Positions 1 to 64,000 of a stretch of DNA of 64,000 nt are shown piece by piece (position 1 is the stretch's first letter; each line of letters begins with the position of its first letter). The notes under the pieces are model-generated. The model had not been told where the DNA came from and made no database searches. It saw only the letters and a program-made list of their open reading frames with translations. A program made the position numbers and the translations under genes. This DNA comes from an uncultured Fibrobacterota bacterium (GTDB lineage Bacteria > Fibrobacterota > Chitinivibrionia > Chitinivibrionales > FEN-1185): contig CAVWBU010000016.1 of the NCBI GenBank assembly GCA_963753345.1, positions 128,001 through 192,000 on the forward strand, written 5' to 3'.

Positions 1-1511
1 ACATTAAGGTCGAGTTCCTGCAGCGTGTTCCCGCCGGTGCCGTGGCTGTCGCCGCCGGGCTGGTTTGCCGACTGTTTGGTGTAATCCGGCGGCGTCGTGG
101 GCCCCCACGTCAGGGAAAAACCGTTGTTCCCCATGTTGGGGAATCCCAGTTTGTAAATGACCTGCGACGTATAATTGAACGATTGCACCGGCTGAAACAG
201 CCCGCTCGCGCTGAATGCACTCGTTCCGAGAATATTTCCCACCAGGTTGAAGTAGTTGTTCCACCTGCCCACGTTGACCGCCATGAGGTTCGTCGTTGCA
301 GTGGGGTGCGTGGCCGTAAACCAGTTGCGGCAGACCGTGATGTGGCTCGTTGACCCGAAATACCCGTCGCTCCCCACGCCGCCCGCAATGTTTCCCTCAA
401 CAAGGTTCATCATGTTGTGCGGGCCGTGGCTCACGCTCAGATCCATGCCCGCCATGGTGCTGTCGCCGGTGTTTGCATCGTAGACGAAATTGTAGGCGAT
501 CGCGTTTCCCGCGCACCCGCCCTTGGAGTCGCCCAGAATAATTCCGGGAAACCCGCCGTTGTAGGCTATGTTGTCTTCGATGAGGTTGAAGGAACAGTCC
601 TGGTAGAGATCGATGCCCTCGTGATTGGGCCCGCCCCCCACCACGGCGTGCGTGTAATTGTGGCGAATTTCGCCGCCGACAAAACAGACAAGAAACATCT
701 GCCGTCCTGTCGAATTCTTGATCTCGACGTTCTGTATCCAGCACCCCCACGACTGGTCGAACTCGATGCCCGCCCACGACACCTTGTTGCAATCCACGGT
801 CAGGTCTTCCACGCCGGTGTTGCACAGCGGCGGTATCGAGTACTGCACGAGCACGGGCGACGCGGTGAAACTGAAGGGCAACGGCGGCGAGACCGTTACC
901 GTGGTCGCGGTCTTGGCAGTCACCCTGAATACGGCCGACATGAGCCTGTTGTTCGTGGTGGGTGCGGTGGCGGCAATAACGTAGCTGAGGTCGTTCTGTT
1001 CCACTCTGACAAGATTGCCCACCTTGATTGCCGAAGTGTTCCCCACCGTCACCACCGAACTTCCTTCGGTGGCGCCGGCCGTGATCGCCAGGCCCGAGTC
1101 CGGCCGCGGCCAGTCTGCAGTGCCGAGCAGCAGGACCTGATTGTTCGAATCGGCCATGAGCACCGTTTTTCCCATGCCCGCGCCGCGTATCGTTATGTTC
1201 GCCGCATAGGCGCGGTACACGCGGCTGTCAAGCAGGTAGGTGCCCGACGGAATGTACACAACCTGTCCGGCCGGGCATGCGTCTATGGCAGCCCCGATCG
1301 CGGTTGATGCGTCCACTGTTCCCGTCCCGTACGCAGCCGAATCCACGGTTGCGCCGATTGCCGTGCGGTGCGGAATCCCGCCTGCAACGCCGGTGACTAC
1401 GCCGGGTGTCCAATCACACGTTCGGTCCGGCGGGATAATCTGGGAAGAAACCGGGCCCGCCATCAGGACCGTAAATAAAAAACCAGTGAGAACCTTCTCG
1501 AACAAGCGCAT
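1..1511 (-). CDS. Secreted pectate-lyase-like right-handed beta-helix protein (3' end outside window)
   Basis: Absent from ORF track because there is no stop in the window. Manual translation from ATG 1511 (GGAGG RBS): MRLFEKVLTGFLFTVLMAGPVSSQIIPPDRTCDWTPG...GGIPHRT...DASTAIGAAIDACPAGQVVYIPSGTY...ITIRGAG; the frame is open to base 3. Paralogue of 26479..28648. Confidence 0.8.
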   Translation of the reverse strand, partial: MRLFEKVLTGFLFTVLMAGPVSSQIIPPDRTCDWTPGVVTGVAGGIPHRTAIGATVDSAAYGTGTVDASTAIGAAIDACPAGQVVYIPSGTYLLDSRVYRAYAANITIRGAGMGKTVLMADSNNQVLLLGTADWPRPDSGLAITAGATEGSSVVTVGNTSAIKVGNLVRVEQNDLSYVIAATAPTTNNRLMSAVFRVTAKTATTVTVSPPLPFSFTASPVLVQYSIPPLCNTGVEDLTVDCNKVSWAGIEFDQSWGCWIQNVEIKNSTGRQMFLVCFVGGEIRHNYTHAVVGGGPNHEGIDLYQDCSFNLIEDNIAYNGGFPGIILGDSKGGCAGNAIAYNFVYDANTGDSTMAGMDLSVSHGPHNMMNLVEGNIAGGVGSDGYFGSTSHITVCRNWFTATHPTATTNLMAVNVGRWNNYFNLVGNILGTSAFSASGLFQPVQSFNYTSQVIYKLGFPNMGNNGFSLTWGPTTPPDYTKQSANQPGGDSHGTGGNTLQELDLN

Positions 1512-1594
1512 GGGTGCCTCCGTGATTGTTTCAACCGTGCCCCATCCCCTGCCCTTTTCCCTGGAGCAAAGAAGGGTGTGTCGTTTCACTTCAC

Positions 1595-1623
1595 ACTATA
1601 CCGTTAACGGCGATTTTTGTCAA
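1595..1623 (-). promoter_or_regulatory. Sigma70-type promoter for beta-helix gene
   Basis: Minus strand TTGACA-17 nt-TATAGT. Confidence 0.65.
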
Positions 1624-1689
1624 TGTTGACAATGCGGATGCGCAACCTGGGGGGAGGTCTGACGGGATGGAACGGGCGCGGTTCAGCGG

Positions 1690-2358
1690 TCAGCTTCTGA
1701 ATCGTCCCGCTCCATGACGGATGATGGAGCCTTCGATCATGTAAATCACATCCTCGGCGATATTGGTGGCGTGGTCGGCGATGCGCTCGAGGTGGCGTGA
1801 AATGGTGAGCATCTGGAGGAGATTGTCCACGCTGTCGGGCGACTGCAGGATGCCGCTCTTGACTTTTTCGAACATGTCCTTGTAGAGCGCGTCGACCTCG
1901 TCGTCCGACGCGCACACCTCCAGCGCGAGCCTGGGGTCGAGGTTGACAAGCGCGTCGAGGCATTTCTTGAGCATGAGCCTCGCCTTTTCCATCATGTCGG
2001 GGAAATTCGAGGTAAAGGCGAAGTCGGGCCGCTCGGCGAGCACGAGCGACCGCTCCGCGATGTTCACGGTGAGGTCGCCGATGCGCTCGAGGTCGCTGTT
2101 GATCTTGAGCACCGCGACGATGAAGCGAAGATCGGTGGCGACCGGCTGGTGAAGCGCGAGCACCTTGAGGCACTCCTCTTCGACCTCTATTTCCATTATG
2201 TCAACAGCCTTGTCCATGTCGATCACCTTTCCGGCCAGTTCGGCGTCCCGTTTCTCAACCGCGCGCACCGCGCGCTCCACGTTCTCCTCGACCATTGCGG
2301 ACAGCCGGAGGATTTTCTTCTTGAGGTTGTCGATTTCTTTCTGTAAATGTACCGCCAT
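1690..2358 (-). CDS. phoU: Phosphate signalling protein PhoU (copy 1)
   Basis: ALHQPVATDLR, DLERIGD, LERIADHATNIAE motifs. Confidence 0.96.
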   Translation of the reverse strand: MAVHLQKEIDNLKKKILRLSAMVEENVERAVRAVEKRDAELAGKVIDMDKAVDIMEIEVEEECLKVLALHQPVATDLRFIVAVLKINSDLERIGDLTVNIAERSLVLAERPDFAFTSNFPDMMEKARLMLKKCLDALVNLDPRLALEVCASDDEVDALYKDMFEKVKSGILQSPDSVDNLLQMLTISRHLERIADHATNIAEDVIYMIEGSIIRHGAGRFRS

Positions 2359-2372
2359 ACATGGTTCTCCTG

Positions 2373-4190
2373 TTAGGTCGTCGGCTTTGCAAGCGGCAGT
2401 GCGACGGTAAACGTGCTCCCTTTTCCAACAGCGCTTTCCACGCTCACCCGCCCCTTGTGGGCCAAAACGATATGTTTGACAATAGAGAGTCCGAGGCCGG
2501 TCCCTCCCAGCTTCCTGCTCCGCGCTTTATCGACCCGGTAGAATCGCTCAAAAATCCGTTCAATGTGCTCCTGGGGAATCCCGATGCCCTCGTCGCGCAC
2601 CGAAATAACAGCCTCACCGCCCGAGACTTCACCCTTGATCCACACGGTCTTTTTCTCGTCGCTGTAATTGATCGCGTTGTCGATAAGGTTCACCACCGCC
2701 TGTTCGAGAAGCGACTTTTCCATAAGCGCCGTTATTGTCTTGTCGCATGAGACTTCGAGCGTGATGTTCTTGAGCGACGCCTTGTGGCGGCAGGTGTCGG
2801 CGGCGGTCAAAACGACCTCGGAGAGCGCCCCCGGGGAAAGATCTATGGCCTGGCGTTCGGCATCCCGCTCGATGCGCGACAGCGACAGCAGGTCTTCAAC
2901 GATCGAATTGATGCGGTCCACCTGGCCGGAAATGATGGAAAGAAACCGCTCCGCTTCCGCGCGGTTGTCAAGGGCCCCGGACTGCAGCGTTTCCACGTAC
3001 CCCTTGATCGACGTGAGCGGCGTGCGGAGCTCGTGTGACACATTGGCGACAAAATCCTTGCGGACGTTCTCAAGCCGCTTTATCGTTGTGATGTCGTTGA
3101 CCACCATGAGCGCCCCTATGGTCCTTCCCTCACCGTCGCGAAGCGCGCTGCCGTGCAGTTGAAGAAACAGCTCCAGGTCCTTTTGAGCGCCATTGCCGCG
3201 GCTGTTGCCGCGCACCGGCAGAAGCAGCTCGCATTCGGCCGGGCCTTCGGCCTTGAGCGTGGCGATCAGGAAATCCTGCACTTCGATGTTCCGGAGCGCC
3301 TCGCCGATCCACTTTCCCTTGCTGTGCTCGCGATCTATGGAAAACAGCTCGGCTGCCGCGCTGTTGATGGTGATGATCCGTTCCTCTGCGTCAATCGCCA
3401 CCACGCCTTCGATCATGCTCGACAGCACGGCGTCAAGCTCGTTCTTCTGACGCGTGATGGTAGCGAGCCGGTCGCTCAGCTGCCGCGCCATTTCGTTGAG
3501 CCCGGCTGCAAGGTCTGCGGCCTCTTCGTAACCGGATACGGGAAGCTTTGTACCGAAATCGCCGCCTGCAAAACGCTGCGCGCCCCGTTTCATGGCCGTA
3601 ATAGGCGCGCTGATGTTTCTTGACACAAGGTAACTCACCAGCGCCGCAAACAGCGCCATGACCAGCACCGCGACAGCGATCCGGCCGTAAAGCGCGCCCA
3701 TCGCGTTTTTGATGACCGCGACCGGGAACGCAGTGCGGACCACCTGCGCCACCGCGCCGCGGTAATACACGGGCACCGCAACGTACATGAGTTCCTGCTC
3801 GAGCGTGTAACTGTAGCGGTCCGAAACGCCAGTGGCGCCTCCAAGCGCGGCCACGATTTCCCGGCGATTCGCGTGGTTTTCCATGGAATCCGGGTTTTTC
3901 TCCGAATCGCCCAGCACTTTTCCATTCGGCGCGATAATGGTGAACCGCGTATGGACTTTTTTTGCGAGCGCCTTGCACAGGGAATCGGTGTTAGCCGGGG
4001 ATAAGGAGACGAGATGCTGCTCCATCTGGCTTGCAATGAGCCAGGCGCGGGCCTTGAGATCTTCAACGACCTGCTGGGTGTAGAATTTCGAATAGGAATC
4101 CGATGCATACCACGTGATGAGCGCCGCCGGAATGCCCATGATCAGCAGGTAGGTAAAAAAGAGGAGCCATACAAGTTTTCTCGGCCACAT
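2373..4190 (-). CDS. phoR: Sensor histidine kinase PhoR (HAMP-PAS-HisKA-HATPase)
   Basis: FVANVSHELRTPLTSI, NLIDNA, FERFYRVDKARSR, GGTGLGL; directly downstream of phoB. Confidence 0.93.
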   Translation of the reverse strand: MWPRKLVWLLFFTYLLIMGIPAALITWYASDSYSKFYTQQVVEDLKARAWLIASQMEQHLVSLSPANTDSLCKALAKKVHTRFTIIAPNGKVLGDSEKNPDSMENHANRREIVAALGGATGVSDRYSYTLEQELMYVAVPVYYRGAVAQVVRTAFPVAVIKNAMGALYGRIAVAVLVMALFAALVSYLVSRNISAPITAMKRGAQRFAGGDFGTKLPVSGYEEAADLAAGLNEMARQLSDRLATITRQKNELDAVLSSMIEGVVAIDAEERIITINSAAAELFSIDREHSKGKWIGEALRNIEVQDFLIATLKAEGPAECELLLPVRGNSRGNGAQKDLELFLQLHGSALRDGEGRTIGALMVVNDITTIKRLENVRKDFVANVSHELRTPLTSIKGYVETLQSGALDNRAEAERFLSIISGQVDRINSIVEDLLSLSRIERDAERQAIDLSPGALSEVVLTAADTCRHKASLKNITLEVSCDKTITALMEKSLLEQAVVNLIDNAINYSDEKKTVWIKGEVSGGEAVISVRDEGIGIPQEHIERIFERFYRVDKARSRKLGGTGLGLSIVKHIVLAHKGRVSVESAVGKGSTFTVALPLAKPTT

Positions 4191-4195
4191 GGCGG

Positions 4196-4888
4196 TTACG
4201 CTTCCTCCTTGAACCGGTACCCCACGCCGCGCACGGTCTCGATATAGTCACCCGCCTCGCCGAGCTTCCTGCGCAAACCGACAATGAGAACGTCGACCGA
4301 ACGGTCGGTGACCGGGTAATTGTCGCCGCGCACGCCCTCCACAATCTGATACCGCGAAAACACCCACCCCGGCCTGCCTGCAAGAAAATGCAGAACGCGG
4401 AATTCCATGTTGGTGAGTTCCACGGCCTTTCCGGCGATAAGCACCTCGCGCCGGCCCGGATGTATGGTGATGTTATGAATTGTCAAGGGCAATGAATCGT
4501 CCACGGTCTCGGCGCGCTTTCGCCGCAGCACCGTCTTGATGCGTGCGACAAGGATCTTGGGCGAAAACGGTTTTACAATGTAGTCATCGGCGCCGAGTTC
4601 GAGCCCGGACACGATGTCCGATTCCTCGCCTTTTGCCGTGAGCATCACCACCGGAATTGTCTGCGTCTTCTCACCCTTCTTGAGCGCCCTGCATACGTCA
4701 AGGCCGTCCATGCCCGGCAGCATAAGGTCGAGCAGGACAAGGTCCAGCTTCTCGGCGCGCGCTTTCTTAAGCGCATCCTCGCCCGACAGCGCGGCTATGG
4801 TCTTGAACCCTTCCTTGTTCAGGTTGTAGGCGATAAGCTCCTGGATTTCCTCTTCGTCTTCGACAACGAGGATTCGTTCACGCGCCAT
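4196..4888 (-). CDS. phoB: OmpR-family response regulator PhoB
   Basis: Start MARERILVVEDE, LLDLMLPG, GADDYIVKPFS, IETVRGVGY; pst context. Confidence 0.93.
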   Translation of the reverse strand: MARERILVVEDEEEIQELIAYNLNKEGFKTIAALSGEDALKKARAEKLDLVLLDLMLPGMDGLDVCRALKKGEKTQTIPVVMLTAKGEESDIVSGLELGADDYIVKPFSPKILVARIKTVLRRKRAETVDDSLPLTIHNITIHPGRREVLIAGKAVELTNMEFRVLHFLAGRPGWVFSRYQIVEGVRGDNYPVTDRSVDVLIVGLRRKLGEAGDYIETVRGVGYRFKEEA

Positions 4889-5015
4889 AGCAACTCCGTT
4901 TTCTCGCGGTTCGGCCGCCCGAAGTTTTGCGGAAAAAGCTCGGGAACAAACGCTTCCCTGTATCATAATATAATGCACGGGCCCGCACGGCGCCCCCGCC
5001 GTCCCTGCCTGCCCC

Positions 5016-5696
5016 TCAGTTGGAAAACGGCGGCACGGTTGTGTCGGTGTGGTGCTTCACCATCCGGGCCTGATCGTGGAAGATTTCTTCCTCTGCGATA
5101 TTCGTGGAAAGGTCGGCAATCCGCTCGAGGTTCTTGCTCACGCGGATGTATTCGATGGCAGGCTCGATGAGCCCCGGGTTGGCCTTGGCGATGTCGATGG
5201 ATTTGAGGATAATGGACTTGTTCATCCTGTCGATTTCATCGTCCTTGAGAAGCTGGGCCCTTGCAAGTTCTGAATCCTTTGTGAAGAAACTCTGCAGCGA
5301 ATTGGCGAGCATGGTGGTCACGGTTTCGGCCATGCGGAAGAGCTCGGGAAGTTCCTCCATGGTCCCGACCGATGCGCACCGCTTCGCGGATTCCGCGATA
5401 TTTACCGCGTGGTCGCCGATGCGCTCGAGCCCGTTGTTGATTTTCTGTATCGCAAGCACCAGCCTGAGGTCCACCGCAACGGGCTGCTGGAGCGCGAAGA
5501 ACCTCACAATGTCGTTGTCGATGGTGATTTCAAAGGTGTTGATGGTGTTCTCATTGTCAAGCACCGATTGCGCCGCCGCGATGTCCTTGGCAAGGAACGC
5601 CTGAAGCGACGCCTTTACCGCCTTTTCCACAGCCTGGGCCATGGACTGCAGGGTGTCCATCACTTGCTGTAATTCTCTTTCAAAGTGTCGTTCCAC
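5016..5696 (-). CDS. phoU: Phosphate signalling protein PhoU (copy 2)
   Basis: ALQQPVAVDLR, LERIGDHAVNIAE, LERIADLSTNIAE. Confidence 0.95.
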   Translation of the reverse strand: MERHFERELQQVMDTLQSMAQAVEKAVKASLQAFLAKDIAAAQSVLDNENTINTFEITIDNDIVRFFALQQPVAVDLRLVLAIQKINNGLERIGDHAVNIAESAKRCASVGTMEELPELFRMAETVTTMLANSLQSFFTKDSELARAQLLKDDEIDRMNKSIILKSIDIAKANPGLIEPAIEYIRVSKNLERIADLSTNIAEEEIFHDQARMVKHHTDTTVPPFSN

Positions 5697-5720
5697 AGTG
5701 ATTCCTTTGTTTCGAAAATA

Positions 5721-6497
5721 TCAGCCAAACCGGCCTGTTATATAATCCTCTGTGCGCTTTATTTTTGGCGAGGTGAATATGGTGTTTGTCGTGTTGAATT
5801 CAACAAGTTCCCCCAGGTAAAGAAAAGCCGTGTAATCGCTCACGCGCGAGGCCTGCTGGAGGTTGTGGGTCACCATGATGACGCAGTAGTCCCGGCGCAA
5901 CTCTTCGATGAGCTCGTCGATCTGCCCCATGGAAATCGGATCGAGCGCCGATGCCGGTTCGTCAAGGAGCACGATCTCCGGCTTGATGGCGATGGTGCGC
6001 GCGATGCACAGCCGCTGCTGCTGGCCGCCCGAGAGGCTGAGGCCGCTCCGGTGGAGAATGTCCTTCACCTCGTTCCACAGCGCGGCCTTGCCCAGCACCT
6101 GCTCCACCAGTTCGTTCATTTCGTGGCGGGGCAGCCGCCGGTACAGGCGAACCGGAAACGCGATATTGTCGTAAATCGACATGGGAAAGGGCGTGGGCCG
6201 CTGGAACACCATGCCGATCTTGGCGCGAAGCGCCGACACCGTAACGCCTGGGCTTATGATGTTCTCCCCGTCGACCATCACCTTCCCTTCGGCGCGCTGG
6301 CCCGGGTAAAGGTCGTACATTCGGTTGAGCACCCGCAACAGCGTCGATTTTCCGCATCCGGAGGGGCCGATGAGCGCCGTGACGCTGCGGTCCGGAAAAT
6401 CCAGGGAAATGTCCTTGAGCGCCCGGACGTCGTTGTAAAAAAAGTTGAGCCGTTGCGCGGAAACCTTTATCTGCGTGGCTGCAGAGCCGTTGTTCAT
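5721..6497 (-). CDS. pstB: Phosphate ABC transporter ATPase
   Basis: [32 protein letters not shown]-terminal [10 protein letters not shown]. Confidence 0.97.
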
Positions 6498-7345
6498 GTC
6501 TTCCTCCGGACAAACAGGAAATACCGGGCGAAAATGCTGAGCGCGAGCACGGTCACGGTGATAAGCAGCGAGCCCACCCATGCGAGACGCTGCCAGTCCT
6601 GGTAGGGACTCATTGCAAACTGGAATATCACAATAGGCAGAGTTGAAATGGGCGTGTTCATGGAAAATGCGGTGAACTGATTGTTAAGCGACGTGAACAG
6701 CAATGGCGCAGTCTCCCCGCTGATGCGCGCCAGGGCGAGAATGATGCCCGTGACAATGCCCGGGCGCGCGGCCCGCCAACCGATGCTTACGATCATTTTC
6801 CAGTACGGGCAGCCCAGCGCGATGGTCGCCTCGCGGAGCGTATCGGGCACGAGCCGCAGCATGTCTTCGGTGGTGCGCACAATCACCGGCAGTGCAATAA
6901 AGCATAAGGAAAGCGCGCCGGCCCATCCGGAAAAATGACCCGCCGGAAGCACCACAATTCCGTAGACGAAGAGGCCGATGATGATGGACGGTGCGCTCAA
7001 AAGGATATCGTTGCAGAACCGCACAACCTGACCGAACCTGGAGGTTCGCCCGTATTCTGCCAGAAACGTTCCTGCCAGAACGCCGATCGGTATTGCAAAC
7101 AGGATCGCAAAAAACACGACGAGAAGGCTCCCCACGATCGCGTTGAAAAGTCCGCCGTTGCTTCCGGGCGCCGGGGTGCTCATGGTGAAAATCGCAGGCG
7201 AGAGTGAGCGCACGCCATCCGCCACGAGTTTCAGGAGAATCGCCGCAAGCACGCCGATCGAAACAATCACCGCCAGGTGAAACAACCCTATCATGAGTCG
7301 GTTGACAAGGCGGCGCCTGCTCAGAATGCCGGGATCCACTTTCAT
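6494..7345 (-). CDS. pstA: Phosphate ABC transporter permease PstA
   Basis: [22 protein letters not shown]; 4-bp overlaps with neighbours. Confidence 0.96.
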
Positions 7346-8367
7346 ACAGGTATCTTGCGGTTTACCGAGTGAAGAAGAATTCTGGTTATCACCAGCACTA
7401 CGAACGTGATGGCAAACAAAATGAGACCCAGCGCAAGGAGAGAAGACAAATACATTTTACCGAACGCTTCGGTAAACTCGTTGGCCAGGGTGGCCGATAT
7501 GGTGGTCCCCGGCGCAAACAGGGACAGTTGGATGCGGTGTGCGTTGCCTATGACGAACGTGACGGCCATGGTTTCACCGAGCGCACGTCCGAGTCCGAGC
7601 ATTATCGCGCCGATGATGCCGGTTTTGGTATAGGGCAAAATAATGCGGTAGCAAACCTCCCACACCGACGCGCCTGTGCCGTATGCCGCTTCGCGCAACG
7701 GAACGGGTACGGTGGCAAACGCCTGAAGGCTCACGGAGGCGATGAACGGCAGGACCATGATGCTCAGAATGAGCCCTGCGGTGAGCATGCCGATGCCGAA
7801 AGGAGGGCCCGCGAAAAGCGCTCCGATTATGGGAATCGGGCCGAGCGCGTTGATGACTGCCGGCTGAATGACTTTTGACATGATCGGCACAAGAACGAAC
7901 AATCCCCACATGCCGTATATAATGCTGGGGATCGCGGCAAGCAATTCAATGGTTGTGGTGAGAACGGATCGAAGTCGAAACGGGCACAGCTCGTTAAGAT
8001 AGAACGCCACGCCAAGGGCCAGCGGCGCCCCGATTGCAACCGCAACTATCGATGTTATGAGTGTGCCGGTGACTGCGGGCAGGGACCCGAATTTGTCGGT
8101 GACCGGGTTCCAGGAACTGCTGAAAATAAAGGACAGACCGAAGGTCTTGAAAGCGGGAAAACTCTGATAGCAAAGGATAACGAAGATCCCAGCCATCACC
8201 AGAACAACCAAAAGTGCAGCAGCCCTGGCAATGAGGCCGAAAAACGGTTCAAACCCGCTTCCAAAGGCAACCAGCCTTGGTCTTGGAAGGGCCTTGAGCT
8301 TTGCGTGTTCGGCAGCGTTGAGAGTCTCTGACGCCATGTCGCCAGCCGTTAAGGTTTCTTCCATCAT
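7342..8367 (-). CDS. pstC: Phosphate ABC transporter permease PstC
   Basis: ELLAAIPSIIYGMWG, GLGRALGETMAV, TLANEFTEA. Confidence 0.96.
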   Translation of the reverse strand: MMEETLTAGDMASETLNAAEHAKLKALPRPRLVAFGSGFEPFFGLIARAAALLVVLVMAGIFVILCYQSFPAFKTFGLSFIFSSSWNPVTDKFGSLPAVTGTLITSIVAVAIGAPLALGVAFYLNELCPFRLRSVLTTTIELLAAIPSIIYGMWGLFVLVPIMSKVIQPAVINALGPIPIIGALFAGPPFGIGMLTAGLILSIMVLPFIASVSLQAFATVPVPLREAAYGTGASVWEVCYRIILPYTKTGIIGAIMLGLGRALGETMAVTFVIGNAHRIQLSLFAPGTTISATLANEFTEAFGKMYLSSLLALGLILFAITFVVLVITRILLHSVNRKIPV

Positions 8368-8448
8368 GACTTTGGCCGTTTTTCCAAAAATTTCACCCTG
8401 GTGGGCGACAAACCATGCAGACTTCGGCTTGAAAAGTGAATAAGGAAA

Positions 8449-8500
8449 ATCTTATAATCCTGTTAGGATCTTGTTAGGAAAAGGTTACAATTCTGTTATG
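8449..8500 (-). promoter_or_regulatory. Putative Pho-box array upstream of pstC (5 repeats, 11-bp period)
   Basis: Plus-strand TCTTA/TGTTA/TGTTA/GGTTA/TGTTA starting at 8450, 8461, 8472, 8483, 8494. Confidence 0.8.
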
Positions 8501-8517
8501 TGTTTCTCTTGGGTAAT

Positions 8518-8545
8518 AGAGGCCGGCCCTGTAGGGCCGGCCTCT
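8518..8545 (-). terminator. GC-rich hairpin after porin gene (terminator or mRNA-stabilising stem)
   Basis: AGAGGCCGGCCCT-GT-AGGGCCGGCCTCT perfect inverted repeat; weak U-tract. Confidence 0.65.
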
Positions 8546-8566
8546 TGCCCGTTGGATGTTCTGCAC

Positions 8567-9769
8567 TCAGTAGTCGAATTCACCGTTGAGAAAGACCTTG
8601 TTCGCGGTAATGCTCGCGCCCAGAACTCTGGGTTTCACGCGCTGATAGTCGAGCGCGAATTTCACGTTCTTGACCGGCGAATACTGCACACCGGCGAGCA
8701 TCGTCTGGCCATCGTTGGTGCTCCAGTAATTCCTGGAAGAAGCGAGGTCAAACCTGCCAAACACCTCAAGTTCCTTTATGATGTTGTACATTGCGTACAG
8801 GGAAACGCCGTTGGCGTCGTGGAGCCTGATGCCCCCCTGGCTCACCTGGTTGTCGTATTCCAGGCCGATCTTTGCCTTGTCGAGAATGTTGTACCCGACA
8901 AACGCGGCAATGGTTTTCTGTGCAGAGTCCTGGGTATTTTTCCGTTCGGGCATCCAGTCGCCGTACACGTAGATGGTCAGGTCCTTGATGGGATTGGCCT
9001 GCACCGCACCGGCAACCTTGTAGTCACCGAATGCATCCTGATTTGCTTTGTACCCTTCGCCGTTGGTGACCCCGAGCGTGATCTTAACCAGGTCCAGGAT
9101 ATTGACCATTGCCTTTGCGCCCAGATCCGCGCTGGACTCCCAACTCAGCTGATCCATGAGAGTCTTATAGACATACCGATGGCCCCAAAACGACTCCATC
9201 ACGTCAAAGGCGAAATAGGACATCTGTCCAGCGGTGATGGTCGTCAACGGGATCCCCTTGAATGCGACGTATGCGGTCTTCACGTATGCAATATAGGAGT
9301 CGTTAATTTTGAGCGACAACGGACCCTCCACCGACACTGTATTAAGATTGGTGGTTTTACCCGTATCCACTTTAACGGTACTACCCACGTTACTGTTGTT
9401 GGGTGCCGTATACGGATCGATGCGCTGAACATCCAACATCGCTTCCGTTGAGAATGCCTTGTTGATTTTGTAATCGTAACCAAGGTACACACGGGTCAGT
9501 TCAATCAGTGATTTTTCCGTTAGGGTGGCTGGAGCGTTCTGGGTTACATCATAGTTCCAGTCCGCATAGATCTTCCCTATGACTTTTCCCTCAGGCTTGT
9601 CTTCCGCAGGTTTCGGGGCCGGAGCCTTTGTTTCGGCCGGGGCTTCCACGGGAGCAGCCTGAACCGCCGCCTGGGTCGTATCCTGGGGCTTGTCTTGCGC
9701 CGATGATGCCATGACACCACCTGCGGCAAGCACACACGACAGAATCATTAATACGGTTGTGATGCGCAT
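8567..9769 (-). CDS. Outer-membrane porin, probably phosphate-selective (OprO/P-like)
   Basis: Signal peptide, Pro/Ala-rich linker, amphipathic beta strands, ends EFDY; lies between pstS and pstC. Confidence 0.75.
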   Translation of the reverse strand: MRITTVLMILSCVLAAGGVMASSAQDKPQDTTQAAVQAAPVEAPAETKAPAPKPAEDKPEGKVIGKIYADWNYDVTQNAPATLTEKSLIELTRVYLGYDYKINKAFSTEAMLDVQRIDPYTAPNNSNVGSTVKVDTGKTTNLNTVSVEGPLSLKINDSYIAYVKTAYVAFKGIPLTTITAGQMSYFAFDVMESFWGHRYVYKTLMDQLSWESSADLGAKAMVNILDLVKITLGVTNGEGYKANQDAFGDYKVAGAVQANPIKDLTIYVYGDWMPERKNTQDSAQKTIAAFVGYNILDKAKIGLEYDNQVSQGGIRLHDANGVSLYAMYNIIKELEVFGRFDLASSRNYWSTNDGQTMLAGVQYSPVKNVKFALDYQRVKPRVLGASITANKVFLNGEFDY

Positions 9770-9836
9770 TTTCTTTCATCCTCCTATTATTGGTTATCGG
9801 AAATGTGATGGATTCGTTTGCCTTAGAAGAATCGCG

Positions 9837-10889
9837 TTACTTTGCGTAAACCGCTTTTCCGTCCTGCGCCTTGATCTGATCCGCCCAGGTTTTTTCCACT
9901 ATGTCAATAACCGCCTGCGGAATCGGAACATAGTCGAGTTCCTCGGCCATCTTCTGGCCGTTGGCATAGCACCATGCGAAAAAGTTCAAGGCTTCGAGGG
10001 CCCTGTCGGGTTTTTCCTGGGACGTGTGCATCAGGATGAAGCTTGCGCCCGTGATGGGCCAGCTCTCTTTGCCGGGCTGATCGGTGAGCACAAGGTAGAA
10101 GCCGGGGGCGTTCTTCCAATCTGCATGAGCTGCGGCCGACTGAAACGTGCCGCTGCTGGGATTAAGGAAACCGCCCTCGTGGGAAGCCAGCATGGTGTAG
10201 GCGAGCTTGTTCTGAAGCGCATAGGCATATTCCACGTACCCGATCGCGCCCGGCGTCTGTGCGGTAAAGTTCGCCACGCCTTCGTTGCCCTTGCCGCCGA
10301 TGCCCACCGGCCATTCGACAGAAGTGTTGTTGCCGACTTTGTCTGCCCAATCCTTACTCACTTTCATCAGGTAGTTCGTAAAAAGGAACGTCGTCCCCGA
10401 CCCGTCAGAACGGTGCACCACGGCAATGTCCTGAGCGGGAAGTTTTACGCCTTTGTTGAGCTTTACAATCGCCTTGTCGTTCCACTTCTTTATCGTGCCG
10501 AGATAAATATCTGCCAGGACCGCACCGGTAAGTTTCACTTCGCCGGCCTTTATTCCCTGGATGTTGACAACAGGAACCACGCCGCCCATAATCATGGGCC
10601 ACTGTACCAGGCCGTCCTCTTTGAGCTTGTCCGGCTTGAGCGGCATGTCGGATGCGCCGAAATCAACGGTCTTTGCCTCGATCTGCTTGATGCCGCCGCC
10701 CGAGCCGATGGACTGATAATTAAGGCTTATGTCCCTCTGCGCCTTGTAGGCCTCCGCCCACTTCGAATACACGGGATACGGAAACGTTGCGCCCGCTCCG
10801 GTGATTTCTCCCGCCGACGCGCTCAAAGGCATGGCCAGGCATGCCAGCGACAGCGCCAGACCACCAACCTTGACGATACGTGCCTTCAT
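9837..10889 (-). CDS. pstS: Phosphate-binding periplasmic protein PstS
   Basis: GAGATFPYP, GSGGGI, DFGASD, RSDGSGTT, GKGNEGV. Confidence 0.97.
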   Translation of the reverse strand: MKARIVKVGGLALSLACLAMPLSASAGEITGAGATFPYPVYSKWAEAYKAQRDISLNYQSIGSGGGIKQIEAKTVDFGASDMPLKPDKLKEDGLVQWPMIMGGVVPVVNIQGIKAGEVKLTGAVLADIYLGTIKKWNDKAIVKLNKGVKLPAQDIAVVHRSDGSGTTFLFTNYLMKVSKDWADKVGNNTSVEWPVGIGGKGNEGVANFTAQTPGAIGYVEYAYALQNKLAYTMLASHEGGFLNPSSGTFQSAAAHADWKNAPGFYLVLTDQPGKESWPITGASFILMHTSQEKPDRALEALNFFAWCYANGQKMAEELDYVPIPQAVIDIVEKTWADQIKAQDGKAVYAK

Positions 10890-10961
10890 GGCAGACTCCT
10901 TCTGTTAATGGTGAAACGTTAAACCGAATATGAATACAAAGGGTTTCCTGCTGACAATGGG

Positions 10962-11119
10962 TTGTTAGCATCCCGTGAGTGATGCCGCAGCCCTGTGTGA
11001 CGTTATGGCGTTCGCCGCCTAATGTGCCATTGGTTTCGCAATCATGGATTTTGCAGAACGCTAATAAAATCACTGGCAACCGTTATCGCACGATGTGGAA
11101 CCGATTAGTTTTTCGTTAG
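10962..11119 (-). promoter_or_regulatory. Putative Pho boxes upstream of pstS
   Basis: TGTTAG/CGTGAG/CCGCAG/TGTGAC with the conserved A at 10967, 10978, 10989, 11000; second pair GATTAG/CGTTAG at 11107/11118. Confidence 0.65.
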
Positions 11120-11175
11120 CGGAATTTCCAGCCGGCAACTGCGCCACGAACGAAAGACCCTTGGTCCCTTTTCGA

Positions 11176-11295
11176 GTAAAGAACCACGGCCATAGGCCGT
11201 GGCTTTGATGAGGGGGTGTAACCCCCGAAATCAAAGAAAAGCGCGTAAGCGCTTTGGCGTAACATTGTGCACCACGCCCATAGGGCGTGGTCTGT
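11176..11295. mobile_element. Palindromic miniature element (IS200/IS605-end-like or REPIN-like)
   Basis: Two related hairpins CCACGGCC-ATA-GGCCGTGG and ACCACGCCC-ATA-GGGCGTGGT enclosing two further hairpins. Confidence 0.55.
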
Positions 11296-11416
11296 TTTTG
11301 AGAAAACGCCGAAGGCTTTTCTCTACTGCTTGTCCACGCTGCACAAAATCAACAATGCACCTCTCCAGGATTTTGTGAACCGGACACCTCGGAAAGGACG
11401 ATTCCCGAACCTGCGA

Positions 11417-12079
11417 TCACTCGTAAATTGCGAAATGCTTTCCCCGGTATCTTGGCTGCCGCCATGCATTAATCCTGTCCGGAAAGTCGGAGACCACTCC
11501 GTCAATTTCCATTGCTTCCATGAGAAGAAATTCCTCTTCGCTGTTGACAACCCGCGCAACAACTTCCACGCCATGGTCGTGGCATTCCTCGACAAGTCCG
11601 GACGTCACATGGCTCTTGTCCACAAAAACGCAATGCGCCCCCATTTGCGCAGCATACTGTATCGCCACGAGGGGCGCCCCCAGAACAATGCAGCCGATGC
11701 GGATATTCGGATCGTAGCTTTGCACCGTCTTGACCATGGTGAAATCCTGGCTTGACACAATAAACTGCGCATACTTCCAGGTCCTGCGGAATATGGCATT
11801 GTGGATTTGCCGGACAACGTGTGACGCGGCCTGCGCTCCGCTTATGGTGATGTGGAGGCTTGTGCTGCCTTCCGCAATTCTTATCGCATTAGCAAGCAGG
11901 AATGTTCCGCGCAGTTCATCCGCAGGGGCCAGCAGGTGGGTATCGGGATCGACCGGCATGCAGCCTTCATCGCCCACATCCACACCCACCCAATCTGCAC
12001 CCGCATGCACCGACCTGACAACGCACGCAACCATATCGCCCGCTTCGGCGCAATTTGCAAAACATTGTAGCCGCGCCAT
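11417..12079 (-). CDS. Glycerophosphodiester phosphodiesterase-fold protein, degenerate active site
   Basis: GADWVGVDV, IVSSQDF, HGVEVVARVVN, IDGVVSDFPD match GDPD; the N-terminal AHRG motif is absent. Confidence 0.75.
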   Translation of the reverse strand: MARLQCFANCAEAGDMVACVVRSVHAGADWVGVDVGDEGCMPVDPDTHLLAPADELRGTFLLANAIRIAEGSTSLHITISGAQAASHVVRQIHNAIFRRTWKYAQFIVSSQDFTMVKTVQSYDPNIRIGCIVLGAPLVAIQYAAQMGAHCVFVDKSHVTSGLVEECHDHGVEVVARVVNSEEEFLLMEAMEIDGVVSDFPDRINAWRQPRYRGKHFAIYE

Positions 12080-12352
12080 GATGCATCCCCTGTTGTCAAG
12101 CTTAACGATCCATGAAAGCGCCGGCCAGCAGCCTCGTAAGGGTCGGACCGATATTGCCGCGCGCTTCGGCGGGCATGCGGGTTCCATGGGATTTGAAGAG
12201 CTTTGTGAAAAAATCGGCGCTTAATCCTGAAAGAAAAATGGAAGGGAAGGCAAGCACGGAGGTTTTATTGCGAGAGGAAGTGCTTGCCCCCCTTCGAAGA
12301 AGACGACTGCAGAGAATGCCCTGTTCGCGCACGCGCTGAAACCGGAGCATGA

Positions 12353-12715
12353 TCATTCCTGGAATGCGAGCGCGCCGCGCCTGCGACCCACCGTCGAACG
12401 CGCATAGTGGGGGTACATGACAAAGAGGTGTCCCGGATTGTCGCCGGCCTCGATTGGCACGTCGGTGAGCACGGACTGTGAAAACCCTTCACTTTCGGCA
12501 ATGAGCGAATACACCGCAGGGGACACGTTGATGATAACAAAGTTCCCGTTCCCGTCGGTGTATGCGAACCGGCCGGTCTCGCGAATCCACACACGGCTGT
12601 GCCCGATGCCGGTTCCGTCCATGTCAAGGACCTTGCCGCGAATGTGGCCGAGCCTCGGGTCCATGCCCGATGTTCCGCTGCTCAAGTCGGCATTGAAGGT
12701 GAAGACGTAATTCAT
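12353..12715 (-). CDS. Stand-alone carboxypeptidase-regulatory-like (transthyretin-fold) domain protein
   Basis: GHIRGKVLD...YTDGNGNFVI.NVSPAVYSL.AESEGF; GGAGG RBS; no signal peptide. Confidence 0.75.
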   Translation of the reverse strand: MNYVFTFNADLSSGTSGMDPRLGHIRGKVLDMDGTGIGHSRVWIRETGRFAYTDGNGNFVIINVSPAVYSLIAESEGFSQSVLTDVPIEAGDNPGHLFVMYPHYARSTVGRRRGALAFQE

Positions 12716-12760
12716 TGGTTCCTCCTTTTCTCTTTTTCCACCTATAAAAATGCCTTGCAG

Positions 12761-12800
12761 AAATTAGGCCGTTCTGAGGTCTTTGTTAGAAATTCGCAAG
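12761..12800 (-). promoter_or_regulatory. Putative Pho-box array
   Basis: AATTAG/TCTGAG/TGTTAG/CGCAAG, conserved A at 12766, 12777, 12788, 12799. Confidence 0.65.
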
Positions 12801-12913
12801 AAACCTCCACCAACCGCAACCGCTTGTGGTGCAAGCCGGTGCGTCATGGCGCGCAGGGCAAAAACCCTCTCGGGCACAAAGGCCGACCGCGCCACACCAC
12901 GCACCGCAATACA

Positions 12914-14122
12914 TTAATTCGTTTGCCCGTTTGCATGATCGGCATCCACGCGATGTTTCCCAAAAGCGGGAATCAGTTGCGAGGAAAAGAACGAAACGAG
13001 CGGCACCGTCAGAATAACGGCGATGCTGCCGCTAACGGCTTGAATGATGTAGATGGCGATCATATTGTTGTTTATCAACTGATAATACTTTACATTCCAG
13101 GAATAGAGCAGGATCAAAATATTGAGCGATGTTCCCGTGAAGGCGATAATAAGGGTATTTGCCATGGTACCCATCATGTCGCGCCCCACGTTCATGCCGG
13201 AATTGAACAACTCCTTGGCCCCCAGCCTGCTGTTACTTGCATGCACTTCACGCACCGAAGCTGCGATGGAAATGGCAATATCCATGATGGCGCCCAGCGA
13301 GGAGATAAGGATCGCCGCGAACAAAAGTTCGCCGGCCTTCATGTGCGTCTTTCCCGCAATCTGGATGAGCACGTCAGCCTCATTGGCGCTGAACCCTGAA
13401 AGGTGGGCGATTTTCAGGGCCGCCAGGAGAAAAAGCCCCGACGCCGCAACCCCGGCCATTGTGCCGAGAATGGCGGAAAAAGTCTTGGCGGTAAAACCTC
13501 CGAGCAGGACCAGCGTCACGCAAAGGCTCACCACCACCACGCCGATCGAAGCAAAGGCGGGAGAATAGCCCCGATACAGCATGGGAATAAAAAGGAAGAT
13601 GATACCCGTAAAGGTGAAAATGATTCCCAGAACGGATCTGACACCCCGGCTTCCACCAATGGCGCAGAGAACCGCGAAAAACAAAAGGACCAGCGCATAG
13701 AGGTAGAATTCCCTGTCGTAACTGTAAATCCAGGCATCGTAGGTATTCTTATTGGCGGTGTCGATGCAGACGATTACCCTGGTGCCGGCCCTCGCTCTCA
13801 CATTAATGGAGTAGTTGAGCGTGTTCCGGGCAGATATTACCTCGCCTTTGTGCTCGCCGGTGAGAACCTTGATTTTAAGTGCCTGAAACCCCACGTCCAG
13901 ATCGGTGGTTTTATCTCTTGTCAATGCTTCTTTCTCCACCGCCATAACGCGCGCTTTTTCATACCGGACATAGGCGCCGGAAGCCGAGCTGTACAAATGA
14001 GGGATTCGCGTCTGGTGGTTAAAAAGGAATATCAGACCCAGATAAATCGCCAACGCCGCGCATCCGGCAAGCGTTCGCACAATCTTACTGTTTGTTAACT
14101 TTTTTATTGTCAGGTTGATCAT
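12914..14122 (-). CDS. YibE/F family membrane protein
   Basis: ISSLGAIMDIAISIA, SGMNVGRDMMGTMANTLIIAFTG. Confidence 0.9.
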   Translation of the reverse strand: MINLTIKKLTNSKIVRTLAGCAALAIYLGLIFLFNHQTRIPHLYSSASGAYVRYEKARVMAVEKEALTRDKTTDLDVGFQALKIKVLTGEHKGEVISARNTLNYSINVRARAGTRVIVCIDTANKNTYDAWIYSYDREFYLYALVLLFFAVLCAIGGSRGVRSVLGIIFTFTGIIFLFIPMLYRGYSPAFASIGVVVVSLCVTLVLLGGFTAKTFSAILGTMAGVAASGLFLLAALKIAHLSGFSANEADVLIQIAGKTHMKAGELLFAAILISSLGAIMDIAISIAASVREVHASNSRLGAKELFNSGMNVGRDMMGTMANTLIIAFTGTSLNILILLYSWNVKYYQLINNNMIAIYIIQAVSGSIAVILTVPLVSFFSSQLIPAFGKHRVDADHANGQTN

Positions 14123-14156
14123 TCTTCGTTCTTTGCGCCGCCATTGCGCGTCTAAG

Positions 14157-14189
14157 CAATAATCCACCCGCGCAGCAGGTGGATTATTG
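14157..14189. terminator. Intergenic hairpin between phosphatase and YibE/F genes
   Basis: CAATAATCCACC...GGTGGATTATTG 12-bp stem. Confidence 0.5.
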
Positions 14190-14204
14190 CCGAGAAATAA
14201 GTAA

Positions 14205-15851
14205 TCAGGGCTGGATCAACGCCAACGGCAGGTTCCCTCTGTGAGGCCCACTGATCCTGAGCAGGTAAAAGCCGGAGCGCAGAGATCCCGACAAAGGAAC
14301 CTGTTGTGCGCTGCCCGTAAAGACTCTTTTCCCCAGATCCATCACCTTTGCGCCAGAAGCGCTGAAGATTTCGAGGCGGGCCGTTCCCTCCAATCCCTCG
14401 ACCATCAAGAATCCTTGGAACAAACGGGCAGCCAGAGACACACCGAGCCGGCCGGCCTTGGAGGTCGGCATGGCCTTGACAGAACCATTCTTGATAATGG
14501 TGTAGCTGTCGATCGGCGCTGCCTGATTGCTTGCGTTGATCGCGTAGGTGACGATGGAAAACGTATCGCTGTGGATCTTGACGCAGGAGAATGTCGGCTC
14601 GTTCTGCTGCCAGTAGAATGCAGAGTATACCGGGAGGGTTGTATCCCCGTTTACCACGAACGATGAGTTGATCGGGTAGAATTTGCTGCCGCTTCCGGAA
14701 TTAAGGGTCATGTAAAGGGTACCCTGGGGATTTACGGTTTTATTTGTTTCCCCGGTTCTCGACACGGGCAGTCCTCCGAGCATCTGGTACGACCTGTTGT
14801 AGGTGTGGTCGTGACCCGACATGACAACGTCGATGCCATACTTGTCAAAAACCGGCGGATACGCGCTCCTTCTGAATAGAATATCGGCGTCCAAAGCGTG
14901 ATCTGCATCGCTGTATAAAGAATGATGGAAGTTCACGATTTTCCACATGGTCTTCGGGTTGAGCGCTATGGCCTGGCCGATAAAGACATCGTGCGTCGCG
15001 GCGCTTTGGGTGTTGCTGTTGATCACCATGAACAGGGTGTTGCCATAGGTAAACCAATAGTCGCCGTCGTTTCCGTATGCGGTGGCTCCGTCCTGCGCCG
15101 ACTGGTTGGGCAGGTTATAGTGGTACCCGTAATAATGGCCAAGACCGTAGTCATGGTTTCCGTCTATTGTGGCGACGGGGAGGCCAAGCAATTGCGGCGG
15201 GCTGAAGTAGCCGTTGTACTGCGGATCGTCACCCGCTTGCGACGTTGTATTATCGATCTGATCGCCGAGTGAAAGCATAAAGCTGGCATTTGAAACCGAT
15301 TGCGTTGCGACGGCAACTGCATTCTGCCAGCCGAGAGTGTCGTAACCAAGAACGTCGCTCGCTTGCGCGGGGGGTTCGAGCGCACCGCCCGTTGAAGCAC
15401 CGATCTGCGGATCGCCCACCGCGATGATGGTGAAGGATCCGGTGTCTCTGGTCTGGATCGTGTGAAAATCGCTCCACGTCGAGTCGTGGCCGACGCGGTA
15501 CGTGTAACTGGTGGAAAGCGCAAGCCCGGTCACCGTCACCTTGTTCTGATACCATCCGGCCAAAATGACTCCCGCGGTTGAATCATAGAGCGCTTGAGAC
15601 GACATGTTGCCGGTGAATTTCGCAGTATCGCCGCCGCTTGTTTTGACGATTTGAACCGCGGGCGTGTGAGGCGCAGCAGTTGCCCAGGAGAAGCAAAGCT
15701 GCGAGGCATCGCTGCCCGGAGTGATGTTGAGCCAGGAATTGGGGACGTGCACTCCATCGGGAACGCCCGCAATCGCGGGTGCTAATGAAAGCAAAACTAT
15801 CGCCAGTGGCGCCAGCAGTAACTTCCTGCATTTTCCGAGTTTGATAGACAT
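14205..15851 (-). CDS. Secreted purple acid phosphatase-type metallophosphoesterase with T9SS-like C-terminal domain
   Basis: FN3-like N-domain, GDPQ, LGDQ, GNHD, FHH, SGHDH; tail LEIFSASGAKV...SGFYLLRI. Confidence 0.88.
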   Translation of the reverse strand: MSIKLGKCRKLLLAPLAIVLLSLAPAIAGVPDGVHVPNSWLNITPGSDASQLCFSWATAAPHTPAVQIVKTSGGDTAKFTGNMSSQALYDSTAGVILAGWYQNKVTVTGLALSTSYTYRVGHDSTWSDFHTIQTRDTGSFTIIAVGDPQIGASTGGALEPPAQASDVLGYDTLGWQNAVAVATQSVSNASFMLSLGDQIDNTTSQAGDDPQYNGYFSPPQLLGLPVATIDGNHDYGLGHYYGYHYNLPNQSAQDGATAYGNDGDYWFTYGNTLFMVINSNTQSAATHDVFIGQAIALNPKTMWKIVNFHHSLYSDADHALDADILFRRSAYPPVFDKYGIDVVMSGHDHTYNRSYQMLGGLPVSRTGETNKTVNPQGTLYMTLNSGSGSKFYPINSSFVVNGDTTLPVYSAFYWQQNEPTFSCVKIHSDTFSIVTYAINASNQAAPIDSYTIIKNGSVKAMPTSKAGRLGVSLAARLFQGFLMVEGLEGTARLEIFSASGAKVMDLGKRVFTGSAQQVPLSGSLRSGFYLLRISGPHRGNLPLALIQP

Positions 15852-16183
15852 GGGTTTCTCTCCTTCATGAAATTTCTTTTTGTCCTAGGATGATTTTCGC
15901 AATACAAAATTTGTCAAATGAGCTTCAAACTATTGAAATGACCGTTTGTCTGCGAACCAGACCATTTTTTTTGCAAGACCGTATTGCTGCAACGTGCTGG
16001 AATAATTCCTCCTTTTCCTGAAACCTTGCAACGAATTTCGACTCCACATCGATGTTTCGCATCAACCACCTCCTCCTTGCTTTGTTGCCTTGCAACAAAA
16101 TGTTTCGTGTTTCCCCAACATATCACCGGACCGACGATGTCGGCATTACCTCACCTTGTGCCGCGTTAAAATATCGCAGGCAG

Positions 16184-16224
16184 GAATTAGAACGTGGTGT
16201 CAATCCGGTTATTTGTTTGTTAGG
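16184..16224 (-). promoter_or_regulatory. Putative Pho boxes upstream of the phosphatase
   Basis: AATTAG/GGTTAT/TGTTAG, A at 16189, 16211, 16222 (multiples of 11). Confidence 0.5.
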
Positions 16225-16304
16225 AGACCGGCGTCGCGCTTTAGTTGTATTTGTCAATTATGATAAGAGTAGTGACGGGCTTTTGTCCGGGAAACAGGGC
16301 AAGA

Positions 16305-17186
16305 CTATACTGAGGAAACCGGATACATTTCCTGCGAAGAATTCTGCAGCCCACGCGGCGGTTCGAGGAAACACGAGAGCTCTTTGTCCTGGATCAGAAG
16401 CATCTCCCGCGCCGCCGGCCGCTGCGACCGGCATTCAGCGTCAACAGCGGTTTCCATTTTCTTGAGGTCAACGGGGAAAAGCTCGGCGGCCAGTCGGCAG
16501 CATTGCGCCGCTGTTTCATGCCTGACGCGGGAGAAAAACGGCGTTTCGCCGGGGATAAGACACGATGAGAACCCCTCGTCGTACGGAATGGAAAAAGGCA
16601 CCACCCGGCCGGGATAGCGCTTCTGCAGAGCGGCAAGCGGACCGGCCGGGTTGGGCAACTCCCGGAGGTAATTCGGGACAATCTTCCACTTCATCTTTGA
16701 ACCCAGTGCCGACGAAAGTTTTTCAAGGCTTCGAAGTGACGGCATACAAAGATCGGTGGGAACGCATATTTCATCCGCGGCACGAAGCGAGATCTCCTGA
16801 ACGCGGCCCATGCCCGGCGGCGTGTCGATTATCACAAAATCGTAGGCAGCTTCCAGATTGAAAAACCTGAACCGCTTCCTGAGGTGTTCCGGATCGGAAG
16901 TGCCTCTGTCGCACCAAGCCGTGGACAAAGCAGCAGCGTCGAGGTTCGGTGCCGCATTCTTTCTTATGACCCGTTCAAGGATGCCGGACGCGCAGACCTT
17001 TGAGGTCCGCAGCGACGGCTCCTCCCTTTCCGCTCCACCCATCGCATCGGACAAATGGTTCTGGCAGGAGTCCATGTCCACGGCCAAGACGCGGTATCCG
17101 GCAAGGGCCAGCAGGCGGCACATCATGAGACCCAGGGCAGTCTTTCCTGTGCCACCTTTATAATGGAATAGGGTGACGGTTTTCAT
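16305..17186 (-). CDS. Orphan ParA/Soj-family ATPase
   Basis: KGGTGKT deviant Walker A, VLAVDMD, YDFVIIDTPP. Confidence 0.88.
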   Translation of the reverse strand: MKTVTLFHYKGGTGKTALGLMMCRLLALAGYRVLAVDMDSCQNHLSDAMGGAEREEPSLRTSKVCASGILERVIRKNAAPNLDAAALSTAWCDRGTSDPEHLRKRFRFFNLEAAYDFVIIDTPPGMGRVQEISLRAADEICVPTDLCMPSLRSLEKLSSALGSKMKWKIVPNYLRELPNPAGPLAALQKRYPGRVVPFSIPYDEGFSSCLIPGETPFFSRVRHETAAQCCRLAAELFPVDLKKMETAVDAECRSQRPAAREMLLIQDKELSCFLEPPRGLQNSSQEMYPVSSV

Positions 17187-17267
17187 GGTGCTCAATTGTT
17201 TTTACATTGCGGTGAAGAACTTTTTTCACAACGTATGGTTGCAATATAGACGAACAAAAATGTTTAT

Positions 17268-17460
17268 CCATGAGATTCTTATTAGAATTCTGCGAGACAG
17301 GGCTACAGGGCTGTTTGGGAAGTACTTTGAGAAGCTAAAGAGGATAATTGCACCGCTCGTAACCATTATGGAGGCAAATAGAATTAATAAGGCGGCAGAT
17401 TAAAATGATACCTGATTAACCTCAACCAATTTCTAACAAAACCCTTACTAAATCATCATA
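17268..17460. promoter_or_regulatory. Divergent promoter region with two putative Pho-box arrays
   Basis: Towards parA: CATGAG/TATTAG/TGCGAG (A at 17273, 17284, 17295). Towards DUF2934: CTAACA/CTTACT/ATCATA at 17433, 17444, 17455. Confidence 0.55.
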
Positions 17461-17563
17461 CATCCAGGATATTTTAAAATCGCGGTACTTAAAATAAGGA
17501 TTTTTCAATAAAAAATATTGAAAAATTCTGCACACAAACAATTATTCTCAAAAGAGGTACGAC

Positions 17564-17770
17564 ATGGCTACCAAACAAAGAATCAGCATTAAACTTGTTC
17601 CTTCCCGGAAGCCAGACATTTCCGGCGATCCTGACCAATTAAAAGCTGAAATTGAAAAGCGTGCCAAGGAAATTTTTCTCAAGCGTCAGAAATCACAGAT
17701 GCCGGGAGATGAGCTTTCCGATTGGCTTCTGGCGGAAAAAGAGGTAGCATCGAAGGCTCTTGCATCCTGA
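17564..17770 (+). CDS. DUF2934 domain small protein
   Basis: IEKRAKEIF...PGDELSDWLLAEKEV pattern; GAGG RBS. Confidence 0.8.
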   Translation: MATKQRISIKLVPSRKPDISGDPDQLKAEIEKRAKEIFLKRQKSQMPGDELSDWLLAEKEVASKALAS

Positions 17771-17928
17771 AATAATCCGGACTTCAAAGGGATCAATAGC
17801 AGACATGCCTTTTTGTCCTATCGAAAGCGGCCCTGTAGCGCGGATGGCGCTCCACTGGACACCGGACGGGCGCATGCTTTACATTCGCCCCATACCTTAC
17901 CATTTCTTCTGCTGAAAGGAAAATAGCC

Positions 17929-18549
17929 ATGGACGAAAAAAATGCCCTTTCGTCATTCCCGTACGTAAAGCTTTCGATCCCCCATTCTCCCACATCCAAC
18001 CGGTTGACCGCGTTTTTCAGGATATTCTGCGCTCTCCCGGTCATGGTCTTACTTGTCTTATTGTCCGGTTTTCACACAAAGGATGTTTCCTGGGCGGCGC
18101 CCGGCACCCTGGTTCTGCCGACCCTCCTTGTAATTTTGTTCAGAAAGAAGTATCCGCAGTGGTGGTTCGACTGGAATGTTGCATTGACAAAATTCTCAAT
18201 GAGGGTCATGGCCTACCTTTTATTGCTACGCGACGAGTATCCCGCGCTGTCGGAAGAACAATCCGTCATCGTGGAATTAATGTATCCCGACGCTTCAAAA
18301 GACCTGTCCAGGGGAATGCCGCTCGTGAAATGGTTTCTTGCAATTCCCCACCTGATAATTCTGGCATTTCTGTGCATTGCCGCAATTCTCGTATCGATCA
18401 TAGCCTGGTTTGCGATACTCTTTACAGGCAGGTATCCCGCCAAAATCCATGAATTCGTGGTTGGGGTTGCGAGATGGGGATTGCGGGTAAACGCATACGC
18501 TTTTTTACTTATTACGGATGAATATCCGCCATTTACGTTGTCGGAATAA
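17929..18549 (+). CDS. DUF4389 membrane protein
   Basis: Duplicated LF..RYP...F....R...RV.AY..LL.DEYP repeat. Confidence 0.85.
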   Translation: MDEKNALSSFPYVKLSIPHSPTSNRLTAFFRIFCALPVMVLLVLLSGFHTKDVSWAAPGTLVLPTLLVILFRKKYPQWWFDWNVALTKFSMRVMAYLLLLRDEYPALSEEQSVIVELMYPDASKDLSRGMPLVKWFLAIPHLIILAFLCIAAILVSIIAWFAILFTGRYPAKIHEFVVGVARWGLRVNAYAFLLITDEYPPFTLSE

Positions 18550-18595
18550 ATCACAAAGGTATGGCGGGCCAACTAGATATATAGGGAGAAAATGG

Positions 18596-18898
18596 ATGGA
18601 TATCGAATCACCATGGTATTTGAAGAAGTCGCCTTTGGGTGCGGCATATCAACATTTTTCAAGCGTTGCCGGGAGCGAAACAGTCCTCAATGCAAAGACG
18701 AAGGAACTGATCCGGTTGGCCATCGCGTCGGTATTTAGATGCAACCATTGCACCGAGCATCATATCAAGGATGCGCTTGAAGCTGGTGCCACAAAGGAGG
18801 AGATAGCTGAATCGTTGCTTCTCGCTTCGCTGCAATCCGCCGGAACCCAGCTCAATTGGAATAAAGAACTATTTGAAAAATATCTGGGCGATACATAA
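18596..18898 (+). CDS. Carboxymuconolactone decarboxylase/AhpD family protein
   Basis: KTKELIRLAIASVFRCNHCTEHH...GATKEEIAE. Confidence 0.88.
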   Translation: MDIESPWYLKKSPLGAAYQHFSSVAGSETVLNAKTKELIRLAIASVFRCNHCTEHHIKDALEAGATKEEIAESLLLASLQSAGTQLNWNKELFEKYLGDT

Positions 18899-19032
18899 AT
18901 CAACGATGACGGGGTTGGGTTCGGAACTCCACTCGTGTCCCACCGATAGTAAAACACCCGCTTTGCCGGGCGAAAAACCACCATTCTCGTTGTGACGAGC
19001 CGAATGGCAAAACCCTTTGTCCACACAAAGAA

Positions 19033-19082
19033 CTAAACGTATTCCAACACTCGCGTAACAATCGGCGGCTATCTTTCTAGCA
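19033..19082 (+). promoter_or_regulatory. Putative Pho-box array upstream of PHP-GT4 gene
   Basis: CTAAAC/CCAACA/GTAACA at 19033, 19044, 19055; CTAGCA at 19077. Confidence 0.6.
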
Positions 19083-19133
19083 AGCAATTGGCAAATGGCA
19101 ACGAACCGTTTATCCGCCACCGGGAGGTTGACA

Positions 19134-21591
19134 ATGGCAAAGGCCGACTGTCATGTCCACTCAAGTTTTTCCGAGCGTCCGTCCGAATGGTTCCTGCAGC
19201 GCATCGGCACCCGTGAATCGTACATAGATCCGGCCGAAGTCTACGCCGCCGCGAAGCGCGCGGGGATGGATTTCGTGACCATCACCGATCACAACGTCGT
19301 CGAGGGCGCTTTGCGCCTGCGCGACCGGCACCCAAACGACGTTTTTACCGGCATGGAGGTTACCTCCTATTTCCCGGAAGACGGCGCGAAAATTCACGTG
19401 CTGGTGTGGGGGCTGGAACCGGAACACGTTCCGGTCATTGACAGAATACGAACCAGCATATACGACCTCAGGGGATATCTGCGGGAACAGAAGCTGGCCC
19501 ACTCCGTGGCGCACCCAACGTTTTCCGTGAACGGGCTCCTCACGCTCGAACACGTGGAGCGGCTGTTTCTCCTGTTCGATCATTTCGAAAGCGCAAACGG
19601 CTCCCGAGCGCGGCTCGACGGCGAGGTACTCGCCAGGGTATTCGCGTCCCTGTCCCCGCGGCGCATCGAAGACCTGTGCGACCGCTATTGCATCGAGCAG
19701 CTCCCGGGCGAACCGTGGCGCAAAGGGCTCACCGGCGGATCGGACGATCACAGCGGACTCTTTGTCGGCTCGACCTACACGGAAGCCGACGCGCGCACGC
19801 CGCAGGAGTTTCTCTCACGCATTGCGGAAAAAAAGACGCGGGCGCAGGGCCGCCACAACGATTATCGCGGCCTGGCGTTTTCGATTTACAAAGTGGCATA
19901 CGATTTCTCCAAATCGCGCGCGCCCATCGCCGGCACGCTCATGGGGTCGATCAACGCGCTCCTGTTCGACCAAAAGCCGCTCGACCTTAAGCGCCGCATC
20001 GTGTTTGACAGAATGAAATTCTCCAAGGCGGGACGCGAAGACCCGCTCCGCAGGCTTCTTTCCCGCCTGGTGGACGATCTTCAGCAGCACCGCACCGGCT
20101 CGACCGAGGAAAAACTCGAACTCATCAGCGAGGCCATCACCGAGGCGTCGGACCTTGTCTCTGCGCGGCCTGTTTGAAAAGCTGGGCGGCGACCTGACCT
20201 CGGGCGACCTCATGGGCGTACTCCGACATGTCTCGAGCACGCTCCCCGGCGTCTTCCTGTCCATTCCCTTCTTTACGTCGATGAGCGTCATCAGCGCATC
20301 GCGCGAGCTTCTCGACGCGCTCGCCGAATCGTACATCGGCGCGGAGCACCGGCGGGGCAAACGCATCCTGTGGTTTACCGACACCTTTCTGGAGCTTTCC
20401 GGCGTGTGCGCCACCTTGCAGGAAATGTCGCGCCTTGCCTGGGAGCGCGGCCTTGACTTGACGATTGCGACATGCCTGCCTCCTCCTTCCGAGCGCACGG
20501 CCGCGGTGCCTGCCAACGTGCTCGACCTGCCGTGCATCTTCTCGCACACGCCGGAATTCTTCAGCACCTACACCCTGAGGGTTCCGTCGGCGCTTGCGTC
20601 CATCCGCGCGTCGAGCGCGGCCGCTCCCGACGAAATTTACATTTCCACGCCGGGCCCGGTGGGCCTTGTGGGCCTGCTTGCATCCAAGCTGCTGCATATT
20701 CCCTGCACCGCGGTGTACCACACCGACTTCACGCGCCAGATGCGCCAGATCCTCGGCGACGCCACCATGTGCCGGATCACGGAGGAATTCGTCAACTGGT
20801 TCCATTCGGCCGCCGATTCCGTTGCGGTGTCCACCGACGAATACGCGGAGCTCATGGTGCAGCGCGGGATTCCGCGGTCGAAAATGCGGCGCTTCAAACG
20901 CGGCATCGATCCAAACACGTTTGCGCCCGACCCTTTTGGCACGGCGTACCTGGAAAAAACTTTCGGCATACGGGACGGCGTCACGCTGCTGCACGCGGGA
21001 CGGGTGAGCAAGGAGAAAAACCTCGATTTCCTCGCCGACGTGTACGAAGCGGTGCTTGCAAAACGGGAGGACATCAATCTGGTGATTGCGGGCAACGGGC
21101 CCTATATTGACGAATATAAAGAACGCATGGCCGCACATAAGCGCGCGCATTTTTCCGGCCGCATCGAACGTTCAACGCTGCCCCTGCTCTATTCAGGGTC
21201 CCATCTGCTCGTGTTTCCCAGCGTGACCGAAACCTTCGGCCTCGTGGTGCTCGAAGCCCAGTCGTGCGGCCTGCCGGTTCTGGTTTCCGATTTCGGCGGC
21301 CCCAAGGAAATCATCAAGGACGGCGCCACCGGCTACATTGCCGAGGCAAACAACCTTGACGACTGGGAAAAGAAGATACTTGGCGTCGCCGCCATGATCG
21401 AATCGTATCCCGATCTGTACCGGGAAATGCGGGCTGCGGCGCGCCGTCACGTGGCGCTCACCTACGACTGGAACGTTGTATTCCAGGATATTTTCTCCGC
21501 CGGCCGCCGGCCTTCGGGCGCAGCCCCGGCGCGCGACCCGTCGGCGGCGTATGCCGACATCCTTGCCGTCGGCGAAGCGGCGGCGCGCTAG
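19134..21591 (+). CDS. PHP phosphoesterase - GT4 glycosyltransferase fusion (apparent frameshift near 20155)
   Basis: N-terminal DCHVHS, ITDHN, AHP, GGSDDH; C-terminal YHTDF, GRVSKEKN, ETFGLVVLEAQSCGLPV; the two ORFs overlap. Confidence 0.85.
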
Positions 21592-21601
21592 GACGCTTTC
21601 G

Positions 21602-23344
21602 ATGCCCAATGCCCCTCCTGCGGCGGGAAAGGGCCTGCTGTACATCGCCGACTCGCTTTCGGCGTTCGCGCTTCCTTCCCGCCTGCCCCCGGGCGCAACC
21701 GTCAACTGGTCGAAAACGCCGTTTCCCCTTCTCGAACGAAACGGTCGCCTGCCGTTTACAACATGCGAAAGAATCCTGAGACGGTTCGAATCCTACTGCG
21801 GCGTGATCGCTTCGCTCGGGTTTAACGCCGTATCCGTCGACGACGTCGCGCATTTCACTGCGCAACAATGGTATCCCGACCGTCTCAAGGTAAAGATCGC
21901 CGATTACGCCGGGCTGCTCGTCCGTCTGTGTGAGGCCGCGGAACACGCCGGTCTGTCGGTGTTCGTCACGACCGACGCGAATTTTTCTTCCGGCAACAGG
22001 CGTAGGGCAGCGCCCACCGACGCCGCCTTGCTTGCCGAGGCGTGCAGAAATCTCTTTGATCGGTTTCCCGCCCTGTCTGGCGTTATTCTCCGTATCGGCG
22101 AGTGCGACGGGCTCGACGTGGACCACGAAATGCGCTCGAACCTTTCGGTCCGCACGCCTGCGCAGGCACGGTCATTCTTGCGTCATCTTTTGCCGCTCTT
22201 TGAGGAACACGGAAAAACGCTTATCGTTCGAACATGGACCGTGGGCGCGTTTCCCGTGGGCGATCTGATGTGGAACCCGGCAACCTATCACGCCGTGTTC
22301 GACGGCATGGCAAGCCCGGCGCTTGTCGTATCGCACAAGTACGGCACCACGGATTTCTTCCGTTACCTTGCGCTTAACCCGCTCATTTTCGAGGGGACGC
22401 AGCGCAAGCTGGTGGAATTCCAGGCCCGGCGGGAGTACGAGGGGTTCGGCGAATTCCCTTCCTTTGTCGGCGACTACTACGAGCGCCTCCGCCGAAAATT
22501 GACACGGTGCGAAAATTTCGCCGGGATTATGGTGTGGAGCCAGACCGGCGGGTGGTCCAGGTTCCGTTCCCTCACCTTCATGCCCGGCTCGTCGATGTAC
22601 AACGAGATAAACACGGCGGTCACGGTGTCGCTGTTTGCCAACGGCGACGGCGTTGATGCCGCGATTTCCCGGTATTGCCGGCTGCGCGCGCCGCACCTGG
22701 ACGCCGCGAAACTCCTGCGGCTCCTCCGTCTTTCGTCCCAAGTCATCGAGTCTCTGTGGTACATGCCGGAATTCTCAAAACGCTCCATTTTCTTCAGGCG
22801 GACCCGCGTGCCGCCGCTCTTGTGGGTTTTCTGGGACACGATTGTGATAAGCGCAACGCTGCGTTTGTTCGTGAGGCGGTTCGCGTCCGGCAATGGTGCG
22901 GCGAACCACACCGCGGACGCCCTTGTCAAAATTGACGAAATGCAATCCATAGCTGTGAAGATGAATCTCGACCAGAAACCTTTTGTTCTCATGCGACGGA
23001 CAATGCAGTTGCTCGGGCTGGCGCGCGAGTATTTCCTTGGCAATCCAACCACCGTCCTTGTCGGACGGATACGGGATGAAGTTGATGCCTACAAAAGGGA
23101 TTTTCCCCGGGCGCAGCGGTTCTCCGTGGTGTGTGACTTCGGTTCCCCGCATGTCGAAACGACAATGCTATGGCTGATGTTCCGCATGCTGCCGCGCACC
23201 AGCCCGCCGTACAGGCTTTCCGACAGGCTCCTTTTCAACCGGCTTGCGGCGGTGGTTGTACCATTTGTGAAGGCATGGAACAGACGCCGCCTTCCCGCCT
23301 TTGTCCGGGAAAGGGGCATGGGGTTTGAATCGCTGTTGCGATAG
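21602..23344 (+). CDS. Uncharacterised glycoside-hydrolase-like TIM-barrel protein (GH67-like motif)
   Basis: GFNAVSVDD, ILRIGECDG, IVRTW, EFQARREYEGFG; 10 nt downstream of the GT4 gene. Confidence 0.55.
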   Translation: MPNAPPAAGKGLLYIADSLSAFALPSRLPPGATVNWSKTPFPLLERNGRLPFTTCERILRRFESYCGVIASLGFNAVSVDDVAHFTAQQWYPDRLKVKIADYAGLLVRLCEAAEHAGLSVFVTTDANFSSGNRRRAAPTDAALLAEACRNLFDRFPALSGVILRIGECDGLDVDHEMRSNLSVRTPAQARSFLRHLLPLFEEHGKTLIVRTWTVGAFPVGDLMWNPATYHAVFDGMASPALVVSHKYGTTDFFRYLALNPLIFEGTQRKLVEFQARREYEGFGEFPSFVGDYYERLRRKLTRCENFAGIMVWSQTGGWSRFRSLTFMPGSSMYNEINTAVTVSLFANGDGVDAAISRYCRLRAPHLDAAKLLRLLRLSSQVIESLWYMPEFSKRSIFFRRTRVPPLLWVFWDTIVISATLRLFVRRFASGNGAANHTADALVKIDEMQSIAVKMNLDQKPFVLMRRTMQLLGLAREYFLGNPTTVLVGRIRDEVDAYKRDFPRAQRFSVVCDFGSPHVETTMLWLMFRMLPRTSPPYRLSDRLLFNRLAAVVVPFVKAWNRRRLPAFVRERGMGFESLLR

Positions 23345-23387
23345 GAAATGGGTCTCGTTTCCAGCGATGCGGGATGATTCGCACGGT

Positions 23388-23426
23388 CTTACAAACCTCT
23401 TACGCAAAGCTAACACTTTTCTAACA
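23388..23426 (+). promoter_or_regulatory. Putative Pho-box array upstream of pyruvate kinase
   Basis: CTTACA/CTTACG/CTAACA/CTAACA at 23388, 23399, 23410, 23421. Confidence 0.78.
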
Positions 23427-23493
23427 AGCGAATTCTATATAGATTGAAACAGTCCCGCAGATGGCAAACACGCCCTATTATTACCACTCTGTA

Positions 23494-23544
23494 TTGAAGA
23501 ACCCCGCGCCAAGTCGCGGGGATTGCGCGGGCTGTGGCATTCAA
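23494..23544 (+). mobile_element. 51-bp IS200/IS605-type miniature element (short form)
   Basis: TTGAAGAACCCCGCGCCAAGTCGCGGGGATTGCGCGGGCTGTGGCATTCAA; matches both ends of 50125..50238. Confidence 0.65.
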
Positions 23545-23556
23545 GAAATAACGTTC

Positions 23557-25530
23557 ATGAAACCAAAGTCTTTGCCCGTCCAGAACATGAAACCCGCATC
23601 GGATCCCCTTGCAGGAGCCATGACGATGGACAACCTCCTGCGTTCCCTAAGGCATATGAGGGCCGATCTCCTTTCAATCAATGACCGTTTTGCCCAGGTC
23701 GTGGAAAGGCTTCACCCTACCTACCGCGATAGCGCTAGGAACCTTCTCGGGTACCTGTCTCTTCGCCGGCACGACATCCGCGAAATCCAGGACACGCTCG
23801 CCGGACTCGGGCTTTCGTCGATGGGCCGAGCCGAAGCGCACGTGCTTGCAACCCTCAATTCGGTGATCCGCACGGTGTGCTCACTTGCCCGAAGACGGTG
23901 GACTGAGCATCCGTCACTAAAGGTGCAGATCACCCGCGAACGGGGCAGGCAGATTCTCCGCGAGCACACCGAGGCGCTGCTCGGCCCGGCGCCCACTGGA
24001 CGGTCGACCAGGATCATGGTGACCATGCCGTCGGAAGCCGCCGGCGATTACGGCCTTGTCAAGAGCCTCGTGTCACACGGCATGAACTGCATGCGGATCA
24101 ACTGTGCGCACGACCACGAGGCCGGCTGGCAGGCGATGATTGACAACCTCAGGCGCGCACAGCGCGAGACCGGGATGGTCTGCCGCGTGCTTATGGACCT
24201 TGCCGGTCCCAAGTTGCGCACGGGTCCGCTTGCGGCCGGGCCCAAAGTAGTCAAATGGCGGCCCAGGCGCGATGCGCTCGGAAAAGTGACGGCGCCTGCC
24301 CGCATCTGGCTCAAGACCATTGACGGACAGGAACCCTCCCTCGCCGGTCTCGATGCAGTGCTTGCCGTTAACGAAAAATGGCTTTCCCGCATCAAAAAAG
24401 GCGACACCATAGTCTTCACCGATTCGCGCAAGGCCGAGCGGCGTATGAAGGCAGTGCTCTCCGGCAACGGCGGGTGGCTTTGCGAAAGCGAACTCACGTC
24501 GTATGTCACCGAGCGGGTCGTTTTCACCATCAAGCGCGAGGCCAGGGCCGCGCAGGCCTGGACGCGCGTGGTGCTGGAGAACGTGCCCGAAAACGCGGCA
24601 CCTCTTATTCTGCAACGCGGCGACACGCTCGTGGTCACTCCGGACAGCGAACCGGGCAGGCCCGCAATCACCGATGCGCGCGGCAGGGTGATCTCCCCCG
24701 CCGCCATCGGGTGCACGCTTCCCGCGGTTTTCTCAGACGTCAAGGTCGGCCACCGGATATGGTTCGACGACGGCAAGATCGGCGGCGTGGTGAAGAAGCG
24801 CGCGCCGGGCAGACTTTTTGTCGAAATCGTTCATGCGCGGCCAAAAGGGGAACGGCTGCGCAGCGAAAAGGGCATCAACCTTCCTGACACCACCCTCAGA
24901 ACCTCGGCGCTCACGGGAAAAGACCTGAGCGACCTTGCCTTTGCCGCCCGCCATGCCGACATGGTGGGAATGTCGTTTGTCCAGCGAATCTCTGATGTCA
25001 AGCTGCTCCAGGAACACCTCGCCGCGGAGGGCGGCGGTCACATCGGCATGGTGCTCAAGGTGGAGACGCAGAAAGGATTCAGCCAGCTTCCCGACCTTCT
25101 GCTCGCGGCGATGCGCAGCGAAAAAGTGGGCGTGATGATCGCGCGCGGCGACCTTGCCGTGGAATGCGGCTGGGAGCGTCTCGCCGAGATACAGGAAGAG
25201 ATCCTCTGGATCTGCGAGGCCGCGCACGTGCCCGTGGTGTGGGCAACGCAGGTTCTGGAGACCGTCGCAAAAGACGGAGTTCCCTCGCGCGCAGAGATCA
25301 CCGATGCAGCCATGGGCCAGCGCGCCGAATGCGTCATGCTCAACAAGGGTCCGCACATCCTCGAAGCGATCCGCATCCTTGACGACATCATGCGCCGCAT
25401 GCAGTCGCACCAGCGCAAGAAACGCACGCTCCTGCGCCGCCTCAGTTTCTGGTCGAGCCCCAAGCGGCACCTTGCCTCGCTCCAGTCCCTGCCGGGCGGG
25501 TATGCGTCGCCGCTGCAGTTGCATTGGTAA
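23557..25530 (+). CDS. pyk: Pyruvate kinase, long atypical form
   Basis: RIMVTMP, RINCAH, DLAGPKLRT, KGINLP, LKVET, MIARGDL, WATQVLE, PSRAEITD, CVML; no C-terminal regulatory domain. Confidence 0.9.
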   Translation: MKPKSLPVQNMKPASDPLAGAMTMDNLLRSLRHMRADLLSINDRFAQVVERLHPTYRDSARNLLGYLSLRRHDIREIQDTLAGLGLSSMGRAEAHVLATLNSVIRTVCSLARRRWTEHPSLKVQITRERGRQILREHTEALLGPAPTGRSTRIMVTMPSEAAGDYGLVKSLVSHGMNCMRINCAHDHEAGWQAMIDNLRRAQRETGMVCRVLMDLAGPKLRTGPLAAGPKVVKWRPRRDALGKVTAPARIWLKTIDGQEPSLAGLDAVLAVNEKWLSRIKKGDTIVFTDSRKAERRMKAVLSGNGGWLCESELTSYVTERVVFTIKREARAAQAWTRVVLENVPENAAPLILQRGDTLVVTPDSEPGRPAITDARGRVISPAAIGCTLPAVFSDVKVGHRIWFDDGKIGGVVKKRAPGRLFVEIVHARPKGERLRSEKGINLPDTTLRTSALTGKDLSDLAFAARHADMVGMSFVQRISDVKLLQEHLAAEGGGHIGMVLKVETQKGFSQLPDLLLAAMRSEKVGVMIARGDLAVECGWERLAEIQEEILWICEAAHVPVVWATQVLETVAKDGVPSRAEITDAAMGQRAECVMLNKGPHILEAIRILDDIMRRMQSHQRKKRTLLRRLSFWSSPKRHLASLQSLPGGYASPLQLHW

Positions 25531-25953
25531 AGCACCACGCGAAAACGTAATCCGCAGCCTGTGGATAACTCCAACCGGAAAAACAACGGCGCCGGTGTAG
25601 CAGCCGGCGCCGTCTCCTCCGCATGTTTCCATGCGGACTAAGCCCCATCGTTTTCCCTGCTCGCCTTGGCTGGAACACTGCATCCTCGGTGGAACGGCGG
25701 CAGGAGGCGGGAAACACTAAAGAAAATGCCGCCGTTGTGTTAGGAAACAATGACTTTCGGGTTTGAATTTCATAAGACATTTGCTGAGTTCCGCCGCAAA
25801 CACTTTCTTCGGCATAACGGAGATATCCACTCTTCCAATTATCCTTGCGCCCGATGCAGGCATGAATTGATTTCTGGCAGATTCTTCCCGGTTTGTCGGC
25901 CGGCGATCATTGCAACTTGTGATGGAAAACTCGTCAAAAAAAGGATCGAATCC

Positions 25954-26401
25954 ATGAGCGTCACCGCTGCAGAAGCAGTCGGTTATATCGAGAAATCATC
26001 GTATGCGCTGCTGGTGACCGTAGGGGAAGACAACAAGCCTTCCGTACGGGAGATAGGTCCCTTTGCAAATAGCGGCCTTGACATCTATTTTGTGACGCGC
26101 ATTGATTCGCAGAAAGTCAAGCATATCACCGTCAATCCCTTTATCACGCTTTACTTTCCGAATACGAATCAGGCTTACAAAGGAATTCAGGAGCATTGCC
26201 ATTTCCGGAAAAGCCGCGCGTGTTCCTGAGGGAGATGAATTTAACGAAGTTCTGGATAAAATTGGTCGGAAATCGCCCGGCTATAGGAACTATATCCTCA
26301 ACGGGGGATTCGGCATTTGGACGGTGTACAAAATGACAGCCCAATCGTTACAATCCACCGACTATTCAAAATCAACCAGAACGGTTAAGGAAGAGGTATA
26401 A
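25954..26401 (+). CDS. Pyridoxamine 5'-phosphate oxidase family protein (frameshift near 26175)
   Basis: LVTVGEDNKPSVR, IYFVT..SQKV.HI..NP, continuing in another frame as SIAISGKA. Confidence 0.75.
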
Positions 26402-26478
26402 TTTTGCGCTTGGCAATGGTGAAGATTGCATAGTAGCCACCCACCGGACATTGCCTCAAGAACAATGGAGGAACATAC

Positions 26479-28648
26479 ATGAATCCATTTCCAAACTTAA
26501 AAAATGCGCTTTGGGCTGCCTTCATGGTCATGACCATCAGCATTCCGTCATCAAGCGTGATCCTGCCCTCCGACCGCGCCACTGCGTGGAATCCCGGGCT
26601 TATGTCGGTCGGCGGCATCCCGAACCGCACGGCCATTTACACGACCCTGCAGGCTTCCGCCTACGGCGATGGCGCACAGGATGCAAGTGCCGGCATTCAA
26701 GCCGCCATCGATGCCTGTCCTGCCGGTCAAGTGGTAAAACTCTCGGCAGGAACGTTTACCGTGAACAACTACCTTCTTGTCAACAAAGGCATCACACTCC
26801 GCGGGGCCGGACCCGACAGTACAATATTGCAGAAGACCAATGGTGCTAAACCGCGCACGTCACCCATGCAGCCGGTGGATCCGAGCTCTTATTCCTATGA
26901 CCCACAACCTGTAATCATAATAGGCCCCAACCGTTGGCCGAAAGTTGACGAAACCACTTCGCAAAATCTTGCCGCAGACGGCAGCCAGGGCGCAAATTCC
27001 GTAACGTTGGCAAATGCCACCGGGTTCTCGGCAGGCCAATTCGTATTGCTTGACGAGCTTTCCGGCGCCTCGTGGCAAAACACTCCCACGGGTTTTCCCT
27101 CCAACGCGAAGGTTTGGCAGGGTGACCGCGTTGCCTGGAACATGCATTTGCCAATGCAGCAGTGGCAGGATGACAACAGTTATTCGGATGCAACCGGGCC
27201 TTACGACTTGAACGGAACCACCAGGACTCTGCCCAATGCAATGTCATGGTTCTCTCGGACCGACCGGCCCACGTGCGAAATAAAGGAAATTGCCTCTGTA
27301 AACGGGAACGCCGTCACCTTCACGACGCCCCTGCATATTTCCTACCGGACAAGCCATACCGCCCAGCTTACCCGGTACACCGGCGACAATGTTCATGTCA
27401 AGAATGCGGGCGTCGAAGACGTTACCGTTCTCGGCGGCGCGGACGGCCAGGTCCGGTTCGAAGCCGCCGCCTATTGCTGGGCCAGAAACATCGAGAATAC
27501 GCAATGGATCGGTGAGGGTTTTGCGGTCAACAACTCATTTCGCATAGAGATTCGCGACTCCTACATTCATGACGGTTCATGGCCTGAGCCGGGAGGCGCC
27601 GGTTATGCCATCAGTTTCGCGGACGCGGCTTCCGAAATCCTTGTGGAAAACAATATCAGCATCAACACGTGTAAAGTTATGGTTGTCCGCTCCTGCGGAG
27701 CCGGCAGCGTGTTCGGCTATAATTATACCGATGACAGCCTGGGATTTCGACACCCCGACCTGGGTTGAGGTGGGCATCAATGCTTCGCATATGGCCGGAC
27801 CTCACCATGTCCTCTTCGAGGGCAACTATTCCCCCAACGCCGACAACGATTACACGCATGGAAATTCCATCTATATCACCTTCTTCCGCAATTGGCTGTC
27901 CGGGCAGCGAAGGAGCTTCACCGATGCGGGGAATGTGAGGGCCGCGGGCCTTGCTTACGGATCATGGTGGTTTTCCTTTATCGCTAATGTGCTTGGACGC
28001 CAGAACCAGATGAGCGGCTGGGTGTACGAAGATCCTGCCATGACGGGGAACAATGCCGACTGGCGGGATCAGGATATATGGAAACTTGGTTATGATCCGG
28101 AACGATGGGACATGTACGCCGATCCCCTGACGCTCTCGACCGCTATCCGCCACGGCAATTTCGACTATGTCAATAACAGCATTAAATGGGATTCTTCCAT
28201 TTCGGATCACACGCTGCCGAACTCGCTTTACCTTGCTGCAAAACCGGCATTTTTCGGCTGCCGCACCTGGCCGTGGGTGCAGCCGGAAGGGGCGACCAAG
28301 TTGTATTCCCTGCCTGCCAAAGACCGGTTTGAGGGATTGGACCCGTGTGGAAATCGGGTCAAACCCGACATGACCGGTGCGGCAAATAAACCGGGCCTGT
28401 CTCTCCGGTATGCACCCAATCAGTTCATGGGAACACTGTTCATCTCTTACACGCTCGACAAAACCGTGGAAGTCCGTTTGGCCATGTACGATTTGTCTGG
28501 CAAACTGGTAAGAAACCTTGCAAACGGAATGCAGGCGGCAGGCGCTCACAGCCTATTCTTTAAGCGCGGGAACTTGACAAGGGGTGTTTACCTGCTGCAA
28601 CTTAAGGCCGGTGACCACATGATTGCGATAAGAACTTTGGTGTTGTAG
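26479..28648 (+). CDS. Secreted beta-helix (pectate-lyase-like) protein with T9SS-like C-terminal domain (frameshift near 27740)
   Basis: GGIPNRT...IQAAIDACPAGQVV.LSAGTF, ITLRGAG, LVENN, LFEGN; tail YDLSGKLVRNL...GVYLLQL. Confidence 0.82.
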
Positions 28649-28957
28649 AAAAGGAATTGAGAAATAGCCATCAGAATGATATTAAATGCGTGACAAGAAA
28701 TATCTGTGGAGTAGGGACGGCATTTTGCGCTGCAAGTCGTGGTAGCGCCGGAAGTTTCCGAACAATTACACAAAATGTACCCCCTTCTCAATTCCTATCA
28801 CTCCCGCTTTGAGCATTATAATACCAGAACCATCCTATTTTTGAAAAACTTTTCTCAATTCCAACAATCCACTCTCCCCTTTTTCAAGAATACCAAACCA
28901 CATAATGGCCTATTCTTTGCTCTTTCTATTTCCCATCTTAGCAAAGGAGATTGCCCA

Positions 28958-29380
28958 ATGAATATCAAAAGGTATGCAGTTGCCTGTTTCGCAGTATTTA
29001 TTGTCTTAAGTCTTATTGATTTGTTATTCGATTTCCTTTTGCTTGGACCGATAAACCATTCTTTGAAGAATGTCTGGCGCCCGGACATGATACATTGGCT
29101 GGAGCCGGTCACCTATCTTTCTGGGTCAATACTGTTTGTGCTCTTATTAACGCATATACATAACGTGAAGGGTGTGTCAGGCGGCGTCCTCTACGGGCTG
29201 CTTGTCGGCCTTCTGGTAAGCGGAGTACATTCGTTCGGGCAATATGCAACCTACCCGATTCCGTTTGTCCTTGCCGTTTTGTGGTTTGTAGAGGGACTTG
29301 TTCAGTATGCAATTGCAGGGATCGTCACTGCGCTTATTTGCAGACCGAAGATACAGCACGATTCCAAAATCAAAACTTAG
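28958..29380 (+). CDS. Small four-helix membrane protein
   Basis: AAGGAG RBS; hydrophobic segments, GVLYGLLVG. Confidence 0.7.
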   Translation: MNIKRYAVACFAVFIVLSLIDLLFDFLLLGPINHSLKNVWRPDMIHWLEPVTYLSGSILFVLLLTHIHNVKGVSGGVLYGLLVGLLVSGVHSFGQYATYPIPFVLAVLWFVEGLVQYAIAGIVTALICRPKIQHDSKIKT

Positions 29381-29385
29381 AAATA

Positions 29386-30163
29386 ATGGCAACTAGCGTT
29401 CTCAACCAGTCCCATGGACGATATTTCGTCGTTGCCCTTCTCATCTGCTTTTTCCATCCTATCGCCGTCATAGCGGGACCGCCCTTTCGTACCGACGATC
29501 CGGAGCCGGTCGATTATCTTCATTGGGAGTTTTACGGTCGCTTCGCAAGTGACGAGCAATCAGGATGGAATTTCCGGAACAGCTCCTCATGTTGAAATAA
29601 ACTTCGGCATTTTCAAGGAGACGCAGATTCATCTGATTGTTCCGCTCTCCTTCAACCATCCTCGCACCGGCATTTCCACGTATGGCCCCGGAGATGTTGA
29701 AATCGGGTTAAAATACCGTTTTGTCAATGAGACACCGGTCGTTCCCCAAATCGGCGCATTCCCTTTGATTGAAATCCCTACGGGAAACGCCGCAAGAGGA
29801 TTGGGCGTCGGCAGCGTGCAGTTCTTTTTGCCGTTGTGGCTGCAGAAAAGCTGGGGACCCTGGACAACGTACGGCGGAGCCGGCTACCTGGCCGGCGTCA
29901 CCTTACCTGCGGCAAATTCATGGTTCATCGGATGGGAAGGTCAGCGCGACATTTCGGAAATCCTCACCATTGGAGCGGAGGTCTTTACCACTCTATTTCC
30001 ATTGAAAAGTTCGGAAAACGAAGTCGGCTTTGCTGTCGGCGCGATCGTGAACTTCAACGAAAACCATCACCTGCTTCTTTCTGCGGGAAGAGACATCGTT
30101 GGCACGAGCGATCTTCTTCTTTATGCCGCTTATCAGTACACCATCGGCCCGCTTCCAAAATAA
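29386..30163 (+). CDS. Outer-membrane beta-barrel transporter-like protein (frameshift near 29535)
   Basis: AGPPFRTDDPEPV..HWEFY, GDVEIGLKYRF, PTGNAARGLG, HHLLLSAGR. Confidence 0.75.
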
Positions 30164-30174
30164 TCAGGATTGAT

Positions 30175-30942
30175 ATGCAAACCATCACGCGAAAAAGTCT
30201 ACTTTACAGAAGCGGGCTTGGCTTTTATTGCCTGAACCATGTTCAGGGCTGCAGTCACGGGTGCCGCTATCCCTGCTACGCCTTTTCCATGGCTATGCAT
30301 TATGGCCGAGCAGCGGATTACAAGGCGTGGTGCCAGCCCAAATTGGTGGCCAACGCCTTGGAGCTGTTGGATAAGGAACTGCCGAAGTTCCGGGCCAAGG
30401 CCGACAGCAGCCCTGGTGACGAAGAATTCCGGATCCACCTGTGCCTGACCACTGATCCTTTTATGGTTGGATGGCCGGAAATCCAGTCCATGAGCCTTCG
30501 GATTATTGAAAAAATCAATGCCGTCGGTCTGGACTGCGATGTCTTGACAAAGGGTGTGCTGCCTAAGGAATTGGCCGGGTCTTCTTTCAGCAGGAAAAAC
30601 CGCTACGGCATCAGCATTGTTTCGCTGAACGAAGATTTCCGCAAACGCTGGGAACCGGGCACAGCTCCCTATCCGGACCGCATCAGCGCATTACGCTTCC
30701 TGCACACAAAAGGCAACTCGACCTATGCGCATGTCGAGCCATACCCCACGCCCAATATTATCCGGCAGGATTTGGATGCTTTACTGAAGGCGGTAGGTTT
30801 TGTGGATGCTGTTTATTTCGGCGGCTGGAACTACAGCACTCTGGCCGGAAAGTATCCAGATCGTTCGGGATTCTACGCGGAGCAGACGAGGAAGGTAAAA
30901 GCATTCTGTAGCAAACATGAAATTGATTGCGAGATGAAATAA
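30175..30942 (+). CDS. Radical SAM protein, spore-photoproduct-lyase-like
   Basis: NHVQGCSHGCRYPCYA, TDPF, LTKG, WEPGT...RISAL. Confidence 0.85.
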   Translation: MQTITRKSLLYRSGLGFYCLNHVQGCSHGCRYPCYAFSMAMHYGRAADYKAWCQPKLVANALELLDKELPKFRAKADSSPGDEEFRIHLCLTTDPFMVGWPEIQSMSLRIIEKINAVGLDCDVLTKGVLPKELAGSSFSRKNRYGISIVSLNEDFRKRWEPGTAPYPDRISALRFLHTKGNSTYAHVEPYPTPNIIRQDLDALLKAVGFVDAVYFGGWNYSTLAGKYPDRSGFYAEQTRKVKAFCSKHEIDCEMK

Positions 30943-30972
30943 TCCCGCGACGCTTGCCATTCGGCAAATGCG

Positions 30973-31713
30973 CTATTGAACCACAACAGCCGCGTTTGCA
31001 TCAAACGGATTGGTGCGGAGCGCGAACGAGAAAAGGTAGGGGTAGTTCTTCTGCAAGTGCCGCATGTAGGCGACCCATTGACAGACAAGCAAAACATAGG
31101 CGCGATTCATGTCGGCGACAAGATGGTCGAGGTCCGATTTCGGCAGGCGGGAAAAGTCCTCCCGGTAGGTCAGCTCTTCGAGCAGGTGAAAGGTCGCCCA
31201 GAGGAGCTCGGTGAACTCTTCATGCTCAAGCAGGTTCTGGTTTTCCAGCAGTCCCAGCAGAAATTCCCGTTCGGTCGCCATTGTTTCTTTCAATGCGGCA
31301 AAATCGACATTCCCGGCTTCCAATCCGCTGCGGTAGCCGGCGAGCCGAGAGGCAAGGGACCTGAATTTCTCATCGGTCCAGGTTTTCCCCACGACAAGCT
31401 CGGCACGCATGGATCCGATGAAAGGGTCCCAGGCCGAAAACCGCTTCAGGAGAGCAACGCCGAACTGGCTGAAAAATGTACCGATCACCATGTTCTGCTT
31501 GTGAATCCGCTCCTGTTTTTCCACCGAACGCAAGACCCGCTCCAGAATGAGGGTGACCAGCAGCACCTGCAAAGGCAAGAAGGCGATGTCCTGCAGCAGG
31601 TAAAAACCCATGTCACGAGTGTCGTGAAAGACAAGGTATTGAACCAGGTACAAAATGCCTGATAGAGCAATGAGGCCCGCAATAAATATGAATCTGAGAA
31701 GATTGGAATTCAT
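30973..31713 (-). CDS. Conserved hypothetical membrane protein
   Basis: Two N-terminal TM helices; DIAFLP.QVLLVT, LLEN.NLLEHE.FT, YPYLFS...RTNPFD. Confidence 0.8.
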   Translation of the reverse strand: MNSNLLRFIFIAGLIALSGILYLVQYLVFHDTRDMGFYLLQDIAFLPLQVLLVTLILERVLRSVEKQERIHKQNMVIGTFFSQFGVALLKRFSAWDPFIGSMRAELVVGKTWTDEKFRSLASRLAGYRSGLEAGNVDFAALKETMATEREFLLGLLENQNLLEHEEFTELLWATFHLLEELTYREDFSRLPKSDLDHLVADMNRAYVLLVCQWVAYMRHLQKNYPYLFSFALRTNPFDANAAVVVQ

Positions 31714-31795
31714 GTTCGGTTTTTAGTCGGTAATTATGTTGATTGCTCAGGTGCAGCCAGGCAGCTGATTTGATGTAACGTCAGCGCATCAGCCC

Positions 31796-32188
31796 CTATT
31801 TCGCCGCAGGCGCAAGCGCATTCTCCACCGCCTTGCTCATCGCCTTGGTGTTGACTGTTGCGCCTGAAACAACGTCGATTTGCGGTGATTGCTTTTTGAT
31901 GATTGCCGCTTCGGCCTTTTCGTTGAAGTCCTTCATGATCGCCATCCGCTTGTTGGTGTTCTTCACAGCGGTGATCGCATGAGACTTCACGGTCACCTGC
32001 ACGTCGTAGGTCCAGCGGCCCTTGTGATACGACCCCTGATACACGCCGTCGGCGATTTTCGACAGGTCAACGCTGTTGACCACAAGCTTCTGCACCTCGC
32101 CCATGCCCAGGTTGAGGAAGAAGAACAGAGCGCCCATAACAACCGCGAACCCGCCGATGGCCCAGAGCACTATTCTAAATTTCTTCAT
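31796..32188 (-). CDS. FMN-binding domain protein
   Basis: DGVYQG, IDVVSGATVNTKAM.KAVENAL. Confidence 0.88.
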   Translation of the reverse strand: MKKFRIVLWAIGGFAVVMGALFFFLNLGMGEVQKLVVNSVDLSKIADGVYQGSYHKGRWTYDVQVTVKSHAITAVKNTNKRMAIMKDFNEKAEAAIIKKQSPQIDVVSGATVNTKAMSKAVENALAPAAK

Positions 32189-32341
32189 GCGATTGCCTTG
32201 CCTTTCCAGAGGAAATTATTGACAAAACAGTTATTCGATTCAGGTTCTCCGCCTGTTTTCGTCATAAAACAAAATACTCACTTTGCCTGACTAATACCAC
32301 CTTTGCTTGCCAAGGAATGTTTGATGTGCCGAGTCAGCCAG

Positions 32342-33102
32342 TCAATGTCCCTTTGGGGCGGCTTTATGCGGCACAACAAAGACAAACAACATGATTGCGA
32401 TAAGAAGGATTGCCGATGCAGTGTAGCGGCTCAGCGCCAGGCCGCCGTCGCTTATTGGTTTGTCAAGGAAGTCTCCCACGGTCGCGCCAAGGGGCCGGGT
32501 AAGAATGAACGCCGTCCAAAATAGCCCTGTTCTCGATATCTTTGTCCAGAAGTTCATCGCTGCGATCACTACCAGCATGGAAATAAACACGATTGCGCCT
32601 CCGCGATACCCAAAGCCCGCAGTATCGGCGGTCCAATCACCAAGCGCTGTGCCCAGTGTCTGGGAAAACATGATCGTTACCCAGTAGAACACTTCCACTT
32701 TTCGGAGAACTCACGGTATCCACGGCGATCGAGCCGAGTGTCCTATACCAGACGAACAGTGACGTCATGAGAAGTGTGAATAAAATTGTTGTTCCGCCCG
32801 CATAGCCGATATGAAGTGAACGGTCCGCAAAATCCGCCATGGTCGTTCCGATCGTTGTCGTTGCAATAATGGTCGTCCAGTAGATAAGAGGATGAAATTT
32901 CTTTGCCGAAACTTGGACCATCACCGTAAATAAAAATACTACCCCAAATATCTCCGGTGCCCACAAGATATCCAAGATTCATTGACATCGATACCGCGTC
33001 TCCGCCGGTTTCGCCAAGGGTTGTCGCAAGTATCTTCATGATCCAGAAGAGCAGGGTAACCTCCGGTACTTTGCTGGCGGTCTCTTGCTTTGTTTCGTCC
33101 AA
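32342..33102 (-). CDS. COG4705/DUF347 membrane protein (two apparent frameshifts)
   Basis: SKVPEVTLLFWIMKILATTLGETGGD; FYW.TIMFSQTLGTALGD; LTRPLGATVGD, spread over three frames. Confidence 0.85.
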
Positions 33103-33151
33103 TGCGTCCTCACCCAAGAAAGTCATTGGTCATTGGCAAAGAAAACAACAC

Positions 33152-34192
33152 CTACTTACCGACCGGCGCGACGTCCAGTACCACAAATGTCCCCGGCACA
33201 ACGGGCGGCCGCGCCCTGGGATTGTCTGCGGTCGGTGCCGGGGCGGGGCCGAACTCTGCGGTGGGAAGGTAAACATGATGCGTTTTTTGGTCGAGCGCAA
33301 TCGTCTTGGCGCCCTTTTGCGTCGCCACATTTTCGAGAACCGTGAACTTGCCGCCGGCCGACTGGACAACGGTAAGCGTGCCGTCGCCGCAGGAAACGTA
33401 GGCGCGTTTGTAAAACGGGTCGAACGCAGCGCCGTCGGCGTGGTCGCCTATGGGGACCGAGCCGAGTATCCTGCCCGTTTTTGCGTCCGCCATTACCATG
33501 AGTTTGTTGCCGCACCCTATAAACAGCGTGTTTGTCGCCATGTCAAGGGCTATCGGCGATGGTCCTTCCCCCGGCGCGACGGGAAATTTCCTTGTTACCT
33601 TTGCGGACTTGGCGTCGATGACGTCCACCATGTTCTTGTCTTCGATATTGACATAGAGTAATCCGTGTTCGTCGGATGCGGGAAACTCCGGCTTGCCGTC
33701 GAGCGCGATAGTAGCGGTCACCTTGTTCGTTTTCGCGTCAATCACCGTTGCATTCGAGCTCTTACCGTTGAACACAAAGACCGCCTGGGAGAATTTGTCG
33801 TAGGCTATTGCATCCGGTCCGATCCCGGTTACCCGGACCTTCGTCACCACCGCCAGCGTGGCAAGATTGAACACGGTCACCGACGTGTCCTTTCCATTGC
33901 TGGTGAACCCCTTGCCGGCTTCCCGCGCAATGGCGGTTCCATGCACTCCTTTGGTGTCCGGAATGGTTCCCACGGTTTTCCCGGTCTTGGTGTCCACCAC
34001 CTGCACCATGGTAGCGTGCGATACATACAACCTGCCCGTGGAATCGTCCATGGCGATGATGTCCCAGCCCCCGTCGCCGCCAACGTGAAACTTGTTTGCG
34101 ATCTTGTAGTGCGAATCGGACACTTGGGCAAAAAGCATCGCATCCAGGCTCAAGAGAGCAAGCGCTGCTATCAAAATTCCCGCCCTGTGCAT
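33152..34192 (-). CDS. YVTN/YncE-family beta-propeller protein
   Basis: GGDGGWD, KGVHG, GPDAIAYD, TQKGAKTIALD; signal peptide. Confidence 0.88.
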   Translation of the reverse strand: MHRAGILIAALALLSLDAMLFAQVSDSHYKIANKFHVGGDGGWDIIAMDDSTGRLYVSHATMVQVVDTKTGKTVGTIPDTKGVHGTAIAREAGKGFTSNGKDTSVTVFNLATLAVVTKVRVTGIGPDAIAYDKFSQAVFVFNGKSSNATVIDAKTNKVTATIALDGKPEFPASDEHGLLYVNIEDKNMVDVIDAKSAKVTRKFPVAPGEGPSPIALDMATNTLFIGCGNKLMVMADAKTGRILGSVPIGDHADGAAFDPFYKRAYVSCGDGTLTVVQSAGGKFTVLENVATQKGAKTIALDQKTHHVYLPTAEFGPAPAPTADNPRARPPVVPGTFVVLDVAPVGK

Positions 34193-34231
34193 AATAATCC
34201 TCCGTTTTCAAGGTTGCGGGCGATTTGCGCC

Positions 34232-35218
34232 CTATTTTTCGATTTTCGTGCTGTAGATTTCTTTTCCTGCCGTGTCAATCATGCTCACCATCATTTCCGC
34301 ATGGGTGAGGCGGACCTTGGTGTAGCCCGGGACCAATTTGGCGAACTTCGACGAGGGCAGAAGCTCGGCCATGGGCCTCACCTCCACGGTGCCGCAGACA
34401 AAATAGTTGACGTGACTTCCCTGGGGCTTGAGATGTTCGAAATTGTGGTCATGCCCGCAGAAATACGCGTCAACGCCTTTCTTGTCGAAAAACCCCGCAA
34501 AGCGCGCCTCCATTTCCGCGGTTTGCGTGCCGTGCGCGCTGCCGCTCGAATGCACCGGGTGGTGGCCGAATACAAGTTTCCAGCGCGACTTCGAGTTGGT
34601 GAGACAACTGTCGATCCAGCGCATCTGCTTCGCGGTGTCCTGCCCGGCAACATGCATCTCGTCGGTCTTGTAGTATTCCGACTGAAAAGGCGAAGTGTCT
34701 ATGATGTAAAAATCCGCCGCAGTGCTGTCGTTGATCTTCTTGTGCACCGCAAAGTACCGGCCCGGCATGTTCCAGCGCCGGCTGATCTTCGAATAGTCGA
34801 CTTCCGCCTGCGGTTCCCCTTTGTAATCGTGGTTCCCGAGCGCCACGTACCAGTCGCATTCCAAGGCAGGATCATTGTACACATTTTCAAAGTTCAACAT
34901 CCACAGCGGGTCGGCAACGCTGCGGACGCCATTGACCTGAAAATTGTCTCCCACGGACATGATGAAACTGCCCACCCCTTTTGCAACCATGACTCTGGCC
35001 ACTTCGGTCTGGTTTTTTTTTCCGTTCCATCCCCAGTCACCAACCAAGAACTGCAGTCCTTTCTCCTGCTTGCCCTCGTTTTCCATTTTCGAGACCGTGG
35101 CCGTGGGTTCGGTTTTCTTGGAAGTCTGTTTGACGGTTTGCGCTGACGACAATGCAGCTAAGACCGCGCACCCGGCAATTGCCAGGATAAGGGAGCGAAG
35201 ACGGGTGAAATGTGACAT
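34232..35218 (-). CDS. Tartrate-resistant acid phosphatase-like metallophosphoesterase
   Basis: GDWG, GDNF, GNHD, GHHP, CGHDH; signal peptide; AAGGAG RBS. Confidence 0.9.
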   Translation of the reverse strand: MSHFTRLRSLILAIAGCAVLAALSSAQTVKQTSKKTEPTATVSKMENEGKQEKGLQFLVGDWGWNGKKNQTEVARVMVAKGVGSFIMSVGDNFQVNGVRSVADPLWMLNFENVYNDPALECDWYVALGNHDYKGEPQAEVDYSKISRRWNMPGRYFAVHKKINDSTAADFYIIDTSPFQSEYYKTDEMHVAGQDTAKQMRWIDSCLTNSKSRWKLVFGHHPVHSSGSAHGTQTAEMEARFAGFFDKKGVDAYFCGHDHNFEHLKPQGSHVNYFVCGTVEVRPMAELLPSSKFAKLVPGYTKVRLTHAEMMVSMIDTAGKEIYSTKIEK

Positions 35219-35258
35219 TCCGAACTCCTTTGTTAAAATTGAAAATGTTTGGGTTTTA

Positions 35259-39746
<4,488 letters not shown>

Positions 39747-40143
39747 TCGTAAATGTTGATGCCGCCCCAGAGGCCGCGGTTGTTGTCGTTTATCGCCAGC
39801 GGCGCTGAGGGGTTTGTGTCTTTGTACGCGGTGAAAATGATAGAATGAGCATGCTGGTGCTGGTGGCATAGACGCGGCCGTCCCGGGCAACGATAAGCAT
39901 GGTGGTGGAATCGGTGTTTGTTTCCGCCTCGCCAAGAATGGTCGTTCCGGCCTGAATATTAAGTCGCGATCCGGCCTTGACGACAACTTTTCCGTGAAGA
40001 ACATAGATGTTTGATGCTACCCAGTTCTTAGTTACTCCAGCAGGAATGCTGTCGTTGGTGATGTCGATTCGCGCCGCCGAAACCTGCGCAACAAGCCCAG
40101 CCATTGCCAAGACCCCTAGAACGCTAGAACGCTTGCAAAACAT
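39747..40143 (-). CDS. Secreted protein of the TBDR-associated beta-helix type (truncated by homopolymer tract)
   Basis: Signal peptide, WVASNIYVLHGKVVVKAGSRLNIQAGTTILG...LIVARDG; GGAGG RBS. Confidence 0.7.
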
Positions 40144-40321
40144 AGACCCCTCCCCGGAAAATTGTGATGTTTGTTCCCACATTGACAAGTAGTATACAAC
40201 GCGGGAGTTAAAGGAATTCCACATCAGTTTGTTGTTGGACAAAGTCGGGCGCTTCTGAAACGCAGGCTGCCGCAGATCCACACACCCTTCTTTTGCAATT
40301 GTCCTAAAAGATAACCGCAAT

Positions 40322-40529
40322 GTGTTAGTTTGCTGCAAGATTTGAGATAGGATTTCGCTCAGGTCAGGGTTTTTTAACTTATTACATCTTTATTACAAAC
40401 ACTCGCGCTTCACTGCCCACCGATGCGCCGCTGCCAAAGGCAATCATTACACATGAATGTCTAAAGCCATAGGGCCCCAAAAGTGCGGCTCAAACCAAAA
40501 CATAACGACCGCCTCGCAGTCCCCTAACC
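40322..40529. promoter_or_regulatory. Divergent promoter region with putative Pho boxes
   Basis: Leftward TGTTAG/TGCAAG/AGATAG (A at 40327, 40338, 40349). Rightward ATTACA at 40381/40392 and CAAACC/ATAACG/CTCGCA/CTAACC at 40491, 40502, 40513, 40524. Confidence 0.55.
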
Positions 40530-40613
40530 ATTGCAATGCATTTTTGCCATTCACGAACCAGAGACCCCCGGTTCCGCCTTCTTTCATTCACGATTTAGGA
40601 AAGGAATTTCCGC

Positions 40614-41426
40614 ATGCGATCCTTGATCCTCATTGTATCGGCAGTGCTTATGGCACTGCCCACGGTCGTTTTCACGGAGGAGCAGCCCGTCGCGTCCGAA
40701 GAATTGGTGCGATTCCGCAAAGAACTCACCCATATCCAATCGGAGCGCCAGAGGAACCGCGTTGAGCGCGAGGCCGAGGCAAAGGACTACCAGGCTTATC
40801 AGGGCCGCACCGCCGCCCGCATGGCCCAAGTGTGCGCCGAAACCGACTCTATCAACAGCGAAGCGGCGAAATCCCGACGCACCGGCTATTCTCTTTCTGC
40901 ACTTGTCAATGCATTTACGGATAAGAAGAAGCAGGTGGAGCTGTCGAAGGACAATCTCCGTCAAAGGCTTGCGCGCTCGTGCGACGCACTCGACTCTACG
41001 GTGAGCGCATTCCCCCCGCTGGCGCGCGGACGCATCAGTTCGTCGCTGGCTCTTGTCAAAAGCGAACTGTTGGCCCGGACCATGGAAAGCGCGGAGGCGT
41101 TCGCCCGTCTGTCGCAGGCCGTGTCCCTGGCGCGTGACGCCTCCTCCTCGATAGAGGCCTCACAGGAAAACTCGCCCGTCGCGGACATTCGCGGCCAGGT
41201 GAGCCGCCTGCGTGTGGGGACCCTGTTTGAAGCTCTGGCCGACCAGAAAGCCGAAAAGTGCCTGGTGTGGCGGAGCAACGCCGAACAGCTCGAAGCCCCG
41301 TGGCTGCCGTGCGCCGACCGTTCGGCCCCGGAAAACATCGTGAAAGCCGTGGCAATCCGTGAGGGAAAAGCCTTGCCGTCCTTTGTGGTTTTGCCTCTGG
41401 CCGCTCCTGCCAAAGGGGGCCGGTAA
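40614..41426 (+). CDS. DUF3450-like periplasmic coiled-coil protein
   Basis: Signal peptide, coiled coil, LRVG...A, AVAIREGKALPSFVVLP; first gene of Ton operon. Confidence 0.65.
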   Translation: MRSLILIVSAVLMALPTVVFTEEQPVASEELVRFRKELTHIQSERQRNRVEREAEAKDYQAYQGRTAARMAQVCAETDSINSEAAKSRRTGYSLSALVNAFTDKKKQVELSKDNLRQRLARSCDALDSTVSAFPPLARGRISSSLALVKSELLARTMESAEAFARLSQAVSLARDASSSIEASQENSPVADIRGQVSRLRVGTLFEALADQKAEKCLVWRSNAEQLEAPWLPCADRSAPENIVKAVAIREGKALPSFVVLPLAAPAKGGR

Positions 41427-42895
41427 TGAAGCCATTGACCCTAACGCTCATTCTGTTCTGCGCACTGCCAGCACTCGCGGGCCACGATTCCGAAAAGACG
41501 ATGCGGCTGCGGCAGGCTGCCGAAGCTTACCGCAAGAAAAGATGCGCTCGAAGCGGCGCGTGATTCTCTTGAAAACGAAACGGCGGCCCGTTATTCGCTC
41601 AAGCAGCAATGGGTGGACCAGCGCGAGGCAGACAAGCAGGAGCTCGACCGCCTCAGAGAAGTCGAGGAGCGAAGCGTCAACGATTTGGCGCGCGTCAAGG
41701 AAGAATGTCTTGCAAAGGAGGCCACGCTTTCCGAGGAACGCAAGAACGCCGAGGCGGCGGCCGAGGAGTGGAGCTACGTTCGTTCGTCTCTGTCCGATGC
41801 GCTCAAGAAAGAGGCCGACGCGATAGCCGAGGCGTTTCCGCTCGACGCGGAGCAGCGGCGCGCTGAGTTGGAAAACATCCGTGCCTCGTTTTCGCAGCGC
41901 GGCGATCCGGCGCTCTCCTGGGACGCCTTCGTCGCGTACGTGCGCGAAGACCTGCGCCGAAGCGGTTCGATATTGCTTGTCAAGCGCGACGTGCTGCTTG
42001 ACCAGGGAGCGATCCACTGGCTCACCCTCGCGCGTTTCGGCAGCGTGTTCGCCCTCGGCGTGGACACCTCCGGCCAGCCTTACATGATACGCCATACCGG
42101 CCGGCTGGGCGCCGAGCGGTATTCGACGGACAGGATCGGCTCGCCGGAACTCACCTCCTTCGTGGCTAACGTGATGCCGGCGTGGATACGAGACAACGCG
42201 GTAAGCGGCACCGTGATGGCGGAGGTGCTGCAGAACGATCAGGGGCGCATGCTCGTTGCCGGCAAGAAACAGTCTTCGCTGCAGGAGCTTTTCGCGTCGT
42301 TTCGGGCCGGAGGCCTGGTGATGATTCCGCTGCTGTTCCTTCCGTTCTGGGCACTCTGGCTCACTATTGGCAAGGGCCGGCAGATCTACTCGCATCGGCG
42401 GCGCTTTGCGCGGCAATTCAAGACCGCCATGCGTTACCTTGACAACAACGACATTCCAGCGGCGCTTTCCTATGCGCACGGTGAAAAAGGTGTCATGGCG
42501 CGCATCCTCGAAACCTGCCTCGAACGCAAGGAGCATGGAAGGCACGTAAGCGAACGCGTCGTGCGGGAGCTCGATCATGCAGGAGGTCCCGGTGGTAGGC
42601 AGAGGCATCAACACCCTTGCGGTGATCGCCGGCGCCGCGCCGCTCCTCGGCCTCCTTGGGACCATCAGCGGCATGATCACGCTGTTTGCGGCGGTCACCC
42701 ACTACGGCACCGGCGATCCGAAGTTTCTGGCGGGGGGCATCTCCGAGGCGCTCATCACCGCCAAGACCGGTCTGGCCATCGCCATCCCGGTGCTCTTTAT
42801 CCACGACTTCGTCCGCAATGGCAAGGACAGGATGCTGTCGGAGATCGACCGCCTGTCCATTGCGGCAATGAACCGCATCTGGCCCGAGGACTTAA
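41426..42895 (+). CDS. Large ExbB/MotA-family protein with N-terminal periplasmic extension (TtpC-like; frameshifts near 41525 and 42575)
   Basis: GGLVMIPL, AAPLLGLLGTISGMI.LF, GDPKFLAGGISEALITAKTGL. Confidence 0.8.
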
Positions 42896-42898
42896 CGG

Positions 42899-43523
42899 GT
42901 GTTGCACTTATTTGTCAAGCTTTTCGGCGAGGGCGGATGGGTGCTCTACCCCATTTTCGGCGTCTCCGTGCTCGCCCTGTATATCGCATTCGGAAAGGCG
43001 CTGGCCATTACGCAGCTCGAACACGCGCATCGCGCCTTTTGTGCCTCCGTGGAAGGCGCGGGGATTTTCAAGGAAACGGGCAGCCCGGCGCTCGACCGGC
43101 TGGTCCGCGAGATCAAACGGCATGCGGGCCGTGCCGACCGCATCGAGCGGGCGGCCGCCGATTGCATGGCCGAGATTGCGCCGCAGCTTGATGCGGGCAT
43201 GGCCACCATCGGCGCGTGCGTGGTCATCGCGCCGTTGCTCGGCCTGCTCGGCACCATTAGCGGCATGAACCGGATGTTCGACGTGATCGGCCGGTTCGGT
43301 TTCGGCAATCCCACCATCATGTCCAACGGCATAAGTATGGCGCTGCAGGCCACGCTCACCGGGCTCACCGTTGCCGTGGCGGCACTGCTGTTTCAGGACT
43401 TTTTGTCAAACAGGAAGTCGAGAATTCTGCATCGGCTCGACAGCGACATCACAAACCTTGTGCGGCGCGCCGAAAAGGCCGCGCAAACTCTAAACCCGAC
43501 TGCGCTAAAGGAGCACGCCGTGA
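42899..43523 (+). CDS. exbB: ExbB/TolQ proton-channel protein
   Basis: GGWVLYPI, APLLGLLGTISGM..F, GISMALQATLTGL; true end uncertain. Confidence 0.8.
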
Positions 43524-43930
43524 ACCCTGAGTACCGCCTCCTCCCCGACCAGCACGAGAAGCCCGAGATCAACCTCGCGCCTTTTGTGGACACGATGATG
43601 ATCCTGCTGATCTTCTTTGTGGTCACGGCCAACCTGTACGTGGAAACCGGCGTCGACGTTACCAAGCCCAAGGCGCAGACTGCGCGGCCCGTGGGACAGA
43701 AATCCATCCTTGTGGGCATTACACGCGAAGGAACGGTGCACCTGTACGGCCGCCAGGTGAGTCTCGACAGGCTGAAACTGCTGATGGAGCAGGAAACGGC
43801 AAAACAGCAGGATGTATCCGTGGTCATCATCGCAGACCGCTACGTGGCCACGGGCCGCACCGTGGAAGTGATGGACCAATGCAGTCTTGGGGGCGTTCAG
43901 AAAATCTCCATTGCGGCCGGCAAGGAATAG
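43520..43930 (+). CDS. exbD: ExbD/TolR protein
   Basis: AAGGAG RBS before GTG 43520; INLAPFVDTMMILLIFFVVT, VVIIAD, VEVMD. Confidence 0.85.
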   Translation: MNPEYRLLPDQHEKPEINLAPFVDTMMILLIFFVVTANLYVETGVDVTKPKAQTARPVGQKSILVGITREGTVHLYGRQVSLDRLKLLMEQETAKQQDVSVVIIADRYVATGRTVEVMDQCSLGGVQKISIAAGKE

Positions 43931-43934
43931 CACA

Positions 43935-44575
43935 ATGCCGATTTTAACTCAAGGTGCGCTTGTGATTGCCAGACTGGCCGCCGCTGTGGTGGTTAGCTTT
44001 CTGCTGTTTGTCTCGGTCTCTCTGCTGCACGGCATGTTTGGCGGGCCGCATCCAAAGGAAGAAAACCGGGCGCGCAGACAGGTGACACTTGTTGAAGTTG
44101 TCAAGAAACAGGAGCCTGAGCATGTGATGCAGAAACAGCACATCCGCGCGATAACCAGCATTGCAAAGGGGTCAAGCGGCGGCAGCGGTCAGATGGCGAT
44201 GCGCATAACGCCGGACCTGAGCATCGACGCCGGGCCGGAGGGAAACGGTGGCGTTGTCCTTCAATCGCAGGAACTCGCCGCAGAAGTTTTCGAGGAAGGC
44301 CAGACCGACGAGGACCCAATGCCGATTTACAAGCCGGAAGTCCCCTAATCCCGAGCAACTGCGTGACCAGGGTGTCGAGGGCGTGCTCGAAGGGATGTAT
44401 GTGATCGATCACAACTGAACGGTAATCTCGGCTGGATATTAATGCCGCGCCTCACCCCCTGCTTGCCTCAGAGGCGCGCCGGGTTGTTTCAACCTGGCGT
44501 TTTAAGCCCGCCAAAAACAAAGGGGTTCCGGTGAGCATCCGAATCCATCTTACGATTGACTTCCGGCTGGAGTGA
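43935..44575 (+). CDS. tonB: Energy transducer TonB (frameshifts 44340-44450)
   Basis: N-terminal TM; C-terminal QGVEG, WRFKPAKNKGVPV...IDFRLE. Confidence 0.75.
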
Positions 44576-44579
44576 GCGA

Positions 44580-45520
44580 ATGGCGAAAAGAACCGTGATC
44601 GTTGCATTCGTTCTCGGCTCTTGCCGTACTCCCGATTTCGGCCGCGCCTCTCCTCGATCAAGCAAACCGGGAATATGCCGCCGGTAAGTGGACAAGTGCA
44701 GTCCGTCTGTACAAACAGGCAGCCAGAGAAGGTGAAAACCCGGCGCTCTGCTATTTCAATGCGGCTAATGCTTGGTACCAGATGGACAGCCTTGGGTAGG
44801 TTTATTGGTGTACTACCGTTCAACAATAGATTGCGCTCCATCCTTTTTCTAGGCATACCTCAACCTTGCGGCTGTTTACTATTCACTCAATGATCTAGGC
44901 AACTGTATCGCATGCATGCGTGAGGGGATCAAACTCGAACCCGCCAATCAGAAGGCCCTGCTTATCCTCGCTGCGGCCTACCGGAAATCCGGCGCACTTG
45001 CACAGAGCATCGCGGTATTTTGAGACCCTTGCACGGCTGTATCCGGACATGGAGGAACCGTGCATTGCATTGGGAAGAAATGTACCGCGACCTTGACGAT
45101 CAGGACATGGCGGTGCGCTGGCTTCTGGCCTATCCCGCAGGCGGTAAAATCCTCTCCGATGTCTATTCGCTCCTGGCAGGGCTTTTTGAGGCGGACAACG
45201 ACTTCAACAGGGCACTGTACTATCTCGACCTGTCATTTGCGCGAGACAACGGCAAGAAGGGGACGCTGCTTCACATCGCGCAACTCCAACGCACAACGGG
45301 AAACGATATGGTGGTGTTGGAAACCGCCCGCGACGGCATGAAGCGATTTCCGGACTTTCCCGACCTCGCCCTCCTGGCCGGGAGCATCGCATTTGAGCAC
45401 GGCTGGTTCGACGAAGCCGAGCGCTGCTTTTCCGTTGCGGCCCAACACGGTAGCGCCAACGCGGTGATTGGCCTCCAGAACGTGAGAAACAGACGCACGG
45501 CGTCTGATTCTGCGAGATAA
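44580..45520 (+). CDS. Tetratricopeptide repeat protein (several frameshifts)
   Basis: ANREYAAGKWTSAVRLY, YFNAANAWYQ, YLNLA; TPR pattern throughout. Confidence 0.7.
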
Positions 45521-45555
45521 GGGGACCGCGCGGTTCTTGCATGAATAAGGTACGC

Positions 45556-46304
<749 letters not shown>

Positions 46305-46315
46305 TACGCGGTTGA

Positions 46316-46864
46316 TCAATGCAAGCAACCGCGCCGTGACGCCGGCCTTGATCCTGCCGGCAAGAAATAGCTCTTGACAATATCAAGGCACAGTCCGGTA
46401 GCAATCACCCCCGTCAGGTAGGCGAAAAACGGAGAACTACGGTAACCAAAATTTGCCGCGGCAAAGCTCATGAGGGTTGCCCACAACAGGAAAATAAAGG
46501 GGTTCGTTATGTTAATAAGAAAGCCAGACAGGAATCCTTTAAGCAACGGCACAGGATCGGAATATTCAGAAGCAACCATTGTCGCATTGGGCCTTGTGAG
46601 CAGCATACCTATTCCCATGCAACACAATATTGCTCCGCAGATGATTCCGGCGGCGCGTCTGTGCTGGAATGGCTGGATCAGACGGAAAACGCCGAAGTAG
46701 TTGACGGCAAGAAAGACAATGATGCCAGTGAAAAGACCAGCCACAACCGAGAGACCTGCACGGAAGCCCCGGCGCAGGCTCGTATGAAAGTTGATCAGCA
46801 CCCCCGGGCCGACGCCAATGGCCATGACCAAGGCTGTCAAAATTCCTTTTGCCAAGGGGGACAT
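46316..46864 (-). CDS. LysE-family translocator
   Basis: IGVGPG...SLRRGFRAG, GFLSGFLINITNP. Confidence 0.82.
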   Translation of the reverse strand: MSPLAKGILTALVMAIGVGPGVLINFHTSLRRGFRAGLSVVAGLFTGIIVFLAVNYFGVFRLIQPFQHRRAAGIICGAILCCMGIGMLLTRPNATMVASEYSDPVPLLKGFLSGFLINITNPFIFLLWATLMSFAAANFGYRSSPFFAYLTGVIATGLCLDIVKSYFLPAGSRPASRRGCLH

Positions 46865-46957
46865 TATCTATCCCTTATGATGGTCATATTCATGGGGTTC
46901 TCTTAAAGGATACCGCCTTCCCACTTCTTATGGTGACTTAAAGAATTTACCGCGCCG

Positions 46958-47200
46958 TCATGAGCTTTCGATGATCTCGCCGTTAGAAATTTCTAAGGAC
47001 GGCAGCGGAAGTGAAACATGTGGTTGATGGAATACTTCATTACCATATCGGAAATCGCACCGGACACCGTATCCTTTTCGAACCTGATTGCAGAAATGAC
47101 TTGCACCTATTCGGGTTCGAAAGGAAAGAAAACGTGCTGTTGCGGCAATTTTGCTGCATACGCAGTCCATTTCTAACAAGACCATCACACGATTCTAAAG
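46958..47200. promoter_or_regulatory. Divergent putative Pho-box arrays
   Basis: Leftward CATGAG/GATGAT/CGTTAG/TCTAAG (A at 46963, 46974, 46985, 46996). Rightward CTAACA/ATCACA/CTAAAG at 47173, 47184, 47195. Confidence 0.55.
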
Positions 47201-47221
47201 AATGAAGTTTAGTTTTATTGA

Positions 47222-47613
47222 ATGAACAGATATGATATCTTGATTGTCGAAGACGATCCGTTCATCAGCGAGCTTATTGTGGTCACGCTCTCATCAACGT
47301 TTTATGCCATAACCTGTGTCGACACCGGCACCAAGGCCTTTACACAACTCTCTGAACATAAACCCGACCTCGTCCTGCTCGACATACTGATTCCTAACCC
47401 GACGGCTGGGCCGTCTACAAGGCCATCCGAAAAAACCCCGAACTTTCAAATACCAAGGTAATCATTCTCACTGCCTTGCCAATAGGGCGCGAGGCACTGC
47501 GGCAGAAAAACATCCAGCCGACAGACGCGTTCATGACAAAACCGTTCGAACTGGACGAGTTACGGATGAAAGTGAATACCATGCTTTCCGGCGCAGCGGC
47601 AAACCCGGGTTGA
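47222..47613 (+). CDS. Single-domain response regulator (frameshift near 47400)
   Basis: ILIVEDD, PDLVLLDI, then VIILTA, FMTKPFELDEL. Confidence 0.82.
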
Positions 47614-47654
47614 CGCCGCCGGCGATTCGGGCCGCGTTTTTTCCTGAAAAACGG

Positions 47655-48203
47655 TTATTTCCCCGCACTGCGACGACCGGCGTCCGTTTTATTCACGGAC
47701 ACCGGCTTCGTTGCCTCCCGCCGCCGAACAACGTTCTTTCCTGGTATCGGCGTCAGCGTTTGAGACCGCTCATGTTTTTCCTTCCGTATTCCGGCCGCCT
47801 CCTCATCCTGCTTGCGGCAGGCTTCCATGAGAAGCATCATCGGGTTCTCGCGGATTGTCGTTGTCACGCCGGCAGGCTCACCCGAAAAGAACGAAAATTC
47901 CCCTTTTGTAATCCTGAGCGCCTTCCAGAGAGCACTGTGGCCGCCGTCAATGCCGGTTTCCGCATGCACGATGTTGCCGCCATGCACGAATACCGTGCAG
48001 GGGACCGCGTGCGTTCCCATTCCCTCCGGGTAAAGTTCGAGCCTTCCGGTCTTCGCGGTCTGCACGAGCAGTTGCACCACGTCAAAAACACAGCATTCGT
48101 CAAGCTGTCCCTGCAAACCGGCACCCGGGCGCTGGCGCAACATCCCCTGCGGTGCAATCGACGCCACGCCGACTTTTTCTATCCAATCCGGCAAATGGTC
48201 CAT
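47655..48203 (-). CDS. DUF4388 domain protein
   Basis: LQGQLDE..VFDVVQLL...KTGRL, GNIVHA, GEFSF, MLLMEACRKQDE. Confidence 0.85.
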   Translation of the reverse strand: MDHLPDWIEKVGVASIAPQGMLRQRPGAGLQGQLDECCVFDVVQLLVQTAKTGRLELYPEGMGTHAVPCTVFVHGGNIVHAETGIDGGHSALWKALRITKGEFSFFSGEPAGVTTTIRENPMMLLMEACRKQDEEAAGIRKEKHERSQTLTPIPGKNVVRRREATKPVSVNKTDAGRRSAGK

Positions 48204-48249
48204 ATGTTTCTCCCGTATGGGTGGTTACCATAAATAAAATGTCAAGATG

Positions 48250-48289
48250 AAATTAGGGGATTCTGATGGTTTCGTTAGAATTCCGCGAG
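48250..48289 (-). promoter_or_regulatory. Putative Pho-box array
   Basis: AATTAG/TCTGAT/CGTTAG/CGCGAG, A at 48255, 48266, 48277, 48288. Confidence 0.65.
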
Positions 48290-48294
48290 TAGTA

Positions 48295-48465
48295 ATGAAC
48301 TACCCCGCAGCAAGCTGCGAGGTATCCAAAACCTACAACTCGCCCCTTAATCCCCTCTCTTGTGCCCCTTCCGGCATCCCTGAAGAGGGAAAAGAGAGGG
48401 GAAACCGAGCGAAGCGAGGAGGGGTGAGTTTAAGTCGAAGCAAGCTTCGAGGAATTAGACCCACT
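48295..48465 (+). mobile_element. IS200/IS605-type miniature element with nested palindromic repeat
   Basis: ATGAACTACCCCGCAGCAAGCTGCGAGG ... TCGAAGCAAGCTTCGAGGAATT ends; inner AACTCGCCCC...CCCCTCTCTT...AAGAGAGGGG...GGGGTGAGTT. Confidence 0.6.
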
Positions 48466-48510
48466 GTGATAAAAAAGTCACCCGTGGCCGGCACCACCTT
48501 GCGTGCGCCC

Positions 48511-49791
48511 TCATCGCATGGTTTGCCGCGTCGGATTATAATACCCGATCTTCACATGAGGGAACCTTCGCTTCACCTCATGCACCCAGTGAATCATGCC
48601 CTTTGATGCACCCCGCATTTCCCCTAGCCCGATCGCATTTTTATACCATTCCGGATCGATGTTGAGATTTCGTGTCTGGATCATATCGATTCCTATCTTC
48701 CGGATCAGTTTTCCAAGCGCGGCAATCTCCGACGTATGGTCGGTAAAACCGGGGAAAACAAGATAGTTGATTGAAACCCAGACAGAATGTCGTTTCGCGA
48801 TTATTATGGATTCTCGCACATCGCTAAACGAGTACTCTTTCGGCCGGTAATAGCCGCTGTAAAAATCAGGTTGCGCCGAATTGAGACTCACCCGCATGCT
48901 GTTGAGACCTGCTTTGCAGAGCCGTTCAATTTCAGCAGGCAGGCTTGCATTGGTATTCATGTTGATGACGCCGCGTTTTGTTCGTAGCCGGATTTTTCGG
49001 ATCGACTCTTCAACAACGTCCGCGGCAAGCAGTGGCTCGCCTTCGCATCCCTGTCCAAAACTCGCAATGGGATTTGACGCATGTGCAAGGTGAGGAACAA
49101 CATACTCAACGATGTCGGTGGCCGAAGGCGTGAAATCCAGCCTATGCTGGGTCGAAGGAATACAGGAGCCCCGAGGCTGATAAGAGATGCATCCGACACA
49201 GGAGGCGTTGCAGTGCCGGCTCACCGGCACAGGGCATTCCCATCTGCCAAGCACAAGGTTGCAGGCATTGGGGCAGCGATATTTCAAGACACAGTTGTTG
49301 ACGAGGTGGCCGATGAGGCGGTTATTGGGAAACCGCCTGAGAAATTTCAATGCTTTTTCATCAATTATCGGGAACTTTTTGTCGGGAATGTCATGCCGCA
49401 GCTGCCGGTCCACCCTATGGCCGGCAACGTAGAATTTTCCATCGCGCCAACCTACTGCGGCATAGCAATAGAGGGGCAGCCTAGGCACATCGATACTTTC
49501 GCGGTAGGCTGCATGTGCGGTGCAGATGTATCCGGGCGGCATGAAAGCGGCAACAGCAAAAACCATTTTCCCGGCGAACCGGGGCACTTCCACGAGCATT
49601 CCTCTTTGAAAATCAAACCCTACGGAAACGCGCAAAGGCAGTGCCAACAGAATGCTTGAGTGCGGAAGTGGGATGAGGCTTTCTTCATCCGGCACCGCGG
49701 GTCCGTGCAGAGAAGAGCCGGTCATTGACAATCCGGGGACGTCAATAACTTGGCCCTTTTCGTCTGCGATTACAAGGCAAGGTGATTTCAT
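48511..49791 (-). CDS. Radical SAM protein
   Basis: CNASCVGC, SFGQGCEGEPLL, NTNAS, RVSLNS. Confidence 0.88.
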   Translation of the reverse strand: MKSPCLVIADEKGQVIDVPGLSMTGSSLHGPAVPDEESLIPLPHSSILLALPLRVSVGFDFQRGMLVEVPRFAGKMVFAVAAFMPPGYICTAHAAYRESIDVPRLPLYCYAAVGWRDGKFYVAGHRVDRQLRHDIPDKKFPIIDEKALKFLRRFPNNRLIGHLVNNCVLKYRCPNACNLVLGRWECPVPVSRHCNASCVGCISYQPRGSCIPSTQHRLDFTPSATDIVEYVVPHLAHASNPIASFGQGCEGEPLLAADVVEESIRKIRLRTKRGVINMNTNASLPAEIERLCKAGLNSMRVSLNSAQPDFYSGYYRPKEYSFSDVRESIIIAKRHSVWVSINYLVFPGFTDHTSEIAALGKLIRKIGIDMIQTRNLNIDPEWYKNAIGLGEMRGASKGMIHWVHEVKRRFPHVKIGYYNPTRQTMR

Positions 49792-49894
49792 GAAGGAGAA
49801 AATACATTTTACTGGCCAATGGCCCCAACGATGATATTCGAAGAGGATTCATGAGGGGGGAAGCTTAGCCTGTCTCGAAACCCAGTCTAAGAAC

Positions 49895-50026
49895 TGGGCG
49901 CCTGCCTTCGGCACCGGTTCTCCTTCCGGTCTCGGCCACGGCCTCGGGCTGCCACGGCCCTATGGCCCACAGGGCCGGGTCCGGGCAGCATCCCGCTCTA
50001 GCGGGACCTCCAGTCGCCCCTGGCGC
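49895..50026 (+). repeat. Structured repeat family A, copy 1 (Flavo-1-like)
   Basis: TGGGCGCC...CTCCTTCCGGTCTCGGCC...CCTCCAGTC...CCTGGCGC; homologous to 51933..52069. Confidence 0.75.
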
Positions 50027-50124
50027 GCGGAAGAAGAATGCCTAAAAGAAAAGCAATTCCTTTTTGCGCAGCTTTAAATTCGAGGAATACTGACGGATGA
50101 TTCTTGCTTCTCTACTTTTTAATA

Positions 50125-50238
50125 TTGAAGAACCCCGCCCCGAGTGGCGGGGATTCTTCCATGCTAAGGAAAAATAATTGTAATTCGCCCGCTAACCCCG
50201 CGCCAAGTCGCGGGGATTGCGCGGGCTGTGGCATTCAA
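50125..50238 (+). mobile_element. 114-bp IS200/IS605-type miniature element (long form)
   Basis: TTGAAG-hairpin1-spacer-hairpin2-TTCAA. Confidence 0.65.
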
Positions 50239-50330
50239 CTATTCAACGTTTCAAATTTTCAACTGCTCTTCGTGGGTGCCGCCACAGCAATGAATGGTCT
50301 TGCAACTACATTGTCAAGGCGGCTACCCGA

Positions 50331-50401
50331 GAGGGGGTAGCGCAGGACGCCGCAGGCCGAAGGCCGAGGAGGCCGGAGCGAGGGGGAGCCTTCCCCCACA
50401 A
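50331..50401 (-). repeat. Structured repeat family B, partial copy
   Basis: GAGGGGGTAGCG.AGGAC.CCGCAG-hairpin-GAGGAGGCCG.AGCGAGGGGGA shared with 61010..61186. Confidence 0.7.
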
Positions 50402-50482
50402 GAAATAACTTGTGGACGAACTCGCTTTGTTCAAGAGGTATATTTTTATCTCTAAACTCAAAACCAAAGGAGATTATTGATC

Positions 50483-51664
50483 ATGAAAATGAGAACCATT
50501 CGAGAAAACGTGTATTTCGGCGGCTCGATTGATTGGGACAGGCGCCTTTTCGACTCTCTTATTCCTCTTCCCGACGGCACGAGCTACAATTCCTATCTTG
50601 TAAAGGGCAGCGAAAAGACCGCGCTCATCGACACCGTGGACCCGGCAAAATCCGACACGCTTATGGACCAGCTTGTAGGAGTGGAAAACCTTGACTATCT
50701 GGTGGCGCACCACGCGGAGCAGGACCATGCAGGCTCAATTCCCCTCGTGTTGGCAAAGTATCCCAAGGCCAAGCTCCTGGCCTCGCCCAAGGGCAAGGGC
50801 CTGATTGTGGATCATCTGCATGTTGACGAAAACAGAATCACGGCGGTCGGCGACAACGAGACGGTCTCGCTCGGCAACCGCACGCTCCGCTTTGTCCATA
50901 CGCCGTGGGTCCATTGGCCCGAGACCATGGTTACCTATCTTGCCGAGGAGAGAATCCTTTTCACCTGCGACTTCTTCGGTTCGCATCTCGCAACCACCGA
51001 CATGTACGCACACGACGAAGGCCGGGTGTACGAGGCGGCAAAGCGGTACTACGCGGAAATCATGATGCCGTTTCGCCATACCATCCGCAGCAACCTGGAA
51101 AAACTCAAGGGCCTGTCCATCGACATCATCGCGCCGAGCCACGGACCCGCGTACGACAAACCGGCGTTCATCATGGACGCCTACAAGGACTGGATCGCAG
51201 ACGATCCCAAGAACCAGGTTGTTATTCCCTACGTGTCAATGCACGGCAGCACCAGGCTGCTGGTTGAGCGGCTCGTCGGGTCGCTTGCGCAAAAGGGAAT
51301 CGCGGTGTTCCAGTTCGATCTTGCCGACACCGACCTCGGGAAACTCGCCATTTCGCTTGTCGACGCGGCGACCATTGTAGTGGGAACGCCCACGGTGCAC
51401 GTGGGGCCGCACCCTGCCGTGCTGTACGCTGCAACACTTGCCAATGCCCTGCGCCCCAAGGCGCTGTTCGCCTCGGTGGTCGGTTCATACGGATGGGCGG
51501 GAAAGGCCGCGGAGCAGATCGTTGCCGCTCTCCCCAATCTCAAGGTTGAGGTGCTTTCTCCGGTCATATGCAAGGGAATGCCGAGGGCAGCGGATTTCGA
51601 GGCGGTGGAGAAGCTGGCGGCTACAATATTTGAAAAGCATAAAGTAAGGGGCCTTGCAAGATAA
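50483..51664 (+). CDS. fprA: Flavodiiron protein (FprA/A-type flavoprotein)
   Basis: GTSYNSYL, HAEQDH, HWPE, CDFFG, PSHG, flavodoxin SMHGST. Confidence 0.95.
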   Translation: MKMRTIRENVYFGGSIDWDRRLFDSLIPLPDGTSYNSYLVKGSEKTALIDTVDPAKSDTLMDQLVGVENLDYLVAHHAEQDHAGSIPLVLAKYPKAKLLASPKGKGLIVDHLHVDENRITAVGDNETVSLGNRTLRFVHTPWVHWPETMVTYLAEERILFTCDFFGSHLATTDMYAHDEGRVYEAAKRYYAEIMMPFRHTIRSNLEKLKGLSIDIIAPSHGPAYDKPAFIMDAYKDWIADDPKNQVVIPYVSMHGSTRLLVERLVGSLAQKGIAVFQFDLADTDLGKLAISLVDAATIVVGTPTVHVGPHPAVLYAATLANALRPKALFASVVGSYGWAGKAAEQIVAALPNLKVEVLSPVICKGMPRAADFEAVEKLAATIFEKHKVRGLAR

Positions 51665-51675
51665 TAAAAGAAACG

Positions 51676-51810
51676 TGGGCGTTCCCCGGCCTTTGGCCGG
51701 GTCGGTCTCCCTGCGGGCTCGGCTGTTCGCCTCGTTGCCGGACCGCCCTATGCCTATCGGCCGGGTCGGCCGGCAATTCGCTCCAGCTCACCCTCCAGTC
51801 CACCTAACGC
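51676..51810 (+). repeat. Structured repeat family A, copy 2
   Basis: TGGGCGTT...GGTCTCCCTGCGGGCTCGGC...CCTCCAGTCCACCTAACGC; near-identical to 61271..61428. Confidence 0.8.
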
Positions 51811-51932
51811 GCGACAACTGAAATGTCTTCTGCCAAGTACTATTACTTGCGCCATGTTGGATTCCCAGCAAACAGCAAAGAAGCCTCTTATTAGTCAAGG
51901 ATGAGGTGATTGTGGAGATGCCCCGCTGCCAA

Positions 51933-52069
51933 GCGCCAGGCAGGACTGGAGGCCGCGCTGGAGCGCGGTGCTGCCTGACCACGGCCCGCAGGGCCTTTGT
52001 GGCAGGCAGCCCGAGGCCGTAGGCCGAGACCGGAAGGAGGGCCGCCGCTGCGAAGCAGCGGGGCGCCCA
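51933..52069 (-). repeat. Structured repeat family A, copy 3
   Basis: Reverse complement matches copy 1. Confidence 0.75.
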
Positions 52070-52198
52070 TTTTTTTCTTGCAACCAAGTACTTTACGCGC
52101 ACACTCATCTCCCCCTTTGGTTTTGCCCCACGAAAATGTATTTTAGGAAGAAGTAACCTTTCAGTTCTGTCACGTGCAATGCTTTGTGTGAGGACCCA

Positions 52199-53071
52199 AT
52201 GAGAAAAATTGTTCTTCTGTCAATCCTCGCCGCGGCGTGCGTCGCCCCGGCGTTCGCCGAAACCCATCTGTCGGGCGACATCAAGGCCGCCGCGCTCGAC
52301 TCCAGCGGCAACCCCTACATCGTGGACCAGGACGTGGTGGTGCCCGCGGGAAAGAAGCTTGTCATCAAGGAAGGCTGTGTCCTGCTGTTCAAGGGTTTTA
52401 CGGGCCTCAACGTTGCCGGACAGCTCCATGTGGCGGGCACGGCAAAGCGGCCGGTGGTGTTCACCTCGGTGAACGACGGCGACTTCAACCCGAAAAGCGA
52501 CCAGCTTCCCAACCCGTTCGACTGGAACGGAATCCTTGTCGCAAAGGAATCGGCCGGCGCCCTGCTCGAAAACTTCAACCTGCGGTATTCGGTATACGGT
52601 GTCAAGTCGCAGACCACCAACGTGTCGGTGCAGAACGGCGTTTTCCGCCAGAACGGCCAGTTCCATTTCACCATCAACGAGAAGATACAGTACGTTCAGG
52701 ACAACATTCCCTTTACCTACACCGGTACCTCTGCCGACGTGGAAAAGCCTTCAGCGTCGGTTTCTGGTGAGAACAGCGCAAAGGCGCCAAAGAAGACGGA
52801 AAAACCGGGGCACGCCACGCTTGTCTTCCGCTACACATCCCTGTGCGTCGGGGTGGTTGGGGTTGCAGCAGGTTCAGTCATGCTTGTTCCATGGAGCAAT
52901 TCGAAGAAAAACTTGGATTCTGGTTATGTGTACTCGCATTATCCCGACCAACCAACAACCAAATGGAATGAAATAAGCGCCAGCGTCAACGGCTGGGGCG
53001 CCGGCTCCGTCATTGCATACACACTCGGCCTGCTTGGCCTTGTCGGCTTCGGCGTCTCGTTCGCGTTCTAG
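52199..53071 (+). CDS. Hypothetical exported protein, beta-helix-like N-domain and C-terminal hydrophobic segments
   Basis: Signal peptide; PYIVDQDVVV, GTAKRPVVFTS, FDWNGI. Confidence 0.7.
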   Translation: MRKIVLLSILAAACVAPAFAETHLSGDIKAAALDSSGNPYIVDQDVVVPAGKKLVIKEGCVLLFKGFTGLNVAGQLHVAGTAKRPVVFTSVNDGDFNPKSDQLPNPFDWNGILVAKESAGALLENFNLRYSVYGVKSQTTNVSVQNGVFRQNGQFHFTINEKIQYVQDNIPFTYTGTSADVEKPSASVSGENSAKAPKKTEKPGHATLVFRYTSLCVGVVGVAAGSVMLVPWSNSKKNLDSGYVYSHYPDQPTTKWNEISASVNGWGAGSVIAYTLGLLGLVGFGVSFAF

Positions 53072-53075
53072 CCAC

Positions 53076-54263
53076 ATGGACCGCTTTTCCGGCTACATAG
53101 AAGGTTTTTACGGGAGAATGCTTTCGTGGGACGAGCGGCGGCTCGTGTGCGATTGCATGGATCAGCTTTCCCTCAATACCTATGTTTACGCGCCCAAGGA
53201 AGACCCGTATCATCGGGCCGCCTGGAGAGCTCCCTACCCGTCAAGCTGGATCAGGGAATTCCGCGCCTTCAACATGCACGCCACGCGAAAAAACATCCGG
53301 GTAATTCCCTGTATCGCGCCCGGACTTTCCTTTGATTATACAAGCCGGTCGGATTACTCCACGCTCCTGAAAAAACTGTCGGCATTCGCAGACTGCGGTT
53401 GCCGGACCCTCGCGCTGCTTATGGATGATATTCCGCAAACGCTTCCGCACAAAAGCCGCGGCCGGTTTTCCTCGCTGGGCCAGGCGCACGGATTATTGGT
53501 CACGCTCCTCCTTGCGGATATCCGCAAACGCTATCCATTCGTGCAGATATGGTTCTGTCCTACAGTCTATACCGACCAATTCGCTCCCGAAGGAATACGG
53601 AACAGCGTCTACCTTAAAGACCTGAGCGCCTCGATCCCCAGGGACCTCCAGGTGTTGTGGACCGGTCAGTCGGTCATAGCAAAGACACTTGACAAAAAAG
53701 CACTCAGTGTCATTTCACACTTGTTCGGCGGCAATATCGTGGTCTGGGACAATCTGTACGCAAACGATTATTGCCCCTTTAGACTGTTTGCGGGCGCCTA
53801 TGCAGGCCGGTCTCGCACCATGTTCGATGTTGTCAACGGCGTTCTGCTCAATCCTACGGGAATGCCCTATACGGATTCGCTTCTGCTTGGCGTCCTTGCC
53901 GCATTCAATAAAAGCTTTTCACCGGAAAAAGCCTGGCGCATTGCCGCGCGGAAAGCAAAGGTTGATCCGGCGTTTCACACCGTGTCCCGGTTTTTCGTAC
54001 CGCCGCACTCACACGGTCGGTCGGATAAATTGACAAAGGCCAACATCACGAAGTACCGCAAGGCGCTTCATCACCTTATCTGGGAATGGAAGTCGCCGCT
54101 GCAGCGGGAATGGTATCCCTTCCTGTACATGCTCGAAACCAATCTTGCCTTGCTTGAAAAGCCTTCCGGCGCGCGCGAAACCGCGCGCGAAACGCAGAAC
54201 TGGATTGCCAGGAAATATCCGCCGGTGCTGTCGACAATCCTTTCGAACGGGAAGCGGCCATGA
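53076..54263 (+). CDS. GH84 beta-N-acetylglucosaminidase (O-GlcNAcase family)
   Basis: GYIEGFYG, YVYAPKEDPYHR, LLMDD, FCPTVY, WTG, WDNLYANDY. Confidence 0.9.
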   Translation: MDRFSGYIEGFYGRMLSWDERRLVCDCMDQLSLNTYVYAPKEDPYHRAAWRAPYPSSWIREFRAFNMHATRKNIRVIPCIAPGLSFDYTSRSDYSTLLKKLSAFADCGCRTLALLMDDIPQTLPHKSRGRFSSLGQAHGLLVTLLLADIRKRYPFVQIWFCPTVYTDQFAPEGIRNSVYLKDLSASIPRDLQVLWTGQSVIAKTLDKKALSVISHLFGGNIVVWDNLYANDYCPFRLFAGAYAGRSRTMFDVVNGVLLNPTGMPYTDSLLLGVLAAFNKSFSPEKAWRIAARKAKVDPAFHTVSRFFVPPHSHGRSDKLTKANITKYRKALHHLIWEWKSPLQREWYPFLYMLETNLALLEKPSGARETARETQNWIARKYPPVLSTILSNGKRP

Positions 54264-55006
54264 GTATGAGCGAAATTTCCCAAGCATGCGTCCAACTCAA
54301 ACTTGATTTGTTTAAGACACCCTCATTTGATGAACTCCTGTCACAAAAAGGCATTCAAAACGTAACGGTCATCATTACAAGACGCCTGCGGCGCGGATGG
54401 TACGCGAAGACGGACCGCAACACCGGCAGCCTCAGCCTGCATGTTCCGGCATATCTTGAGAACGCGCCCGAGGAAGTGAAACTGGCTCTTATCGATTGGA
54501 CGCTCTTGGCGTCGCGCCGGCGAAATGTCCTGCGCAAACGGCTCGAACAGCGGATCTTCTCATATATCAAGGAGCAGGGACTCGAAACACGCAACCGTTC
54601 CTTTGCCGACCCCTCGTCGTTCCGCGCCAAAGGTCACACCTACGATTTGGCGGAGGTATTCGATTTCGTCAACAAGACCTATTTCAACGGCACGGTGGCG
54701 TCGTACGTGCGCTGGAGCGCGCACCCGCTGCGCTCGTACCAGAGCGTGCGCACCGGTTCCGACGGCGGCCGTTACAACCTGATCACCATTGCGCAAATGT
54801 ACGACCGTCCCGGCGTGCCGCGCTTTGCCGTTGATGCCATTATGCACCACGAGATGCTGCACATTGCCTGCCCACCGCAGACCGGCGGCGCCAGGAACAG
54901 GATACACGGCCCGGAATTCAAGCGCAGGGAACGCATGTTTCCCCATTACCGCGACTGGGTGGAATGGGAACGGCGCTGTCTTAAACAGATGTCCCGGAGA
55001 GGTTGA
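54260..55006 (+). CDS. SprT-like zinc metalloprotease
   Basis: HHEMLH and HGPEFKRRE. Confidence 0.8.
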   Translation: MSMSEISQACVQLKLDLFKTPSFDELLSQKGIQNVTVIITRRLRRGWYAKTDRNTGSLSLHVPAYLENAPEEVKLALIDWTLLASRRRNVLRKRLEQRIFSYIKEQGLETRNRSFADPSSFRAKGHTYDLAEVFDFVNKTYFNGTVASYVRWSAHPLRSYQSVRTGSDGGRYNLITIAQMYDRPGVPRFAVDAIMHHEMLHIACPPQTGGARNRIHGPEFKRRERMFPHYRDWVEWERRCLKQMSRRG

Positions 55007-55009
55007 CTT

Positions 55010-56293
55010 ATGCAAATACCCGCCGGCCCGAAAGGGACCCGAGATTTCTATCCCGACGACATGGCCGTGCGCGAGGCCGTCTTCTCCTCCTGGCGTTCCA
55101 CGTGCGAACGGTACGGGTTCGAGCAGTTCGATGCGCCCATGTTCGAGCACCTCGATTTGTACACGCAGAAATCGGGCGACGAAATTGAAAAGCAGCTCTA
55201 TGTTTTCCAGGACAAGGCCGGTCGCTCGCTTGCCCTGCGGCCCGAGCTCACGCCTTCGCTCGCGCGCATGGTGGCGGCAAAGGGCAACAACCTCAAGCGG
55301 CCTGTCCGCTGGTATTCGATCCCCAGGCTTTTCCGCTACGAGAAGATGCAGAAGGGACGGCTCAGGGAGTTTTTCCAGCTCAACATGGACATCCTCGGCA
55401 TTTTTGAGACCTCGGCAGACGCGGAACTCATAGCGGCATCTGTTGACATGATGCGCGACCTCGGCTTTACCAATGCCGACTTCGGGGTCCATGTTTCGAG
55501 CCGAAGCCTGCTGGAACAGCTTTTCCTTTCCATGGGTATTCCGTCTGTCAAACTACCCGCACTGTATGCAGCCCTCGACAAGCGACACAAAGTTCCCAAA
55601 GAAGTGTTCGAGGCCGACCTTGCCGCTGCCGTTTCCCCGGAAGTAAGCCCCGCCGCGGTGAGCGAGGCACTCTCGGCGACATCCCTTGCCGACCTTGCCA
55701 GGCTCGGCGGCCCGATTCCGGCCGCAACCCAGCTCGAAGAACTGTTTACCCACATGGCCGGTTATGGTATGTCCGATTATGTTTCGTTTGATATCGGCAT
55801 CGTGCGCGGGCTCGCCTATTACACGGGCATTGTGTTCGAATTGTTCGACGCGAAACGCTCGCTCCGCGCCATTGCCGGCGGCGGCCGCTACGACAAGCTC
55901 GTAAAACTCTACGGCGGGCCCGACACGCCCGCCACCGGGTTCGCCGCGGGGGACGTGGTGCTCGGCGAAATGCTTCTCGAAAAGCAATTTACCGTTCAGA
56001 ACCGGCGCTCAAATGTCTTTCTCATTTCTTTCGACGAAAGCCATCCTGCCAACGCGATCCGGACCGCCACGGTCCTACGCAACGCCGGGATTTCCTGCGA
56101 ATTCAGCCTTAAAAAAACCGGCGCGGGCAAGCAGATGGAACAGGCCAACGCGGCGCGTTCTTTACTTGCGGTATTTATCGGCGGCGAAGAAGAAAAGACA
56201 GGGAATGTGCGGATGCGGAATATGAAGACCGGGGAAGAAAAGCTGGTTGCGAGAGGAGAATTGGTTTCCGCACTCAAGAAAGCGCTTGAGTGA
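55010..56293 (+). CDS. hisS: Histidine--tRNA ligase
   Basis: KGTRDFYP, LRPELT, RYEKMQKGRLREFFQ, RGLAYYTG, GGGRYD. Confidence 0.97.
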   Translation: MQIPAGPKGTRDFYPDDMAVREAVFSSWRSTCERYGFEQFDAPMFEHLDLYTQKSGDEIEKQLYVFQDKAGRSLALRPELTPSLARMVAAKGNNLKRPVRWYSIPRLFRYEKMQKGRLREFFQLNMDILGIFETSADAELIAASVDMMRDLGFTNADFGVHVSSRSLLEQLFLSMGIPSVKLPALYAALDKRHKVPKEVFEADLAAAVSPEVSPAAVSEALSATSLADLARLGGPIPAATQLEELFTHMAGYGMSDYVSFDIGIVRGLAYYTGIVFELFDAKRSLRAIAGGGRYDKLVKLYGGPDTPATGFAAGDVVLGEMLLEKQFTVQNRRSNVFLISFDESHPANAIRTATVLRNAGISCEFSLKKTGAGKQMEQANAARSLLAVFIGGEEEKTGNVRMRNMKTGEEKLVARGELVSALKKALE

Positions 56294-56399
56294 TGATAGG
56301 TCTTTAATGGAACATTGCTTCACTTCGTTCGCAATGACAATGTTATTTTTGATTCCATAAGCAGCACTTGTCAATCCGCACATTGGATTATTCTTGATT

Positions 56400-56581
56400 T
56401 TATCGCCGCGAAGCGGCATTCCTCTGAGGTTGCGTTGCGAAGGTGCGACGACGCGCGAGCGTAGTCGAGCGCCTTGGGCGCGCACCTTCGCAGGAAGGGG
56501 TGTGCCCCGAGACCCCGCAGGCGCGCTTCGCGCCGAGGAGGCTTGGGGCCAGGGGGCACCGCGTAGCGGTGCCCCCACCAA
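56400..56581 (-). repeat. Structured repeat family B, full copy
   Basis: Inverted homologue of 61010..61186. Confidence 0.8.
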
Positions 56582-56587
56582 TTTATT

Positions 56588-58321
56588 CTACTTCTTCTTC
56601 TTTTCTTCCCACTTCTTCACCGTTGACAACTGCGACGCTCTTCCATAGAGGTCGATCGTGCTTGCGTCGAACTGCGTGGAGAAGTAGGCCAGCGACGGCA
56701 GCGAGAACAGCCACGAGCCGAGCGCCATCTTCTGGTCGAGCGCGTCTATCCTCCGCGAATATTCCTGTTTGTCGCCGATCTCGTGCGTGGACATGAAGCT
56801 GTAAATGTCGTCGAGCAGCGTCTTCGCGTCGGCCTGTTCGGGCGACTGCGCGCTCAGGTCGAGGTGGAAGAAGTTCTTGGAAGCGGTGAAACATTTCGGA
56901 TCGGCAATCTCCTTGCCCTTGCTGTCGACGAGCGTCTGGAGGTTGATCCGGTACGATTCGAAGTCGGGCTCGCGCAGGAAGATCGGGTACAGGTCGAACA
57001 GGAAATTGCTCCGGTACCCGGATATCGGGACCAGCACCGCGTCGTAGTTGCCGCGACGGATTTCGTCGTTGCCCACCGCGCTCACTTTCAGCTTGCCGTG
57101 AAACATGCCGGGATCGTTGAGAATTTCCACGAGGTCGGAAAGCTCTTCGCGGAAATCGTAGTTGAGGCACGTCTGGATGCGCACCGTGTCGGGCAGCAAC
57201 GACACATCGGGGCCTTCCTTGTTGACAAGCGGCGCCACCACCTTCTCTTCCACATAGTAGGACGTGGTGGGAAACACGCTGTTGTTGATATACTCGTCGT
57301 AATTGTCGCCCTCGCCCTTGTAATTGGCGATGTGGCGCTGCTGCTGCGAGCCCGTCTTGAAAAACCGGTTCATCACCATCTCGTTGTTGATCAGCTTGCG
57401 CAGCGCGAACCGCTGGTCGTGGTTGAGCTTTTCCACGTTGTAAAGGATCGCGAAGAAGCACGTGGCGATGCTCGACTTGTGGAAATACTGCATGCTGTCG
57501 CCCAGTATGGGCGACATGGCGCCGAACGGGGTGGAGAGCAGCGTGTTGATGTTGCGGTTGCGGAGTTCGGTGGTGTAGGTGCTGTTGTCGATGAACGGCT
57601 TGAGGATGAAGTTGGCGATGTGCGCAATGCCGTCGGGCATCTTGTGGAAGTAGATCACGTCCTCGTATTCGCCCGTGAGTAGGTACGGGCCCGTGCCGAT
57701 GTTATACGCGGGCGCATCCATCTCCGAATTCGCGGGCAATATCTTGAACGAGAGCACCTCCTTGATGTCGTCCTCGCTCCACATGCGGTCGCCCTTGAAC
57801 TGGAACTTTATTTCGTTATTGTTGTCCGGTCCGGAAAACGCGAAATCCGGGATCGCCTGCGACACCAGGATGTAATCCGGCGACAGGCTGCCGAGCTTCT
57901 GGATGCGGCGGAGCGTGAACGAGAGGTCCTGCGCCGAGAACACCACGTCCTGCTTCGGGGCGATGGTGGCCTTGTTCTTATCCATGGTCACGTTCCAGCT
58001 TGAATGCCATTTCTTCCCCTGCTTGAGCCGCACGGTCACCACGCCGGCCTTGTCGATGCCCATGTACTCGCCCAGGCCGTCCTCGTAGGTGATGCCGCTC
58101 GGGTTGGCCGACACGTTGAACAGGCCGTCGAACACCACTTCGTCAAGCTTGTCGGCGATGGGGATCGGGCTCGGCACGTGCGGGTCGATGCGCGGCTTCT
58201 GGTGCGCGATGTACGGAATCACGATGCTGTCGGCAAGGTTCTTGCGGAACACGAACCAGTACACGGCAACGCCTGCCGCGGCGACAAGGACTGCGAGGAT
58301 GATGATAAGCGCTTTTTTCAT
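56588..58321 (-). CDS. ABC substrate-binding family 5-like membrane-anchored protein
   Basis: N-terminal TM; IDP, VFDGLF, VRLKQG.KWH, FSAQD..FT, IGTGPY. Confidence 0.7.
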   Translation of the reverse strand: MKKALIIILAVLVAAAGVAVYWFVFRKNLADSIVIPYIAHQKPRIDPHVPSPIPIADKLDEVVFDGLFNVSANPSGITYEDGLGEYMGIDKAGVVTVRLKQGKKWHSSWNVTMDKNKATIAPKQDVVFSAQDLSFTLRRIQKLGSLSPDYILVSQAIPDFAFSGPDNNNEIKFQFKGDRMWSEDDIKEVLSFKILPANSEMDAPAYNIGTGPYLLTGEYEDVIYFHKMPDGIAHIANFILKPFIDNSTYTTELRNRNINTLLSTPFGAMSPILGDSMQYFHKSSIATCFFAILYNVEKLNHDQRFALRKLINNEMVMNRFFKTGSQQQRHIANYKGEGDNYDEYINNSVFPTTSYYVEEKVVAPLVNKEGPDVSLLPDTVRIQTCLNYDFREELSDLVEILNDPGMFHGKLKVSAVGNDEIRRGNYDAVLVPISGYRSNFLFDLYPIFLREPDFESYRINLQTLVDSKGKEIADPKCFTASKNFFHLDLSAQSPEQADAKTLLDDIYSFMSTHEIGDKQEYSRRIDALDQKMALGSWLFSLPSLAYFSTQFDASTIDLYGRASQLSTVKKWEEKKKK

Positions 58322-58353
58322 GGAGCACCCTTTCTGTTTTCCATCATGAAAAG

Positions 58354-58462
58354 ATTCACCGCAAAGATCGCAAAGCAAAAAGAATCACCACAGAGGCATA
58401 GGGGACACAGAGAAAAACACAAAAATTGACATACTTTCAACTTTCAACCTCCAACTTTCAAC
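58354..58462. repeat. Short intergenic repeats
   Basis: TCACCGCAAAG../TCACCACAGAG..CACAGAG and four tandem ACYTYCA heptamers (58433-58460). Confidence 0.5.
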
Positions 58463-58483
58463 ATCCTTTATTCGCGTCCTTTG

Positions 58484-60883
58484 TCAATTCTTCTTGATAA
58501 TCGGCTTCTGCACCATCACGCTCACCGTGAACGGTTTGAACGCGTGATAGGTGAAGTTGACTTCCAGAATGTTGTTCTGGTCCTTGTTCATCTGCACCGG
58601 CGTGATCTGGCATTCGTAGTCGTTCGACGCGCTCGGTGCCGTGATGGAGAACCGTCCCTCGTTCTTGAGCTGCTTCTTGTTAAGCAAAATCTCGTCGTAC
58701 CACTGGCTCGCGCCCGCGTTCTGTGAAATCTCCTTGGGAAGCTTGATGTTCACGTCGTACACCGGGAAATTCGCATCGGTCGGAATGTCCACGTTGAGCC
58801 GGATATAGTACTTGTTCTTTCCCTTGCGGTTGTCGGTGATGGGAAGCGCGAACACGCGGCGGTATTCCTTCGGCTTGGAGATCCTCTTGGCCGACTGCGG
58901 GTTGCATTCCGCGACACGGATCTTGAGGTCCTTGTCGTCGCCCTTGTAATGGTTGCCGTGCGTCACCACGGCGCGCGCCTTGAGCACGCCGTCGTTTTCC
59001 GGGTCCTTGATGAACTGCTCGTAGCAGAGCTTGATTGCCTTTGCCGGGAAGTCGTAGTCCTTGAGCTTGGCAAGGTCCGCAACAAGCGCGTCTTTTTTCT
59101 GGATCAGGCGGTTCTGCGATCCGGACGAGAACGTTATGTTGTACGCGGGCAGGAACACGGAATCCGAGTAGAGTGAATCCACGTTTTCCAAAACGCCGAC
59201 CTTGTCCTCGCAGAACTTGTTCACTTTCGCGCGGGTCAGCCGCTCCACGCCCGAGTACAGCGAATCTTCCAAGTCGCGCACCGCCGCCTGCTTGAACGGA
59301 AGTATCGCCTGCGGATTAAGAAACGTATTGTCGGTATGCAGCGTCCGAAGTCCGCTCTCGGCCTGGCCCCAGGCATTGGCGGACAGCGACGACTTGATGG
59401 ACTTCATCTGCTGCTCGATGGCCAGCCTGTCGAGATCGCGGTACTTGTCGAGCAGGAATCCGAGCTGCTTTGCCTGCGCGAGCAGGCCGACCATTGACCG
59501 GAAGTCGCCCTGGGCCTTGAACATGTTCACCTGCTGGACAAGGATTTCGGCCTGGTGGCATTCGCCGAGGTGAAGAGCGACCTCCGAGCCGAGTTTCGCA
59601 ATCTCCGCGTTGAATGCCAAGGCACATTTGTATCCCGCGAACTTGCCGTACTGGTCGTCCATTTTTGCGGGAATCGCGTTCTGCACCGCGGTGAGACGCG
59701 CCACCACGCCCTTGAAGAACTCGTCGGAGGGCATCTGCGGCCCGTCCTTGACGTATTTGGCGATGCGGTCCATGGTGTCCTTGAGGGCAAGGAGCGTTTT
59801 GGCCCTCGCGTTGAAATCGGCAACGAACTTGGTCATCTGCGCAAGGTCCTGGGGCACCGCGATGTCGGCCTTTTCGTGCAGGGTGACCATGCGTCCAAGG
59901 GAGGGCGTAAAGTACAGAGCGCTGTCGAACGGGGTCACGTCTTCCTTGCCCGACATGCGCATGGCAAGGAACGGCATCACCTCTTCGAACCTGCTCTTGA
60001 GCACGCGCTGGCTTTCGTTCACCACATAAGGCGCAAGAATGCTCTTGTTTGCAAAGTACGAAATGAAATCGTCGAGATGCGACATGAACTCGGCCGGGTT
60101 CTGGCGAGACGCCTTTTCCTTTGCAAAGAAATCAAGCGCGGCAAGGTACGCCTTCTGGAAGTTCATCTCGTCCTCGAGGTTGGCGCGAAGCTTCCGGTAG
60201 TTTTGATACGCCGGGTCAGCGGAGTTCACGATGCGCGCCGGGAAAATGCTTTCGATGGCGAGCAGTTCCTTGTACACCGCCTCAAGCGCCGCTTCGTGGC
60301 GCTTCACGGTGTCCGCCGCGGCGGCGAAGTTGAAACCGTCAAGCTGCGTGGTCGAGCCGATGCCCTTGTACGCATTCCTGTCGACAATGTTTTTTGCGAG
60401 CGTCGAATTGTATTCGGAAGCCTTGGTCTCGAACTTGAACCGCCACTGCGGTGCATAGCGGTATTTCATGTGCAGGACGAAGTCCTCTCCGCCGACTTCT
60501 ATGAACCAGTAGAACGCCTGCGACCTTGTGTTGATCGCATACACGCTGATGGAATCCGGCCACAGCGTCTCGTCCTTGATTTTTTCGCCGGGCGTCTTGT
60601 TCTGGGCGTAGCTGTTGGAGAAGAAACTGGCCATTTTCTTTTTCGACGGGACATTGAGCACGACATAGAAATTGTCCTCGGTGGGCGCCGGGAATGCTAT
60701 CACGTATTTCTTCTGTTTCTTGAGCTCAAAGTCCTTTTTGTCGTTCTTGAGCTCTATGTATCCCTGCTCGACGCCGGAGAGCTCGGGTTTCGGCTTGAGC
60801 TGGGCATACGGCGCGCATGACATGAGGACAAGCGCCGCCGTCACCAACGATACACCAAGTAGTTGAAGGACCTTTGCTTTCAT
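58484..60883 (-). CDS. Large hypothetical lipoprotein
   Basis: Lipobox LMSC; 799 aa with consistent codon usage; AGGAG RBS. Confidence 0.8.
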   Translation of the reverse strand: MKAKVLQLLGVSLVTAALVLMSCAPYAQLKPKPELSGVEQGYIELKNDKKDFELKKQKKYVIAFPAPTEDNFYVVLNVPSKKKMASFFSNSYAQNKTPGEKIKDETLWPDSISVYAINTRSQAFYWFIEVGGEDFVLHMKYRYAPQWRFKFETKASEYNSTLAKNIVDRNAYKGIGSTTQLDGFNFAAAADTVKRHEAALEAVYKELLAIESIFPARIVNSADPAYQNYRKLRANLEDEMNFQKAYLAALDFFAKEKASRQNPAEFMSHLDDFISYFANKSILAPYVVNESQRVLKSRFEEVMPFLAMRMSGKEDVTPFDSALYFTPSLGRMVTLHEKADIAVPQDLAQMTKFVADFNARAKTLLALKDTMDRIAKYVKDGPQMPSDEFFKGVVARLTAVQNAIPAKMDDQYGKFAGYKCALAFNAEIAKLGSEVALHLGECHQAEILVQQVNMFKAQGDFRSMVGLLAQAKQLGFLLDKYRDLDRLAIEQQMKSIKSSLSANAWGQAESGLRTLHTDNTFLNPQAILPFKQAAVRDLEDSLYSGVERLTRAKVNKFCEDKVGVLENVDSLYSDSVFLPAYNITFSSGSQNRLIQKKDALVADLAKLKDYDFPAKAIKLCYEQFIKDPENDGVLKARAVVTHGNHYKGDDKDLKIRVAECNPQSAKRISKPKEYRRVFALPITDNRKGKNKYYIRLNVDIPTDANFPVYDVNIKLPKEISQNAGASQWYDEILLNKKQLKNEGRFSITAPSASNDYECQITPVQMNKDQNNILEVNFTYHAFKPFTVSVMVQKPIIKKN

Positions 60884-61009
60884 CCGAGGCTCCTTTGCAT
60901 TGGAATGGGGGTATACGCCAGGGTTCGCAAACCGGGATTTATTAATATAACAATCGCCTGTTAATAAGGCATTTTTTCAAGCAAGTATCATAATCAATAT
61001 TAGATTCCC

Positions 61010-61186
61010 TTGGTGGGGGCACCGCTTCGCGTTTCCCCCTCGCTGCGGCCTCCTCGTCCCGCGGGACTGCGGTGTCCTCCGCTACCCCCTCCAGCAAAGG
61101 GGCGCGCCTGGTGCGCTCGACTTGCGCTCGCGCGGCGTCGCCCCTTCGCAACGCAACCTCAGTGGTATGCCGCTTCGCGGCAATAA
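61010..61186 (+). repeat. Structured repeat family B, full copy
   Basis: TTGGTGGGGGCACCGC...CCTTCGCAACGCAACCTCAG.GG.ATGCCGCTTCGCGGC.ATAA. Confidence 0.8.
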
Positions 61187-61270
61187 GCCCATTAGGGTGA
61201 AATAGCCGCCAAAAATTTTCCTATGTAAATCATTTGTAAATATGAGAACAAGCACTTGTCATATGCGCGT

Positions 61271-61428
61271 GCGTTAGGTGGACCGGAGGGTGAGTGAAAG
61301 CGAATTGCCGGCCGACCCGGCCGCCAGGCATAGGGCGGACCGGCAACGAGGCGAACAGCCGAGCCCGCAGGGAGACCGACCCCTTGTAGAAGCGCGGCAT
61401 GCCGTACCTCTACAAGGGGGAACGCCCA
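61271..61428 (-). repeat. Structured repeat family A, copy 4, with nested GTAG-type REP
   Basis: Matches copy 2; variable hairpin carries GTAGAAGCGCGGCATGCCGTACCTCTAC (61386-61413). Confidence 0.8.
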
Positions 61429-61447
61429 ATTTGTTAGTATTATTATA

Positions 61448-61762
61448 CTACTTTACATAGGAACAGCAATAATCCGTCAGTTGCGCCACCTCGAGCTTGA
61501 ATTTCGAATTCGCGGGTACGTCGAACGTGTTTCCTGCGTTGATGGTTTTCCATTCAGAACTTCCGGACAGCTGCACCTGCAGGCTGCCGGCCATGATTTC
61601 CATGACTTCCCTGTCGGCGGTGCCGAATTCGTACTCGCCCGGCGCCATGATGCCCAGGGTTTTCCTTTCCCCATTTGCAAACAGCACTGTTCTGCTGGTC
61701 ACCTTGCCGTCAAAATAGACGTTCGCCTTCTTGACAACCGATACATTGTCGAATTTGTCCAC
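61448..61762 (-). CDS. ppnP: Pyrimidine/purine nucleoside phosphorylase (DUF1255)
   Basis: [24 protein letters not shown]...[19 protein letters not shown]. Confidence 0.92.
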
Positions 61763-61941
61763 AGTGATTCCTCCGTTGAAAAGTGTGTGACGCATCCTGC
61801 CGCAGGCCGCTAGACCCGGCTTCCGCGGATCAGAAAAGATACGCTGCGGATGCGATCCTGCGCCACGAATTTTGCACGATGATGGGAGCGCTCTCTCGAA
61901 AACATCCGGTCGTCACGGATTAAACCTTTTCCTCCGCCCGT

Positions 61942-61970
61942 TTGACACAATCGCCACGATGGCGTATATT
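61942..61970 (+). promoter_or_regulatory. Sigma70-type promoter
   Basis: TTGACA-17 nt-TATATT. Confidence 0.6.
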
Positions 61971-62049
61971 TACGCATGATACAACCGGCCGTCGCGAGCC
62001 AGTGAATTCGTCAGACAATGCTTCTTCTCGTTTCCCGGATAGAATCCTT

Positions 62050-63093
62050 GTGAAACATCTGCTCTTACTGCTTATCCTTGTTGCCACATGCTTCGCAGGA
62101 AACAACACTTCCCTCCCCGATTCCATTCATGCGCAGGTGTGGGGCGGCGCGCAGGTATCAGACCAGGCCCCGGCCGGCATAAAAGGCCTGGAGTCGGGCA
62201 TGCTTGACGCGTGGATGGCGCATTGGTTTACCGACGCGGTTTTCTGCCGTTTGTACGTGAGAGGAACGCCGTCCTTCCAGACGCCGTTCATCGAGGAGGC
62301 TTCGCTCGGATACCGCCACGCGGATTTCACTGCAAAGGCCGGCATGCTTTCCACCCACGTGGGCCGTGCCCTCCTGTACAAGCCCTTTTCCGTGTTCAAC
62401 CAGTTTACGCGCACGTCGGTCGTGTGGGATTCCTACGGGTTCGGGTTCGGGCTCGACGCCGGCCTGGGCGCGATGCGTCTCTCGGGCGCCGCCACGCTTA
62501 ACACCCGCGAAAACGGCGCCGCCCATGTCATGTGGACGGCCGTGGATAATGCCGCGGTGTGCGAGCGCGTGCTGGTCGGGGTGCAGACGGCGAATCTTGA
62601 CAATGGGGACAACAGCCTCACGGCGGGCGACGATTTTACGCTGTCGCTGGGTCGCTTCGATCTGCATGCCGCGGTACAGTACACGGCATATCAGGGGTAC
62701 GGCAACCCCACCATAAAGCCCGGGCGGCTTGTGGAGGGTTTCCTCGAAGCGCGCTGCGTTCCGGCGGCTCCGCTCACCCTGAGCGCCATGGTATTCTACG
62801 AAAACCTCGAAAAGGGATACCTGTTCGTGAGTTCGCCGTCCACGCAGCTCGAGTACCTTTTCGAGTCGGCGCAGTGCGGCATCGACGCCCAATACATGGT
62901 GATACCCTGGCTCGGCATGTACGCGGGATACGAATATCAACTCAACGGATCAGCAGGAATGCATGTTCCGCAGGCGGGCATCGCTGTGGTGCCCTTTGCG
63001 CGCCAGACGCTCCTGCGCGTCGGATGGGAATCCTCGATTGTCGGCGCGGCGGCGGTGCACCGGATTACCGGCGTTCTCTGGTTCGAGTACTAA
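62050..63093 (+). CDS. Hypothetical outer-membrane beta-barrel-like protein
   Basis: Signal peptide, amphipathic strands, ends WFEY. Confidence 0.6.
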   Translation: MKHLLLLLILVATCFAGNNTSLPDSIHAQVWGGAQVSDQAPAGIKGLESGMLDAWMAHWFTDAVFCRLYVRGTPSFQTPFIEEASLGYRHADFTAKAGMLSTHVGRALLYKPFSVFNQFTRTSVVWDSYGFGFGLDAGLGAMRLSGAATLNTRENGAAHVMWTAVDNAAVCERVLVGVQTANLDNGDNSLTAGDDFTLSLGRFDLHAAVQYTAYQGYGNPTIKPGRLVEGFLEARCVPAAPLTLSAMVFYENLEKGYLFVSSPSTQLEYLFESAQCGIDAQYMVIPWLGMYAGYEYQLNGSAGMHVPQAGIAVVPFARQTLLRVGWESSIVGAAAVHRITGVLWFEY

Positions 63094-63104
63094 CGGAGCG
63101 GGTC

Positions 63105-63899
63105 ATGATCTTCCGGCTCATTCGCACGATTCGCACATGCAAACGCATCGCCGTGGCGACCGCGTTTGCAGCAATGCTGCTGTGTATTTTGACATGCAGT
63201 AATTCCTTTCTCCCCATGGAAAGCAGCACCGCCGCGCCCATCGTGGCCGTGACGTTCGACGACGCCGATTCCTCGATTTACACCACCGGTTACCGGCTCA
63301 TGCGCGCAACCGACACCGCCTGGACCGCCACCCATTTCTTTCCGGTCAGTTTTATCGGCCAGTCCCGTAACGTCACCCTCGACGAGGAAAAGGAAATGGA
63401 ACAAGGCGGATGGGAAAGCGGCGGTCACGGCGCCACGCACGACAACCTCTCGTCACTGCCGCCCGACACGATGAATGCGCTTGTCAAGGCGTCATACGAT
63501 TTTCTCGTGCAGAACGGACTTTGCCACCAGAGCTACGCCTACGCGTCGGGCATGTACAACGACACCGTGAAGGCGGTGGTCGCCAAGTACTTTGAAAACA
63601 TACGGACCTCGCACGACTACTATTATCTCGACGGCATCAACCGGCAGGAACTCGGGTATTTTGCAGTGGAAGGGGGCTTTACCACCGACGACATCATCGT
63701 CCGCGTCGAGGACGCCATAATGCTCGGTGCGCCGCTCGTGGTGATCGGCTTTCACATCATACTGCCCGATTCGGCGCCGCCGGTATCCACCTATTACGTA
63801 AGGGAGTCCGCGTTTCGGGGTTTTCTTTCGTACCTTGCGCAGCAGCACCTGCAGGTGATGAGCGTGCGGGATGCAATGAAGATTCTGTGCGGATCGTAG
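63105..63899 (+). CDS. Polysaccharide deacetylase (CE4), probable lipoprotein
   Basis: VTFDD, GWESGGHGATH, YAYASG, IGFH. Confidence 0.85.
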   Translation: MIFRLIRTIRTCKRIAVATAFAAMLLCILTCSNSFLPMESSTAAPIVAVTFDDADSSIYTTGYRLMRATDTAWTATHFFPVSFIGQSRNVTLDEEKEMEQGGWESGGHGATHDNLSSLPPDTMNALVKASYDFLVQNGLCHQSYAYASGMYNDTVKAVVAKYFENIRTSHDYYYLDGINRQELGYFAVEGGFTTDDIIVRVEDAIMLGAPLVVIGFHIILPDSAPPVSTYYVRESAFRGFLSYLAQQHLQVMSVRDAMKILCGS

Positions 63900-63951
63900 C
63901 GGAAAGCAGTTGTAGAACGGGAACGGGACCGCGGGGAACAGTACTCCGCCT

Positions 63952-64000
63952 CTACCGCTCGCTTTTCTCCTTCACCGCGGCCATTTCCTTTTCGTAAAGA
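63952..64000 (-). CDS. 3' end of a gene entering from outside the window
   Basis: ...LYEKEMAAVKEKSER-stop. Confidence 0.35.
   Translation of the reverse strand, partial: LYEKEMAAVKEKSER

Follow-up and report, generated by a model that had tools for sequence, protein, structure and literature searches.

The PhoP box of Bacillus reads TT(A/T)ACA. The E. coli Pho box is described as lying '10 bp upstream of the -10' and the cyanobacterial SphR Pho box as CTTAACCT, with at least three repeats and 3-bp linkers (PMC1906773). For PhoB of Desulfovibrio vulgaris (DVU1083) a box (c/t)GT(n)AC with a 6-bp repeat and a 4-bp spacer was given, and genes of pyruvate metabolism and DNA polymerase/gyrase genes are among its reported targets (PMC3333781). 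Here we analyzed a window of 64,000 nucleotides (the whole stretch of DNA studied, to which all coordinates refer) from a Chitinivibrionales (Fibrobacterota) MAG which is 94% complete. The sequencing runs listed as holding this DNA represent peat, freshwater sediment and soil habitats, with no RNA run among them. The window contains CTAACA repeats which very probably are binding sites of the PhoB protein encoded at 4196–4888 and would drive a gene island from about 13 promoters.

The regulator gene belongs to a pstS-porin-pstCAB-phoU-phoB-phoR-phoU operon on the minus strand (1690–10889; Pfam and NCBIfam assignments), with phoR at 2373–4190, pstC at 7342–8367, a porin-like gene at 8567–9769 and pstS at 9837–10889. 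As in E. coli, PhoB and PhoR are linked to pst and phoU; the best model for PhoB is TIGR02154 with 248.6 bits, below the equivalog cut-off of 296 (NCBIfam). PhoR also stayed below its NCBIfam equivalog cut-off, and PstS exceeded its own. The porin-like protein had no family match in Pfam or NCBIfam and is a putative porin by position and a signal-peptide-like N-terminus.

The host PhoB has D192-R193, D196, V197 and R203 in common with E. coli PhoB, whereas its recognition helix differs by T194S, H198L, R200V and R201G. Structural work on PhoB and sigma70 reportedly revealed a base contact by R201. Neither the CTGTCAT box nor the R200-R201 helix of the E. coli type was found here, and all 30 Chitinivibrionales PhoB helices carry V/T-G/S at these two positions. 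A box was detected upstream of phoB for 7 of 11 foreign PhoBs with a V-G-type helix versus 3 of 68 others. The motif also covaries with PhoB itself: a hand count found strict CTAACA-N5-CTAACA in 37 of 46 genomes with PhoB and in 0 of 17 genomes from four genera without this PhoB. One genome, G013 (fragmented, 92% complete), has a boxed pstS and no PhoB match. The helix-to-box rule is not strict, since two R-R PhoBs of Acidobacteria also have (G/T)TAACA boxes. Co-occurrence of the CTAACA box and a V-G PhoB was seen in other phyla as well.

The cognate regulator was assigned by association, and the genome holds 46 response-regulator matches. It is nevertheless very improbable that another regulator, or the -35 of an alternative sigma factor, is responsible and that the pho genes are merely nearby. 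A genome search with the PhoB wHTH returned only PhoB itself, and the recognition helix of the one other full-length OmpR-type protein differs. Moreover, the 11-bp tandem period is described as a signature of OmpR/PhoB regulators (PMC4415409), and the motif is missing in PhoB-less genera, while in other phyla it stands immediately before phoB.

Blind motif discovery on 24 pstS promoters from other families yielded CTAACA-N5-CTAACA. It replaces the core CT(A/T/C)(A/G)CA given in the preliminary description; the dominant core is CTAACA. Two models were used, a unit PWM trained on pstS promoters of other families and a composite model of repeat motif plus -10 element, likewise trained on other families only, which 23 of 24 non-family pstS promoters fit. 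In the composite scan of the whole genome 8 of the 10 top matches fell within 8.4–48.3 kb, and this region, 0.9% of the genome, held 12 of the 47 matches scoring at least 10 (0.42 expected). With the unit PWM, 7 of 32 non-coding matches scoring at least 12 were located there versus 0.34 expected. Seven of the top 18 matches of the unit-PWM genome scan were sites already claimed, namely those of pstC (34.1), pyk (28.8), PHP-GT4 (20.0), the receiver (16.9), the DUF3450 side (15.9), DUF2934 (14.8) and parA (13.0). The window holds 14 exact copies of CTAACA, with 3.5 expected per 64 kb. Three-unit core arrays of period 11 were observed at 16 island positions versus 0.44 expected, and the control periods 9, 10, 12 and 13 gave 1, 0, 1 and 1, so that enrichment exists at period 11 only. 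The best sliding 40-kb window contained 10 matches and the maximum elsewhere was 3 (630 windows). Raw pattern counts showed no enrichment over a reversed-pattern control, the reversed pattern being equally frequent in most genomes.

That AT-rich intergenic DNA matches a degenerate hexamer by chance has practically no standing as a general explanation. A few AT-rich off-island matches do score 12–18 without an obvious target, and the AT-rich G003 has many; independent training, the period and sliding-window controls, the -10 phase and conservation nonetheless refute chance for ten strong sites, and it may account for the lysE site and the proximal pstS array. The preliminary description had placed arrays in 11-bp phase, facing gene starts, at 13 sites. 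Phase and orientation held; ten sites are good, one is moderate and two are weak. The ten comprise the seven listed above and those of the 12715 gene, the phosphatase and DUF4388 (composite 19.2, 15.9 and 19.6). The statement that 25.7–32.2 kb is free of arrays was wrong at the edge, where the site at 25721–25778 on the minus strand ranks fifth. A site at 51886, beyond 48.3 kb, was not counted; it lacks a -10 and is duplicated on contig C4.

The repeat is followed by a -10-like hexamer at a distance of 15+11k nt in 14 of 15 sites, the other ten phases giving 1–6, so the box has a fixed spacing to the -10 and would replace a -35. The spacing is likewise 15 nt at E. coli pstS, phoA and phoB (read by eye), where it is counted from the G of the last GTCA, corresponding to the C of CTAA here. 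The -10 of pyk fails the A2/T6 test, and that of the proximal pstS array is one base out of register. Following the established PhoR/PhoB-PstSCAB-PhoU pathway, PhoR would phosphorylate PhoB at low phosphate, and PhoB molecules would occupy two to five CTAACA half-sites, spaced 11 bp, head-to-tail. The last half-site would take the -35 position, and sigma70 polymerase would be recruited to a weak -10 (NAnnTT) beginning 15 nt past this half-site. Some 13 promoters of this layout would turn on the island, and we infer binding and activation by PhoB at them, as well as the function of every uncharacterised target.

Uptake would be served by Pst, the porin and a TonB receptor with its own ExbBD-TonB. 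The strongest site genome-wide is the five-unit box with its -10 (8446–8451) at 8446–8501 on the minus strand, a predicted internal promoter for pstC onwards; G002, G004 and G014 have it and five other listed genomes do not. The pstS array claimed at 10962–11001 is present but weak (10960–11001, minus strand, degenerate, unit score 9.1, rank 186 of 860). A stronger pstS box with -10, which is conserved and absent from the earlier list, lies distally at 11064–11121 (minus strand, composite 10.6), and the same words stand upstream of pstS in G001 and G002. The pst promoters are accordingly boxed, the pstC site being strongest and the pstS sites modest in the host genome (G000). On the minus strand, the box at 40308–40352 precedes a putative secreted protein, the TonB-dependent receptor, a metallophosphoesterase and a YncE-like propeller (33152–40352). 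This site, claimed on the TonB-receptor side (40306–40352), proved moderate (composite 11.6; 17.1 in G002, 8.8 in G007 and -4.3 in G004). The middle of the receptor gene is replaced by poly-T filler, and the G004 copy is an intact 1031-aa TIGR01782 protein. Filler of this kind (poly-T/A) makes up ~2.9 kb of the 40-kb region (37548–39729 and 45562–46277); a biological role was ruled out, its length matching the TonB-receptor sequence missing versus G004. Oppositely, the box at 40489–40544 faces DUF3450-ExbB-ExbB/ExbD-TonB-TPR on the plus strand (40489–45520) and recurs in G002, G004, G007, G024, G017 and G023, while the paralogous operon on contig C24 has no box.

Scavenging would be the task of a GDPD and two metallophosphatases. 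A minus-strand box at 12745–12802 precedes a 120-aa CarboxypepD_reg-like protein (12353–12715) and the GDPD (11417–12187; Pfam), and its unit score is at least 9 in 9 of 9 copies from all 8 genomes of the family. Also on the minus strand, the box at 16168–16225 precedes a purple acid phosphatase (14205–15851) and YibE/F (12914–14167), scoring 15.9 in G002 and 9.8 in G004; directly before yibE there is no box. Several targets, once annotated, are ordinary Pho-regulon kinds: GDPD, phosphatases, porin, TonB receptor and GT4.

The plus-strand box at 19020–19075 (composite 25.8) precedes a PHP-GT4 fusion (~19134–21591) and a GH67-like protein (21602–23344; Atlas), which together would probably replace phospholipids by glycolipids. 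Its unit score reaches at least 10 in 21 of 29 relatives versus 0.69% of 3321 other upstream regions of G000; counts across relatives include kin and are not independent. PHP and GT4 as two genes were ruled out. The split is an assembly frameshift caused by one extra base at 20161, which is missing from the contigs of 4 of 4 runs. The GT4 domain (PF00534/PF13439) lies under a predicted Pho box. Its family is a broad one, used for phosphorus-free glycolipids. The best NCBIfam matches of the fusion are lipid glycosyltransferases far below cut-off (NF053787, NF049988), the PDB matches are generic GT4, and the fusion is widespread (2137 matches). The GH67-like protein had no PDB sequence match. 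Next follows a box at 23386–23441 before a second, long pyruvate kinase of the PRK14725 type (23386–25530, plus strand; rank 2 in the unit-PWM scan). This box is found in G000, G001 and G004, and two of the five genomes, G003 and G041, have no sense-upstream box; ordinary pyk genes score at least 10 in 1 of 24 cases.

The remaining boxed units include small proteins of signalling or uncharacterised type (ParA-like, receiver, DUF4388, DUF2934). ParA, DUF2934, DUF4388, LysE and pyruvate kinase had been named as unusual targets, and at parA, DUF2934, DUF4388, the receiver and pyk the boxes are indeed kept in relatives. On the minus strand, the parA box (17243–17298; ParA/MinD-like ATPase unit 16305–17298) has a composite of only 6.1; island copies score 13.4 (G004), 25.1 (G002) and 8.9 (G003), and 0 of 6 off-island paralogues have a box. 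The box at 17420–17475 precedes DUF2934 (17564–17770), DUF4389 and CMD on the plus strand (17420–18898, composite 20.1; 18.2 in G002), and none of five off-island DUF2934 paralogues scores above 3.5. The single-domain receiver (47171–47616, plus strand) has a box at 47171–47215 (composite 22.8; 6.2–12.0 in G002, G004 and G005); the gene is frameshifted in this assembly and encodes 127 aa in G004. For the DUF4388 protein (47655–48291, minus strand) the box at 48236–48291 scores 18.2 in G004 and 23.4 in G005. The claim did not hold equally for the LysE-family translocator (46316–46999, minus strand), which has a weak box at 46944–46999 (composite 4.7, rank 261 of 332). A similar site exists only in G002 (7.5) and in none of three other homologues; three of the four homologues adjoin Pho-island genes. 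Where gene order is rearranged in G002, G004 and G005, the boxes have moved together with their genes.

The rank-5 box (25735–25778; -10 at 25723–25728) precedes a candidate ~145-nt non-coding RNA (~25570–25715; unit 25570–25778, minus strand) convergent on pyk. It is ORF-less and ends in an intrinsic-terminator-like hairpin, and G001 and G004 retain both the RNA and the promoter. It is a probable small RNA; a predicted promoter, the lack of a conserved ORF, structural conservation and a terminator were all seen, though in three distinct sequences only. Two-sided changes occur in 4 of 35 pairs, and the fold z is -2.0. Rfam gave nothing meaningful at gathering thresholds or at E<=10. A covariance model run on 81 genomes returned the three training copies and three weak terminator-like matches only; two metagenome-scan copies are identical to G001 and G004 and therefore not independent. 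Target prediction was discarded, GC content dominating it.

PhoB might regulate only uptake, scavenging and lipid genes, the boxes at lysE, parA, DUF2934, DUF4388, the receiver and the RNA being inert or leftover and their genes island passengers. We consider this unlikely; it is compatible with PhoB control of the core genes. Most PhoB sites of E. coli are described as transcriptionally inert (PMC10294691), and the targets are patchy here (lysE in 5 of 81 genomes, long pyk in 5 plus one remnant, the RNA in 3). However, inert sites in E. coli mostly lie within genes and have no promoter elements, whereas the boxes here are intergenic, sense-oriented and provided with an in-phase -10. Box and -10 are also retained in congeners whose orthologues are 35–80% identical and are missing at off-island paralogues.

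The physical clustering claimed for the regulon is strong, and the island flanks in G002 and G004 are almost box-free. Confinement of the whole regulon to the island is possible but doubtful: most top composite matches lie on it and neither the ppx-ppk operon (450 bp before ppk) nor ppdK has a box, but the site ranking second genome-wide lies off-island upstream of dnaA, a reverse box ranks eleventh at a DUF47-pit operon on contig C35, and in congener G003 the loci of pst, pyk, parA and PHP-GT4 are scattered across three contigs (C1, C9 and C38). The MAG itself is 94% complete. The dnaA box was ruled out as an order-wide feature, the orthologous place being boxed in 3 of 30 loci only.

The regulatory mechanism is textbook and CTAACA is a new motif variant. 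Chitinivibrionales now have a Pho-box model, which apparently also applies to a related PhoB subfamily in other phyla; we found no published model for those groups, and logos in figures or supplements, such as Fig. 8 for D. vulgaris, may affect how novel the consensus is. Phosphate-starvation genes of uncultured peat and sediment bacteria become readable from sequence, and uncharacterised genes, above all the PHP-GT4 fusion and the candidate sRNA, obtain testable functions. Tentatively, a PhoB subfamily with V/T-G/S (Fibrobacterota, Desulfobacterota, PVC, Spirochaetota, Hydrogenedentota) in place of the E. coli R200-R201 pair may read CTAACA and offer a usable helix-to-box rule. Its targets in this lineage might include the PHP-GT4 fusion as a single-polypeptide lipid-remodelling enzyme (PHP stripping phospholipid head groups, GT4 adding sugar), a second pyruvate kinase bypassing PPi-dependent PPDK, a new sRNA of phosphate starvation whose 5' stretch is anti-Shine-Dalgarno-like, and possibly dnaA.

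Compared with E. coli, the 11-bp direct repeats are alike, while the half-site is CTAACA instead of CTGTCAT and the regulon is largely clustered. The SphR box, as described, is the closest published consensus found, with a TAAC core, multi-unit arrays and an 11-bp period; here C precedes TAAC and A follows, in another phylum with other gene content. The reported DVU1083 box resembles the GTAAC variant tolerated here and its targets parallel pyk and dnaA, but its first conserved position is G instead of C. Phosphate-related genomic islands of HIMB59 are described as a variable P-acquisition cassette around pstSCAB-phoU (PMC10734472); the cassette differs between relatives there too, whereas here each unit has a predicted Pho promoter and the host is a peat/sediment Fibrobacterota. 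Dde_3613 of D. alaskensis, of the Agt type, is reported as a group 1 (GT4) glycosyltransferase linked to phosphate limitation (PMC5193443). The GT4 here likewise belongs to this broad group and is under predicted Pho control; unlike Dde_3613 it is fused to an N-terminal PHP phosphoesterase, often with a GH67-like gene next. Finally, Bacillus PhoS is described as a Pho-induced sRNA of 66 nt from the phoR 3' UTR (PMC11522486), whereas the candidate here is ~145 nt long, without Rfam match, and has its own predicted promoter.

The motif was learned only from genomes other than that of the host in order to avoid circularity. An unseeded Gibbs sampler run on 24 pstS upstream regions, all from families other than the host's, revealed CTAACA-N5-CTAACA, on which an earlier run on 11 promoters had also converged. 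When the host genome (G000, a MAG of 4.5 Mb, 94% complete, in which the window occupies C16:128001-192000) was scanned with the resulting repeat-only PWM, seven of the arrays claimed in the preliminary description were among the top 18 sites, and 7 of the 32 non-coding matches scoring at least 12 lay inside the region at 8.4-48.3 kb (0.34 expected). A composite 47-bp model, consisting of three units and a -10 element, was trained on 50 pstS and PHP-GT4 promoters from other families (47 used) and placed 8 of its top 10 matches in this island, which held 12 of 47 matches scoring at least 10 (0.42 expected). Training with pstS alone left 7 of 14 matches of at least 12 there. Coding masks were gene calls by a rough purpose-made caller. 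Since the island boundaries had been picked in the preliminary description, a 40-kb sliding window was added as a control; it contained 10 matches at the island and a maximum of 3 among 630 windows elsewhere. A period test yielded 16 island positions for 11 bp, compared with 1, 0, 1 and 1 for 9, 10, 12 and 13 bp. The proposed physical clustering was borne out with independent training. To judge from its sequence, the Pho regulon of the window is very probably genuine and clustered, and it would work by the textbook mechanism. Among the arrays originally listed ten were good and that beside the TonB receptor moderate, whereas the proximal pstS and lysE sites were weak. Two sites were absent from that list, namely 11064-11121 and 25721-25778; the latter, a good site of rank 5, had been overlooked when 25.7-32.2 kb was described as free of arrays.

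The proposed reader of the boxes is encoded at 4196-4888 in the full operon pstS-porin-pstCAB-phoU-phoB-phoR-phoU (1690-10889). Its DNA-binding domain, used as a query on the host genome, found only itself. In a hand count, 37 of 46 genomes with PhoB, and 0 of 17 from four genera without this PhoB, contained the strict motif CTAACA-N5-CTAACA; the count omits 12 PhoB-positive genomes with matches not all listed and six PhoB-negative genomes of other genera, three of which (G001, G013, G069) have a strict match. R201 of E. coli PhoB contacts a base. In each of the 30 Chitinivibrionales PhoBs compared, the helix has V/T-G/S in place of R200-R201; in the host protein these are V-G at residues 203-204. 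Among 80 PhoB-like loci of other phyla, of which 79 were scored, a box of at least 10 within 250 bp of phoB accompanied 7 of 11 V/T-G/S-type helices and 3 of 68 others (Fisher 1.2e-5, treating kin as independent and with the helix class set after data inspection). The seven belong to Desulfatiglandales, Kiritimatiellia, one further bacterium, Victivallis vadensis (locus L028), two Phycisphaeraceae and Hydrogenedentes; of these, V. vadensis is available in culture. The three boxed PhoBs of the other class come from one spirochaete (L-G) and two Acidobacteria (R-R, with (G/T)TAACA boxes); the helix-to-box rule is therefore a tendency.

Among the congeners, G002 and G004 have the island with shuffled gene order, and G005 has a reduced version of it. 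Boxes track the first gene of each unit, and the operon-internal yibE, yncE, DUF4389 and phoB have none. The small CarboxypepD_reg-like gene scored at least 9 in 9 of 9 copies, and PHP-GT4 at least 10 in 21 of 29 relatives from six families; 0.69% of 3321 other host upstream regions score at least 10, a background that would run higher in AT-richer genomes. Genes not normally tied to phosphate had also been proposed as PhoB targets. The proposal gained support for ParA and DUF2934, which are boxed on the island, whereas their off-island paralogues lack boxes (0/6 and 0/5), as does the second TonB operon. Support was weaker for LysE, with a weak box in only one of four homologues, and for the long pyk, for which just 3 of 5 genomes have a box in sense orientation; both results count against conservation. 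The island pyk encodes a second, long PRK14725-type pyruvate kinase, presumably of the C. glutamicum Pyk2 type. Pyk2 is dealt with in PMC5112673. The host also encodes an ordinary pyk and PPDK, both of them without a box, and ordinary pyk scored at least 10 in 1 of 24 cases. Two relatives have a long pyruvate kinase followed by two tandem thymidylate-kinase-like genes (G003:C1:143975-147312 and G041:C86:66418-69752).

The ParA-like, receiver, DUF4388 and DUF2934 proteins probably help to adapt the physiology of the starved cell. In G002 and G004, parA has a boxed hybrid kinase gene as its divergent neighbour. Another boxed gene, at G003 C1:166865, appeared PIN-PhoH-like by eye. Arsenate-reductase-like (LMWPc) genes occur in Pho islands at G004:C37:61486-62039, G002:C16:90207-90614 and locus L022, and are boxed in G004 and L022.

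Several island genes are of the usual Pho-regulon kinds, which according to PMC4415409 include transporters and phosphorus-releasing enzymes: Pst, the porin-like gene, GDPD, the two metallophosphatases, and the TonB receptor, accompanied by an energiser of its own. PHP and GT4 as separate genes were rejected, as the splitting base is missing from the contigs of four of four runs and relatives have fusions. These fusions comprise 810-840 aa, and PHP metal motifs are retained in 102-118 of 119 proteins. Islands of G002, G033, G042 and G045 contain a boxed GT21-like gene and/or a metallophosphoesterase, the latter of what we take to be the PlcP-like kind. A GT4 of D. alaskensis produces phosphorus-free glycolipids at phosphate limitation (PMC5193443). 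From this precedent and these island genes, a role of PHP-GT4 and its companions in lipid remodelling appears fairly probable. The gene following PHP-GT4 resembles GH67 glucuronidases (Atlas) and is the same neighbour in 15 of 30 loci.

The rank-5 predicted promoter at 25721-25778 has no ORF in the direction it points. The ~145 nt downstream, on the minus strand at about 25570-25715, are 90% conserved in G001 and 72% in G004, and might alternatively represent a conserved pyk 3' end. Both copies have their own box and -10 (20.7 and 24.3), and no reading frame common to the three copies was found. The stretch has three predicted stems plus a U-tailed hairpin. For the stretch as a whole RNAalifold, given only three sequences, predicted 35 pairs, 4 with two-sided changes; Rfam yielded no match, and searches for other independent copies found none. 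On these features we lean towards a candidate Pho-induced sRNA, a kind of which Bacillus provides an earlier example in PhoS (PMC11522486).

The Pho regulon is strongly but not totally clustered. It is probably not confined to the island as a whole, since boxes also occur at dnaA and DUF47-pit and the island genes of G003 are spread across three contigs. The strongest off-island box (rank 2-3; loci L131, L151) lies at G000:C15:148394-148440 in the host, ~580 bp upstream of dnaA; among 29 relatives it was found at the same place in only G002 and G004. The region in which it lies contains conserved DnaA-box-like words. Four congeners share an 11-bp-spaced TTACA repeat ~30 bp upstream of the TTGACA-like -35 of dnaA, which may be a PhoB site in reverse orientation or belong to another regulator. 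Two dnaA-like genes occur in most genomes of the order; those of the host lie at C15:146455-147681 and C47:156829-157989. A reverse-oriented box (G000:C35:156794-156837; L135) lies on the opposite strand ~50 bp upstream of the DUF47-pit operon and may possibly serve repression of low-affinity uptake. At its end, the G004 island has a sequence resembling this box (C37:90379).

The region's assembly contains frameshifts and two poly-T/A fills. These runs (37548-39729 and 45562-46277) are assembly filler and stand in for real sequence of the TonB receptor and its upstream gene; contig C18 of the host has a similar 1.6-kb run. Genes at 48.5-54.3 kb have near-identical and diverged duplicates on two small contigs, C4 and C5, probably reflecting strain mixture within the MAG. 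Palindromic MITE-like repeats lie at ~11175-11350 and 23493-23544, both with many loose read ends, and at 48290-48440, with 14 blastn matches; one copy separates the pyk promoter from pyk. A box-free insert at 25.9-32.2 kb contains a pectate-lyase-like gene in two pieces along with genes for radical SAM, FMN-binding and other proteins; for most of them no counterpart was found in the islands of G002 and G004. In G000:C18:2322-20560 and several G005 contigs, an identical 17-mer that fits the box search pattern recurs every 1-7 kb, possibly as an integron attC-type repeat array. Close homologues of the PHP-GT4 protein carry the names Fibrobacterota, Chitinispirillaceae or Chitinivibrionales, and DNA runs with the window sequence came from peat, freshwater sediment and soil.

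Phosphate islands are already known (PMC10734472), and the weight of the finding lies more in the motif rule across phyla, in PHP-GT4 and in the candidate sRNA than in clustering. A literature search of openly available article text found no Pho box for Fibrobacterota; the string CTAACA had 0 occurrences among the papers listed, and the accessible parts of PMC4989314, PMC3547664 and PMC4832192 hold no consensus of this type. Half-site and PhoB recognition helix differ from those found described.

For the promoter geometry, the C in the best half-site served as the origin of all offsets, and a hexamer counted as -10-like if its second base was A and its sixth T. Of the 15 sites, 14 had such a hexamer at offset 15+11k, compared with 1-6 of 15 for the other ten phases; the single miss was pyk (TATATA). 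Because this phase was first spotted by eye in these same sites, relatives were needed as a test. There, phase 4 was occupied in 15 of the 21 PHP-GT4 promoters with a box and in 10 of the 24 pstS promoters; phase 1, in 13 of 24 pstS promoters, reflects the repeats themselves. In E. coli pstS, phoA and phoB the -10-like hexamer starts, by eye, 15 nt past the G of the last GTCA, in agreement with the Pho box '10 bp upstream of the -10' (PMC1906773) and the strict Pho box-promoter spacing (PMC10294691) stated in these papers.
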